DNA of 64,000 bases from Anthoceros angustus (taxonomy: Eukaryota; Plantae; Anthocerotophyta), in NCBI GenBank assembly GCA_010909165.1, contig MU008174.1, forward strand, positions 806,001-870,000. The letters are read 5' to 3'. The stretch's first letter is position 1; every line of letters begins with the position of its first letter. Shown here one piece after another: positions 1 to 64,000 of this stretch. The notes beneath the pieces were generated by a model. That model was not told the DNA's origin. It saw nothing but the letters and a program-made list of their open reading frames with translations, and did no database searches. The position numbers were made by a program, and so were the translations under genes.

Positions 1-321
1 TGTGATTCTCTTCCCGCATGACAATCCATGGAGACAAAAGAACGACAGAGCTTGTGATTCTTCGAGCCTGGCAGCAGTGATATGCAGAAGAGCTTCTCGG
101 AGTTCCACTTGCTGACAGTAGCAGAGAAGACTGAAGGCATGTTGCCGGATACAAGCCAGCCAGTTCAGCTCCTTTAGCCCTGGCAGTGTTTCCGCTCCTC
201 AACCCTGTGCCATCTCATAGATACACCTACTGCAAACACCCAGACCACTGCCATGTTCATCAGGGTCGATGGCTCAATTTGACCTTTGTGGAAGTAACAT
301 GAAAGACAGCAGGCCGGCCCG

Positions 322-843
322 CTAATTGCTAGGCAGTTGATCAGCTTCTTTAGCCCTCGCAGCCTTCCGCCCCTGAACCCTGTAGAATATCTCACACACA
401 GCACCTACGAACACCGAAAAGCATCCCCATTTTCGTCAGGATCGGTATTATTTTCATTTCCTCTCCGCAGAGCAATGACCTAACACCACATGAATGATAA
501 GACAGATCCAGACTTTCTCCACTGACATCAGCGCGCAACCCTCACCTGCTGCCACGGATAGGACGAGCACGTCTCCGAATGTCTTCATGGCGCTGACAGT
601 CGTCTTCGTAGATTTGTAGGGATCCAGATAAGGATCGTTATCCAGAAGCTGCAAACATGGATCACAATGCGTGAGGATGCAAGGCGGGTAAACGTGATTA
701 GACCGTGAGGATAAAATCGAATCAGAGCTCGCAATTGGACGCACAATCCGCTCCCTCGCGCCTGCTTCCTCTGACAGTCTGCGGACATGAGCTGGTGGAG
801 CAATGGATGTCCTCCGAGCCACAAGCGCCCGTACACCCTGCAT
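322..843 (-). CDS. SDH7: Succinate dehydrogenase subunit 7 (plant-specific complex II accessory subunit), 3 exons, 94 aa
   Basis: Manual splicing of 843-745, 648-546 and 404-322 via GT-AG introns gives MQGVRALVARR...AGARERILLDNDPYLDPYKSTKTTVSAMKTFGDVLVLSVAAGAVCEIFYRVQGRK. This is collinear with the remembered angiosperm SDH7 core (REKALLAED..L..FKS.K..V..LK.IGDVL.VVVVAGCCYEIY). The N-terminus is R/A/S-rich like a mitochondrial presequence. Confidence 0.8.
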
Positions 844-957
844 CCTGACAAGCGCCACTTTCTCCCACGAGGTTTGCAACGAGTGCGCGTGAAAATTTAA
901 AATACTACATTAGTTTTACACGTTAACAATATCTTTCCCTTACGTTATGAGCACAAA

Positions 958-1029
958 GTGGCTGTAGTTTAGTGGTAAGAATTCCACGTTGTGGCCGTGG
1001 AGACCTGGGCTCGAATCCCAGCAGCCACA
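958..1029 (+). tRNA. tRNA-His(GUG), nuclear type
   Basis: Acceptor stem GTGGCTG/CAGCCAC, A-box TAGTTTAGTGG, anticodon loop TTGTGGC, T-loop TTCGAATC. A T5 run lies about 50 nt downstream. Confidence 0.96.
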
Positions 1030-1164
1030 GTTGGGATCAAGAGGTGACATTCTGTCAGGCGACGCGTTCCCTTTCAGTTTTTCGAAACGTGGGTTTTGGC
1101 AGGAATCCCAATGTCTTCAAATGGTGTGTGCGCGGTGCTAGGTCTTTCGAATTGGTTGGAGCTG

Positions 1165-2263
1165 GTAGGAATTGTGAGCGTGATCTTGAATCAGACGCAG
1201 TTGCCGCAGAGGGAGGCGTGATTGGTTGAGATGCTGCATTCAGGAGCCGAGACAGTTATGCCACATTTGAAGGCAGTTTGCTTTCTACGGTCTAGTGCTG
1301 ACAATGTTCAGCTTCTGAGGAATCCGCTGTTTGGAGAGTGTCACCTTTGTGAGTGTCGTGGATCGCCTGTGTTCATCTCTGTCTTCATGTTGCTGCATTG
1401 TTGTTTTTTTGTCGTGGATCGCCTGTGTTGATCTCTGTCTTCATGTTGCTGCATTGTTGTTTTTTTGTCGTGGATCGCCTGTGTTGATCTCTGTCTTCAT
1501 GTTGCTGCATTGTTGTTTTTCTGTTCTCATGACGAATGTTTGCTGATTGTCCATCCAGATCATTTAAATCCGACTCTCCGAACTGTCTGCAGACACTAAC
1601 GTATGAAACTGAGAGTGGCTTGGACTTCAGACTACCTGATATTCGTCCTGTGTTTTTGATCAATTTGATCATGGATAGACGGGACGATCCAGTGACACCT
1701 ATTCTGAACCAGTGAATTTATCAGGTTCTGATAGGCATTCAAGACAAAAGAGTGGACTTGAAGGTTTCTGCTGATCACAGCTATGCCCTAAGATCACTAG
1801 GCATCTAATTCTGGTCTGTGTGAATAATCCTTTTCTCTCCACTAACAGGCTGATCTTTGTTTTCAGGAAGTCGTTTCATCATGGGAGGAAGATTCCTTTC
1901 TCAAGTCAAATACGTACGAGAACTTCGGTGATCTTGTAGCCATAAAGAAGACGGTTGATAAATTTCAGTACACCTCTAAAAGCAACCAGAAGGTGCAGTC
2001 ACTGGGTACACTTCCTATTGCCATGATTTTGAAGCTTCATTCTAGGTTCAGTGGGTCTCCGTGACGCATGTGTTCTGATGGATGCTGGATGCAGATGACA
2101 CGGTTGGCATTGTGGAAAACTATTCCGCGTATCGAAAAATGCAGGGCGACGTATCCAAACACGTGAGACTATGATCGAATTGTGGGTCATAGGCAACCGG
2201 CGTCTATTTCACTAACACTGGAAGAACTTGCGCGCAATCCTGACTGAAATGCAAGTCTGAAAG
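1165..2263 (+). pseudogene. VPS45: Unprocessed, truncated VPS45 (Sec1/Munc18 family) pseudogene
   Basis: Exon remnants read HLKAVCFLRSSADNVQLLRNPLFGECHL, DRRDDPVTPILNQ*IYQ, EVVSSWEEDSFLKSNTYENFGD and ENYSAYRKMQGDVSKHV, all matching VPS45 motifs. In-frame TGA at 1219-1221 and 1713-1715, a frameshift near 2170, several exons missing, splice sites retained. Confidence 0.85.
1355..1520. repeat. 3 x 56-bp tandem repeat inside a VPS45 pseudogene intron
   Basis: Unit GTCGTGGATCGCCTGTGTTGATCTCTGTCTTCATGTTGCTGCATTGTTGTTTTTTT starts at 1355, 1411 and 1467. The intron donor GTGAGT is at 1349. Confidence 0.95.
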
Positions 2264-3594
2264 GTAGCCGTGAGGAGGCATCTCGGATGGACCACAAAAG
2301 CTACCGTTGTTTGTGATGAGGCTGGATGAAGTCTGGACTGCGATTGGTGGAATTGATGTTCCCCGGCGCGCAGTTCCGAGTCGGCCCATTGGGCGTGCCT
2401 GTGTGTCCCACCACCCACCCACCTTTACGACCAGACCAGGACGCTGCAACTGGACAAGCCAATCCCCTTGTCCGATAGCGGCCTCTCCTAATTGGTGATG
2501 TGTTTTGGCCTGATACTTCCATCCCCGCAGCTCGTGAAACACCCGTTGGTAAAACAGCGCTGATGTTCCCCCCTTTCTGTGGGTGCACTCTCTTCTGGTC
2601 ATGCCTATCCACCGACATCGGAGTCTGCATTATTGTACTTTGGGAAACTTCTGCTCTCTTCTCTCCAGGTCCCAGGTCTGCAAAGTGCAGATACACTTTT
2701 ACATTACATGTGATTACTGAACGCGATAATCCGCCTTTTCTTGTGTTCTTAGTTTCTCACTCATTTGGCTGTACTTTCATCGCTGTGCAGTAAGTTGGCG
2801 AGGCCTCCATTCACAAACTAACTGATGTGAACAAAGCTGGTGTATTTGGCTCCATCGTTTTCCCACAAGATTGTGGATATTTTGGTCTGCGTTGGTATGA
2901 AGTTTTGCTCGTAGAAATTGCAGTATACAGTCATACATTTGAGGATGCTCCACCTAGCACACAAAGTGAGATATTGTGAATGCTCCACCTAACCCACTTG
3001 AGATTTCCTCATTGAATGACCACAAAAGAACAAAGTACTTAGTAAATGGGCTCAAATTTATGCTTCATCACAAGCAAGGATGGATATGAATAGAAATTTG
3101 ATATTATTATTAATAACCAAATAATAATTCGAGTTATAAATAAAATATTAAAAACGAAAAGCTACTATAAATGGCGGCCGACATGTGAGGTAGTGGGTCA
3201 TGTTGACATATGCCGGATGGATACTTCACCTGAGCGTGGCCACCGGATTAACTTGTGTACGAGGTTGTACAAAACGGTTGGTGAAATGAAGTGGATGATA
3301 GAAGTATGGACAAGAGGAAACGAGGCTGACCCAGGTCCAGATAGCCGTTTCTTTCTTCGGTCCCCGTGTCCAAGTGGCAGGAAATTCAGAGGTTTATCTG
3401 GCCATGAAACACATGAATGTGTGCGAAAGCTATGGAAGGCTAGAAATGGAGATGGAAGCAGATAGCTTTGAGGCTGCTTGTGAGCCTCAAGCTTTCTCGT
3501 ACTTCATCGCACTCTAAAGAGTTTAACATCCCGGCTAGGCACTTACCCCGCGGTGTGAGGGAGTAGGAAGGAGTGTGGGAGAGGGAGGCAAGAC

Positions 3595-5193
3595 ATGGCC
3601 GCAGCAGCCGGTAAGTAGCCTGCAGGCAGCTGTGGTGGAAGCAGTGGTGGGCGCAATGTTTCTGATCCCGCATTGTGGGTGCAGGGCTTGCGCTTCCTTG
3701 CAGGTCCGCCCTGGAATATGGCGGGTCGGGGTCGGGGTCGGCGTCGGGCGCCAGGCAGGCCAAGGCGGGGTCCGTGGTCTTCCTCGGGGACGCGGAAGGC
3801 CTGTTGCGGGCCAAGGTCGCTGCCTGCATTCTGAGGAGCAAGAAGGTGGGCAGTAGAGTTCTTGTCTCCCGGGCGTTGCTGAATCCTGTGGAGGCAGACC
3901 AGCAGAAGGAGGATGCGAGGCTGTACAGGAGGACGGTCTACGACCACGAGCAGTGGCGTCGGCACCGCAGCAGCACGCGCCATGCCCGCCACATTTTCTC
4001 CATCGCTTCCTCCAGGGTGATACTCTCGCTGGGTCCCCCGGTGTACAGCATCACCGTCTTCGCTGCCGCCGTTGCGGCCTACAACGAGCTTATTTCGGAC
4101 AAGCTCCTCCCGCTGCCGGATTGGCTGCCCATTCTGCACATCTCGCCGCTGCCCATCCAGTTGTCGGCCCCGGCTCTGGCCCTGCTGCTGGTCTTCCGGA
4201 CCAACTCCTCTTACGGCAGGTTCGACGAGGCCCGGAAGATCTGGGGGTCTAATGTGAACAGGACGAGGGACATTGCGCGGCAGGCCTTGTCCTGGATCGA
4301 TGCTCCTGAAGACGCCGGCAAGCTGAAGGAGTTTCTGCGCTATTTGGTGAGTAGGGATGGAATGGCTGTCAGTGTGGTGGCTTGGAAGTTAGTGGGTGAC
4401 TCTGATGCTGTGGGCGGGGTGCGTGTTGCAGATAGCGTACCCGTATTGCCTGAAGGATCACCTTGTCCAGGAGGATGATCTGCGGAAGGAGCTTGCTCCT
4501 GTTCTCCAGAAGAACGAGCTCGACAAGTTGCTGGCCTCCTCTCATCGACCTAACCATGCTGTGCAGATGATGTCGGACACTCTTGCCAAATGCCACTTGT
4601 CGGATATCAACAGGTCTTCCATGGTGAGTTCGGCTCCAAGAGAACTCTAGGTGTGGAAGGCATTCCGTTTGCTCACCTTCTCATTCCTTGCTGTGCATGA
4701 ACCTGCTGCAGGACCACAACTTGACCCAGTTCCACGACAACACGGGGGCGTGCGAACGTATCTTCAAGACCCCAATTCCTGTGTCCTACACACGGCTTAC
4801 ATCCCGTTTCCTGGTTCTCTGGCACATTGTTATGCCTTTCTGCCTCTGGGATTCTTGCCGGCTGCTGCTGATCCCCGCAACCTTCGCTAGCGCAGCGGCC
4901 TTGCTGTGCATTGACGAGGTGAGCATTCCCATCTTTCAGTGCTGCGGTGACCAATTTGAAATGCAATGGCGTTCCCAGTTGTTCATGCGTCCTATAACGC
5001 ATTCGCATCCAATGGTCTGCAGGTTGGTGTTCTGATCGAAGAGCCGTTCTCAATTCTCGCGCTGCCAGCACTGTGCCAGGGTATGCACAAGGGTATTGAG
5101 GGCCTTCTCATGTCGCATGCGGACTGGCCTTCCCTCAGATCCGCCGGTGAGAGAGTTCCAGTTGGAGTGCAGACTGTGAATGGCGTTAAGTAG
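3595..5193 (+). CDS. Chloroplast bestrophin-like / UPF0187 voltage-dependent chloride channel (VCCN-like), 5 exons
   Basis: Exons 3595-3610, 3685-4346, 4432-4623, 4712-4918 and 5023-5193 join in phase. Motifs ALALLLVFRTNSSYGRFDEARKIWG, CERIFKTPIPVSYTRLTSRFL and IDEVGVLIEEPF; transit-peptide-like N-terminus. Confidence 0.93.
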
Positions 5194-5916
5194 ATCACTT
5201 TAGTGTGCAAATTAGGTGAAGCAACAGTGCATCCCACCGAACCGGGCTGGGAACTTGAAGGATTGCCCAGGAGGATGAAATAGAGCGAGAGCCATATATC
5301 CATGAGTGTGGTGAAACATGTATTGTCGTGAGCCAACACACATGAAAGTACAGGTGAGACATGTTATGGCTTCTCCAGAAAGTTCCACTTGAGTCCTTCA
5401 TATTCGATAGCGCTGCGAGCAAATTGATTGCTGTTTTCGCGGCTACAGCAAGCCCTGCAAAGAAATCCTTGTTCTCAGTACAACAATTTGTTCTAATTTT
5501 TGTACATCTGCCTGCCGGGTGCAGGAAAGAATTTCCGTCCACCCAGTTTTTGTGGATACAATAAAAGCTCACACACCCCTGCTCGCTAAGATAACAAGAA
5601 TCACCAGACGACAGAATATGCGGAAGATAAGATGCTCCTAGATGTCACCACAGCCCTTCGTTCACTGCCGTAGGATGCCAATGAATGGCCAGCTGCCTGG
5701 TCCCCATTGCTCAGGAAAGGCTGCAGTGAGACTCTGCAAGCTGTTTATCCATCTATCTATCCATGTATCTTTTCCATATATCCATGTACTCCACAGAGAT
5801 ACTAAAGCTTATTCCTGCAAGATTCCACTACAGTCCGTCAGATGAAGTTGCTCAAAACCAAGTCCCCACACTGGAAATGAAGATACCATGTACTATCTCA
5901 ACTGGGGCAACAGAGA

Positions 5917-6603
5917 TCACAATAATCTACACAACAGACAAACAGAAGCTCCCAACAAACGATGCAAATTGCAGCATCGGCAACAGCCATCAGGATCCGC
6001 AAAGAAGGGTTTGCACTCAACCACGAAAGACTGATGAGGAGGAGGAATCAAGCGTCCTCCAGCATAGCTGTTGTATCCAGCAGCCTCCCTATACTTGAGC
6101 TCCCTGTGCTCCTGGCAAATGGCGCAGTACCAGCAGAAGTAGTGCACCAGACAGTCAGGCAAGGGCCGGCTGGGAAGGTTGTACTTCCTCCTCAGCTTCT
6201 GCCGGTATGCGGTCGAATAGAGGCAGCCGCAGGTGGTGAACTGCTGCAGCACGTACCACACCAGAGCTGCCGTAGTGCAGGACGTCTCGCCATCATCCAG
6301 CCGCTCTGCCACTCTCCCAAAGGCAATACAAGGGCAGATGAGCGTGAACAAGCAATTGCAAGGATCCATCATGCAGCCGCACAGGTCTGTGATCCATTCC
6401 CTGCTCTGGAGGTACTCCGGAGGCCGCGTGTAAGTCACAGGATGGCCAGAGGCCGGGGTTCCATATGCCTGGTAAGACGGACGAGACCCGGGCGCGTGCT
6501 GCCCTTGCTGCTGCGCCAGCCATGGTGAACGGTGCTGTGCCACAGGCGTCCCATATGCTGGAGCCTGGTAGTGAGGATATCCTGGAGCAGGCTCTTCCGC
6601 CAT
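5917..6603 (-). CDS. PLAC8-family protein (PCR/CNR/FW2.2-like), single long ORF
   Basis: WITDLCGCMMDPCNCLFTLICPCIAFG, YRQKLRRKYNL and DCLVHYFCWYCAICQEHRELK are PLAC8 motifs. The N-terminus is Pro/Tyr/Gln-rich. The exact 3' end is uncertain. Confidence 0.9.
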   Translation of the reverse strand: MAEEPAPGYPHYQAPAYGTPVAQHRSPWLAQQQGQHAPGSRPSYQAYGTPASGHPVTYTRPPEYLQSREWITDLCGCMMDPCNCLFTLICPCIAFGRVAERLDDGETSCTTAALVWYVLQQFTTCGCLYSTAYRQKLRRKYNLPSRPLPDCLVHYFCWYCAICQEHRELKYREAAGYNSYAGGRLIPPPHQSFVVECKPFFADPDGCCRCCNLHRLLGASVCLLCRLL

Positions 6604-6733
6604 AGCTTCACCAATCCGACGCCGTCCCTGCCTAGCAACGTAACGGCACGAACCACAGCCAAAACCTTCTCCGATCCACCACTTTCAGCTCACCTGCAGA
6701 TGCAAAGATAGCGCAGCGAGCAAGTCCGCTTCT

Positions 6734-7273
6734 TTACCGTGGAAAGTGATCCGAACTGGTAAAGCGAGGGTAACCTGGTAACAGTAGGGCTGGCTGGACA
6801 GCGCTGACATGTGCCACTCCGATGTCCAGTTGAAGGGATGCTGTAGCAGTCTGGCCAATGGACCTCACTTCCCCAGGATGCAATTCATGGAGCGCTGCAA
6901 GGGATCCTGATGTCCAGCACATGGTTGCATTAGGCTTAATCGATTGGAGCCATGTTTTCCATGTTTGCAGGAGCCGCACAGGATGTGCGCAAGGTGCTGA
7001 AGAAGTCGGTGCTGCCTTGCCCCTGATGCGGGGCACGGGCCAATATGGTGGAGTATGAGACTGTGTTTCGGTTGTTCTTTGCTGCCGGTGCTCCGGGTAG
7101 AGGGCAAGAATCCTGCCATATACTGCCCTAATTGCCATCTGCTGCTGCCATGGAACCAGTACAAGGTCATCAGACAGCAGAGTGCCAAGCGGTTGGGGCA
7201 AATCGGATTCCAAGGTGCGCACTTCCTCCAGGTCTGTTGAACAGACTGAGTGCTGGTCATGCTCGGCACCCAC
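6734..7273 (-). pseudogene. Possible heavily frameshifted 2OG-Fe(II) oxygenase relic
   Basis: Motif-like remnants occur in the expected order but across three frames: LILHHIGPCP, GSTDFFSTL (HTDF-like), LQTWKTWLQSIKPNA, DPLQ, YSIP, PGYPRFTSSD. Confidence 0.35.
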
Positions 7274-7679
7274 TCAGCGGATCACAAGTACTGTCCCAGA
7301 TGCGGAGTCGTGCAGTAGAAGTCTCTCCTCTGTCAGGTTGTTGTTCACTTGTTTTCCGATCCCAGGCAGAGTGATAAGGGTCCGGCCTTGCATTCCTGAC
7401 TTGTTATCATGTTGGATTTTCAGGCTTTCTAGGACCTCTGCTCTCCCTATTTCCTTATCTAAATTTACGTTTAACCACAGCACCTCGCCTTAGCAGTGCA
7501 GAAGGGGGCACCAAGATTTTCTTCAATTCTTGGACATATTATTTTTATCACTCCAGCATGATTTTTCTTGATCCTGCCATCCATAGCATGGATGTTCACA
7601 TTTCTTCGATGTCATTATTCTACTCTATGGACTCTCTCAAGTCGTAAAAAAATTTGTGGAGACGATGTCTCCAACTCCG

Positions 7680-7890
7680 GGAGGCTGTATAACCTTACAA
7701 ACTCAATATCCCCACTAAGCGGTGGGGCCCACCATCGGCAATTAGCCCAACCTAAGCGCCCTTCAGTTCCGCTGTCCATCTGCGCTCATCAACAAGCCCA
7801 TTCCATAGCATTTCTTTCCCATGCCATGTGGCCTACACCCTTATACCCTTAGTCACCATGAGGCCCTCATGGCTCCGGCCGCGGGGCTTT
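7680..7890 (+). repeat. Dispersed repeat family 'R', copy A
   Basis: Shares GAGGCT..AACCTTACAA.CTCAAT, GCGGTGGGGCCC, GCGCCCTTC.GTTCC.CTGT and TCAACAA with 31500-31695 (minus strand) and in part with 30170-30290. Confidence 0.75.
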
Positions 7891-8060
7891 AAGAAGAAGA
7901 AGAAGAATTTTATTTAAGTCCACTAAGGACGGATTTCCGTCATGGGACTTGGTACTTAACAACTTGTACCATGGTGTGCCTAAGCTACTTGCACCAAGGG
8001 CATCCACTCCCTTTAGGCACCCCATCTAAGTACCCTTTAAGCACCCCATCTAAGTACCGA
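7891..8060 (-). mobile_element. Minus-strand 3' terminus of a LINE-related element with a (TTC)n tail
   Basis: Reverse complement reads GTCCCATGACGG..CCTTAGTGGACTTAAATAAAA(TTC)5, matching the 3' ends at 8710-8771 and 31355-31400. A 24-bp duplication lies at 8009/8033, and a related segment recurs near 13680. Confidence 0.6.
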
Positions 8061-8229
8061 TCCAAGCTCAGGATGCTTAATCACGGCGTACTTATAAATG
8101 TGTGTCCATTTGGCCTAAGCCATTTGGACAACACGATTAAAACCTTATATATTCATAAGTTTAGAGTTTACTTTCAACCTAAACTCATTGCTTTGAAATG
8201 GACGCCTTCATGTAACATAGTGGTGGGTG

Positions 8230-8771
8230 ATCTTCGTTGGTTTCCCTGCCCTGCTACCTTAGTTCTCCTCTCTCCTTCAAACTCAGTGCACTCATTGGAC
8301 AATTTCATATTAGCTTTCATCACCTTTGGATGGGAACCGAGCGCTGGCTCAAGCCCGTGCCTCCTCCAGAAGAATGGATTTGCAAGCTTGGACCCTGACC
8401 CTGAATCTGAATTGCATTTTCTCTTCTATTGTCTCGCCTATGCTAATATTGGGGCTCATTACACTCTTCTTTTTTAGTCTGCTAGTTTTTCCTTACACAG
8501 ATTCTTCTCTTCTCACATTCTTAAGCTCTCTGAACTCTGTCTCTGTGAGCTTCTTGACCATCGGCAGGCTTTATTGGACTCCTTATAGGTTTCGCCTCCT
8601 TTTTTCCTCTTTTTCCTTTTTTTTCTCATCTCAAACAATTACTGTCTTTCTAGTTCAGACGTAAGTATGTGTACTCGGTTTTTCCTCTCTTATACGTCGT
8701 ACTATCTCTGTCCCATGATGGTCCTTCCATCCCTAGCGAACATAAATAAAGTTGTTGTTGTTGTTGTTGTT
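8230..8771 (+). mobile_element. 5'-truncated non-LTR retrotransposon (LINE) 3' end with a (GTT)7 tail
   Basis: Degenerate ORF2 C-terminus YLSSPLSFKL..LIGQFHISFHHLWMGTERW..P.PPPEEWICKL / ESELHFLFYCLAYANI (H-L-x-I-E-T-G-R-W plus CCHC-type region), a pyrimidine-rich 3' UTR, AATAAA and (GTT)n at 8751-8771. Confidence 0.75.
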
Positions 8772-8774
8772 CGC

Positions 8775-9190
8775 AGTTGCTTGGGAGACGCAAGTTCGAT
8801 CCTCGCCAGTGTCCTCTTGAAGATGAACCTTAGGTAGGATGATCTTTTTAGTTGCTTTGAAATCTATTTCAAAACGGGTGATCTCTTTAGTTACTTAGGA
8901 GACGTGAATTTGATCATAAACTCCGGGTTAGGTGATATTTTTAGTTGCTTTGAAATCAAGTTTGAAACGGGTGGTCTCTTTAGTTGCTTAGGAGACGCGA
9001 ATTCGATCACTTAGAAATCGAGTTCGAAATGGGTGATCTTCGCCTATATCATATTCTTGAAATCGAGTTCAAAACTTGATCCTTGCCAACATCATATTCT
9101 TGAAATCGAGTTCAAAACTCGATCCTTACTAACGTCACATTCTTGACCACTTTTTCAATCCTTGTCAACGTCATAACCCTTTTTCGATTC
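8775..9190. repeat. Degenerate nested tandem repeats
   Basis: Units such as TTAGTTGCTTAGGAGACGCGAATTCGATC (three times) and TCATATTCTTGAAATCGAGTTCAAAACT (two to three times) recur. Confidence 0.7.
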
Positions 9191-10479
9191 CCGACAACGT
9201 GATAATCCAAATAGGACCAAATTAACTTTTTCTTTCATACGAAATGGTGCCCACAATTCTACATACTTTCTAGCAAATTCTAAGACTTCATAGATATTTC
9301 AAGGTGTACATCAAAGTTCCACACACGAAGGAATTTGACAATTCTGCTGGGAGCAAGCCAGGCACAGGAATTAGGCGGTTGCTGGTTATGCAGGGGAAAA
9401 TTGATGGGAAGTTGGGTGAAGTCGGAAGTGCTGGGCTACCCTTGGATGCTCTACTAGCACTCTCATAGAATTCAGTAGGGATTAACATTGCTGGTCTGGA
9501 ATGGATCCTATATGCAAGGGGCTTGCAGAGTGGAGAGGTCTGGTGCTCATGTTGGTTCAGACAATGATGATGACAACGATATTGAGAGCAGCCGAGGGTC
9601 TGATGACGATGATGGTGAGCCGAGCCCATGATTGCAGGGTGAGCCGATCGCAGGATATACACAGCACGAACTTGGTGAGGAGGCCCTTGAACTGTGCGAG
9701 AGAATATGGGAGCAAGGTGGAATGGTTCCGGACTCTGTGACATCCGTGTCGGTTTTGAATGCGATCTCCGGCTCTTTCTCCATCTCTGGCTCCAAGTGAT
9801 GGGCACCATGTCTCCTGTCATAAGGTGTAACAGCGAGAGCAGCTAATAACACAAACGAAGCCATTAATTGTAGATCCTTCAACGAGAGGTCCCTACTGTA
9901 CATCTTCTCTGTAGGGTGTACAACTTATACCACGCAAATGCATGATATAGACTATAATATTATCGGATACCTGGAAAATCTTTGTAAGGATTTCATGGCG
10001 AGTAGCCCCGTAAGACTAACGAGTTGCTCAAAGAACTAGTCCTATCCCAGCACCTGCCTCTTCTATTCGATGGGGCAACCAATTGGATTGTTAGCAAGGT
10101 GCAGAAGATGATCAGATGCAGGTCGGTACTCAAGAGTCAGATGGCGATAAGAATGGTGGCACTAGCAACTCTACAGGCGACTCGGATGGTGGTAGGAGTG
10201 GTAGTACCAACTCTGGAGGCGAGTCAGATGGCAATAGGAGTGGTAGTACCAACTCCAGAGGCGTTGGCAACAGAGACATATGGAAGGGGCAGACTAAGGA
10301 TTTTGATTCTAGCCTTCATCTTGCTCACTTTATCCGGCATTGCAGGAACACTGCTGGGCTATCACAAAAATATATTAGCTCATTGTTTGCCATGTTAATT
10401 TACTCTTCGTTTAAATTGGATGAAGTGAGGTATAGGAGCTTTCAAGAGTTTAAAGCTTATGAGAAAGAATGGATCAGCA

Positions 10480-13110
10480 TATCCTAAGCTGTAACATAAG
10501 ATGATGAATGTGAGTGGAAGGAAGTTCTAGTTTGTGTAGGAGAAAGAGACTTAAAACTAAGGTACGGAGATCCAATTGGTGTTCATGAAAAGCTCTTTTC
10601 GGCATGAAAGAATAGAGGGGAGTTTGTATTGAAACCAGAGGTTTTCGGGAATGAACAATACACAATTGTGCAAACCGGTTTGTGGTGGCAAAAAAAGGAG
10701 GTACTTTTGAGTGTTATCAAAGTCTCTTTTGATTCACAATCTAGGTGTTTTTTCAGATCACTATGAAGTCTATGAGTATGTTGCATGCTCGTATTAAATT
10801 TGTTTTTTTCGTCTGCACCAGGAACATGTAGGTTGTGAAGGGGCTGTAATAGCACCTATCATTTTGTACTCAGATGCAACAACCCTCTCACATGATCAAA
10901 GAACTAGCAGATATCCTCTTGCAATGTTATTGGGCAATATTGCGTATGCAACAAGGTCTTTGAAGCATGGGCATGCTCTACTAGCAATTATGCCAATAGT
11001 TGGTAGTAATGACCCTGTGGTTCTTAATGTTTCCAATTTAAGATTGAAGAAACTAGAGATTTTGTAGCAATGCCTGAAGGTGATCTTGCAACCACTGAAG
11101 GAGGTGAATTTCGAAGGATTGCACTTGAAGGATGAATTTGGTTGTCACCAATGGGCTTTTCCTATGCTCTATTCCTACATAGCAAATCATCATAAAGGAT
11201 CCAAAGTAAATTCTAATATCCTCAAGACTGACTACTGATACAATGTGTTCACATTTTTCATGCTTGTAACAAGTTCTTTTTTTCATATTGTATACATAAT
11301 TGAAGGAGTGATGTTTTTGCAGGTTAGTTGCACATTTGACACAAATAAATGTGCTTTCCCTTGCAATATTTGTTTGTGTTCCCGAGATCTTTTGAGTAGA
11401 GTCGATTTGAAGCATGAATGATGGACTGAAGCAAGTATGATAGTTCTGCAGAATTAACTTGCCGAGATGATTGATGTTGGGTAGGTTGCAGCTATGAATC
11501 GACTTTCCTTAGAATCTTGAGTTCATCCTGTTAAGGTACCAAACAAATCGGCAGTAATGATAAGTTCAAAGCAGTTTTTGTTTGCGCCAAATTGAAATAA
11601 TCCCTAAACTTCTTGTGCTTTAGTGTGCCGTACTAGGGTTTAATGGAGGTGACATTGAGCTCGGTAATTGCTTTTGAGTAATTCGAATTGAGATTCTCCA
11701 CGAATTAGACTTGGGATTTGCTAAAATGCTGGTTGCGGCGCTGAGAGGAGTTGCAGCAGCAGGCTTGTGCTTAGCGCAAAAGCCTCTTGAGGTATTGGAT
11801 CATACTCAACATCGATATCCAACATTTCGTATCCAGAGAACGACAGCCATGGTTACTTCACCTCGAATGCAAATTTTGCTGCCTTCGAACACATAGTAGT
11901 TATGCAAGTGTTGGTGCTTTACATGGCTGAATTTTTTTCTCCTACAGTTATTCAAGTAATTGTCAAATTTTTGGATTGGTACAAGCTAGCTTGTCGAAGC
12001 GGAGTGCACAACAAAGAGACGCAAAAGCAAATGGAGAAGCAGATATCTAGGTACAAGTTTGTAGCTTTATATTTGTTCACCATTTATATTGTATTGTATT
12101 GATGAGTCATTTTTAGGTCTGAATCTAAATCGCATTAGTAGTTTGGTGCTACCTAGTAGGCTTTTTGCTGTCAGTTTGGTAGGCTAGAGTTAATCACATA
12201 ATTTTGTTGTCATGTCAACGTCATAGCGCTGTCACAAACCTGAAGAGTCTTTTGGGCGGTTTTCAAGCATTAAACTTTGACATTGTCAAAGTGCATGCGA
12301 TGTCCCACTTTTCAGATTATATTTACGCTCTAGGCTACCATGGGAGTACATTGCAGATATGTATGTTCACATGCATGCTTATGAAGATGCCATATCGCGC
12401 GAGCAACAGGCAAAAATTTACTGATCAGATTGTGCAACATCACAAACGGTTGGAGGCACTAAGAAGCAAGGCAGAAAACATGGAAGGCTGCATGATTTTG
12501 ATCTTCCGGTTGGTTAACTTTTTGTGGATTGGAGACTCTTTCCTAAGTTTTGACCAAATTTTTTGAATGTTTGTAGGCAGTGCAAACAAGGAAAAGCAAG
12601 CTATGTGGGCATAGTATACGCATCAAATGGAAATAGCTATCGGCAAGTACAATTGTCGACTTGCCTGTGCAGGTTGCCCGCTTATTTCAAGCCCAACCTA
12701 AGCTTCAACTATATTTGGTGTCGCAACTTCAAATTTATCTAAATGATTGGCATTTAACCCCGTCAGCAGGTTTGGTCATAGTTTACTAGATTCAGGAGTT
12801 TGCAGTATTTTTGTTGTTACGAGGACAAGCTGGTATAATAAGTGATACATTTGGTGACATGTACTTGTAGGGGAGAGCGTTGATGACCAAGAAAGCTCTT
12901 GTTGTTACTACTGGCTCTAGAGATAGATTAGGGGATTGGCCGATGTACCTCCGTGCGACCTACAATTTCCATGGAAGGCCATGGTATTCTGATGTCAGTA
13001 TCCAAATGGAGGGAGAAGCTCAACCAAAGCAAACCTGGTATGGGCAATTATGCCTACTATTTCAACTAGATGTGGAAGATGAACATATGCTACCTCCCGT
13101 GGGTTGCTAA
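10480..13110 (+). mobile_element. Decayed Plavaka-type (CMC/CACTA-related) DNA transposase
   Basis: Ordered remnants YGDPIG..TGLWWQ, YSDATTL..YPLAMLLGNI..GHALLAIMP, FPMLYSYIANH, SHFSDYI..KMPYRASN..Q and RATYNFHGRPWYSDVSI..WYGQLCLLF. Many stops and frameshifts; no TIRs recognised. Confidence 0.75.
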
Positions 13111-14067
13111 AAGGACAATGAATGTGGAGACTTTATAAAAAGAATGAGATGAGAAATCCCATCGACCCCGAGGCAAAATAGGATAACCCACGATGGGGCA
13201 CCAGGCCAGGGGGGCGTGCCCCCGCACTAATCTACCCTATCCAACCGCCCCCAAGATGTTGCCGTTCGAGATAGGGAAGGGCAGGAGAACTAGGAGACTG
13301 ATCTTAGAGGAATCAATCTTGACGTTGATAGACAAGCTCCTTGCTCAAGCTTCAACAAGTAATTCTGGTATCTCGTTTAAACCCTAAAGCCTAAGCAAGG
13401 TAGAAGAACACGGCCAAGGTCTAACAAATTGGACCGAATTGGTGATAAGTATGTACTATGTATAATTCAATCATTCTCACCCTGAAATCTACTATTGGTT
13501 TGTGCGTGGGATTGGTAGTGATTGATTATGTGTAGCGGGAAAGATATATCAGAAGACATATAATAATGAAAAAGATAATATGAATAATATACTTATTCTT
13601 CTTGTAATATGTATTCTGACTCTAAGAAAGAAGAAGAAGTCTGCTATAATCCTCCGCTTCCTCTAGACACCGAGGGCCTCCACTCCCTCTAGACATCCCA
13701 TCTAAGTATCCATGGAGGCGCAGAATACTTTAACAACCAAGTACATAATATTCATATCTCACAATAACTCTGTTTAGTGGGGCTATAAGACTCTATGGGT
13801 AGTAGAGTATTCAGACTCATTTCATGACAATGGGGCCGATTCTTTTTGGTGATGAATGTTATTTTCTAGAAACACTGCCTCCTCGGCTCTGCGAAGACGG
13901 ATGGGCGTTCCGATCATGCTGACTTCCCGGCAGTCGACTGAAAGTTGTCTTTATTCAGAAGCTGGAACTCCAGCAGTGGAATGTACTACAGGAGGAACAA
14001 GGCACAGCCCTGGAGTGCCAATTAGCCTGGGCCCTGTTCACACCGCGTACAGATGCTGCAGGGGATA

Positions 14068-15546
14068 TCATTCTAGTACCACAGGTGATGAAGTTGCTGC
14101 TCTCTTGGCCCACAAGATAGCTATCACAAAACTTACAATGGAAGCAAACAATATGATCAGAAGAGCACAAAGTTTTGTTGTGAGACCACTGTGAGGGCTG
14201 GCAAAGAATGCCGCCGATGTCGCAGCACTCTGCCAGATCTTCCATTGGGCAAACGCAGCTTCGGTGTCGTAGGGATAGAGGGTGCCGAGGAGTGCACTGA
14301 TTTGTGTGTTGAAAGCTGCATCCCCTATTCCCCACAGGCTAGCAATGCCAAACAGAGCCAAGTAGTCCTGCAGCCCCTCCGCGTAGCTCTGTTTGAAGAA
14401 AAGCCTGAGTATGACGATCAGTTGCAGGAATGCACCACTGCAAGCTATGACTGCGATGGACGTCAGACCCGTGGGATATCGGCCGACCAGCACAGAAGCT
14501 AGCGCATCTGCTGCACCATGCACCGCCATCACCCCTCCAACCCAGGATATGCCTAGAGCCGGAGTGACTATATCCTTGGTGAAGTCCCCCCATATAAAAG
14601 CCTGTTGCAGGCCTGTGTAGACTAGGAGAAGGACAAATAGCAGCATTTTCCTTTCATATAGGATTGAAAATGTGGCCCTCACAAAATCGCTGTCAGGACC
14701 TCCTGGCCTTGGTGAATCAATCAGAGGTCTGTGCTTGATCAAGTCTGTGTGAGAGCGGAGAAAGCATGCCAAAATTGTGCCTACTAGCAAAAACCCCAAA
14801 AAGACAGAGAAAAGCAGCATGGTCCCAGGTGTGGCTTCATGTGGCCTGATGTCAGAACCTTTCTTGTAAGACAGCATGGCAAGAGTGAGCAGATTCCCAA
14901 TCACCTGATTGGCAGCAAACACTCCCCAGAACTCGCCATTGAAGCTCCCGATTGCAGAGGCCTCAGATATGTTGCACAATGCGGCATGGTTCTTGGCTGC
15001 GCAGGTGAGGTAAGTCCCCTCCGCAACCCACAGCAGGGAAGCTGTGAAACCCAGCAGCATCGAGGCAGGAATCAAGGTGTACCAGGTTGGATACAGATTA
15101 GCTGCTATGAAAGCCCAGTATCCTGTCAAGCCGAAGACAATGGCCTGCTTGGAGCCCAACCAGATAACGAGAAGAGGAGCCACAAGAGACGATAAGGTGA
15201 GCGACAGATAGAGCACCCCCAAAGAGATGGATCCCAGACCATGATCCACATGAAGACTGCTCTCCAAATTCTGCGTGGCACCATAAGCAAGAAAGACGAG
15301 GAGGAAGCAGAGGCTGAGCATGTGCAGGTCTCTCAGAAAGGGGCTGCTGTTAGTCTTCTCCTGGGAATCGGATCGGACAAGAGCAGGCCTTCTCTCCTCC
15401 CCGCTGATGGTCTGCCGCCTCCACGGAGCTGGAGCAGATTTCCGCAGTAGAGCTTCCTCTCCATCATCAGAACTGTCCATTGCTGGGGATGGTGGTGCCA
15501 CATCTTCCGGGCCCGACACAAGGCTCGATGATCTTGACAGGGCCAT
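14068..15546 (-). CDS. UNC-93-like major facilitator superfamily membrane protein, intronless
   Basis: Uninterrupted ORF with LHMLSLCFLLVFLAYGATQNLES, LGFTASLLWVAEGTYLT, GLQQAFIWGDFT and WKIWQSAATSAAFF, and about 12 hydrophobic segments. First ATG at 15546. Confidence 0.93.
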   Translation of the reverse strand: MALSRSSSLVSGPEDVAPPSPAMDSSDDGEEALLRKSAPAPWRRQTISGEERRPALVRSDSQEKTNSSPFLRDLHMLSLCFLLVFLAYGATQNLESSLHVDHGLGSISLGVLYLSLTLSSLVAPLLVIWLGSKQAIVFGLTGYWAFIAANLYPTWYTLIPASMLLGFTASLLWVAEGTYLTCAAKNHAALCNISEASAIGSFNGEFWGVFAANQVIGNLLTLAMLSYKKGSDIRPHEATPGTMLLFSVFLGFLLVGTILACFLRSHTDLIKHRPLIDSPRPGGPDSDFVRATFSILYERKMLLFVLLLVYTGLQQAFIWGDFTKDIVTPALGISWVGGVMAVHGAADALASVLVGRYPTGLTSIAVIACSGAFLQLIVILRLFFKQSYAEGLQDYLALFGIASLWGIGDAAFNTQISALLGTLYPYDTEAAFAQWKIWQSAATSAAFFASPHSGLTTKLCALLIILFASIVSFVIAILWAKRAATSSPVVLE

Positions 15547-16266
15547 CTCCAGGAAGTACTTATTCACCCTCTTCCTACAAGATGATCAACCTGCACCTGA
15601 ACCTACACCTACACTACATGAAGCCGTCACTTCCACACCACCATATCCAACGCCTCTCCACAACTCACCTACAACCCACCATCACACTGGAAGCTCCTTC
15701 TGCCAAATCCGGTATTGATCATCCTCACACAGAACATTGCAGAACAGAAGCAGTAATCCAATGCCCCAAACGACCGTCATCCCTCCTGGTACCCATCACC
15801 AAGAAGAATCTCATTCGCCAGCTCCTCCAGCTCTACAGTCACGGAAATGCATGGCTGCCACTCCGCTTCTCCCCATTGCTCTCAAGCTCTGATTGCGCAC
15901 GACCTCGACCAGAGCCGATCACGACAGCCCCGGGCCCCTGCTCGCCCCAGGTCTGCCCCCGCCGGACTGGCATGACCCAGCTCAAAATCGGGTCTCTCCC
16001 TGCCATGCTACCTGGCTGCTGTCCGCCCAGGCGCCCTCAACAGCCAGCCCATCACGGCACCCGCAGCAGGCAGACCGCACGGTCACAGGATCGCGCTGCT
16101 GCAGCGCCAGCTGCGAGCCGCCCAGCTTCGAGCTTCCAGCTGGAGCTCGCTGCTGCTCTCCTGGGCACGCCCACAAGAAGCGACCAGCCCGCAGGATGCA
16201 GCACTTTGGCATTTATACTGGCTCATGGCCCGATACAGCTTCCATTGCAGAGGCAGAGAGAGGCTG

Positions 16267-16301
16267 CGGCTTCGGCTTCGGCTTCGGCTTCGGCTTCGGC
16301 T
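16267..16301. repeat. (CGGCTT)n hexanucleotide microsatellite between the divergent UNC-93-like and REV3 genes
   Basis: Five full CGGCTT units plus a partial unit. Confidence 0.95.
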
Positions 16302-16970
16302 GCTGACTGCCCAGTGGCTGCTCTTCAGTTGGCTGCGCAGTAAAATCTTCCTCTCCTTCCGATCTTCTGCCTCCAGTATGTATGTACGCAGCTCTCGCTG
16401 CTTCCTTCGGCTTTTACACGCTCCAGCGTCTCGCAATTCCAACAGTAGATTCCAAACGGTACAACAACGCCAGACAAACAACGTGTGTTCTGGCCAGGTT
16501 ACTGCTGCCCACCGTGCTCTCGAGCCCTGTCCACACCGCGGGGTTGGGCCCGTGTCCACACCAGGGCAGGTCCGGACTCCAGGACTGCCACTGCCTAAAC
16601 GCTGGTGGGGCTCGCTGGATGCTCCAGATTTTTCCTCTGCCTGTCCTTGCGGCATGCCCATGGGGCGAGAGTGACGTGAGGTACGTAGCATCGGAATCTG
16701 CTCATGCTCCAAGTGGGGTCCTTGGTCAAGCTGGGATTCTTCATCCGATTTGACTCCAATCAGTGGAACCCAACTGCCAGGGATGAGTGGAATCAAGTTT
16801 AATCAGGCTTCACCCAATTTGGGAGTTATGGCTCTGGCACGGTCATGTGCAGGCCAGCGTTTTCCCCGCCATGGCCATGACATCCGCCCAGGCTCGTGAG
16901 GCTTGGGGATAATTGCACCGGACAGATAGATTGCTGATGCTCGAGGCGTTTGGACTCACATCTGGAGAGA

Positions 16971-19900
16971 ATGGCTCTTGTGAGTCCTAAGACTGGCAGC
17001 CTGCCCAGCTCCAGGGAGGGCAGCCAGGAAAACCGATTGTTCAGCATCCGAATTGTCAGCTTCGACCACTACACGGCTCCCCCTTTGCCTGAGCTGGACT
17101 TGGGATACTCCACCTTCCAGGGTAGGGGACCCCGGTGCCATCCCTTATCTGGCTTAGTTCTTCAGCTGAAGGGAGCATAAGAGTTTGCTCTCTGTCTCGG
17201 CTGTGCAGGTCGCACAATTGAAGAAGTCCCTGTTGTTCGGATATTTGGGTCTACTACAGGTGGCCAGAAGACATGCCTGCACTTGCACAGGGTACGGGTG
17301 AATGTGGGTTCAACAGTACTAGCATGTCAAGCTGTGTTGGTCTATTCGTTCAGCAATTGTTGATGCAAATTATGCAACAGATCTTCCCTTATTTCTACGT
17401 CCCTTACGAGGATGATCTTCCCCAAGATGTGAATGAAGGTATTGCACCATGTCGTCGGACACTGAGCTCATATTGGTTTGATTATGGCACGTAGACATTC
17501 TGGGTTTCCTGCACGTTGCAGTGTGTATATCATCTTTTTGTTAACTCGATAAGAATGCTGACCTGCTCATTTGCTCATTTCTTGTGCTGTTTCTTCAGCC
17601 TTTGCGTATGTCCGCTGCCTCGGAGTGGCCATTGAGCAAGCCATGAAGGTACTAAAGTTTGATAATTACGGTCTTGTCCATGGTTCAATGTGAGAGCGTG
17701 TTGATTTCAAGAGCTCAGCCATTGTAAATATGCCCAACTTGCAGATGTCCAGCCACGCTGCTGGGAAGAAGCAACATGTGCACTGTTGTAGCCTGGTCCG
17801 TGGTAGGAAGTACTACGGATATCATCCAAATGAGCAATTGTTCATAAAGATTGTCCTGTATCCTCACACACCTGCTGGATGTGTTGTTGGATAACATGTT
17901 CTGCCTGCTTGTATGTGCAAGTATGGCTAGTGTTTCTACAGAGTTATTTTATTGCACTGAAAAAGTATACACTTAACATCATTCAGCTACCATCCACAGG
18001 ACGTGTCTCGAATAACTGCTTTGCTCACGGTAAGCCCTGCTCAGTTTTGCCCGTCTCATCTAGACACGACAGTCAGATACCTGATGATCAAATATTGTTC
18101 ATGTTACTACAGGCTGGTGGGATTATGAATCGGAAGTTCCAACCACATGAATCTCACATTCCATACCTCCTTCAGTTTCTGGTATGGTTTTTGGCCATTC
18201 TTGAGGCCAGCGTCCTTCGTGCTGTCCTTGTCATATGGGGTAAGGTGATAAGGACATCCCCACGGTTTCTTGTGCTTGCTGCCTCTGGGTATCTCACTTC
18301 ATAACATGTTCGTCCAGATTGACCACAACTTGTCTGGAATGGCTCACATACATCTTGCAAAAGTGAAGCTACGACATCCGCTTCCAGATCACTCATTGGA
18401 CAGAGCTCAGCTGTTGAAAAAGCTAAAGGAATCATTAAGGAGGCCAGCGACTGTTACACAGGACGGGGAGGAAGGCCCTTTGGACATTCTTGTCAATCAA
18501 GCACAGAAGAGCAATGTAACTAATGATGCTGAGCCGCGTGGAGGTCCATCTTCCTCTCTTTCAGTGGGAGATGAGTCGAATGTCTGGCTGAAAACCACGG
18601 TTCCAGTAGAATGGATTTGGACTGCAGGTGGAGATGCAGCACCGTCAAGACACAGCACTTGCGAGTTGGAGGGTGATGCTTTAGCTGAAGGTATGCCGTT
18701 TTCCTTGGTTGAGATGAAAACTAACCTCTTATGAGTCCAGATTGCAAGGTAACCCTCAAGATATGGAATGAAGTAATCATTTGTTTCGTCTACAGACATT
18801 TTGAACAAGCGCGATCTTCTGTTTGTGCCATTGCAAACTGCAGGGCCTGATATTAGGACAGTGCAATCACTGGTACCTATTTGGGAGGTTAGTGGCTGAG
18901 ACTCTAACCAGGGTGTTTGAAGCTGGCATAAAAGGAGAGCGTTTTCTCAGCAAGTCTGGGCTTTTGCATGAGCTGGGTGCACATGCCGTTGTTTCAAGCT
19001 TGTGAACAGCTTTCAAAATAAAATGCTCATCCTGTGTCTGTGTGGTGGATCATCTATATGTTTACAATGCAGGAAGAGCTTCAAAGAACCGGTGAAGAAG
19101 GAGCTGCAGGACCACTTGCTCAATCTTCTCCCGGAGAAAGGATATTGCCTCCCATATCCTCTCATGAGCAAGCAATGCGGAATGCGCTTTCCGACATAGT
19201 ATGCGAATTTGAGTCTAGGCATGCAGGAGCTGGGAACACACAGGGCGGCACTCCTTTAAAGTCGCCCCCATCTGCGGAAGTTGCAGCTCCTTCAGAAGTA
19301 GCATCTGGCAACATAGGTGAGCTTGTTCAGAACCAGGCTCTGGAGATCAAGGACAAGAGCCATGCCACATTGGAACAGCTAGGTCTGGGTTTGAAGGGGC
19401 GCGGACCACCTTTAACAGCAGATCAGGTTTCCCCAGTGTCACCCCAACGAAAATCAAGGGATTTGCGGATGGTTGGTAGCCTTCTGAAGTGCACACAAGC
19501 AGCAAATGTGCAAGAATTAGGTTGTCCCCAAGATGAAGGGAGACCACCACAAGATTGGATATCAGGATCAGCAGGATCGGGAGAAATATATTTTCCTGAA
19601 CAAGATATGGAGGGCCTTGTGAATGAAGAAATTGTCAAGGAACAGTTTACACAAGCATCTGAGCCCCAGGTATTGATGCTTATGCTGCAGTTGATTCTCA
19701 GCCAGGTAGTCTTTTAACGTTTATACTAACCCAGTGTTGCTTCCAGGGCACAGAAAGGGAAGTTCTTGACTTGCTTTGTTGGATGGGTGGTGCCCAAGAT
19801 GAGATAGATGTTGAGGCCAGCAAAGATGGAGATGAGCAAGGCTCTCAAGAGCTAGAGTTTAGCCAGATGTTTCGCTCGTCAGGGGTGCAGGCAGCATTAA

Positions 19901-22900
19901 CACGAGCTCTATCAGCATATGAAGTTGCCTCTAACACCGAATGCCAAGAGATACTGAGCTGTTACGGAGAGGGTAAAGAGAAACTCGAAGCAGGATCTTC
20001 AGAGGAAGAAGGCAGACATGGTCAAGGACTGACCGAATCCAGTGATGAAGACAACATCACGAGTTTGATCGCTAATCAGGCAGGAGCAGAGCCATGGGAG
20101 AAGAGCCAATCACCTAAATCAGGAGGACACATGAATAACAGAAATGCTGCTGGAAGTTCACAACCTGAACCTAGAATCCCGCAGATAGATGGTCAATATG
20201 ATGAGCGGAATGACATTGATACTGAAGGGGGCCCTTGCTGCTCTGGAGATCGACCCGTAGAGACAGAGACCCCTATGTTGACAACGGACCTTGATTCTAT
20301 GTCACCCAGTCAACTACAAGTACTGCGTGCATCTTCTCCACACCTCGAGAAGGGTGTGAAGATGAAAACTTTGTCAACGTTACAAACCTCCAAACTTCCA
20401 GCTGTCAAGGCCACCAAGCCACAGGTTTCCTGGTGCACTTTGCCTGTAACTGGCATAGAGTCTGCCTCAGCAGCATCAGGGCACAAGAGAGAGGAACAAT
20501 TGTCTTCTGGGAAGGGACTTTCGAGGCCTCCCATTGCTGAAACAGGACTCAGTGGGGAAACATCCAAATTGAATCGAGAAAGGAGCTCCTCCTTACGTGA
20601 TTTGATGAGACGACGCCGTGCAAGAAAGCGAAAGCAGTGGGAAGTTGGGCACCAGAATGAAACCGGCATGTCTGTGGACACTAGTGAGCCTAAAAGAACT
20701 GCTGGGATGGAGGTCAGTGGGAAGACCAACATGAAGGAACAGAAGCGTACTGGCAAGTGGGATACGGGACTAAGTGACAGAGGGGACAACCGAGACTGCG
20801 GCGGAGGACAGAAACATGAGGATCGTGGTTCTGTTTTGGGTCAGGAGGGTGCATTTAGTTTGCACGAACCAGCCCTTGAAACTGGCAACGTACATAAGTT
20901 GAGTTTGCTGAATACGTCATCTCTTCCAGAGGATCAAGAAAATCTTTCTTCTGGATGTAAGTCCACTGTAAAAGGTGACAACGGGATGGATCAAAGGCAT
21001 GATGAGCTGCTGATCGTTGGCAAGCAGTTTTCTGTTGCTGACACTGTTCGTTTTCATAATGTGAAAAACGATGAGCTTGGCACAAGGGGAGAGGACCATG
21101 AGCACTGTAGAGCTAGGCAGCACTGTGTTTCGGAAGAGTTCTCGCCAAGAAAGGTTTGTGAGGCATCAAAACAAGCACTTTGCTACTCTAACAATCCTCG
21201 TGGTGACATATCAGTCATGTCCAAGGAACCACAAACCCAGTGCCGCCCTTTTGGGGGTGCTCAACACAGATCGGAACATGAGGTCACGACACCTACTTTT
21301 GTTTCAAACGCTGATTCAAGCTCACTGCAGAGTCTGGAGATGCAGATTGTAAAAACAGAGACTGCCAACCCCAAGACTCAGCTTGAGAGAACAGGAAAGG
21401 TGGATTTAGAGGCTTGCCCTGGCAAGTCGGCTTTTGAGCGTGGCCTTGAAGTGCTTGCAGGACACATCCCTCCAGCAGAATCACACGAACAGAGAGATGA
21501 TGAGAAGGATCTTGCAGAGCGTATGTTGAAGGAAGGTTGTGACAGTAATTCATGTTGGAGAAAGGGCCGCTCGTCAATGATGAGCAATTCCACATTGGCG
21601 ATTTATCAGGATAATGCAACTGAAACTCTCTACCCTTTATGCTATAACAGGAAGCCACCAAGCCCAGCTCACTGCCTCAACACTTTCTCCAACCATGGTC
21701 TCAATTCAGAAGAGCATGGCACTGTCTTTTTTGGAAATGTCAAGGATGTGTCGGCCCAGCCCACTGTTATGGCTGGTTTAGTATTTCACTGTGAGTAGTA
21801 CCCTTGAATTTTGAGTCAATGCTGCTAATTTTCTTCTGAAGGCAAGTCATCTCATACAAAGTCTAATTTGCTGCAGTGAGGTCAAAGGAAGGTGTGCATT
21901 TGCCGCCATTCCTTTTTGGATCACCAGGGAAGGTGAGCAGATCTGAGCAAGCATCCAAGAAAAGTGAATATGTGGAGAAGGAGCTCTGGGGTCCACAGCA
22001 GGGTGGAGAGAGTAGAATGGGAGTACCCGTGCACTTTGAAAATGATGGGAGCATCTTCTACCTTCTGACACCTGCCCGAAGTCCTCCTTCCTGCTCAGCT
22101 GTTCTGGACTGGCTGCATCAGAAGACGTCAAAAGGTGGTGATGGCCCTGGCAAGGAAGACAAACAAGTTTTCACCATGGATCCAAACACCGGAAAGCTGG
22201 TTGCACTTGAGGGTGATGCACAAACCCAGACCACCCAGACATTCACTCAAGGATCCCTGGAGGATAATGAGTACTACAGACCTGCATCGCCGAAGTATGA
22301 TGAAAAGCACGTGCTGACTGTGCCATTCACTTCCACTGACCACCATCTTGCGGACTCTTCTGTTGATAACAAATTATCTGTACAACGAGTGGGTGGAAAG
22401 CTGCCCGCAGATGTTAGCAGGGAGACCCACAACCCAGGCAGTAATCAAGGCCTGCCGAATGCTCAGGATAAAGTGATTGGAGGTGGAGAGAATCAGTGCG
22501 CCAAGAAGGATCATGTCAGTTCTAAAGTGCTTGGTGGAGCTACTGATACAACGAAGGATATTGCAAGGCCTACCCGACAATGGCGTGATGTTTCACAAAT
22601 TACAGCCCCAGCCATCACAGCAGCTCAGATAACCCCTCTCAGTCAATCTGGATTTCGAGATCCAGCAAGTGAAGGTGGTGGTCAGCAACTCACTTTGGCA
22701 AGCATAGAGGTCAGCCATGTTTGCAAGGACTTGACTGGTGCCCGTTGCTTGATTACCATCTTACTGAGGTCAAGTGAGTTGTATTTCAGATCTATGGACA
22801 GACTAGAGGAGATTTGCGACCCGACCCTAGATATGATGCGATCGGCTGCATAGTTATAGTGTTTCAAGATGACCATCAGAACCGAGAACAGACTACGTTT

Positions 22901-25900
22901 GTTTTGGTTCGAGATGAAACATGCTGGCTTCAGAACAAGTAAGAGAAGCTTCTGATTGGTGTTTATTTCCTTGTAATGTGTGTCTGTATTGTGAGTAACA
23001 TCACCACTTTGCGTCTAGCAGAAATGTGGATGGAATGACTTCTTGTGAGGTTATGTGTTTACCCAATGAAGCAGCACTGCTCAGCTGCCTTGTACAGTTG
23101 GTGAAGCTGTATGATCCAGATATTTTGGTAGGATGGGAGATCCAGCGTTTCTCTCTGGGGCTTTTGGCAGAAAGGGCTGCCAATCTTGGCATTGGACTTC
23201 TTAAGCAGCTTTCACGAACACAAAGAGGGAAGGATGAGGATCTTACTGGACAGCAGGATGCCCAAAGGAACTCAGACAAGAGCCTTTTTGGAGGAATGCA
23301 GGTTGAGACCACAGGGGCGAATGAACCTATCATAGATGATGAGTGGGGAAGAACTCATGGAAGTGGCATCTATGTTGGTGGTCGGATTGTTTTGAACTTA
23401 TGGCGGATCATGCGTGGGGAAGTTAAACTTGGAATATACTCGTTGGAAGCGGTAGCAGAGGTGGTATTGAGAAGAAGGGTTCCTCGCATACCTTGGAGGA
23501 CTTTGTCAGAATGGTTCTCTGGGGGACCAGGTGGTGCCCGATTCAGGTGTCTAGAGTATTTTGTGGACAGGGCAAGGCTTAATCTGCAGATAATGGATCA
23601 ACTTGACCTGGTGGGATGTTACTTGGCCTCTTGTGTTGTCTTCTTGGCTGAATGGATGATGAGATCTTCTCCAGAGACTTAATGCATCTCAGTTCATGAT
23701 AAGCAGGTGAATCGTACAGCTGAGCTGGCACGAATTTTTGGCATAGACTTCTTTTCAGTATTTTCTCGTGGATCACAGTATCGAGTTGAATCTATGATGC
23801 TACGCTTAGCACATACTCAGAACTTCCTTATGGTCTCTCCAAGTAAGCAGCAGGTATATTAGTCTCCAAGGATAAGTCCACATAGCATGGTCCGGAGATC
23901 TGTTGCCCACAGGAACTGAACTTGAATGACCGTCTGTAGGTAGCTGCACAACCAGCAATGGAATGTCTTCCCCTGGTTATGGAACCAGAGTCAAGATTCT
24001 ACACCAGCCCGGTGGTGGTGCTAGACTTCCAGTCACTGTACCCATCAATCATCATCGCGTACAATCTCTGTTTCTGTACGTCCCTTGGAAAGATTGTCCC
24101 GCAGAACCCAAAGCAACTAGGGGTGACCTCAATGTATGTGCAGCCAGCTTTGCTGGCTGAACTCAAGGATAAGCTGATACTGACTCCTAATGGTGTTATG
24201 TTTACTCCTCCTGAGGTTGGTATTGAGTTCTTGCAGTTGTTAGCATGACGACTGTTCCATGGGTGTGTCAGATGCATCGCTCACTCGGGAGCTGGAAATG
24301 CAGGTCTGTCGTGGTGTACTGCCCAGGTTACTGGATGAGATACTTAGTACCCGCATTATGGTGAAGAAAGCAATGAAGAAACTTGCCCCAAGGGAAAGAG
24401 TCAGACAAAGGGTATGAGCTTCAGTAGGACGCATTTGGGCATTTGCGTGGTCATCTCCTTATATTGTTGATAGATTAGTCGCCATGATATCCATTCTTTG
24501 CTGACATTAACAAAGCCTCGTGCAGGTTCTCAATGCACGACAATTTGCTCTGAAGTTGATAGCAAATGTGACGTATGGATACACAGCTGCTGGCTTCAGT
24601 GGCCGTATGCCATTTGCAGAGCTTGCTGATAGCATTGTCCAGCTAGGACGCATCACTCTAGAGCGAGCAATCCATCTGGTGAATGCACATCCAACATGGG
24701 GGGCTCGGGTTGTGTATGGGGACACGGACAGGTAAGGATGATGATGACGTTGATGATCGTGCATGCCCGGAGCTATAGATTTGGCTCCAGAATGGTGTGT
24801 TGGTTTCTCGCATAAGCCACTAAAGTTTTCTGTTGGTGGCAGCATGTTTGTTCTTTTAGAAGGTCGTACACGAGAGCAGGCATTCAAGATTGGTCAGGAA
24901 ATTGCCTCGACAGTAACAGCAGGAAACCCTCCACCCATTGTCCTGAAGATGGAGAAAGTATACCATCCATGTGTTCTTCTCACCAAGAAACGATATGTGG
25001 GTTACAGTTACGAGAGTGTGGGACAACCTAAACCGATTTTTGATGCCAAGGGCATTGAAACAGTGCGTAGAGACAGTTGCGCTGCAGTGGGGAAGACTAT
25101 GGAAAGTTGTTTGAGGATTCTTTTCGAATCCAAAGATCTTTCCAAGGCAAGTTTCTCTGTTTCAACTACCCTGCCTTCTCTACCAGGAGTTCAGTGTATG
25201 ACCACCTCACTCTTTCTTGCAGGTGAAACAATACCTGAGACGACAATGGGGTAAAATAATTAGTGGAAGAATATCTGTGCGTGACTTCATTTTTGCAAAG
25301 GAGGTACGACTGGGTACTTACAGTGCAAACGCATCAGTGCTCCCTCCAGCAGCCATAGTTGCCTCTAAGGCTATGAGTGTGGATCCACGAGCTGAGCCAC
25401 TGTATGGTGAACGGATCCCTTACGTTGTCATCCATGGCGAACCAGGCGCTCGTCTGGTGGACATGGTTGTCGATCCTCACACTCTCTTGAACAACCCCCT
25501 TACCTTGCGGCTTCATGATATTTACTATATCACAAAGCAGATCATACCTGCTCTGCAAAGGATTTTTGGCCTTGTGGGAGTTGAGCTGAAGGTATGGTAC
25601 AACGAAATGCCTCGGGTATATCAACTTCCGTCCAAGAAGCCCCTTCATCCAAAAGGTAAGTTAGATTTGGTGAAATTGCAACATCGAGCCACTCATAGAG
25701 CGACGATAGATAACTACTATCTATCCCGCCATTGTCCTGTCTGTGGAGCCTTTACTCGTGGGTCGGGTGCTGTTTGCCCCACCTGCTCCAAGGATCCTGT
25801 GCTGGTGACTGTGGTCATGACTGGCAGAACATCTCAGTTGGAGCGCGAGCTCAAACATCTGGAGGCAGTAAGCATGCAACTCTCTTTTCACAACATTTCT

Positions 25901-26184
25901 TGTGTTCGCAGTACCATGTTGGATTGGATGCCACCTGTCATAGTCAGTCATAGCTAATGAGTCACAGTTTTGCACCAGTCTGATCTGCCTCCATTTCTTC
26001 TCAGATCTGCCGGCATTGTGGTGGTGACGATGGCAGGCCCCAGGGAAAGATAAGTTGTGTGTCGTTAGATTGTCCTGTCTTTTTTGAACGGCGGAAAGCA
26101 GACACGGAGTTACAATCTGCTGTAGCAACACAACAACAAGCCTGCACTAGTCCACATGGTTTGCTTGAATCTGAACTTTTCTAG
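16971..26184 (+). CDS. REV3: DNA polymerase zeta catalytic subunit, multi-exon
   Basis: N-terminal [12 protein letters not shown]; PolB motifs [29 protein letters not shown] and KGIETVRRD; C-terminal CysA (RHCPVC..VCPTC) and CysB ([21 protein letters not shown]); TAG at 26182-26184. One GC-AG intron at 25147-25222. Confidence 0.97.
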
Positions 26185-26504
26185 CAACCTGTGAATACTG
26201 GCTGTCGGCACTCCTATGTGTACCAAAACATGTATATATATTTTCCTTGCTGTTGATTAACCTATAGAAGCGAAGAGCAATTGTTTGATGGATTCAAGCT
26301 TTAAGGACTTGCCTCCGCTGTTGTAAGGCCCTTCATGGCTCCGGAGTTGTCAGAGGCTGAAAGGGCCTCGCCTGAAAAACAAATGTAGAGGACCTGAAGT
26401 AAAAATATGCAGGTAAAACCGGTTTCCCAGTTTCGTCTAAGCTCTCCGTTTCGTGTCGCAGAGTCTCTGCTCATAGCCTCCAACCACTATCGACAGATGA
26501 TGGG

Positions 26505-29500
26505 TCAAGATGGTTCACACTGTCCTCCCTTTATTTTGGAACGAACTTGTTTTAACCTCGCACATCCACCTTCCCCGTCGGAATGTATTTTATCCATAGC
26601 TAGGAAACCATGCACCACTCCGTCCTTGTCTGTCCACCAGCTCTGACCTGGCTGCTTCCATGCCCTGACTCGTCTCCTTCTTGCCTGCATCTCTTGTGCC
26701 TGCTCCCACATTTGGGCACTTGTGTATATGTTCGCCATCAACACATATGCTGCAGCATCACTTTTGTCCAAATTCACTGCTTCATTAAAAGCATGTCGTC
26801 CTACCTCCACATTACACCACTTTCGACAAGCACCCAAGAGAGTGTGCCAAACTGCAGCATCAGGCATTGCAGGCATTCTCCTTACCAAAGCTAGCGCCTC
26901 CTCAAGGTGGCCTGCACGACCCATAAGATCTACCATGCACGTGTAGTGCTCTGCTGTCGGAGTGATGCCATAGTGTGTGCTCATGGTATCGAAGTACTCA
27001 AGCCCCTTGTGCACCAGACCTGCGTGACTGCATACTTTTAGAACACTGAGGAATGTGATGCCAGTGGGTTCTACACCATGCTCTCGCATTTTATGAAACA
27101 AGTCAGAGACTACATCACCGTCTCCTTGATCGGTGTAGCCAGAGATTAGCGCATTCCAGGCTACGATGTCTCTTTCAGCCAACATATCAAACACCTTTTG
27201 TGCATCAACCATGCTCCCAGACTTTCCATACATGTTTATCAAACTGACAGCTACTAGCACATTGCTGTCCAGCCCTTGTTCTTCAATCTGTGCATGAATC
27301 CTCCTTCCCAGATGTAGAGCAGCTACATTGGCACATGCTTGCAGGAGGCACACAAATGTCACAGAATCCGGTGCAACAGTGCCTTCTTCATGCATAGCCC
27401 GGTAGAGACATAGAGCTTCGAGGTCCAAGCCCTGCTGGAAGTATCCTGTTATCATGGCATTCCACGTCACCACGTCTTTCTGGGTAAGCCTGTCAAACAT
27501 TTTTTGAGCATCTCCCAGGCTGCCACACTTGGCATACATATCTACCAAACTATTGGCTACAAACATATCAGCTGGAAGACCTCGTTCTCTAATTTGTGCA
27601 TGAAGCTGCTTGCCCTTCTCCAAAGCTGAGACTCCTACACTTGCACATGCTTGTAGGACGGACACAAAAGTCACAGAATCTGGTGCAACCCTTCCTGCTT
27701 CTTCCATAGCCTTGTGAAGACGAAGGGCTTCCTGGCCCATGCCCTGCTGCGAATGTCCTGCAATCATGGCATTCCACATTACGACATCTTTCTCAGAGAG
27801 CCTGTCAAACATTCTTTGTGTGTCTTCAAACCTTCCAGACTTTGCGTATCCTGCTAATAGAGTGGTCCATGTAACCACATTTTTGTCATCAAGTCTGTAG
27901 AATACATGCTCAGCGTCCTCTAGGCTTCCACACTTTGCGTACATGTCTACCAAGCTGCAACCTATAATAGCGTTGACCGTGAGTCCTAGTTCTTCAATCT
28001 GTGCGTGAAGCTGTTTCCCTTTCTGCAAAGCCTGGATACCCACACTTGCACATGCCTGCAGAAGAGACACAAATGTCACAGGATCTGGTACAGCAAAGCC
28101 CTCGTCTTGCATATCTGTGTAGAGATGAAGGGCTTCCTGACCCATGCCACGCTGGGCATATCCTGCTATCAAAGCTGTCCACGTGACCACGTCTTTTTTA
28201 TCAAGATCGTCAAATGCTCTTTGAGCATCTTCCAAGCTGCCGCACTTGGCATACATGTTCACCAAACTGTTGGCTACAAACACATCAGCTTGCAGGCCGC
28301 GTTCTCTAATTTCCCACTGCATCTGCCTCCCTTTCTCCAAAGCAGGCGTGCCCACACTTGCACATGCCTGCAGAAGGCACACAAATGTCACAGAATCGGG
28401 TGCAACAGTGCCTATTTCTTGCATCGCTCTGTAAACTAGAAGGGCTTCCTGCAGCATGCCCTGCTGGGAATACCCTGCAATCATAGCATTCCATGTCGTC
28501 ACATTCTTATGAGGAAGTCCATCAAACACACCCTGAGCATCCACTAGGCTGCCACACTTCACGTACATCTTCACCAGACTGCAACCTACAACAACATCAA
28601 TCTGAAGTCCTCGTTCTCCAATATGTGCATGAAGCTGTTTGCCCTTCTCCAAAGCAGGGGCGCCCAAACTTGCACACCCCTGCAGGAGGCACAAAAAAGT
28701 CACAGAATCGGGTGAAGTTATGCCTTCCTCTTGCATAGTACTGTAAAGCCTGAAGGCTTCCTGCCACATGCTCTGCTGAGAATATCCTGCTATCATAGCA
28801 TTCCACGACACTATATCCTTTTGGCCAAGTGCGTCGAACACTCTTCGAGCATCTTCCAAACTGCCACACTTTGCATACATGTCCATCAAGGAATTCCAAA
28901 CAAACAAATCAGGCTCAGAACCATCAAACCCACTGGCTAGCACATCAGCATGCACCTGCTGCCCAGCTTTCAAGTCCGATTCCCTTGCACAAGCTTGAAG
29001 GACTGCGACAAATACATGCCCATCTGGCTTCACACTTGACCTGCCCATCTCATACAATTCTATCGCCTGCTCAGCCAGCCCCTGGTTAACATGTGCAGAG
29101 ATTATGGAAGACCACATAAAAGCATCTGGCTTGGCAACCACAGTAAAGACAGCCATCGCTTCGTGCAACCTGCCATGAGAAGCATACATTCGAATGATGT
29201 GGTTGCACAAGAACGTGTCCAACTCATACCCCTGCTCCACAATGAGAGCATGAACACGGCGACCCAGAGCCAGATCCCTCTGATCCACACATTTTTTCAT
29301 GAAGTTATAGAAAACAGATGCAGCTATACCACTCCCTCTCTGCACCAGAACTCCCAGACCCTCAACAGCCTCAGTGAGCTGCTCCTGCTTACATAGTTGG
29401 CTCACGCTTTCAGCTGATACGGCCCTCTCGTATCCTGCAGACCTGCCAGGGTCCCGATCACGACCCGTCTGCATTTCCATAGCAGACAGTTCCACATCAG

Positions 29501-29795
29501 CCCAAGCTGGCTTGCACAGGGACTCTGTGTGCCAGAAGCCCCGAGAATGCACCCTGTGCTCAAGTTGCCTGCTGTCCCCCCAATGTGTATGGTCCAGAAA
29601 ACACCGTCGCCAGAGGAACTCATGACGTCCACCCTTCCCAGCCAGGAGGCATTCTCTTGAACGGTCTGAGATCGGTGCAAGGCTCCCCCCACTGGAGGCA
29701 TCCTTGCTCCGTAACTCTTCCCACCTTGAAGTCAGGCCAGCGGGCCTTATCCTCCGACACCTGTAATCCCACCAATTCTTTCTCCAAGCATCCAT
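26505..29795 (-). CDS. PLS-class PPR protein, E1-E2 plus truncated WW-type DYW N-terminus (no deaminase); PPR-1
   Basis: 1096-aa single ORF with 104-aa P-L-S triplets and one SS motif. It ends WKQPGQSWWTD..VHGF.. and stops before any HxE/CxxC. Confidence 0.95.
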   Translation of the reverse strand: MDAWRKNWWDYRCRRIRPAGLTSRWEELRSKDASSGGSLAPISDRSRECLLAGKGGRHEFLWRRCFLDHTHWGDSRQLEHRVHSRGFWHTESLCKPAWADVELSAMEMQTGRDRDPGRSAGYERAVSAESVSQLCKQEQLTEAVEGLGVLVQRGSGIAASVFYNFMKKCVDQRDLALGRRVHALIVEQGYELDTFLCNHIIRMYASHGRLHEAMAVFTVVAKPDAFMWSSIISAHVNQGLAEQAIELYEMGRSSVKPDGHVFVAVLQACARESDLKAGQQVHADVLASGFDGSEPDLFVWNSLMDMYAKCGSLEDARRVFDALGQKDIVSWNAMIAGYSQQSMWQEAFRLYSTMQEEGITSPDSVTFLCLLQGCASLGAPALEKGKQLHAHIGERGLQIDVVVGCSLVKMYVKCGSLVDAQGVFDGLPHKNVTTWNAMIAGYSQQGMLQEALLVYRAMQEIGTVAPDSVTFVCLLQACASVGTPALEKGRQMQWEIRERGLQADVFVANSLVNMYAKCGSLEDAQRAFDDLDKKDVVTWTALIAGYAQRGMGQEALHLYTDMQDEGFAVPDPVTFVSLLQACASVGIQALQKGKQLHAQIEELGLTVNAIIGCSLVDMYAKCGSLEDAEHVFYRLDDKNVVTWTTLLAGYAKSGRFEDTQRMFDRLSEKDVVMWNAMIAGHSQQGMGQEALRLHKAMEEAGRVAPDSVTFVSVLQACASVGVSALEKGKQLHAQIRERGLPADMFVANSLVDMYAKCGSLGDAQKMFDRLTQKDVVTWNAMITGYFQQGLDLEALCLYRAMHEEGTVAPDSVTFVCLLQACANVAALHLGRRIHAQIEEQGLDSNVLVAVSLINMYGKSGSMVDAQKVFDMLAERDIVAWNALISGYTDQGDGDVVSDLFHKMREHGVEPTGITFLSVLKVCSHAGLVHKGLEYFDTMSTHYGITPTAEHYTCMVDLMGRAGHLEEALALVRRMPAMPDAAVWHTLLGACRKWCNVEVGRHAFNEAVNLDKSDAAAYVLMANIYTSAQMWEQAQEMQARRRRVRAWKQPGQSWWTDKDGVVHGFLAMDKIHSDGEGGCARLKQVRSKIKGGQCEPS

Positions 29796-30169
29796 GATTC
29801 ACCCAAACCAGCTGAGCTAATGACAGTGTCCATATCCACCGCATTCGTGCTTCTGCGATGTCAAGCCCAGACATTATTAGCTCCAGGTTTGCTGTCTGCC
29901 TCTCCCCGTCTTCATCGCAGTTGCTCACACATCTCTGTGGTGCTTGAGAGATCGGAGGCATTTGTACTCGATCATTGTTGCTGTCATATCTTTAGTGCAA
30001 GGAAGAACTCACGCATTTGTAATCAGTTGCTCTCACATGGGTAGTGTCTGGAAGGTCTTAAGGATTTGTATCTGGTCTTTGTTGCTCTCGCATCGCATCG
30101 ACGATCTCAAACATTTGTATTTGAAAATACTCATTTTGTGTCCCACTGTGTTGCTCTCACGTCCAGGCC

Positions 30170-30290
30170 AGGGGGCTACTAAACAGTGGGGTCCACCATC
30201 CGGGCACTCGCCCAAGACCGGTGCCCTCCGGTTCCCGGTGTCTATATGCTATAGCTCCATTTCCATGCCCATGTCCCCACGGTCACCAAA
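30170..30290 (+). repeat. Dispersed repeat family 'R', copy B
   Basis: CTACTAAACAGTGGGGTCCACCATC..TCGCCCAAGAC.GGTGCCCTCCGGTTCC aligns to copies A and C. Confidence 0.65.
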
Positions 30291-30444
30291 ACCACACGAT
30301 GCACATGGATGACGGGTTACGGATAGAAAATATGCAGGGTTGAGAGCGACGTCGAGTATGAAAAATGTAAAAGAAAGTAACGTCGAAAAGATGTAAAAAA
30401 AATAAAATTTTTTCAAAGGAAAATTGAACTTGCGACAAGTGAAG

Positions 30445-30878
30445 GTGACTAGCTGACAAGACACAACAACTTTATTTATGTCCACCAAGGATGGAAGGAC
30501 CATATGGAAAAGAACACATGTATCTTTAAACTAGAAAGACAAGAGTAATTGTTCTAGATGAGAGAAAAATGAAGCAAAAATTATAAGAGAGGGAAAAAAA
30601 AGACAAAACACTATAAGGAGCCTGACAAAGCCTGCCAATGATATGGAGCTCATAGATATAGACCAAAGAGCTTAGGGATATGAAAGGAGAAGAATCTGTG
30701 CAAGGAAAAATTAGCACACTAAAAAAAGAGTATATTGAGCACGAATGTTAGCATAGACAGGACAAAGAGTGGAGAAATGTATTTCAGATTCAAGGACCAT
30801 GGAGAAGAGCTTGCAACTCAGTCCTTCTTGATGAGGTAAAGCCAGAGGCTGGTCTCAATCTGAGGTGATAGGGAAGTG
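30445..30878 (-). mobile_element. LINE 3' fragment (same family as 8230-8771), minus strand
   Basis: Reverse complement: degenerate HLRIET..CKL..ESEIHF..CPVYANIRAQY, 3' UTR, then ATGGTCCTTCCATCCTTGGTGGACATAAATAAAGTTGTTG. Confidence 0.75.
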
Positions 30879-30883
30879 ACCAA

Positions 30884-31400
30884 TGACCTTAGTTCTCCTC
30901 TCTTCTTCAAACTCAATACACTCATTGATCAGTTCCATGTTAGCTCCGATCACCTTCAGATCGAGACAAGCCATTGGCTTGAGCCTGAGTCGTCTTAGGA
31001 AGAAAATTTTACAAGCTTTGTTCCCTGGCCCCAAAATTGAAGAGCTTTTCCTACCTCGCCTGCTGACATTTGGGCTTGATACACTCTTCTTTTTGAGTGG
31101 GTTGATTTCTTCCGTATATTGTTCTCTTTTTATATCCTCAAGCTCTCTTTTCATATCTCTAAGCACATGCTTTATTGAACACCTTATAAATTTTGCCTTC
31201 TTTTTCTGCCTATTTTTTTCTCTTTTATAACTTTCACCGTCTTTTTCTTTGCTGAAAGAGTCACTGCTTTTTTTTGGTTCAGCCCTACTTATGTGTACTC
31301 GATTTTATCTCTTTCTGTATTATCTTTATCTCATGACGGTCCTTTATCCCACCCATGATGGTCCTTGCACTTAGTGGACATTAAAAAAAAAGAAGTTGTT
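30884..31400 (+). mobile_element. LINE 3' fragment, plus strand, back-to-back with the previous copy
   Basis: ACCTTAGTTCTCCTCTC..TTCAAACTCA matches the 8250-8290 region; 3' end GATGGTCCTTGCACTTAGTGGACATTAAAA..GTTGTTG. Confidence 0.75.
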
Positions 31401-31499
31401 GTGTCTTTTCAGCTACTCTCGGCCATACTACAAGGGCACGTCAGCTTAATGACAACGCGTTTAAATTAGAACTGGAAAAGGGCGTCGTGTCGAGTTAGG

Positions 31500-31695
31500 G
31501 CACAGTGGTATGGGGTATAGGGAATGGGCCATGGGAGGATCGCGCCAATATGGCTTTCGGAAACAAGATCTGGCATATGTTTGTTGACAAGCCCATAAGC
31601 ACAGGGGAACCGAAGGGCGCCGTCTTGGGCGAATGAAGGGCCCCACCGCGTAGTAAAACGTCTCCATTGAGCTTGTAAGGTTGAATAGCCTCTGC
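31500..31695 (-). repeat. Dispersed repeat family 'R', copy C
   Basis: The reverse complement aligns with 7682-7800 over about 120 bp. Confidence 0.75.
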
Positions 31696-32061
31696 CCACA
31701 TCCAGAGTCATGGAATGATCTGAAGCATGTGTATTCTATCCTCGTCAGTTATTTGTCGTGTGCATGAGAGAGTTGTTAGAAGATGAAAGGCAGTTGCTTT
31801 TGTTATTGGTCTTGCCAATTTGTGGAGAAGGAGGAATCTTTGCGAGGTTTGGATCATCAAGAGACATGTTATCCACGAAGTCTTGCTTGCTTAGATTATG
31901 TTAGATACCTTCATGATTTGATGCGTTCGATGCCTACCCTGGTTGGATAACGGCTCACACTTCCAGCGGTCATGGAAGAAAACATACCTTAGACTGCAGC
32001 GATTTCTCTTCTTGTTGGCCAAGATTCGATCATCGGTGTCTTTGAGGTGTTTCTGCCTCGC

Positions 32062-35000
32062 TCATATGTCTTTCACTCTCGGGAGGCCTTCATCCCCAAC
32101 CAAGAAATTATGCACCAGGCCATCCATGTCTGTCCACCAGCACTGGCCAGGCTGCTTCCATGCCCTGATTCCTGTTCGCCTCGTCTGCATTTCATGTGCC
32201 TGCTCCCACATCTGGGCACCTGTGTATATGTTCGACATCAAAAGATAAGCTGCGGCGTCCATTTTGTCTACCTTCACTGCTTCATCAAAAGCATGATATC
32301 CCAGCTCTACGTTCCCCCACTTTTGACAAGCACCCAATAGAGCGTGCCAAACTGCAGCATTGGGTTGTACAGGAATTGTCCTTAACAAATCCACTGCTTC
32401 CTCCAACTGGCCTGCACGACCCAGGAGATCCACCATGCATGTGTAGTGCTCTGCAGTGGGAGTGATGCCATAGAGTCTGCTCATAGCCTTGAAGTACTGT
32501 TGCCCCTCGTGCACTAGCCCCTTATGACTACATACTGTTAATACACTGAGGAATGTGATGCCTGTCGGCTGTATGCCATCCTTTCTCATTCTGCGGAACA
32601 AGTCGAAGACACCTTTGCTGTCTCCTTGACAAGTGTAACCTGCAATTAGTGAATTCCAGACCACGTCGTCTCGTTCAATCAATGTGTCAAAGACCTGCTG
32701 TGCATCAACCATGCTCCCGACCTTTGAATACATGTTTATTAAACTGGCTGCTACGAGAACATCAGCGTGAAGCCCTTGTTCTTCAATCTGTGCATGGAGT
32801 TGCCTTCCCACATGCAAAGCTGCCACATTTGCACATGCCTTCAGAAGGCACACATATGTCACAGAATCTGGTGCAATTATGCTGCCTTCTTGCATAGCCT
32901 TGTAAAGACACAGGGCTTCCTGTCCCATCCCTTGCTGGGAATATCCTGAAATCATCGCATTCCATGTGACAACATCCTTCTGAGCAAGCCCGTCGAATAT
33001 CCTTTGAGCATCCGCTAAGCTGCCACACTTTGCGTACATGTATACCAAGCTATTGGCAACAAACACATCTGCTTGAAGTCTTCGTTCTCTAATTTGTGCA
33101 TGAAGCTCCTTCCCCTTCTCCAGAGCGAGGGTACCCACACTTGCACATGCTTGCAAGAGGGACACATATGTCACACAATCAGGTGCAACAAGGTCTTCGT
33201 CTTGCATAATGCTATATAAAGACAGGGCCTCCTGACCCATGCCTTGCTGGGAATATCCTGCAATCACAGCATTCCATGTCACCACATCTTTCTCAGGAAG
33301 CTGGTCAAACATTCTTTGAGCATCTTGCAACTTGCCAGATTTTGCATATCCTGTTATGAGGGTGGTCCATGTTACCACGTTTTTTTGACGAAGTCCATCA
33401 AACACGTCCTGAGCATGCTCTAGGCTGCCACACTTTGCATACATGTTTACCAGGCTGCAGCCTACAACAACGTCAAGTTTAAGTCCTCGTTCAACAATCT
33501 GTTGATGAAGATATTTCCCCTTCTCCAAAGCCAGGGTACCAACACTTGCACATGCCTGCAGCAGAGACACAAATGTCACGGCATTGGGTGCAGAGATGCT
33601 CTCCTCTTGCATGACACTGTAGATTTGAAGGGCTTCCTGACCCATGCCCTGCTGGGAATATCCTGCTATCAATGCTGTCCATGTCACAACATCTTTATAT
33701 GCAAGTCCATCGAACACTCTTTGAGCGTCTTCCAAGCAACCGCACTTTGCATACATGTTTACCAGGCCACTCCCTACAAGAACATGAACCTCAAGCCCTT
33801 GTTCTCTAATCTCTGCATGAAGCTGTTTCCCCTTCTCCAAAGCCGGAGTTCCCACACTTGCACATGCCTGCAGCAGAGACAAAAACGTCACAGCATTGGG
33901 TGCGGCAACACCTTCCTCTTGCATAGCACTGTAAAGCTGAAGGGCTTCCTGACCCATACCCTGATGGGAATATCCTGCCAACAGAGCTGTCCAGGTCACC
34001 ACATCTTTCTGACCAAGTCCGTCAAACATTCTTTGAGCATCTTCCAAGCTGCCGCACTTTGCATACATGTTCACCAAGCTGTTCGCTACAGAAACATCAG
34101 TTTCAAGTGCTCGTTCTGTAGTTTGAGCATGAAGCTGCTTCCCACGCTCCAATGCCGGGCTACCCACAATTGCACAGGCCTGCAGGAGAGACACGAATGT
34201 CACAGCATTGGGTGCAGCAACGCCTTCCTCTTGCATAGCACCGTAAAGGTCAAGGGCCTCTTCACCCATGCCCTGCTGCGAATATCCTGCAATCAAAGCA
34301 GTCCATGTCACCACATCTCTCTGCCGAAGTCCATCAAACACTCGTCGAGCATCCTTCAAGCTACCACACTTGGCATACATGTCCACCAAGCAGTTAGCAA
34401 CAATCAAATGAGGCTCAGTGTCTCTGGCCAAGACATCAGCATGCACCTGCTGCCCGGTTTCCAAGTCTCCCATCTTTGCACAAGCCTGAAGGGCTGCCGC
34501 AAACACATGCCCATCTGGCTTCACACTTGACCCTCGCATGTCACGGTACAGCTGTATGGCCTGCTGAGCTTGTCCATGGGTAACATGTGCAGAGATTATG
34601 GAGGACCACATGAAGGCATCTGGCACAGCAACCACGGAAAACACTTCCATCGCTTCCTGCAACCTGCCCTGAGAAGCATACATCCGCAGGATGTGGTTGC
34701 ACAAGAAAGTGTCCGACTCATACCCCACTCTCACAGTGAGAGCATGCACACACCGACCCACAACCAGGTCCTTCTCCACAGCACACTTTTTAATCACAGA
34801 ATAAAACAGAGTTCGAGAAACACGACAGTCTGTCTGCACCAGAACTCCCAGAGCCTCAACAGCCTCAGTGAGCTGCCCCTGCTCACATAACTCGCTCACA
34901 CTCTCAGCCATTACTCTCCTTTCGTATCCTGCAGGCCTGCTAAGGCACCCATCATCCGGCATGCTCCAGTTTGATGCATGAGCAGGACACAAACAGTCTC

Positions 35001-35169
35001 TTGCAAGGGGCCCTGTCCCTCTCCATGAAAATGAAGTGCACCGCGCTATGCACCCATGATTTCGTGAAGTATTTGGTGAACCAATCCAGCCAAGACTAAG
35101 CCTAAAATGCAACCCCAGTGAACCAGCACCGGAGCTGAATGTTGGGCAAACAATAGTTGCCACATCCAT
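32062..35169 (-). CDS. PLS-class PPR protein, E1-E2 plus truncated WW-type end; PPR-2
   Basis: ORF of about 1035 aa with PLS triplets and one SS motif. It ends WKQPGQCWWTD..VHNFLVGD..KDI*. First ATG at 35169. Confidence 0.95.
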   Translation of the reverse strand: MDVATIVCPTFSSGAGSLGLHFRLSLGWIGSPNTSRNHGCIARCTSFSWRGTGPLARDCLCPAHASNWSMPDDGCLSRPAGYERRVMAESVSELCEQGQLTEAVEALGVLVQTDCRVSRTLFYSVIKKCAVEKDLVVGRCVHALTVRVGYESDTFLCNHILRMYASQGRLQEAMEVFSVVAVPDAFMWSSIISAHVTHGQAQQAIQLYRDMRGSSVKPDGHVFAAALQACAKMGDLETGQQVHADVLARDTEPHLIVANCLVDMYAKCGSLKDARRVFDGLRQRDVVTWTALIAGYSQQGMGEEALDLYGAMQEEGVAAPNAVTFVSLLQACAIVGSPALERGKQLHAQTTERALETDVSVANSLVNMYAKCGSLEDAQRMFDGLGQKDVVTWTALLAGYSHQGMGQEALQLYSAMQEEGVAAPNAVTFLSLLQACASVGTPALEKGKQLHAEIREQGLEVHVLVGSGLVNMYAKCGCLEDAQRVFDGLAYKDVVTWTALIAGYSQQGMGQEALQIYSVMQEESISAPNAVTFVSLLQACASVGTLALEKGKYLHQQIVERGLKLDVVVGCSLVNMYAKCGSLEHAQDVFDGLRQKNVVTWTTLITGYAKSGKLQDAQRMFDQLPEKDVVTWNAVIAGYSQQGMGQEALSLYSIMQDEDLVAPDCVTYVSLLQACASVGTLALEKGKELHAQIRERRLQADVFVANSLVYMYAKCGSLADAQRIFDGLAQKDVVTWNAMISGYSQQGMGQEALCLYKAMQEGSIIAPDSVTYVCLLKACANVAALHVGRQLHAQIEEQGLHADVLVAASLINMYSKVGSMVDAQQVFDTLIERDDVVWNSLIAGYTCQGDSKGVFDLFRRMRKDGIQPTGITFLSVLTVCSHKGLVHEGQQYFKAMSRLYGITPTAEHYTCMVDLLGRAGQLEEAVDLLRTIPVQPNAAVWHALLGACQKWGNVELGYHAFDEAVKVDKMDAAAYLLMSNIYTGAQMWEQAHEMQTRRTGIRAWKQPGQCWWTDMDGLVHNFLVGDEGLPRVKDI

Positions 35170-35556
35170 CCGCCTTTGCAGAGACAACCTGTTTCCACAA
35201 GCTCAAGTTTTGCAGCAGGCATCGCTACACCCCCCAGTGGATACGTGCCAGATTATTGAAGTGTGTCTGTCAACTCCCAAATTCAAACCTACATGATAGA
35301 CACGTTTCTTCTCGTAAGCAACTCCTCCACGCAGCCCACAGAATCAGACAAGTTCCGACTCCCCAGGCTGGCTGGCATGGTCGACCCAACAGCCCAACCA
35401 TCTGTTCATTGAGGGGCGACCCACCTCATCCAGCCGCGATGGCACAGAGCCGGTTGCCACGTCCGTTCCGATTCATACTACATATCTGTAACGCTTTTTG
35501 AAAACAAATCAGCCATCTCGAATACATGAACTTCAGACCGGAGGTGATCACATCGG

Positions 35557-38050
35557 GTAGATATATTTCTCATCAAAGAGGTCTCCCTCGGGTGAAGATC
35601 GCGTAGATATATTTCTCATACAAGAGGTCTCTCTCGGGTGAAGAGAGCTGAGGGAAGTTAACAGGAGACTTTATTACGAAAAGGAGATCGGAAAACCATC
35701 TACCCAAGACAAGGGGACAATCCTCATCAGGGCACTAGACCATAGGGGGACTAACCTCCATTGCTGTGGCCAATGTTGTAATTGTTTACTGCACCAAGGA
35801 TATCAAAATCGGGATGCTGTGTTGTAACCCTATTGCATCAAGTATATCAAAATTGGGAATTTGGGAAGCAGCACTGCAATAACTTATATTATTTAAAAAT
35901 CCATAAAAATAATGAAAAACTCTGGTAGACCTTAAATAGCTAATTCTATGATTAAAAAGGTTGTAAAAATACAAATATACACAAACGTATTGCCTGGGTT
36001 GGCCTACAAAAGAAGGATAACTTCCGTTCCCTTAAGTGGGAGGGTGCGGTCCATATCCGACTCCAGGCATCACCATGACAACATATGAGAGAAAGCGCAC
36101 CCATCACCGCCACGGGCAAGAGTGATTGCTTCAGCTCTGTCAATCATATGCAAGAGGTTGCTTGACCATTTGCAGCTCATATTGTCGGTATTTAAGCTCA
36201 TATTGTCGGTATTTAAACTCATATTGTCTGTATTTAAAAAGCAAAAAACTGTCTCATATTGCCTGTATTTAAAAAGCAAAAAACTGTCTGTCATCTACCA
36301 AAATTTAAAAAGCAAAGTCCTGGCATTTCTGTATGTTGTCTTTCAGTCATAATATAACCAAGGGTACAAGAGACTCCTCATTGCCTTTGAGGAGGATAAC
36401 TCAGTTACAATACAACAAATAGTATTTACAAGACAACAAATAGTATTTACAAGACAACAAATGGTAATTACAAGAGACTCTTCATTGTCTTTGACGAGAG
36501 ATAACTCACTGACTCTTCGGTTGATGAACAATCTCATAGTCTATGAAATATGATTGGGGCTCTAGACTTCTCAAGCGATGAAACAAGATTGCGGCTCTCC
36601 ACTTGAGAAGGATGAAACAAGATTGTGGCTCTCCACTTGAGAAGGATGAAACAAGATTGCGGCTCTCCACTTAAGAAGGATGAAACAAGATTGCGGCTCT
36701 CCACTTCTTCTCAGGTGATGAAATAGGATTGCTCTCGACTTGAGAAGAAGGCTTGGGGCGAGAGAAAAGTCACCTCCAAGCCCCATATATTTCTTTCAAA
36801 TCAAGAGTTCCAGTCTTGTCCACCTTATTATGCTTGATGTAGCCTTGGAAATTTCTTCTGGGATCTCACAGTCAATGAAATACCCTAGCAATCTCCCACA
36901 ATCCATGAAATAGCATAACAATCTCCCAGTCGATGAATTAGGATCGGGACTGTCGATTTGAGAGCAACGCTTGGGGCAAGAGAGAAGTCACCTCCACGCC
37001 ACAAGAGTTTTGTCGATTTGAGAGCAACGCTTGGGGCAAGAGAGAAGTCACCTCCACGCCACAAGAGTTTTTCTCAAATCGAGAGCCCTGATCTTGCCCA
37101 CCTTGTTAATATGCATAATATACAGAATGTAACTTTGGAAATCCTGCCCACCTTGGCATCCATAATGTACACATAGAAATCCTACTCTTGCATGACCTTG
37201 TCAAGATTATGGCTTGATAAGGTATTGGGAGGGCATGACTTATAAGTGTATATGATGCACGACAAGGTATAGAGGCGGGAAAATGATGGTATAAGCAAGT
37301 TCAAGGGTGAAGGCGCCTACGCTACCACGACTGTAACTCAGCAGGGGAAATGATGGTGTAAGCAAGTTCAAGGGTGAAGGCGCCTACGCTACCACGATGG
37401 TAACTCAGCACTATGCAGAACCACTGTAACTCAGCACTACGCACAACAAACAAAGCGCCTCAGCATTATGCACAACAAACAAAGCGCCATAGCCCACAAC
37501 AAACAAAGCACCTCGGCGCTACGCACAACAAACAAAGCATCGCAGCACTATCGACAACAAACAAAACCAAAGCACCTCAGCACTATCGACAACAACCAAA
37601 ACCAAAGCACCTCAGCACTATCGACAACAACCAAAACCAAAGCACCTCAGCACTGCGCACAACAAACAAAGCACCACAACACTATCCACAACAAACAAAG
37701 CCAAAGCGCCTCGACACTGCACACAACAAACAAAGAACTACGCACAGCAAACATATACTCTTGCTATGAACAACGGCATCTTCCATGACAACTTCTCGAA
37801 TATTTATACACTAGGAGTGCCACTCCTAAAACTCTAAACACCATCATGTTATTTTGACAACTTGGACAACCCTAAGTGTCATGCTACCTTTGAGAACTCT
37901 ATAGAATCCTAAACTTTTTGACAACTCCACACAACCCTAATCACTATCATGTTACTCTTGACACCTTTAAACAATGTGAAATGATATTCTTGATAACTCT
38001 AAACGCCATAATATTACTTTGATAACTCTAAACAACCCTACAACTTTAAC
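35557..38050. repeat. Mosaic of short tandem duplications (probable degenerate transposon or LTR segment)
   Basis: 2x46 bp (35557), about 3x21 bp (36175), about 3x21 bp (36411), 4x34 bp (36577-36706), 2x60 bp (36952), 2x about 68 bp (37277), a CAA-rich array (37430-37760) and TTGACAACT-type repeats to about 38050. Confidence 0.85.
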
Positions 38051-38449
38051 AACTCTAAATAATCCCAATTGTCACCTGGCAGCACCTGGCAGCAGCTGCG
38101 CTTGACACCTTTACGGAGGACAATTAGGGTTCCAACGTTCCAACACTGTTCGGGAGTTCGGGACCAAAAACATCGGTACAATTGTTCCCTGCGTGGAGAG
38201 ACAGACATTCATAAATGTATATTCATCGAGACAGCCGAGGTCACAACTCTAAGATAGTTGATTTATCAACAACAAGCTCAACAACAAGCTTCGACGTCCA
38301 CCTCAAATTCAGGTTTCAAACTCACCATAGGTGATGACGGAGGTGGTAGGGGTTTGATGTTCAACATCTGTGCCTTCTATAGTGCTCTTGAGCCAGCAGT
38401 GCCAATGGAAGGCCGGTCTCCTGTTAAGATCTTCCCATTGGAAAAGGAA

Positions 38450-38799
38450 TCAGCCAGTAGTCGCGGCACAAGCTCTTGCGCGTTGGAAAGCATTGTGCAA
38501 ACCGTCTATCCGTCTCATAACTGTGTCACTTGTGAAATTGCTGTTGGGAAGTACCGTGCACTCTGCAATCACAGTGGACCACTTGACATCAAGTATGCCA
38601 GCGAGGTATTTGAAACTACAGAGAAGTATGACGAGCTCGACTTGTGCATAACAAGCGTCTGCAAATGAAACGAAAAAGAAGGAACGATGGATCCACTGTT
38701 GGATAATTTGACAATGAATGCACTTCGCTTTTCACCAGAAACCAATGCAATAGTTGCAGCCAGCAAGAGCTGTAGGACGAGGAGCTTCGCCAGCGCCAT
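38450..38799 (-). CDS. Putative small secreted Cys-containing protein (LTP/prolamin-like?), 2 exons, 90 aa
   Basis: Signal-peptide-like MALAKLLVLQLLLAATIALVS, a phase-1 77-bp intron (38735-38659) with a polypyrimidine TTGCAG acceptor, then DACYAQVELVILLCSFKYL..ECTVL..RARACAATTG*. Confidence 0.45.
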
Positions 38800-39032
38800 G
38801 ATGCCATTCGAGATTGTCTGTGATGAAGCTTGATCTTCCATCGCAGCTGGCCAGACCAGCAATATGTAGTAGTCCTGCGCTCCAGAAGAGATTCTGGCAT
38901 AATCCCATTCCATATGTCAAGTACTTGGCCAGCCGTAGGAATCAGGTGGCCAGATATGGGAGCACGAGAGCTTTGCCTTGAAGCCTGCACCGTGCTCATG
39001 GTTATCTAATGCCCTCCCGTCGTATTCCCATG

Positions 39033-42000
39033 TCACCAGCATTCCTTTGCCGTCGCCTTAGAGCATTCCATATACGCCTCTCTGTTCATTTCGGAAAAGA
39101 GCTGTTTCAGCCTAGCATAGATGTGTTCAATCTCAGGATGCCTCTTATCCCCAACCACAAAAATGTGCACCAGTCCTGCATTGTCTGTCCACCAGCTCTG
39201 GCCTGGCTGCTTCCATGCTCTGATTCCTATTCTCCTTGCCTGCATCTCCTCTGCCTGCTCCCACATACAGGCATTTGTGCAGATGTTTGACATCAACACA
39301 TATGCTGCAGCATCTTTCTTGTCTAGCTTCACCGTTTCATCAAAAGCATGGCGTCCCACCTCCACATTATCCCACTTTTGACAAGCACCCAGCAGAGTGC
39401 GCCAAACGGCAGCATTAGGCAGCACAGGCATCGCCCTTACCAAAGCAAGTGCCTCATGGATTCGGCCTGCCCGCCCCAGGAGATCCACCATGCATGTGTA
39501 GTGCTCTACGGTAGGAGTGATGCCGAAGTGTCTGCTCATAGCATTGAAGTATTCTCGCCCCCTGTTCACTAGGCCTGCATGGCTGCACGCTGTTAGTACA
39601 CTGAGGAATGTGATGCTGGCCGGTTGTATGCCATCCTCTCTCATTCTGTGAAACAAGTCCAAGACTCCTGCACTGTCTCCTTGACGGGTGTAACCTGCAA
39701 TCAGTGCATTCCAGGCCACATCATCTCTTTCGGGCATTGCATCAAATACTTGCTGTGCATCAACCATGCTCCCAGACTTTCCGTACATGTTTAACAAACT
39801 GCTGGCTACAAGCACATCACGCTGAAGGCCTTGTTCTTCAATGTGCGCATGTAGCTGCCTTCCCAGATGCAAAGCTGCCACATCTGCACATGCCTGTAGC
39901 AGGCACACAAATGTCACAGAATTGGGTGCCACAATGCCTTCGTCTCGCATAGCACTGTAAAGACGAAGGGCTTCTAGTGCCATGCCCTGCTGCGAATACC
40001 CTTTTATTATGGCACTCCATGACACCACGTTCTTTTGATCAAGTGCGTCAAACACGCCCTGAGCACACTCTAGGCTGCCACACTTTGCATACATATCTAC
40101 CAAACTGCTGGCTACAAACACATCAGATTGAAGCCCTTGTTCTCTGATTTCTGCGTGAAGTTGCTTCCCCTTCCCCAAAGCTGGGGTGCCAACACTGGCA
40201 CATGCCTGCAGGAGAGACACGAATGTCACAGGATCAGGTGCGGTGACGCCTTCTTGTTGCATAGCAATGTGGAGATGAAGGGCTTCCTGACCCATGCCCT
40301 GCTGGGAATATCCTGATATCATGGCATTCCACGTCACCACATTCTTTTGATCCAATCCATCAAACACTTCCTGAGCACTTTCTAGGCTGCCACACTTTGC
40401 ATACATGTTCACTAAACTACTGGCTATAAACACATCGGGTTCAAGTCCTCGTTCTCTAATTTGTGCATGTAGTTGCCTCCCCTTCTCTAGAGCCAAAATG
40501 CCTACACTTGCACATGCCTGCAGGAGGCACACAAATGTTACTGAATCTGGTACAGCCATGCCTTCTTGTAACATGCTATTATATAGATGAAGGGCTTCCT
40601 GGCCCATGCCCTGCCGGGAATAGCCTGCTATCAAAGCAGTCCAGGTCAGAACATTTTTTTGACCAAGCCCACCAAACACGATCTGAGCATCTTCCAAGCA
40701 GCCACACTTTGCGTACATGTTTACCAGGTTGAAACCTAAAACCTCATCAACCTCAAGTCCTTGTTCTCCAATCTGAATATGAAGTTGCTTCCCCTTTTCC
40801 CAAGCCAGGGTGCCAATACTAGCACATGCCTGCAGGAGGGACACAAACGTCAGAGAATCAGGTACAGCGCCGCCTTGTTCTTGCATCGCACTGTAGAGGC
40901 CAAGGGCTTCATGAGCCCTTCCCTGCTGGGAAAATCCTGCTATAAGAGCTGTCCAAGTCACCACATCCTTCTGACCAAGTACATGAAAAAGCCGTTCAGC
41001 ATCTTCCAAGCTGCCACACTTTACATACATATTTACCAAACTGTTGGCCACAAATGCATTTGATTGTAATTGTCCTCTAATTTGCGCATGAAGCTGCCTC
41101 CCCCTTTCCAGAGCTGGAGGGCCCATACTTGCGCAGGCCTGCAGGAGGCACAAAAATGTCACAGAATCAGGTGCAACAATGCCCTCTTCTTGCATAATCC
41201 TGTAGACGCGAAGGGCTTCTGGGCCCATGCCCCGGTGGCTATACCCTGCTATAAGCGCATTCCACGTCACCACATTTTTCTGACCAAGACAGTCAAAGAC
41301 ACCTTGAGCATCTTCCAGGCTGCCACACTTTGCATACATGTTCACCAGGCTGCAACCTACAATAGCATCGACTTCAAGCATTAGTTCTCCAATATGTGCA
41401 TGAAGCTGCTTCCCATTTTCTAGAGCGACGGTGCCCAAACTTGCACATGCCTGCAAGAGTGACACCAGTGTCACGGAATCAGGTACAACAATGCCTCCTT
41501 CTTGCATAGCACTGTAGAGATGAAGAGCTTCTTGACCCATACCCTGCTGTGCATATCCTGCTATAAGAGCAGTCCACGTCACCACATCTTTTTTGCACAG
41601 TCCATCAAAGACTCTCTGAGCCTCTTCCAAGCGGCCACACTTTGCATACATGTTTACCAAACTGTTGGCCACACACACATCCGCTTGATGTCCACGTTGG
41701 ATGATTTCTGCATGAAGCTGCTTCCCCCTCTCCAAACCCGGGGTGCCCACACTTGCACAAGCCTGGAGGAGGCACAAAAATGTCACAGTATCAGGCGAAA
41801 CCGTGCTGTCTTCTTGCATAGCACTGTAGAGAAAAAAGGCTTCTCGGGCCATGCCCTGCTGGGAGTACCCTCCTATCATGGCATTCCAGGTCAACACATT
41901 TTTCCGACCAAGCCCATCAAACACACCCTGAGCGTCCCCTAGGCTCCCACACTTCGCATACATGTTTACCAGGCTGCATCCTACAACAACATCGACCATA

Positions 42001-42749
42001 ACTCCTCCTTCCCCCATCTGTGCAGTTCCCAACACGTCAGCATGCACCTGCTGCCCAGCTGTCAAGTCCCTAGCCCTTGCACAAGCTTGAAGAGCTGCTG
42101 CAAATACATGCCCATCTGGCTTCACACCTGACCTGCGCATCCGACGATACAGTTGTATGGCCTGCTTAGCCTCTCCATGGTTAACATGTGAAGAAATTAT
42201 GGATGACCACATGAAAGCATCTGGCTTGGCAACAAAGGTGAACGCATCCATCGCTTCCTGCAACATGGCATGAGAGGCATACATTCGCATGATGTGATTG
42301 CACAAGAACGAGTCCGAGCCATACCCCCGCTCCACGACGAGAGCATGGACACGGCGACCCAGAACCAGATCCCTCTGCACCACACATTTCTTGATGACTG
42401 TGTAAAATACAGATCGAGCTATAAGACAATCTATCTGCACCAGCAGTCCCAGAGCCTCAACAGCCTCACTGATCTGCGCCTGCTGGCATAGCTGTCTCAC
42501 GCTTTCAGCAGTCACTCCTTGTTCATACGCTGCAGGCCTACGCTCATCCGGGCAGTCCGATGCAAGGGCACCAAATCCAGTATGCATACCCGGTCCGCAC
42601 CTTGAGGTGAGACCACCACCAGCTTTGTTCCTGGAGAATCTGGCACTCCACCCATGTTTCGTTCCCGCGTCTACAAGAGCTGTAGCTCCAGGAAGCCCTC
42701 TGTGTGTGTGATGCGCGACGCGGCAGGCAGCAATCACCCGCAGAAGCAT
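39033..42749 (-). CDS. PLS-class PPR protein, E1-E2 plus truncated WW-type end; PPR-3
   Basis: ORF of about 1240 aa with eight S motifs after the N-terminal cap. It ends WKQPGQSWWTD..GDKRHPEIEHIYARL..ECW* without HxE. Confidence 0.95.
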   Translation of the reverse strand: MLLRVIAACRVAHHTHRGLPGATALVDAGTKHGWSARFSRNKAGGGLTSRCGPGMHTGFGALASDCPDERRPAAYEQGVTAESVRQLCQQAQISEAVEALGLLVQIDCLIARSVFYTVIKKCVVQRDLVLGRRVHALVVERGYGSDSFLCNHIMRMYASHAMLQEAMDAFTFVAKPDAFMWSSIISSHVNHGEAKQAIQLYRRMRRSGVKPDGHVFAAALQACARARDLTAGQQVHADVLGTAQMGEGGVMVDVVVGCSLVNMYAKCGSLGDAQGVFDGLGRKNVLTWNAMIGGYSQQGMAREAFFLYSAMQEDSTVSPDTVTFLCLLQACASVGTPGLERGKQLHAEIIQRGHQADVCVANSLVNMYAKCGRLEEAQRVFDGLCKKDVVTWTALIAGYAQQGMGQEALHLYSAMQEGGIVVPDSVTLVSLLQACASLGTVALENGKQLHAHIGELMLEVDAIVGCSLVNMYAKCGSLEDAQGVFDCLGQKNVVTWNALIAGYSHRGMGPEALRVYRIMQEEGIVAPDSVTFLCLLQACASMGPPALERGRQLHAQIRGQLQSNAFVANSLVNMYVKCGSLEDAERLFHVLGQKDVVTWTALIAGFSQQGRAHEALGLYSAMQEQGGAVPDSLTFVSLLQACASIGTLAWEKGKQLHIQIGEQGLEVDEVLGFNLVNMYAKCGCLEDAQIVFGGLGQKNVLTWTALIAGYSRQGMGQEALHLYNSMLQEGMAVPDSVTFVCLLQACASVGILALEKGRQLHAQIRERGLEPDVFIASSLVNMYAKCGSLESAQEVFDGLDQKNVVTWNAMISGYSQQGMGQEALHLHIAMQQEGVTAPDPVTFVSLLQACASVGTPALGKGKQLHAEIREQGLQSDVFVASSLVDMYAKCGSLECAQGVFDALDQKNVVSWSAIIKGYSQQGMALEALRLYSAMRDEGIVAPNSVTFVCLLQACADVAALHLGRQLHAHIEEQGLQRDVLVASSLLNMYGKSGSMVDAQQVFDAMPERDDVAWNALIAGYTRQGDSAGVLDLFHRMREDGIQPASITFLSVLTACSHAGLVNRGREYFNAMSRHFGITPTVEHYTCMVDLLGRAGRIHEALALVRAMPVLPNAAVWRTLLGACQKWDNVEVGRHAFDETVKLDKKDAAAYVLMSNICTNACMWEQAEEMQARRIGIRAWKQPGQSWWTDNAGLVHIFVVGDKRHPEIEHIYARLKQLFSEMNREAYMECSKATAKECW

Positions 42750-43049
42750 ACCAGGAACCTGTGGATTCAAGCGTGAACACACAACCCAGCTCGGTCACGG
42801 CAGCTGGGCCAGTTCCACAGATCGTTGAGTCCATATCCACATGCGTTAGCACAGATCCGCGAGGGCTTCAGCAATCTCGACTTCAGGAGGCCTGGGGCAG
42901 CTCAGACCGCAGTTTGGCGACCACTTCTGCCTAGCGTTAAACCAACCAACGATGAACAGTCTGATAGGATCTAGCCTGCAAAGACTATTTGACAGACACG
43001 TGCAAAACAGACGATGTACGTCTCAAACATCTATGAGGTCGTCTCAATA

Positions 43050-43122
43050 TTCCGTTGCCGGGACTCGAACCCGGGTCGCTCGGGTGAGAGCCGAGTATCC
43101 TAACCGTCTAGACTACAACGGA
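43050..43122 (-). tRNA. tRNA-Glu(CUC)
   Basis: Reverse complement TCCGTTGTAGTCTAGACGGTTAGGATACTCGGCTCTCACCCGAGCGACCCGGGTTCGAGTCCCGGCAACGGA: 7-bp acceptor stem, CTC anticodon, GTTCGAGTC T-loop. Confidence 0.96.
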
Positions 43123-43580
43123 TTGATGTCTGCGTCTAAGTAATTATTAAATAAGTTTAATAAAATTGGTACATTTTCAAGCCTGCCCCCATAGCCCAAG
43201 GGGTGAGCCACATATGTACATACATTGATAGGCATCTGGCTTCACAGTTTGTTCTACGGATTCGGATGCTGCTTGTCTGACTGAAACTGCAGCTCTCCAG
43301 ACAACCATGTCTAAAACCTGGAACGTTGGAAATTGGAATGTTTATCGCTGGGAGCAGCAGACTTGCGAATGCTGATTTTTGTCGTTTGTTCGTCTTTCGG
43401 TAACTGTCCAGGATAGCAGCACGCAGTAGGAGCAAGCAATCCATCCAGTGATTCTTCCACTGCTTGGGTTGCTTATGTCTCTCTGTCCAAGCATCATGTG
43501 TGCTGGACGATCTCTCCCGAGTAACAACGGAAGTGCACTGGTATGTACAGGGGACACAGGTTCAGCGTGTGCTTCCACAG

Positions 43581-46500
43581 ATGATGGCTGCCTGCCGCGT
43601 TGCACTCAATTCACGGAAAGGGCGAGGGCCTCTTGTGGGGACAGCGTTCGTGACCCCGGCAAGCAGAGAATGGTGGGATTACGGTTACTGTAAGAAAAGC
43701 TGCGCAGGCCTGACTTCAACCTGCGAATCGGTGGGCACATTTTGTGAGCAAGGGCAGGTCAATGAGGCTGTTGAGGCTTTGGGAGTACTGGTGCAGACAG
43801 ACAGTCGGATCTGTCACTCTCTGTTTTACACTGTGCTCAGAAGCTGTATGTTTCAGAAGGATCTGGTTCTGGGTCGCCGTGTTCATGCCTTCATCGTGGA
43901 GCAGGGGTATGAGTCGGACACGTTCCTGTGCAACCACCTCCTGCGAATGTATTCTTTCCAAGCCAGGTTGCAAGAAGCGATGGATGTGTTTTCTCTGGTT
44001 GTCAAGCCAGATGCCTTCATGTGGTCTTCCATGATGTCTGCACATGTCAACCATGGACAGGCTAAGCAGGCCATAGAACTGTACCATCAGATGCGTAGGT
44101 CAAGTGTGAAGCCAGATGGGCATGTTTTTGTGGCAGCCCTTCAGGCTTGTTCTAGGGGAGGGGACTTGAGAGCTGGGCAGCAGGTGCATGCTGATGTGTT
44201 GGCCAGTGGCGGTGAGCCCCACTTGTGTGTCGGTAATGGCTTGGTGGACATGTATGCAAAGTGTGGCAGTTTGGAAGACGCCCAGAAAGTGTTTGACGGA
44301 CTTGGTCAGAAAGATGTGGTGACATGGAATGCCATAATAGCAGGGTACTCCCAGCAGAGCATGATGCAGGAAGCACTTCGTCTATACAGGGCTATGGAAG
44401 AGGAAGGCACGGTGGCACCCGATTCTGTGACATATGTGTGCCTCCTGCAGGCATGTGCAAGTGTGGACACCCCAGCGTTGGAGACAGGGAAGCAACTTCA
44501 TGCACAAATCAGAGAACGGGGACTTCAAGCTAATGTGTTTGTAGCCAACAGTTTGGTAAACATGTATGCAAAATGTGGCAGCCTGAAGGAGGCTCAACGA
44601 GTCTTTGATGAACTCGGTAAAAAGGATGTGGTCACCTGGACAGCTCTGATTGCAGGGTACTCCCGGCAGGGAATGGGTCAGGAAGCCCTCCATCTATACA
44701 GTGCTATGCAAGAAGAAGGTATTGCTGTACCCAACACTGTGACATTTGTGTCTCTCCTACAGGCATGCGCGAGCGTGGGTACCCCAGCTTTGGATCAGGG
44801 AAAAAGGCTCCACGCACAGATTGGCCAAAGGGGACTTCAAGCTGATGTCTTCGTAGCCAACAGTTTGGTTCACATGTACGCAAAGTGTGGCAGCTTGGAC
44901 GATGCTCAGCATGTCTTTGATGGACTTGGTCACAAAGATGTTGTAACGTGGACAGCTTTGCTCGCAGGATATTCCCAGCAGGGCCTCGGTCGGGAAGCCC
45001 TTCATCTTTTCGCAGCCATGCAAGAAGAAGGCATTGCTGTACCCAATTCTGTGACATTTTTGTCTCTCCTGCAGGCATGTGCCAGTGTGGGTACCCCGGC
45101 TTTGGAGACGGGGAAGCGGCTTCATGCACAAATCGGACAACAAGGGGTTCAGGGTAATGTGCTTGTAGCCAACAGTCTGGTGAACATGTATGCAAAATGT
45201 GGCAGCTTGGAAGATGCTCAAACGTTATTTGACGGGCTTCCTCAGAAAGATGTGGTTACATGGAATGCCATGATCGCCGGATACTCCCATCAGGGCATGG
45301 GCAAGGAAGCCCTTCGACTCTACCGCGCTATGCAAGACGACGGCATTGTCGCTCCCGATTCTGTAACTTTCGTGTGCGGCCTGCAGGCATGTGCAAGTCT
45401 CGGCAGCCCGGCATTGGAGAAGGGCAAGCAGCTTCATGCACATATCGCACAACGAGGACTTGAAGAAGCAGATTTGTTTGTAGCCAACAGTCTGGTTAAC
45501 ATGTATGCAAAGTGTGGCAGCTTGGAAGATGCTCAAAGAGTATTCGATGGACTTGGTCAGAAGGATACGATAACGTGGGCAGCTTTGTTAGCAGGATACT
45601 CCCAGCATGGCATGGGTCAGGAAGCTCTTCATTTGTACAACACCATGCAGGATGACGGCACTGCTGTACCCGATTCTGCAACTTTTGCGTCATTGCTGCA
45701 GTCATGTGCAAGTGTGGGAATCCCGGCCTTGGAAGTTGGGAAGCAACTTCATGCACAGATAAGAGAACGAGGCCTCGAGGCTGATGCGGGTTTAGGTAGC
45801 GGCCTGGTGAACATGTATGTTAAGTGTGGCAGCTTAGAACAAGCACAGATCGTGTTCGACAGGATGAGCGAAAAAAATGTTGTACTGTGGACTGCTCTGA
45901 TATCAGGATATTCCCAGCAGGGCAGAGGTCAGGAAGCTCTTCGTCTTCACCGCGCCATGAAAGAAGAAGGCTTGACCGCTCCCGATGCTATCACATACGC
46001 TTGCCTCCTGCAGGCATGTGCAAGTGTGGGAACCCCGGCTTTGGAGGCGGGCAAGCAGCTTCATGCGCAAATTAAAGACGACGGTTTTCAAGCTGATGTG
46101 TTTGTAGCCAGCAGTTTGATCAACATGTATGCAAAGTGTGGCAGCATGGAGGATGCTCGGTGCGTGTTCGACGGGCTTGAAGAGAAGACTGTTGTGACAT
46201 GGAATGCCATGGTAGCAGGCTACTCCCGGCAAGGAATGGGCCAGGAAGCGCTTCATCTTCACAGAGCTATGCAAGAAGAAGGCATACCTGACTCTGTCAC
46301 GTTCGTATCTCTTCTACAGGCATGTGCAAGTGTAGGCACTCCAGCTTTGCACCAAGGGAAGCAGCTTCATGCGCAGATCCGACAAGCAGAGCTTCAAAAT
46401 GATGTCTTTGTGGCCAGTAGCTTGATAAACATGTACGCCAAGTGCGGCAGCCTGGAGGATGCCGAGGACGTCTTCAACAGAGTTGCTGAAAAAACTGTAG

Positions 46501-47405
46501 TGACTTGGAGTGCCATGATCGCAGCATACTCCCAGCAGAACAGAAGCCAGGAAGCACTCCGCCTTTACAAATCCATGCAAGAAGGCAGCGCCGTCGCACC
46601 AGATTCCGTCACATTCTTGTGCCTCCTCCACGCCTGTGCAAACACAGCAGATCTGCATCTCGGAAGGGAGCTACACGCGCAGATATCACAGCAAGGGCTT
46701 CAAGACGACGTCCTCGTAGCCTCCAGCTTGATCAACATGTACGGCAAGTCCGGCAGCATGACCGCCGCAGTGCAGGTGTTCGAGGCCTTGGAAGAAAGAT
46801 CCGACGTCGCCTGGAACGCGCTCATCGCCGGCTACACTCGACAAGGATCCAGCGCCGAGGTCTTCACCTCGTTCCAACGGATGCTGGACGACGGGATCCA
46901 GCCGGCGGGCGTCACCTTCCTCCACATCCTCACAGCATGCAGTCACTCCGGGCTAGTGCAGCAGGGGCAAGAATACTTCCACGCCATGGCCAGCGTCTAC
47001 AACGTCACTCCCGGAGTGGAGCACTACACATGCATGGTGGACCTCTTCGGCCGCGCCGGCCATCTCCACGACGCCTTCACCGTGGTAAGCACCATGCCCG
47101 TCCCTCCCTCTCCCGCATCCTGGCGCGCGCTCCTCTCCGCCTGCCAGAAATGGAGCAACGTGGAGATGGCGCGCCGCGCCTTCGATGCCGCAGTGCAGCT
47201 CGACGAGAAAGACGCCGCGCCCTACGCCCTCATGGCCAACATCTACAGATCCGCGCACATGTGGGAGCAGGCGCAGGAGATCCAGGCCAGGCGCGTGGGC
47301 GCCGGGGCGTGGAAGCGGCCGGGGCAGAGCTGGTGGACGGACATGGCCGGGGAGGTGCACACTTTCTCGGCCGGCGGGTGGAAAGTGGAAAGCCAAGTCG
47401 GGTGA
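43581..47405 (+). CDS. PLS-class PPR protein, E1-E2 plus truncated WW-type end; PPR-4
   Basis: The ORF is open from 43464 with first ATG at 43581. Nine S motifs follow the cap, with a 312-bp DNA period (e.g. 44249, 44561, 44873, 45185). It ends WKRPGQSWWTD..VHTF..SQVG*. Confidence 0.95.
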   Translation: MMAACRVALNSRKGRGPLVGTAFVTPASREWWDYGYCKKSCAGLTSTCESVGTFCEQGQVNEAVEALGVLVQTDSRICHSLFYTVLRSCMFQKDLVLGRRVHAFIVEQGYESDTFLCNHLLRMYSFQARLQEAMDVFSLVVKPDAFMWSSMMSAHVNHGQAKQAIELYHQMRRSSVKPDGHVFVAALQACSRGGDLRAGQQVHADVLASGGEPHLCVGNGLVDMYAKCGSLEDAQKVFDGLGQKDVVTWNAIIAGYSQQSMMQEALRLYRAMEEEGTVAPDSVTYVCLLQACASVDTPALETGKQLHAQIRERGLQANVFVANSLVNMYAKCGSLKEAQRVFDELGKKDVVTWTALIAGYSRQGMGQEALHLYSAMQEEGIAVPNTVTFVSLLQACASVGTPALDQGKRLHAQIGQRGLQADVFVANSLVHMYAKCGSLDDAQHVFDGLGHKDVVTWTALLAGYSQQGLGREALHLFAAMQEEGIAVPNSVTFLSLLQACASVGTPALETGKRLHAQIGQQGVQGNVLVANSLVNMYAKCGSLEDAQTLFDGLPQKDVVTWNAMIAGYSHQGMGKEALRLYRAMQDDGIVAPDSVTFVCGLQACASLGSPALEKGKQLHAHIAQRGLEEADLFVANSLVNMYAKCGSLEDAQRVFDGLGQKDTITWAALLAGYSQHGMGQEALHLYNTMQDDGTAVPDSATFASLLQSCASVGIPALEVGKQLHAQIRERGLEADAGLGSGLVNMYVKCGSLEQAQIVFDRMSEKNVVLWTALISGYSQQGRGQEALRLHRAMKEEGLTAPDAITYACLLQACASVGTPALEAGKQLHAQIKDDGFQADVFVASSLINMYAKCGSMEDARCVFDGLEEKTVVTWNAMVAGYSRQGMGQEALHLHRAMQEEGIPDSVTFVSLLQACASVGTPALHQGKQLHAQIRQAELQNDVFVASSLINMYAKCGSLEDAEDVFNRVAEKTVVTWSAMIAAYSQQNRSQEALRLYKSMQEGSAVAPDSVTFLCLLHACANTADLHLGRELHAQISQQGLQDDVLVASSLINMYGKSGSMTAAVQVFEALEERSDVAWNALIAGYTRQGSSAEVFTSFQRMLDDGIQPAGVTFLHILTACSHSGLVQQGQEYFHAMASVYNVTPGVEHYTCMVDLFGRAGHLHDAFTVVSTMPVPPSPASWRALLSACQKWSNVEMARRAFDAAVQLDEKDAAPYALMANIYRSAHMWEQAQEIQARRVGAGAWKRPGQSWWTDMAGEVHTFSAGGWKVESQVG

Positions 47406-49138
47406 GCAAACCATAGCGTCAGGGTATTCCATGTGGCTTTGTGAGTAGCTGCTGCCATCGCCCTCTCGTAAGGCGCCAACTGGGTGGGGAGCACGCGGGC
47501 TCCTTCTTTTGCACTGCAGTCTTTTGCGCCCCCTCCGGTTTCGGCATCGTAGTTACGAGTTCACAACTCCCCAACTGGAGTCCTGTTCGGGAAAGGATGC
47601 ATCGCACGAGATATAACTCACTGCAGTTACCTCACGCTCGGGTCCGCCCTTCTCGCGGCAGCCTTGTCCGCATCTGCAAAAATGATACAAGCAGAATCTA
47701 CACGTTGCCCACGACCCCCGTGCGATCCGTCCGCGTCAGCTGGGTTTGGTTACCCACGCCGCCCCGGTTAGCCGCACCGGGTAGGATAGCCCGCCCTGCA
47801 GAGCAAAAGGCATCAGGACATCCCTTTCCGTACTCCTCTTAGCCCATGCAAATAATACTTGTTTATATGTACGTCTGTACGTAGATAGCCTTTCATTCTA
47901 TAAAATACAGAATGTTTGTATATTTATATGATAGATTGTTTTTCATATATACATCAAATAGAGATGATCCTATCTATTCTGATCCACTGTAAAAAGGAAA
48001 TCCCCAAAGGATACTATATCTTAGTCGGAAGTTAGAGTTTGTATGTAGGAGAAAAGAAGAAAACAAATTTGATCATACTTCAAAGGTAGATGGGATTTCC
48101 CGTCTCGTCTATTAATAATGTCTACTCTATTCATTATACTTTACTAACGACAATATTAGTTGGTTTGCCGTTCCTATACTTTCAGATCTGTTTTATTTTA
48201 ATTATTTAAATTTTATACTTGAGACTGCTTGTTTTTGTTCCATCATGTTGGAATGATTCTTACATATGCTTTTGGGCATGTTGGAAAATCTTGTGTGACT
48301 TGTTTCCTACCAAACTACTCATTTGATCATCATCGTTTAAACTAATATTATGCACACTATTATTTTTATCATATTAATTTATATTTTATATAATAATAAA
48401 AATAAGAATAGTTATGCAATTTGTAAAGTTTTTAAAGATACTTTTCTATCCACCATTGGTTTGAAAGCGATACCTAGAGGGTGTTCCTAACTATTCATTT
48501 GTAGTATTAATCATGTGATCCACTTATTTATTTATTATTCATATTACGTGTACCAGCAGTTCGTACAAGAGAACTTGACACGCCCCTTCACGCTAGGGAA
48601 TCGACCTGAGGGCTTTTCATATCTTCAATATTAATCATCTTAAGAATAATTATGATTATCTTTAGTATGATTGAGATTTCTCCTTATTTTTTCTTTTTGT
48701 TTGAACACGATGATGTGTATTGATATGTGATTTTTTAAATATATAAATAATATTTTAAAATAGATAAATATGTACATCATTTTTATGAAGTTCGATCAGT
48801 TGGGAGACACATTCTCTCTCTTATTCTTCGGCGTGGCTATGGGTCCAATGTCTTCTTGGCGAACGACATCATCCGGATTTATGCTTCTACTCATATAATA
48901 TTAAAATTTACGATTATTTTCTTCATACTTCATGTTTGCTATAATTGGTTCTATTGACATATATCTCATGTCCTAGTTGATGTTTTCCTAAATCACCTGC
49001 AGCCTTCTGATTCAAGATGTCTAAAATATGTTCTTTGTTATATATAAAACGGATAGATTGAGTATTTATATTTCACTTAATTTAAACCAAAAAACCCTAA
49101 AACACGCACCACCTGTCACAGTGAAAGAAAAGTGTCTC

Positions 49139-49146
49139 CACGTGGC
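49139..49146 (+). promoter_or_regulatory. G-box/ABRE-like CACGTGGC upstream of the DRM1/ARP gene
   Basis: Exact ABRE consensus about 780 bp upstream of the ATG. A TATA-like TTTATAT lies near 49686 and a CT-rich 5' leader follows. Function is untested. Confidence 0.3.
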
Positions 49147-49922
49147 CAACGGTGAAAGAAAAGAACGTGAACTACTTTCTCCATGAATGTTTAGACAAGG
49201 ATTCAAATCTTTCTTAGTGAATGTGTTATTGAGATAAAGATGAAAGAAAAGAATCTGTACTACTTATCTCAATAAATGTTTGGATATGGATTCAAACTTG
49301 GGTCTTTTTAGGTAATTGTATGTATTGAGATGGGGTGCCAAGTCTCATGATAAGAAAACTTCGTCCAAGTGCACTTCAATATACTTCTTCTTCTTATCAA
49401 TTCTAAATAAATATAATTAATATTAATATTAATTGTATTAACTAAGATATAAATAGACATGAAAAATTAGATATACCTGCATATTACTACTACACCTTCC
49501 GTGAGACCAGATTTGGGGAGCTCGGGCCAAGTACCAGGGGCGGGTCGTTAGCAGAGCTTGGGCCAGATAAACCTGGCTAAGTGTCCGGAGGCCCGGACCC
49601 AGGCGCCTCATCCAGCGCGTCAGCAGGGTGTACAACGCGGGCCCACCGGTGGGGAGAGCGGACCCGGGTTAGACCCCGGTTAAGGCTTTATATTGCAGGG
49701 GTCAGGATTGTCAGTCCAGGCATCTTCTTCCTCTTCCTCTTCCTCTGCCTCTGCGCCTCCGCCTGCGTGTCATCCAGCAACTGCGGGCTTCATCCCCTCC
49801 AGCTCCCTGCAGCTCTGCGGGCGTGCTTTGGGAGCGGGGCGAGCTGCAGCGGCGTACGGGAGCTTGAGCTTGTAGTTCTTGCTCCCTTTAAAATTGGATT
49901 GCATTTGTCTTAGTCCGACAGC

Positions 49923-50693
49923 ATGGGGCTTCTGGACAAGCTCTGGGACGATATTGTGGCCGGGCCTCAGCCGGAGAAAGGCCTCGGCAGGCTGCGCAAG
50001 GAAAACTCGCTGCGGCAGGGAGTCATGGACGGCGCAGGTCTCGTTCTTGTCTTGTTGGAGTCCGTAGAGGTGCTGTTGCGAGCTTTGGTGTGGTGTGGAG
50101 AGCGTGGCGGTGCTCCGGTAGCTGGAAGAGCCATGTGCGTGTGTTTCGTTTTCGTTTAGGAGCTGGTTGCATGCATGCTGACGGACGGACGGATGGTGCT
50201 GTGAGTGCAGAATTGGATGAGACTAGCTCCAGAATGATGTATCGGAGGCGTAGTGGAGATTTCCAGTACCAGCAGGACGAGGCCCGGCGTGTGACGCAGA
50301 GCATTTCGATTGCTAAGCCTCCGATGCTCCAGACCGTGTTGCAAGAGGACGCTGCCGGATCCCTCCCTTCTACTCCGGTGGCGCACAGTCCGCTCTCGTC
50401 TTGGCCGTCTCCAAGTAAGCGTTGTTGTGTTAGGACGGCTCTTGGAAGTGGTTTGTTGTGAGGGAGGATGGGAGGAGCTTACGAGTGGTGTGATCTGCTG
50501 TGAGCAGGCCCGAGGGATAGGGACAATATTTGGCGGAGTGTATTCAATTCCGGGAGCAACAGGGCTGTGGATCGGGTCGGATCTTCCAAGTTCGACAAAC
50601 AATCTCCGAACTCTCCCACCGTGTATGACTGGTACGGCTTCCTTGTCTATGTCTCTTCTGCCTGTTCTTCGCAGGTGTGGTGTGGATAGGTGA
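49923..50693 (+). CDS. Dormancy/auxin-associated protein (DRM1/ARP family), 4 exons
   Basis: [26 protein letters not shown]; [13 protein letters not shown]; [27 protein letters not shown]; phase-compatible GT-AG introns. Confidence 0.92.
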
Positions 50694-52306
50694 TGTTTGG
50701 CTTATGGAGGGAGGAGTTTGTGCTAGGGAGCTCGTGAATCTCTTCAGTGGTGTGAGATAGTCGGGTAGCAGCTTCTGAAGCCTATTGTCGAAAGCTGTTA
50801 CTTGTACCCGAAACAAACTATCACCATGCTAAACCTGTAGGTGCGACCCGTGCTGGATTTGCATTGCAGGGTAGTGATCAGTGCCCTGGACAAGTGAAAG
50901 AGAGGAGAGAAGCTGCCGCTGTGCGCGGCAATCCCATTGTGCCCGTAGGCGGGCGAGTATTCCTTTTCTGGGTGGCTCTTGGTGCATCTGAGCGCCGTCA
51001 GTACGGCGCCAGTCCAGGCTGTCTGAGAGTCTCGGTTCACATCTTAAGGATCTCTAGTAATCTGGCCCTCTTCTCGTGTCATGCCGACATGCTTGGTGCA
51101 GGCTGTACTGTGGGGACACAAAAGTGTAGTTGGCGCTGAAGAAGGAAGCATCAGTGCATGTATCATATGCTTTTTCCATGCTCTGGGAAGAGCAGGGATG
51201 TGAGGAATTTGGTTGTAGCAGGGGTGCGCAAGCACTCCTGCTTGTGTGAATATGTTGGAGGGGATGCCAGATCAAGCCCATGAAGGAACGGGTGTTTTGG
51301 GCGCGGCAACAACGATAGTTGCTCTGCGCTCACTTGGAGTGAGCTCTCGTCCAAGTGAGCTGCCGTTGCTGTGTATTTCAGCAACATCTCAGGCACCGTC
51401 CCATTTGTACAATTCCAGTATTCGAAGCGTGGAGGTGGTGTCTTTCTCTCCCGATTTTTGTAGGGAGAGTAGAGAGAAGTGGTCGGGTGTACAGTTTTGC
51501 GAGGCTTGGGAGAGGGTACCAGGTACCATCTATCTTGGGAACTTCAGTTTGCAATATGTAACATAAATAAGTCGTGGACATGTTCCGTGACGCCTTTTCG
51601 TAACCTGAGTGGACTGATTCTCTCTTCTGTGGCTTGCTCACTTTTGGGGCCTGTTCACGAAGGATTGTTTACCTTCTGTAGGCTTTACATTGACTAACGA
51701 GCATTGGTGTTGTAGAATATTGTACACACCCCAGCTTTCCTTGGTAAATTTCAGTCAAGCCAGCATACTTTAAGATACCTTGGCTCCAGAATGCACAAAA
51801 GGCCTGTGAGAAGATAGGTAGCGTGTTTGCCAGTTTGCCCAAGCTGTCCTGACATGTGGTGCGTCACAGCGACCAACAGAGACTATAATAAGCCTTGGGC
51901 GGAAGCCTTACAGCAAATGAAAGTTGTTGAAGACTCGGGACCTGGTCCAGTCTATGCACCACGTCCCTGCTGATGACACGAGCACCAGGACGAACGTCTT
52001 ACCAATCTTTTATGCTATCCTTGTCCCTTCCTCTTGTTCCACAGCCAGAATAGAAATCGTGAATGACCTATTTCTTCAGTTTCGCAGCCTGCAACAGATG
52101 ACAAACAAAGGTTACCAACAGAATATGCACAATTGTTTTCATTAGCTGGCAAGGTTATCTGTGAAGCAACAGCTGCATAGCTGGAGCTAAGGGCAAATTT
52201 TGACGAGGCAGAGAGAAGAGTTGAATCACCTGGAGAATGTGGGACGAGGGTTCTGGAAGTTTGTGCAGATAAGAGCGGTGTCGGATGGGATAACGCAACT
52301 TACGTG

Positions 52307-55279
52307 TCACTGGTTATCCCCACATGAACAGAACCCATCCACGAAACGGTGAACGGAATGTGCATCTCTAACTATGATCTCCCTCTTCTCAATCCTTGAC
52401 ATGATCTTGGTGCCGCTGTGGCAGTCATCACACATACGCAGATTCTTGGTGACCAGCAACGTTGTGCCGTCTGGGGTGTTCAAGAGCCCATACGCTAATG
52501 CTAGTTTCTCAGCATGGCCACACAAGGCATCTTCCTTCTCACTGTCAGACAATGGCTTCAACACCAACTCTGTGTGGGGTATATGGCCTCCTTCCTGCTT
52601 CAATCGTACGTTCACATTTGAAAGCTTTGAGGAGATGTCTTCCCTTTCCTCCCCCACTGTGAAGCCGTGAACCTTCCTGTTCACCTCAATCCACGCTTTT
52701 GCTGGCTTCTTCCGAGCACCTGCTGACTTTCTCAGCTTCTCTACCGTATCGACATCCTTCCATCTGCCGGCATTTGCATACATGCTTGCCAAAAGCACGT
52801 ATGCTGCTGCATTCTGAGGGTCCAGTTCCACAAGGGAATCGAAACAGCGCTTCCCACGCTCCATGTCCCCATAGCTTTTGCAGGCAGTCAGCAGAGATGT
52901 CCAACCTGCAGCAGCATTCTGGAAAGGCATTGTTCTCAACAGATTCTCCGCCTCGTCTAGACGTCCGGATCTGCCGAGGAGATTAACCATACAGTTGTAG
53001 TGATGCACAGAAGGGGTGATGTCGTAGTCCTCCTCCATCATTCTGAAGAAGTGCCGACCCTCCTCCACCAGGCCTTCGTGACTGCATGCTGCCAGAAGGC
53101 AGATGAAAGTGGCATCATTGGGCCGCACACCCTGCTGCTGCATCGCTCGGAAGCACTGTAATGCATTTCGACCATCTTTATGTTGCCCATAGCCATTCAG
53201 CAGTGCAGTCCATGTCACCACATTCCTGCTCTGCAAGCTGTCGAAAACTCCTTGGGCTTCCTTCAGGCTGCCACACTTTGCATACATGTCCACCAGGCTG
53301 CTCCCGATAACCGGATCGCCTTCCAATCCCCTTTCTTGAATTCGTGCGTGTATTTGCTTTCCCTGATGTAACGCTCCGATGCTGGCACATGCCTTCAAAA
53401 GGCACACGTAAGTGACAAGGTCTGCTGGCGTGAGGCCCTCCTCTTGCATGCTTGTGTACAGATCAAGGGCTCCTTGACCAAGCCCTTGTTGGGAGTAGCC
53501 TGCAATCATGGTAGTCCATGTGACCACATCCTTGAGCTGTAAAGCCTTGAACACTGTGTGAGCATCCTCCAGGCTCCCGCATTTTGCGTACATGTCCACC
53601 AGACAGTTACCAAGCACCACATCAATGTCAATGCCTCTTTCTTGAATCTGCAAATGAATGGCCTGGCCCTCACGCAATGCTCCGATGCCAGCACATGCTT
53701 TTAGGAGGCACACAAAGGTGACATGATCCGCTGGAGTCAATCCCTCCTGCTGCATGCTAGCATAAAGGTTAAGGGCCTCTTGACCGAGCCCATGCTGTGC
53801 ATACCCTGTGATCATGGTAGTCCACGTCACCACGTCTTTTGATGGCAGCTTGTCAAACACTCTACGAGCATCCTCTAGGCTCCCACATTTTGCATACATG
53901 TCCATAAGGCTGTTTGCAACCACCATTTCTGCTTCCAGTCCTCGTGTTTTGAGGTGGCAATGGAGATCTTTACCTTCCCGCAAAGCTCCGATGCTAGCAC
54001 AGGCTTTGAGTAGGCAGACAAATGTAACATGATCAGCCGGAGTAATTCCCTCTCGCTGCATACTTTCATACAGAGCCAAGGCTTCTGAAGCAAGCCCCTG
54101 CTGCGCATATCCTGTGATCATTGCAGTCCATGTCACCACATTTTTAGTGGGCAACCTGTCAAAGACGCTGCGGGCATGCACTAAGCTGCCACATTTAGCA
54201 TACATGTCTACCAGACTGCTGCCTACGACCACATCAATTTCCAGGCCCTTTTCTCGAATCTCGGAATGAAGCTGCTTTCCATGATGAAGAGCTCCAACAC
54301 TAGCAGATGCTTTTAGGAGGCAAACAAAAGTAATCTTATTGGGCGAGGAGATGCCCTCGAGCTGCATACTTGCATAAAGATTGAGGGCCTCCTTACCAAG
54401 CCCGTGTTGGGCATATCCTGCAAGCATAGCATTCCAGGTAACAACATCTTTCGTGTGCAGTCCTTCAAACACACGATAAGCATCCTTTAAGCTCCCACAT
54501 TTTGCATACATGTCCACCAAGCTGTTTCCAACAAACAGATCAGATTCTAGTCCTCTGGCCTGAATCTCGGAATGAAGTTCCTTCCCTTGGCGTAAACCCC
54601 CAATGCTAGAACATGCCTTCAGTAGTGATACATACGTAACAGGATCAGCCATAATGGTGCCCTCCTCCTGCATACTAGAATAAAGGGAGAGGGCCGCTTG
54701 CCCAAGCCCGTGCTGGGCGTACCCTGCGAGCATCGTATTCCACATTACCACATTTCTAGTCGGCCAGTTGTCAAACACTCTACGAGCATCCTTCACGCTT
54801 CCACATTTTGCATACATGTCGATGAGGCTGCTGCCCACATACACGTTCGGATCTTCAACACCCTCTAAAACATCTGCGTGAATTTGCTTGCCAGATGCCA
54901 GATCAGCTGCAGTGGCACAGGATTTAAGCGCTGCCACAAATACATGGTTGCTTGGCTTCACGGGGGACTGCCTCATTAGCTGATACAGCCGAATTGCCTG
55001 AGTTGGCTGGTTGTGTTCAGCATGTGCCGAGATAATGGAAAACCACATTGACGGGCTTGGTGCATCCAATTTTGTGAACACCTCTGTCGCCTCCTGCAAA
55101 TTCCCATGAGAAGCATACATGCGGATGATATGGCTTGCCAAGAATTTGTTCGATTGGTACCCACTTTTAAGAGTAAGGACATGGATATGCCTGCCAACAT
55201 CACCATCTTTCTGGACAGTACACCTTTTGAGAACACGATAAAACAGAGACGCAGGAACAGAAGATCCTTGGCTGACCAA
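52307..55279 (-). CDS. PLS-class PPR protein with a complete DYW:KP-type deaminase domain (candidate U-to-C editing factor); 5' end unresolved
   Basis: E1/E2, then KKPAKAWIE, CGHAEKLALAYGLL, KNLRMCDDCH and HRFVDGFCSCGDNQ*. The frame is open to 55381 but has no ATG before the first S motif, so an upstream exon is needed. Confidence 0.95.
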   Translation of the reverse strand: MVSQGSSVPASLFYRVLKRCTVQKDGDVGRHIHVLTLKSGYQSNKFLASHIIRMYASHGNLQEATEVFTKLDAPSPSMWFSIISAHAEHNQPTQAIRLYQLMRQSPVKPSNHVFVAALKSCATAADLASGKQIHADVLEGVEDPNVYVGSSLIDMYAKCGSVKDARRVFDNWPTRNVVMWNTMLAGYAQHGLGQAALSLYSSMQEEGTIMADPVTYVSLLKACSSIGGLRQGKELHSEIQARGLESDLFVGNSLVDMYAKCGSLKDAYRVFEGLHTKDVVTWNAMLAGYAQHGLGKEALNLYASMQLEGISSPNKITFVCLLKASASVGALHHGKQLHSEIREKGLEIDVVVGSSLVDMYAKCGSLVHARSVFDRLPTKNVVTWTAMITGYAQQGLASEALALYESMQREGITPADHVTFVCLLKACASIGALREGKDLHCHLKTRGLEAEMVVANSLMDMYAKCGSLEDARRVFDKLPSKDVVTWTTMITGYAQHGLGQEALNLYASMQQEGLTPADHVTFVCLLKACAGIGALREGQAIHLQIQERGIDIDVVLGNCLVDMYAKCGSLEDAHTVFKALQLKDVVTWTTMIAGYSQQGLGQGALDLYTSMQEEGLTPADLVTYVCLLKACASIGALHQGKQIHARIQERGLEGDPVIGSSLVDMYAKCGSLKEAQGVFDSLQSRNVVTWTALLNGYGQHKDGRNALQCFRAMQQQGVRPNDATFICLLAACSHEGLVEEGRHFFRMMEEDYDITPSVHHYNCMVNLLGRSGRLDEAENLLRTMPFQNAAAGWTSLLTACKSYGDMERGKRCFDSLVELDPQNAAAYVLLASMYANAGRWKDVDTVEKLRKSAGARKKPAKAWIEVNRKVHGFTVGEEREDISSKLSNVNVRLKQEGGHIPHTELVLKPLSDSEKEDALCGHAEKLALAYGLLNTPDGTTLLVTKNLRMCDDCHSGTKIMSRIEKREIIVRDAHSVHRFVDGFCSCGDNQ

Positions 55280-56160
55280 GAGGTCCAGTACTTCTACAGT
55301 CTCATGCAGTTTTCTCTCCTCACACTGAGTACTCCATATCCCAACCCTTGAAGCCTCTTCATCCCTTGCAACCCTGCAACATCATGAAGACTGTCAGAAC
55401 AACTGGGTTCTATTTCGAGGAAAATGCAGCTCAGAAGGGGAGAGGAGGATTAAACCTGCAACTGCTCTCCCAATCCGAGAACCCATCTTCATAGGATGCC
55501 TTAGACCTACTAATCGTCTGTGGTGGTAGAAAAAATTCCTCCTCCGTTCTGCTGTGATTGCGGTTCCTCTGCAATACTGCACATCTTTAGATCCCCTCTC
55601 CACCGATACACAGCCCAAATTTGTTGCGTTCACCTCAGATGGCAATCCAACAATTTCTGGGCAGCCGAATTACCTGAACAGTGTCTTGCCACCACTGGGA
55701 AGGATCGGTTTCCCACAATGCATCCTTTGCACTTTGGTCGCCTGCAGGCCAACTTCATGTAAGATTCTGCCACCGCCTCGGCTGCATCTGAAAGCAAAAA
55801 CTACGTGAACTCCATCCACACAGGCGATCACTCACCAGGCCCTGTTGCATGTTTGCGTTGCTCCGCTGCGCCCTGCAATGCTGATACGTACCTGCACCAA
55901 TCCTCCACAGGGCCGCGAGAACTGGGTTTGATTGATATCAGGTTGGATAGAATCAGACTCCCACCTTTCAGCATTTGTGCTGGTTCCCGGCACATCCAAG
56001 TCAGGAGCACCAGAGCTCAGATTCAGCGGTAGAGACGCTTCTTATACTCAATTCCTGTGCCATAGCTAGCCCAGACTGTATTCGAGTAGATGTATCCTTA
56101 TGTCTCTGTGAAGGGGAAAAATGGCTGCGTGATTGGAAACTGCCCACCACCCGGATCAGC

Positions 56161-59100
56161 ATGCCGCATGCCTGGGGCTGCGACGTCAGGCCTTCAGGGA
56201 AGACCTGGCACAAGCTTCCTCGACTTCACGCCAGAAGCCGAAGCTCCAGGTCTGAGGACTTAGCATTACGAAATACGTATACTCACAAGTATGCGAACAT
56301 CGGTGAAGTTGGAACTGTTGTCCCACAGAAGCAGAAATAGTGATGGTGTTGAAGGCAGTCCCTGCTACAAGTTCAGACAAAAGGCATATTCTATCTGCAG
56401 GAAGGAACCTGTGCTTGGGACTCAGGCCTTACAAGAAGTGGATGACGGTGGTGCTAAGCTGAATCTGCAACCAGTAAGACTGAGGGAGTCAAAACTGGCC
56501 TTGTCTGCTGGCAAGGTCATTTGGTAAGCCTTATGTGCATCGTTGACTAGGAGTGTCTGCTTTACATGCCAAGGTCACGTGCCCTCTAAGAACCATATGC
56601 TTCTGGTTCTCTGCTAACAGGGCTGAGAGTTCGGGAGGTGGATGTGCATTGAGAAATTTTTGCGACGATGGACGGCTGGAAGGGGCATTGGATGCACTTT
56701 TGCTTATGGACCACCGTGGCATTGTGCCTTCGGTGCAGATGTATAAGAACCTTTTGCAGGCTTGCATAGCAAAGAGAGACCTGGATAAGGCCAGGAAGGT
56801 GCATGCTCATTTAGCAAAGAATGAGTTGGACTCCGACAGATCTTTGAGTGAGTGGGTTGTCAACACGCTTGTGAGTTGTGGAAGCCTTGAAGAGGGGCTG
56901 CAGGTGTTTCGGAGGTTGTTGAACCCAACTACCTTCGCTTGGACATCTCTTATCACTGGGTATACAAAGGCTGGACGATGTCGAGAGGCTTTAGCAGTGT
57001 ATCAGTGGATGCAAGAAAAGGGTGCGCGGCCAAACAAACATACGTTGGTCTGCTTACTGAAAGCTTGTGGCAAGTTGAGAGAGTTGGTTAAAGGCAGGAT
57101 GATTCATGCTAGCATAGTCAGAGACAGATGGGAGTCTGATGTATTTGTGGGCACAGCTCTGCTAGACATGTATGCAAAGTGTGGGAGCCTTTTGGACGCA
57201 CAGTATGTGTTTGACAAACTGCCTGAGCGGAACGTTGTATCCTGGAATGCCATGCTTGCGGCATATACTCAACATAACCGAGGAGAGAAGGCTTTGCAGC
57301 TATATGATCAGATGCAGGAGGAAGGTGTCTGTCCAGATGATAGGACATTTGTGAGTGTGCTTCAAGCATGCAGCAGCATCGCTGAGGAGGAGGAGGGCAT
57401 TCTATTAGATGGACATTGTCTCAAGGTCCACTCGCTGAGAAGGGGGAAGGCAGTACATGCTGCAGCTGCCCGGAGGGGATATGAGGGAGATGTATTTGTT
57501 GGTACCACTCTGGTTAGTATGTATGCAAAAAGTGGGAGCATCACAGACGCCGAGCAGCTGTTCAATCGCATGTCATCCCGCAACGTGGTCTCATGGAATG
57601 CAATGCTTTCAGGATATGCTCAGCAGGACCAAGGAGAGACGGCTTTACGACTATATCTCCAGATGCAACAGGATTTTGTCATTCCAAATGATCGGACCTT
57701 TGTTAGTGTGCTACAAGCATGTGGCAGCCTTGCAGAGAAGGAGGAAGCGTTGTTGATTGATGGGCAGTCCGTGAAAGTGAAAGCACTACGATTTGGGAAG
57801 GCAACACACGCGGAGGCTGTTTCCAAGGATCATGAATCAGATCAATTCATTTGCAACGGACTGGTCAGTATGTATGCAAAATGTGGGAGCATGGAGGATG
57901 CACAACAGCTGTTTAACAGATTCCCCAAACGGGACGTTGTGAGATGGACAGCGATGATTGATGGATATACTCAGCAGTCACTAGGAAAGAAGGCTTTACA
58001 GCTTTTTGATTTGATGTCTTCCCATGGCGTTACTCCAGATGACAGGGCCTTTATTATTGCACTCCAAGCCTGTGGAGTCCTGGCAGAAGAAGAGGATTGT
58101 TTCCTTGTGGATGGACATTCTGTGAAACTGGAGTCACTGCAAAGGGGGAAAACAATTCATGCAGCTGTTCTTCGGAGTGGTTACGAATCAGATGAATTTG
58201 TTGCTAGCACTCTTGTTAGCATGTATGCAAAATGTGGGAGAGTAGTGGATGCAAAACTTGTATTTGGAACAGTGTCCCGATGCAATGTAGTGGCATGGAC
58301 TTCAATGCTTGCAGCATACGCTCAACGGGATCAAGGAGAGAAAGCTTTGCAGCTTTACTGCCAAATGCAAGAGGCAGGCGTGAATCCAAACAACCGGACA
58401 TTTGTCAGTGTGCTCCAAGCATGCGGGAGCCTTGCTGAGAAGGAAGATTCCTCCTCTGGACATACAAAGTCCATAAAACCGGATTCGTTGATCCGGGGAA
58501 AGGCTATACATGCTGAAGTTGTTAGGAGAGGTCTTGAATCCGATATCTTTGTGGGCAACGCTCTCATCAGTATGTATGCAAAGTGTGGGAGCATGGTCGA
58601 TGCCCAGCATGTGTTTGACAGACTTCCCAAGCGCAATGTGGTGTCATGGACTGCCATGCTTTCAGGGTATGCCCAGCTGGATCAAGCAGAGAAGTCCTTG
58701 CAACAGTACGCCCAGATGCAAGCTGAAGGTTTCAAACCGACTGAGATCACATATGTGTGCATTCTGCAAGCCTGCAGCTCCATAGGAGCTCTGAACCACT
58801 GCATCGAGATCCACCGTGACATCCTGGGAAGTGGGTATGAGACTCATCCTAATGTAGCCACAGCCCTGGTTCATGCATATGCGAAGAGTGGCAGCATGTC
58901 AGCTGCTCGCGCGGTGTTTGACTCACTCCACCTGCACAGTCTCCGGTCATGGACTGCTCTACTTGCTGGATACGCCCGACATGGGCAATATGAATCCAGC
59001 CTGCAATGCTACCACGAAATGTGTCTGCAAGGCATGGAGCCAGATGGTGTCACATTCCTTTGTCTACTGTCTGCCTGCAGTCATGCTGGCCTGGTTTACC

Positions 59101-59576
59101 AAGGCTTGGAGTACTTCAGGCTCATGACCACACACCATGGCCTTGCTGCGGGCATGGAGCACTACATGTGCATCCTGGACCTTCTAGGCCGCGCAGGACT
59201 CTTCCACAAGGTAAAGGAATTACTTCTACAAATGCCCTTCCAGCCTAATCTAGATTTGTGGTTGTCTCTGCTGGGTGCCTGCCAGAAACACGGTAACGTG
59301 GTGCTCGGAAGGCATGCCTTCAACTGCGCAGTCGATTTACAGCCAAAAGACAGCGCAGCCTATGTGATCATGTCCAACCTCTATGCTCATGCTAGTATGT
59401 GGGACTCTGCAAAGGAGATAGATGAAATGAGGCAAAGTTCGGGCGCATGGAAAAAACCTGGACAGACCTGGATCGAGCACGAACAACAGGTGTACACCTT
59501 CTTGGTAGCAGACCGCAGGTATGAAGTGCTGTTTGGCTTGCTTAACGACCTCAACTGCCAGCTGAAGAACCAATAA
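56161..59576 (+). CDS. PLS-class PPR protein with long-L (LL) motifs, E1-E2 and a truncated PG box; two predicted 5' introns
   Basis: Main exon to TAA at 59576 with four L motifs carrying acidic inserts of about 14 aa. It ends WKKPGQTWIE..VYTFLVAD..KNQ*. Two phase-2 introns (near 56280-56330 and 56524-56620) link it to an R/S-rich start at ATG 56161 (start inferred). Confidence 0.9.
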
Positions 59577-59728
59577 GGTATCCAGAGACTTTTCTGCCCG
59601 GTTCACATACCCAGATATTGTGAGTCTAGGCAGATCTCGACGTAAACCCACAAATCTCTCCCTCGCTGTGTCCAGTGTATGTGATTGCCAGCCTCCGCCA
59701 TCGCCTACAGAAAGGAGATTCGCTCCCT

Positions 59729-62700
59729 TTAGTTATGCCCTGCCATAGCAAGTCCGACTGAAGGACATCCCCCGCTGTCTTTCATGTTGGCTAACAGCTG
59801 TTCTAGCCTTGCATAGATACTTTCGCTCTCAGGATGCTTGATATCCCCCACCAAAAAGCTATGCACCACGCCATCTATGTCTGTCCATAAGCTCTGGCCT
59901 GGCTCCTTCCATGCACCGATTCCTGTTCTCCTCACCTGTATCTCCTGAGCCTGCTCCCACATCTGGGCGCTGGTGTATATATTCGACATCAAGACATATG
60001 CTGCAGCATCTCTTTTGTCTAGTTTCACTGCTTCATTGAAAGCATGGCGTCCCACCTCCACATCACTCCACTTCTGACAAGCACCCAATAGAGTGCGCCA
60101 AACTGCAGCATCAGGCATTACGGGCATTGACCTTGCCAAAGATAGTGCCTCATCCATTTGCCCTGCCCGACCCAGCAGATCCACCATGGATGTGTAGTGC
60201 TCCGCTGTGGGAGTGATGCCATACTGTCCGCTCATGGCCTCAAAGTACTCCCGTGCCTTTTTCACTCGACCAGCGTGACTGCACACTGTTAGTACATTAA
60301 GGAACGTGATGCTGGCTGGCTCGACCCCATCCTGTCTCATTCTGTGGAACAAGTCTATGACCACTTCACTGTCTCCTTGACGGGTGTAGCCTGCAATCAG
60401 TGAATTCCATGCAATGGCGTCTCTTTCGGGCAATGCCTCAAATACCTGCTGGGCGTCAACCATGCTCGCAGACTTTGAATACATGTTTATCAAACTGACG
60501 GCAATAAGTCCATCACCTTGGAGTCCTTGCTCTACAATCTGTGCATGAAGCTGCCTTCCCACATGCAGACATGCCAGATCTGCACATGCCTTCAGAAGGC
60601 AGACAAATGTCGCAGAATTGGGCGGAACAACTCCTTCTTGTTGCATATAAAGGTAAAGTCGCAATGCTTCCTGCCCCATGCCCTGCTGGGAATATCCTGC
60701 AATCATGGCATTCCACGTCACCACATCTTTCTGGGGAAGCCCATCGAACATACTCTGTGCATCCTCCAAGCTACCACACTTTGCGTACATGTACACCAAA
60801 CTGTTGGTTACAGAGATATCAGCTTGAAGCCCTCGTTCTCTGATTTGTGAATGTAGCTCCTGCCCCTCCCCCAAAGCCGGGTTGCCAACACTTGCACATG
60901 CCTGAAGGAGGCACACGTATGTTACAGAATTAGGTGCAACCATGCCTTCGTGTTGCATAGCCCTGTACAGATGAAGAGCCTCCTGGCCCATACCATGGTG
61001 AGAATATCCTGCAATCATGGTATTCCAAGTCACCGCGTCTTTCTGAGGATGGCCATCAAAGGCTCTTTGAGCTTCCTCCAGGCTGCCACACTTTGCATAC
61101 ATGTCGATCAGACTGTTGGCTACAAACACATCAGCTTGAAGCCCTCGTTCTCGAATGTGTGCATGCAGGAGCCTCCCTTCCTCCAAAGCCAAAGTGCCCA
61201 TGACTGCACATGCCTGCAGGATGCACACAAATGTCGTGGAATTGGGTGCAATAGTGCCTCCTTCTCGCATAGAATTGTAAAGATATAAGGATTCCTTCAA
61301 CATACCCTGCTGGGCATATCCTGCAATCATGGTGTTCCAGGTCACAGCATCTTTCTCAGGAAGCCCATTAAAAAATCTTTGAGCGTTCTCCAAGCTGCCA
61401 CACTTAGCATATCCTGCTATCAGAGTGGTCCATAAAACAGTATTTTTTTCACTGAGTGCGTCAAACACACCTTGAGCATCCTCTGGGCTGCCACATTTTG
61501 CATACATGTTCACCAAGCTGCAGCCTACAACAACATCAATCTTAAGTCCATGTGCTACAATCTGTTCATGAAGCTGTTTCCCCATCTCCAATGCTGGGGC
61601 ACCCACACTTGCACATGCATGCAGGAGAGACCCAAATGTCACAGCGTCGGGTACAGCAATTGCTTCTTCTTGCATAGCACTAAACAGGTGAAGGGCTTCC
61701 TGTTCCATGCCCAGCTGGGAATATCCTGCTATCAGAGATGTCCACGTGATAACATCTTTCTCACCAATCCCGTCAAATACTCTTTGAGCTTCGTCCAAGC
61801 TGCCACACTTTGCATACATGTTCACCAAACTGTTGGATACAAACACATTATCTTGAAGTCCTTGCTCTCTGATTTGCTTGTGAAGCTGCTTCCCCTTTTC
61901 CAGGGTGTGTGTGCCGACACTTGCGCATGCCTGCAGGAGGCACACAAATGTCCCAGAATCAGGTGTAACAATGCCTTCTACTTCCATAGCCCTATGTAGA
62001 CCAAGGGCTGCTTGACCCATACCCTGCTGGGAGTACCCTGCTATCATGGCATTCCACGTTACCACAGTTTTCTTCCCAAGTCCATCAAACACTCGCTGAG
62101 CATCTTCGAGGCTGCCACACTTTGCATACATGTTTACCAGACTGCCACCTAACACCACATCAACCTTAAGCCCTTGTTCTCCAACCAGAGCACTGGCCAA
62201 CAAATCAGCATGCACCTGCTGCCCAGTTTCCAAGTCTGCACTCCTTGCACAAGCCTGAAGTGCTGCTACATACACGTGTCCATCAGGCTCCACCCCTGAC
62301 CTGAGCATCTCATGATACAGTCGTATGGCCGGCTTGGCCTGTCCGTGGTTCACATAGGCAGAGATCATGGAAGACCACATGAAGGCATCTGGCTTGGCAA
62401 CCACAGTAAAAACATCGATTGCCTCCTGCAACCTGCCATAAGAGGCATACATGCGCAGGATGTGGTTGCACAGGAACGTGTCCGACTTATACCCCCTTAT
62501 CACACTGAGAGCATGCACACGCCGACCTAGCACGAGATCCTTCTTTACCACACAGGTTTTTAGGACAGCAAAGAACATAGATTGAGGGACACGACATTCT
62601 GTCTGCACCAGAACTCCCAGAGCCTCAACAGCCTCAGCAACCAGCCCCTGCTGACATAGTTTGCTCAAAATTTCCACCCCTGCCAAAGATTCCCTTAAAC

Positions 62701-62881
62701 GGGCAGAATTCATTGCAAGGTTGCCGTTGCCTGATGTTTGGCATCTTGAAGTCAGCCAAGCGGACCTCTTCATTTGGTCTTTGTGATCCCACCCAGTGTT
62801 CTTCGTTGGATCCAGAAAACCTGTTGCCAGGAGCTGCCCTTGCCTTCTGTGTGGATGAAATGCAACGCGCCAGACACCCAT
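59729..62881 (-). CDS. PLS-class PPR protein, E1-E2 plus truncated WW-related end; PPR-7
   Basis: ORF of about 1050 aa with PLS triplets and one SS motif. It ends WKEPGQSLWTD..GDIKHPESESIYARL..MAGHN*. Confidence 0.95.
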   Translation of the reverse strand: MGVWRVAFHPHRRQGQLLATGFLDPTKNTGWDHKDQMKRSAWLTSRCQTSGNGNLAMNSARLRESLAGVEILSKLCQQGLVAEAVEALGVLVQTECRVPQSMFFAVLKTCVVKKDLVLGRRVHALSVIRGYKSDTFLCNHILRMYASYGRLQEAIDVFTVVAKPDAFMWSSMISAYVNHGQAKPAIRLYHEMLRSGVEPDGHVYVAALQACARSADLETGQQVHADLLASALVGEQGLKVDVVLGGSLVNMYAKCGSLEDAQRVFDGLGKKTVVTWNAMIAGYSQQGMGQAALGLHRAMEVEGIVTPDSGTFVCLLQACASVGTHTLEKGKQLHKQIREQGLQDNVFVSNSLVNMYAKCGSLDEAQRVFDGIGEKDVITWTSLIAGYSQLGMEQEALHLFSAMQEEAIAVPDAVTFGSLLHACASVGAPALEMGKQLHEQIVAHGLKIDVVVGCSLVNMYAKCGSPEDAQGVFDALSEKNTVLWTTLIAGYAKCGSLENAQRFFNGLPEKDAVTWNTMIAGYAQQGMLKESLYLYNSMREGGTIAPNSTTFVCILQACAVMGTLALEEGRLLHAHIRERGLQADVFVANSLIDMYAKCGSLEEAQRAFDGHPQKDAVTWNTMIAGYSHHGMGQEALHLYRAMQHEGMVAPNSVTYVCLLQACASVGNPALGEGQELHSQIRERGLQADISVTNSLVYMYAKCGSLEDAQSMFDGLPQKDVVTWNAMIAGYSQQGMGQEALRLYLYMQQEGVVPPNSATFVCLLKACADLACLHVGRQLHAQIVEQGLQGDGLIAVSLINMYSKSASMVDAQQVFEALPERDAIAWNSLIAGYTRQGDSEVVIDLFHRMRQDGVEPASITFLNVLTVCSHAGRVKKAREYFEAMSGQYGITPTAEHYTSMVDLLGRAGQMDEALSLARSMPVMPDAAVWRTLLGACQKWSDVEVGRHAFNEAVKLDKRDAAAYVLMSNIYTSAQMWEQAQEIQVRRTGIGAWKEPGQSLWTDIDGVVHSFLVGDIKHPESESIYARLEQLLANMKDSGGCPSVGLAMAGHN

Positions 62882-63465
62882 TGTTCGCAGCCAAAGGATA
62901 CGCTGAACATTTGAACCCAAAATCCAGCTCCAGTGCGCCAGCTGGGCTAGTTGCGCTCAAGGTAGTGTCCATGTCCAGGAGCGTTAGGAAAGAGTCCCTG
63001 ATTCCGCAATCTGAAGCCCAAGTTCTTCAAACATTCCGCAACGAAAGTAGTCCAAGCTCCCTGCTGGAGTTCCCAGACAACAATGTCAACAATTTATGGC
63101 CACAATAAAACGTAAATCATGGGTTCCGATTTACTGTTCGAGGAACCAAATCGGCCTTTCAGCAGGGAGTCATATCGGCCTTAGATCAGGAGAGCCAAAC
63201 CCAATAGCTCATTCCCAAACCCAACAGTAATACGGCCAAGGAGGACATGAGTTCATACATGAGGGACACCATGAAGTTTAATGAGTTTGAACCCACCTAC
63301 CAAATTTCATGTTCCGTGGAAGTCTCCAAGCGTGAGCTCTACGACGACACAATTTGTCGATTGTAGTATGACGCATGGTTGGTACATGAGCAGTTCCATG
63401 TAGTCCTTTGGCTAAACAGTTTGTACAAGCTGGCTTGTGGTGGATGGCATGTGGATGCTCTGGAT

Positions 63466-64000
63466 ATGCAGATGGGTGGTGGTCCTCCTACATACAACCA
63501 CTCGAGGTTACCGGATGAGGCTCACCGGTCACCAGCCGCTCACCTTGTCAGGGCTGCAGGTGCAGGATACAGAACAGGAGCTCTGACAGCGGAAACCGTG
63601 AGAAAACTGTGTCAGCAGGGGCAGGTTGCTGAGGCTGTCGAGGCTCTGGGAGTTCTGGTACAGATCGAATGTTGTTTTTCCTCATCTATCTTTTATACAG
63701 TGCTGAAAGAATGTGTGGTAGAAAGGGATGTGGTTCTGGGTCGCCGTGTCCATGCTCTCAGCGTGAAGCAGGGGTATGAGTCGGACACGTTTCTGTGCAA
63801 CCACATCCTGCGAATGTATGCCTCTCGTGGCAGGTTGGGAGAAGCGATAGATGTGTTTTTCATGTTTGACAAACCGGATGCCTTCATGTGGTCCTCCATG
63901 ATTCTTGCCCACGTTAAACAGGGACAAACTAAGAAAGCCATACAACTGTATCATCGGATGCGGAGGTCAAGTGTGCAGCCAGATCGTCATGTGTTTGTAG
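63466..64000 (+). CDS. 5' part of a further PLS-class PPR paralog (PPR-8), cut by the window end
   Basis: GYRTGALTAETVRKLCQQGQVAEAVEALGVLVQ..GYESDTFLCNHILRMYASRG..KPDAFMWSSMI is the same N-terminal cap as in the WW paralogs. The frame is open from 63367. Confidence 0.9.
   Translation, partial: MQMGGGPPTYNHSRLPDEAHRSPAAHLVRAAGAGYRTGALTAETVRKLCQQGQVAEAVEALGVLVQIECCFSSSIFYTVLKECVVERDVVLGRRVHALSVKQGYESDTFLCNHILRMYASRGRLGEAIDVFFMFDKPDAFMWSSMILAHVKQGQTKKAIQLYHRMRRSSVQPDRHVFV

Follow-up and report, generated by a model that had tools for sequence, protein, structure and literature searches.

In angiosperms, E- and E+-class PPR proteins work with deaminases supplied in trans, and the known pairs include DYW2 with NUWA, MEF8/MEF8S with GRP23, and CRR4 with DYW1. 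The donors DYW1, DYW2 and MEF8 are short proteins with few or no PPR motifs that serve many sites. We know of no donor, NUWA-like or MORF partner in hornworts. Hornwort organelles require hundreds of C-to-U specificities, whereas complete DYW proteins are reportedly few.

For the hornwort Anthoceros agrestis, 2,308 PPR genes have been counted, and an E+ subgroup has been described as "exclusively enriched in hornworts" (PMC13386178). In the same species, the numbers of full-length KP proteins have been tied to U-to-C sites, in counts that fit one KP protein per site, and a few ordinary DYW domains have been proposed to act in trans for C-to-U editing (PMC12548569). DYW:WW is a hornwort subclade with a complete, C-to-U-active deaminase of 137 aa, the basis of RECODE-WW (PMC12684383), and hornwort PPR-DYW:KP proteins of the DRH/GRP type are candidate U-to-C editors (Gerke 2020, via PMC9478123; PMC11845758).

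The window analyzed here is the whole 64,000-nucleotide stretch of Anthoceros angustus DNA. Between 26.5 and 64 kb, its reading-frame list contains seven complete PLS-class PPR reading frames and the 5' part of an eighth. An earlier, sequence-only reading had counted eight PLS PPR genes; seven stand as complete frames, and the eighth is an N-terminal part with its C-terminus outside the window. The features are as follows:

26505..29795, minus strand: g1, WW-lineage PLS PPR gene, 1096 aa, ATG at 29795, box KQPGQSWWT, degenerate 41-aa tail, no deaminase core
32062..35169, minus strand: g2, WW-lineage PLS PPR gene, first ATG at 35169, box KQPGQCWWT, 22-aa tail
39033..42749, minus strand: g3, WW-lineage PLS PPR gene, first ATG at 42749, 28 parsed motifs, box KQPGQSWWT, 50-aa tail
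43581..47405, plus strand: g4, WW-lineage PLS PPR gene, first ATG at 43581, 31 parsed motifs, box KRPGQSWWT, 21-aa tail
48796..49014, plus strand: decayed PPR N-terminal motif fragment (…GYGSNVFLANDIIRIYAS), a dead array member in AT-rich DNA
52307..55385 (frame 52307-55279), minus strand: g5, complete PLS-DYW:KP gene, 990 aa, box KPAKAWIE
56547..59576, plus strand: g6, PG-lineage truncated (E+-like) PLS PPR gene, box KKPGQTWIE, 32-aa tail
59729..62881, minus strand: g7, WW-lineage PLS PPR gene, first ATG at 62881, box KEPGQSLWT, 50-aa tail
63466..64000, plus strand: g8, 5' part of a PPR gene, running off the window end

The A. agrestis genome is roughly 120 Mb, and compared with the expectation from this size and the PPR count of that species, eight genes in 37.5 kb represent a density about ten times higher, an excess due to tandem duplication. 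In a profile scan of the seven proteins, Pfam PPR families matched at E values of 1e-94 to 1e-163, and the PF20431 E_motif (E1/E2) scored above the cut-off in all seven. The genes have an internal tandem period of 312 nt, P-L-S triplets and 16-31 parsed PPR motifs each. None of the window's proteins was on record in public assemblies when looked up by exact match. We consider it probable that nuclear PLS-class PPR genes of the hornwort type form a tandem array in this region.

Only one gene of the array encodes a catalytic core. A six-frame motif scan of the whole window found HxE...CxxC in g5 alone (52307-55279, minus strand), and Pfam DYW_deaminase (PF14432) matched the same protein only (E 8.6e-34), in agreement with the sequence-only reading. 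That reading had also placed the stops of five WW-box genes and one PG-box gene about 20-55 aa past the box, and our measurements bear this out at 21-50 aa: the 9-aa box is followed by 41 residues in g1, 22 in g2, 50 in g3, 21 in g4, 32 in g6, and 50 in g7. The PG/WW box is present in all six truncated proteins, with g1-g4 having WW and g7 the variant LW (PGQSLWT). The Pfam scan detected the PF20430 Eplus_motif only in g3 and g7, and the E+ segment is degenerate or cut short in g1, g2, g4, and g6. With P-L-S triplets, E1/E2, and a DYW stump without catalytic core, the six truncated genes have the hallmarks of the E+ subgroup. The window's WW genes carry the PGxSWWTD box variant and group with WW proteins, and they lack the HxE- and CxxC-containing complete deaminase of about 137 aa; judged from their sequences, they are WW-derived and not WW deaminases. 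Lacking the zinc ligands of HxE and CxxC, the truncated proteins cannot deaminate, and any role in editing would therefore need a catalytic domain from elsewhere.

A hidden DYW exon or a frameshifted continuation was ruled out by the whole-window motif scan and by three-frame translations of the 900 bp beyond each truncated gene's stop, none of which continued a DYW domain. The convergent genes g6 and g7 have stops only 152 bp apart, so there is no space for such an exon between them. The stop of g2 is secondary: a TGA has replaced the codon for the Tyr of IYARL, and homology with the paralogs continues in the DNA beyond. Shared 3' flanks for dating the truncation were unalignable, and DNA homology fades shortly past the IYARL codons. 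Truncated relatives in another assembly end at about the same point, past the E+ motif.

Phylogenetic analysis placed g1, g2, g3, g4, and g7 in one local clade (SH-aLRT 99), nested in a WW clade (SH-aLRT 99) that includes full-length DYW:WW proteins. In the same tree, g6 belongs to a PG clade composed exclusively of truncated proteins (SH-aLRT 96), and g5 to the KP clade (SH-aLRT 95), a deep clade distinct from those of the WW genes and g6. Among themselves, g1, g2, g3, and g7 show Ks values of 0.66-0.80 and Ka/Ks ratios of 0.19-0.23; g4 differs from these four at Ks 1.7-2.2 with Ka/Ks 0.10-0.15. Judging by its Ks of about 2 to the others, g4 is the oldest of the local clade, and the divergence values indicate that the WW genes are old tandem duplicates under purifying selection. 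The dN/dS near 1 that the sequence-only reading had named as counting against its proposal is not seen, with Ka/Ks at 0.1-0.23 across the WW genes. At 38-67% of the aligned P/S motifs, the genes have different PPR code pairs, motif numbers range from 22 to 31, and no orthologues of the WW genes emerged among the fetched proteins (best full-length identity ≤46%).

The five WW genes would thus descend from one DYW:WW-lineage gene whose deaminase core was already gone and which was then copied locally. The N-terminal part of g8 shares 63-72% identity with the WW-gene N-termini, and g8 is probably a sixth descendant of that core-less ancestor. The truncated PG-lineage gene g6 and the complete DYW:KP gene g5 would be unrelated genes nested among the WW copies. 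The N-terminal module that g5 shares with the WW genes (…RMYAS…ISAH…HVFVAALKAC) was rejected as a sign of common ancestry: a KP protein of another assembly has the same module, which is therefore a general feature of these PLS proteins.

Could the truncated genes be functionless pseudogenes that decay after tandem duplication? Their stop position is different in each, g2 has a secondary stop, a dead fragment lies at 48.8 kb, and g5 and g6 have start-codon problems. In g6, the first in-frame ATG occurs only at 56706, and none lies ahead of the PPR tract; together with the ancestral start of g5, which is out of frame, this makes the status of g5 and g6 as working genes insecure. However, the truncated genes keep intact frames of 1041-1313 codons despite Ks of 0.7-2 between copies, at Ka/Ks 0.1-0.23; at such divergence, a neutral 3-kb frame should, as a rough estimate, have gathered tens of stops. 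Another assembly also keeps truncated relatives. Decay without function is thus highly improbable, and we continue to regard the truncated genes as probably functional.

Their function might lie outside editing. As sequence-specific RNA binders in the stabilization, processing, splicing, or translation of organellar transcripts, the truncated PPRs would have no need of a deaminase. Purifying selection on the PLS/E region, together with erosion of the E+ remnant in g1, g2, and g4, is consistent with such a role, and angiosperms have PLS/E-class proteins with non-editing roles, for example CRR2. Conservation of the editing-associated PG/WW box and of E1/E2 in all six proteins argues for editing instead, as does the imbalance between hundreds of hornwort C-to-U specificities and few reported complete DYW proteins. 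We therefore regard a non-editing role as unlikely, though worth keeping in mind.

The explanation that we find best overall, and probable, is that the truncated genes encode core-less specificity proteins with catalysis in trans, while g5 stands on its own. Purifying selection maintains E1/E2 and the PG/WW box together with the PLS tract in the truncated proteins; in g1, g2, and g4, the stretch past the box is in decay. Each protein would recognize a separate RNA site in the organelles. Their most likely role is to mark C-to-U sites, with the deaminase coming in trans from a complete DYW protein (PG/WW) encoded elsewhere in the genome; this step draws on the analogy with the angiosperm systems E+/DYW2-NUWA, E/MEF8, and CRR4/DYW1. 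Because of the decaying tails, preservation of the E+ remnant, a part of importance in angiosperm E+ proteins, is uneven among the genes. The motif scan found no short DYW reading frame in the window, and no short DYW:WW donor was found in a search that reached only a small part of this genome. The best short DYW:WW match was rejected as donor, as it is a fragment starting at the end of a contig.

The catalytic gene of the array, g5, was classified by the DYW:KP features given in PMC9478123 and PMC11845758 (KPAxA, a 132-133-aa domain without xHP, HxE/CxxC, and Lys88). Its domain comprises the last 133 aa (52307-52708) and contains KPAKAWIE, HAEK, CDDCH, and the C-terminus GDNQ, with Lys88 (position 88 of the 133-aa domain) in TKNLR. 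Hence, KPAxA replaces the PG box in g5, xHP is absent, HxE, CxxC, and Lys88 are present, and the protein falls in the KP clade; its terminal DNQ lies outside the DRH/GRP triplets. Over the last 200 aa, g5 shares 59-75% identity with proteins that end in GDRH or GGRP; its nearest relatives carry the terminal triplets DRH, GRP, and a few others. The open frame of g5 starts at 55381; the ancestral ATGATG (55385-55380) lies out of frame by one base, and there is no in-frame ATG ahead of the PPR tract. A 5' intron was rejected as a rescue of the start, as the GT…AG pairs examined by eye leave the frame unrestored, and a one-base insertion after ATGATG fits better. With 990 aa, about 21 parsed motifs, and a specificity tract of its own, g5 ranks, by its sequence features, among the ordinary long editing factors of the DRH-like KP group in hornworts and not among short proteins of the donor type. 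Most likely, g5 acts alone as a U-to-C editing factor for its own target, and its location in the array would result from gene-family density and duplication history, not from functional partnership.

The sequence-only reading had proposed a modular system in which many specificity proteins share a catalytic donor, with the linked KP gene as one candidate. Six deaminase-less genes under selection are indeed present; a functional island and a linked KP donor are unsupported. That g5 catalyzes in trans for its WW and PG neighbors could account for its physical linkage to the truncated genes, and engineered KP domains shift between U-to-C and C-to-U activity (PMC11845758). In a relative's assembly, one of four KP loci is head-to-head with a truncated PG-type PPR gene at 1.3 kb, like g5 and g6; however, this neighbor and g6 share only 40% identity, so that the pair cannot be called conserved, and the other three KP genes have no PPR neighbor within about 10 kb. 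Unlike known donors, g5 has a full-length specificity tract, and its start codon is out of frame. In the tree, g5 and its neighbors also fall in different deep clades, g6 and the WW genes being again separate, and the WW lineage is linked to C-to-U editing whereas KP domains are linked to U-to-C editing. Finally, the published A. agrestis counts match one KP protein per U-to-C site. A module centered on g5 is thus very unlikely, and we prefer a solitary g5.

We give equally little credence to the broader idea of a hornwort split editosome, independent of that of seed plants, in which WW/PG-derived deaminase-less PPRs recruit a catalytic partner, possibly of the KP type. If true, truncated PPRs could specify U-to-C besides C-to-U sites, and the g5-g6 linkage would represent co-regulated partners.

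The array is a clear example of hornwort PPR growth, in which a core-less gene is duplicated locally and its recognition code then diverges. It also shows that the E+ class described in hornworts arose at least twice, once in the WW lineage and once in the PG lineage, and it sharpens the published question of which protein provides the deaminase in hornwort C-to-U editing. The novelty claimed by the sequence-only reading is weaker than stated, since earlier publications already cover the WW box, the enrichment of E+ proteins in hornworts, and the idea of catalysis in trans. The importance is modest: six concrete candidate specificity genes are offered and no new mechanism.

Among described systems, the six truncated genes share architecture and lineage with the hornwort E+ subgroup, for which the relevant passages of PMC13386178 give counts, without separating WW and PG origins or describing arrays. 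The WW genes resemble the DYW:WW subclade in the PGQSWWTD box, the E1/E2 sequence, and the tree grouping with full-length members, whereas they stop 21-50 aa past the box. Like DRH/GRP-type DYW:KP proteins, g5 has KPAxA, no xHP, HAE, Lys88, CxxCH, and a 133-aa domain, but it ends in GDNQ and, in this assembly, its ancestral start is one base out of frame. Compared with the donors DYW1, DYW2, and MEF8, g5 is long (990 aa, ~21 motifs) and does not have the donor form. The truncated genes correspond to angiosperm E/E+ PPRs with trans deaminases in combining PLS, E1/E2, and a DYW stump without HxE/CxxC with site specificity. In contrast to these, the stump is WW-derived in five genes and not uniformly kept, and the hornwort truncations arose independently of the angiosperm ones.

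The ORF listing, a tblastn comparison of the window with itself and Pfam searches revealed seven long reading frames of PLS-class PPR genes (g1 to g7), together with the start of an eighth (g8) and two dead fragments:

26505-29795, minus strand: g1, long PLS-class PPR frame
32062-35187, minus strand: g2, long PLS-class PPR frame
39033-42782, minus strand: g3, long PLS-class PPR frame
43464-47405, plus strand: g4, long PLS-class PPR frame
52307-55279, minus strand: g5, long PLS-class PPR frame
56553-59576, plus strand: g6, long PLS-class PPR frame
59729-62920, minus strand: g7, long PLS-class PPR frame
63466 to past the window end, plus strand: g8, 5' part of an eighth PPR gene
48796-49014, plus strand: dead PPR fragment, a decayed N-terminal motif in AT-rich DNA (GC 0.38) between g4 and g5
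9581-9763, plus strand: dead PPR fragment, a short decayed P-type motif, well upstream of the array

In a six-frame scan of the window, the deaminase zinc ligands (HxE...CxxC) were found in g5 only, which was also the only gene with a Pfam DYW_deaminase match. The 9-aa box following E1/E2 reads PGQ(S/C)WWTD in g1-g4, PGQSLWTD in g7 and PGQTWIE in g6, and is followed by 41 (g1), 22 (g2), 50 (g3), 21 (g4), 50 (g7) and 32 (g6) residues. As no deaminase-core-like sequence was detected in any frame up to 900 bp downstream of the truncated genes, and the stops of the convergent g6 and g7 are 152 bp apart, the truncations are real, and we rejected frameshift or intron artefacts as their cause. The scan, the Pfam searches and the downstream check thus bear out the sequence-only reading in that deaminase-less WW and PG PPR genes lie beside one catalytic KP gene.

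Between 19000 and 26000 (plus strand), long frames of 227-675 aa that match no Pfam family lead up to frames at 23026-23682 and 25217-25957 encoding exonuclease and polymerase domains of DNA polymerase B; the whole set resembles the exons of a REV3/polymerase-zeta-like gene adjoining the array. Minisatellites with periods of 21-67 bp run through 35550-37740 in the g2-g3 spacer, among them a 29/35/64-bp array at 37430-37735. Ordinary neighbours are:

3675-4478, plus strand: bestrophin-like membrane protein frame
5917-6603, minus strand: PLAC8-family membrane protein frame
14068-15567, minus strand: UNC-93-like membrane protein frame

We then placed the genes in a maximum-likelihood tree of 80 proteins, built from the box and the 215 residues before it. 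The WW genes g1, g2, g3, g4 and g7 formed one clade (SH-aLRT 99), nested in a WW clade (SH-aLRT 99) of complete DYW:WW proteins (P0042, P0052 and three from Selaginella moellendorffii) and several truncated proteins from a Logan assembly. The truncated PG-type g6 fell within a ten-protein clade in which every member is truncated (SH-aLRT 96), and g5 within the KP clade (SH-aLRT 95). Over 339 C-terminal codons, pairwise Nei-Gojobori estimates gave Ks of 0.66-0.80 and Ka/Ks of 0.19-0.23 among g1, g2, g3 and g7, and Ks of 1.7-2.2 and Ka/Ks of 0.10-0.15 between these and g4. The tree and these values together indicate, at the sequence level, that the WW genes are old local duplicates of an ancestor that was already deaminase-less, retained through selection. 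Past the box, the stump is less constrained. Its E+ motif is Pfam-detectable in g3 and g7, it is degenerate in g1 and g4, and in g2 a secondary TGA replaces the IYARL Tyr codon, beyond which the DNA is still homologous. Since 38-67% of the fifth/last-residue code pairs in aligned P and S motifs differ between paralogs, which have 22 to 31 motifs each, the paralogs are predicted to bind different RNAs.

An extra 31-aa P-like motif (…TWTTL(L/I)xGYAKSG…QRMFDxLxEKD) between an S and a P motif breaks the regular P-L-S order. It occupies the same place in g1 (residues ~640-670) and g2 (~605-635) and another position in g7 (~525-555).

Leaders from the first ATG in g1, g2, g3, g4, g7 and g8 are basic, poor in acidic residues and mutually homologous, consistent with putative organellar presequences. 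In g5, there is no in-frame ATG ahead of the first PPR motif. An ATGATG at 55385-55380 (minus strand) matches the g4 start (MMAACRVA) and that of the KP relative P0139 (MCRVA), but one extra T (within 55380-55386) shifts it by one base relative to the following open frame of 1024 codons, the result of an indel in the assembly or of a frameshift that is very recent. The first in-frame ATG of g6 lies at 56706, with none upstream, and other-frame ATGs nearby (56400-56720, plus strand) are each closed off by a stop a few codons later; the gene may have a 5' intron or carry indels.

The C-terminal 133 aa of g5 read KPAKAWIE ... HAEK ... TK(88)NLRMCDDCH ... GDNQ; U-to-C catalysis by KP domains runs through Lys88 (PMC11845758). 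Its closest relatives (59-75% identity over 200 residues), which come without exception from Logan assemblies, terminate in GDRH or GGRP, the C-termini of the two named hornwort KP subgroups (PMC9478123); this resemblance is the chief pointer to a hornwort or near-hornwort genome. The N-terminal module that g5 has in common with the WW genes is no sign of local common descent, given that an unlinked KP protein has this module too. We also inspected four KP genes on 14-22-kb loci of the related assembly Logan SRR33208241. Three had no PPR neighbour within ~10 kb, and the fourth (P0152) lies head-to-head, at 1.3 kb, with a 940-aa truncated PG-type PPR:

L005:5916-8738, minus strand: P0152 KP gene
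L005:10001-12169, plus strand: PG-type PPR

This pair mirrors g5-g6, but its PG-type member is only 40% identical to g6. There is no sign of a rule of KP-PPR adjacency in this small sample of four loci.

The sequence-only reading had proposed that the island may be a modular system sharing a linked or unlinked catalytic donor, an interpretation that is partly supported: Ka/Ks upholds selection on its deaminase-less genes, whereas the tree separates g5 and g6 from the WW array. Architecture, phylogeny and selection show the locus to be a tandem array of WW-derived PPR genes that lack a deaminase yet are kept by selection, with an unrelated truncated PG-type gene and an unrelated DYW:KP gene inside it.

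A search of proteins of 193-612 aa with a DYW:WW domain yielded no donor candidate for this genome, a blank that weighs little; the best hornwort-like short match was a fragment beginning at a contig end. The same search returned several WW-box PPR-DYW models of 322-497 aa from Selaginella moellendorffii, indicating that the WW-type box is not confined to hornworts. These models (P0224, P0225, P0226, P0227 and P0230) are near-identical, and each combines a PGRSWWTD box with a complete DYW domain whose C-terminus is DNYF. In a lycophyte with many truncated PLS proteins, such short forms are putative trans donors, a lead only, and could alternatively be partial gene models.

DYW:WW is a named hornwort DYW subclade of 137 aa, active in C-to-U editing and the basis of RECODE-WW (PMC12684383); the WW box is already known. 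Compared with the literature (C-to-U for DYW:WW, U-to-C for KP), the idea that specificity proteins borrow a deaminase matches the published trans-DYW hypothesis (PMC12548569). There, ordinary DYW proteins serve as the donors and KP proteins act alone. Most likely, the truncated proteins would mark C-to-U sites using a DYW domain given in trans from elsewhere, a mechanism we infer by analogy, and g5 would serve as a stand-alone U-to-C factor. With ~21 PPR-type motifs, g5 has the architecture of an autonomous site-specific factor, whereas DYW1, DYW2 and MEF8 are short donors.
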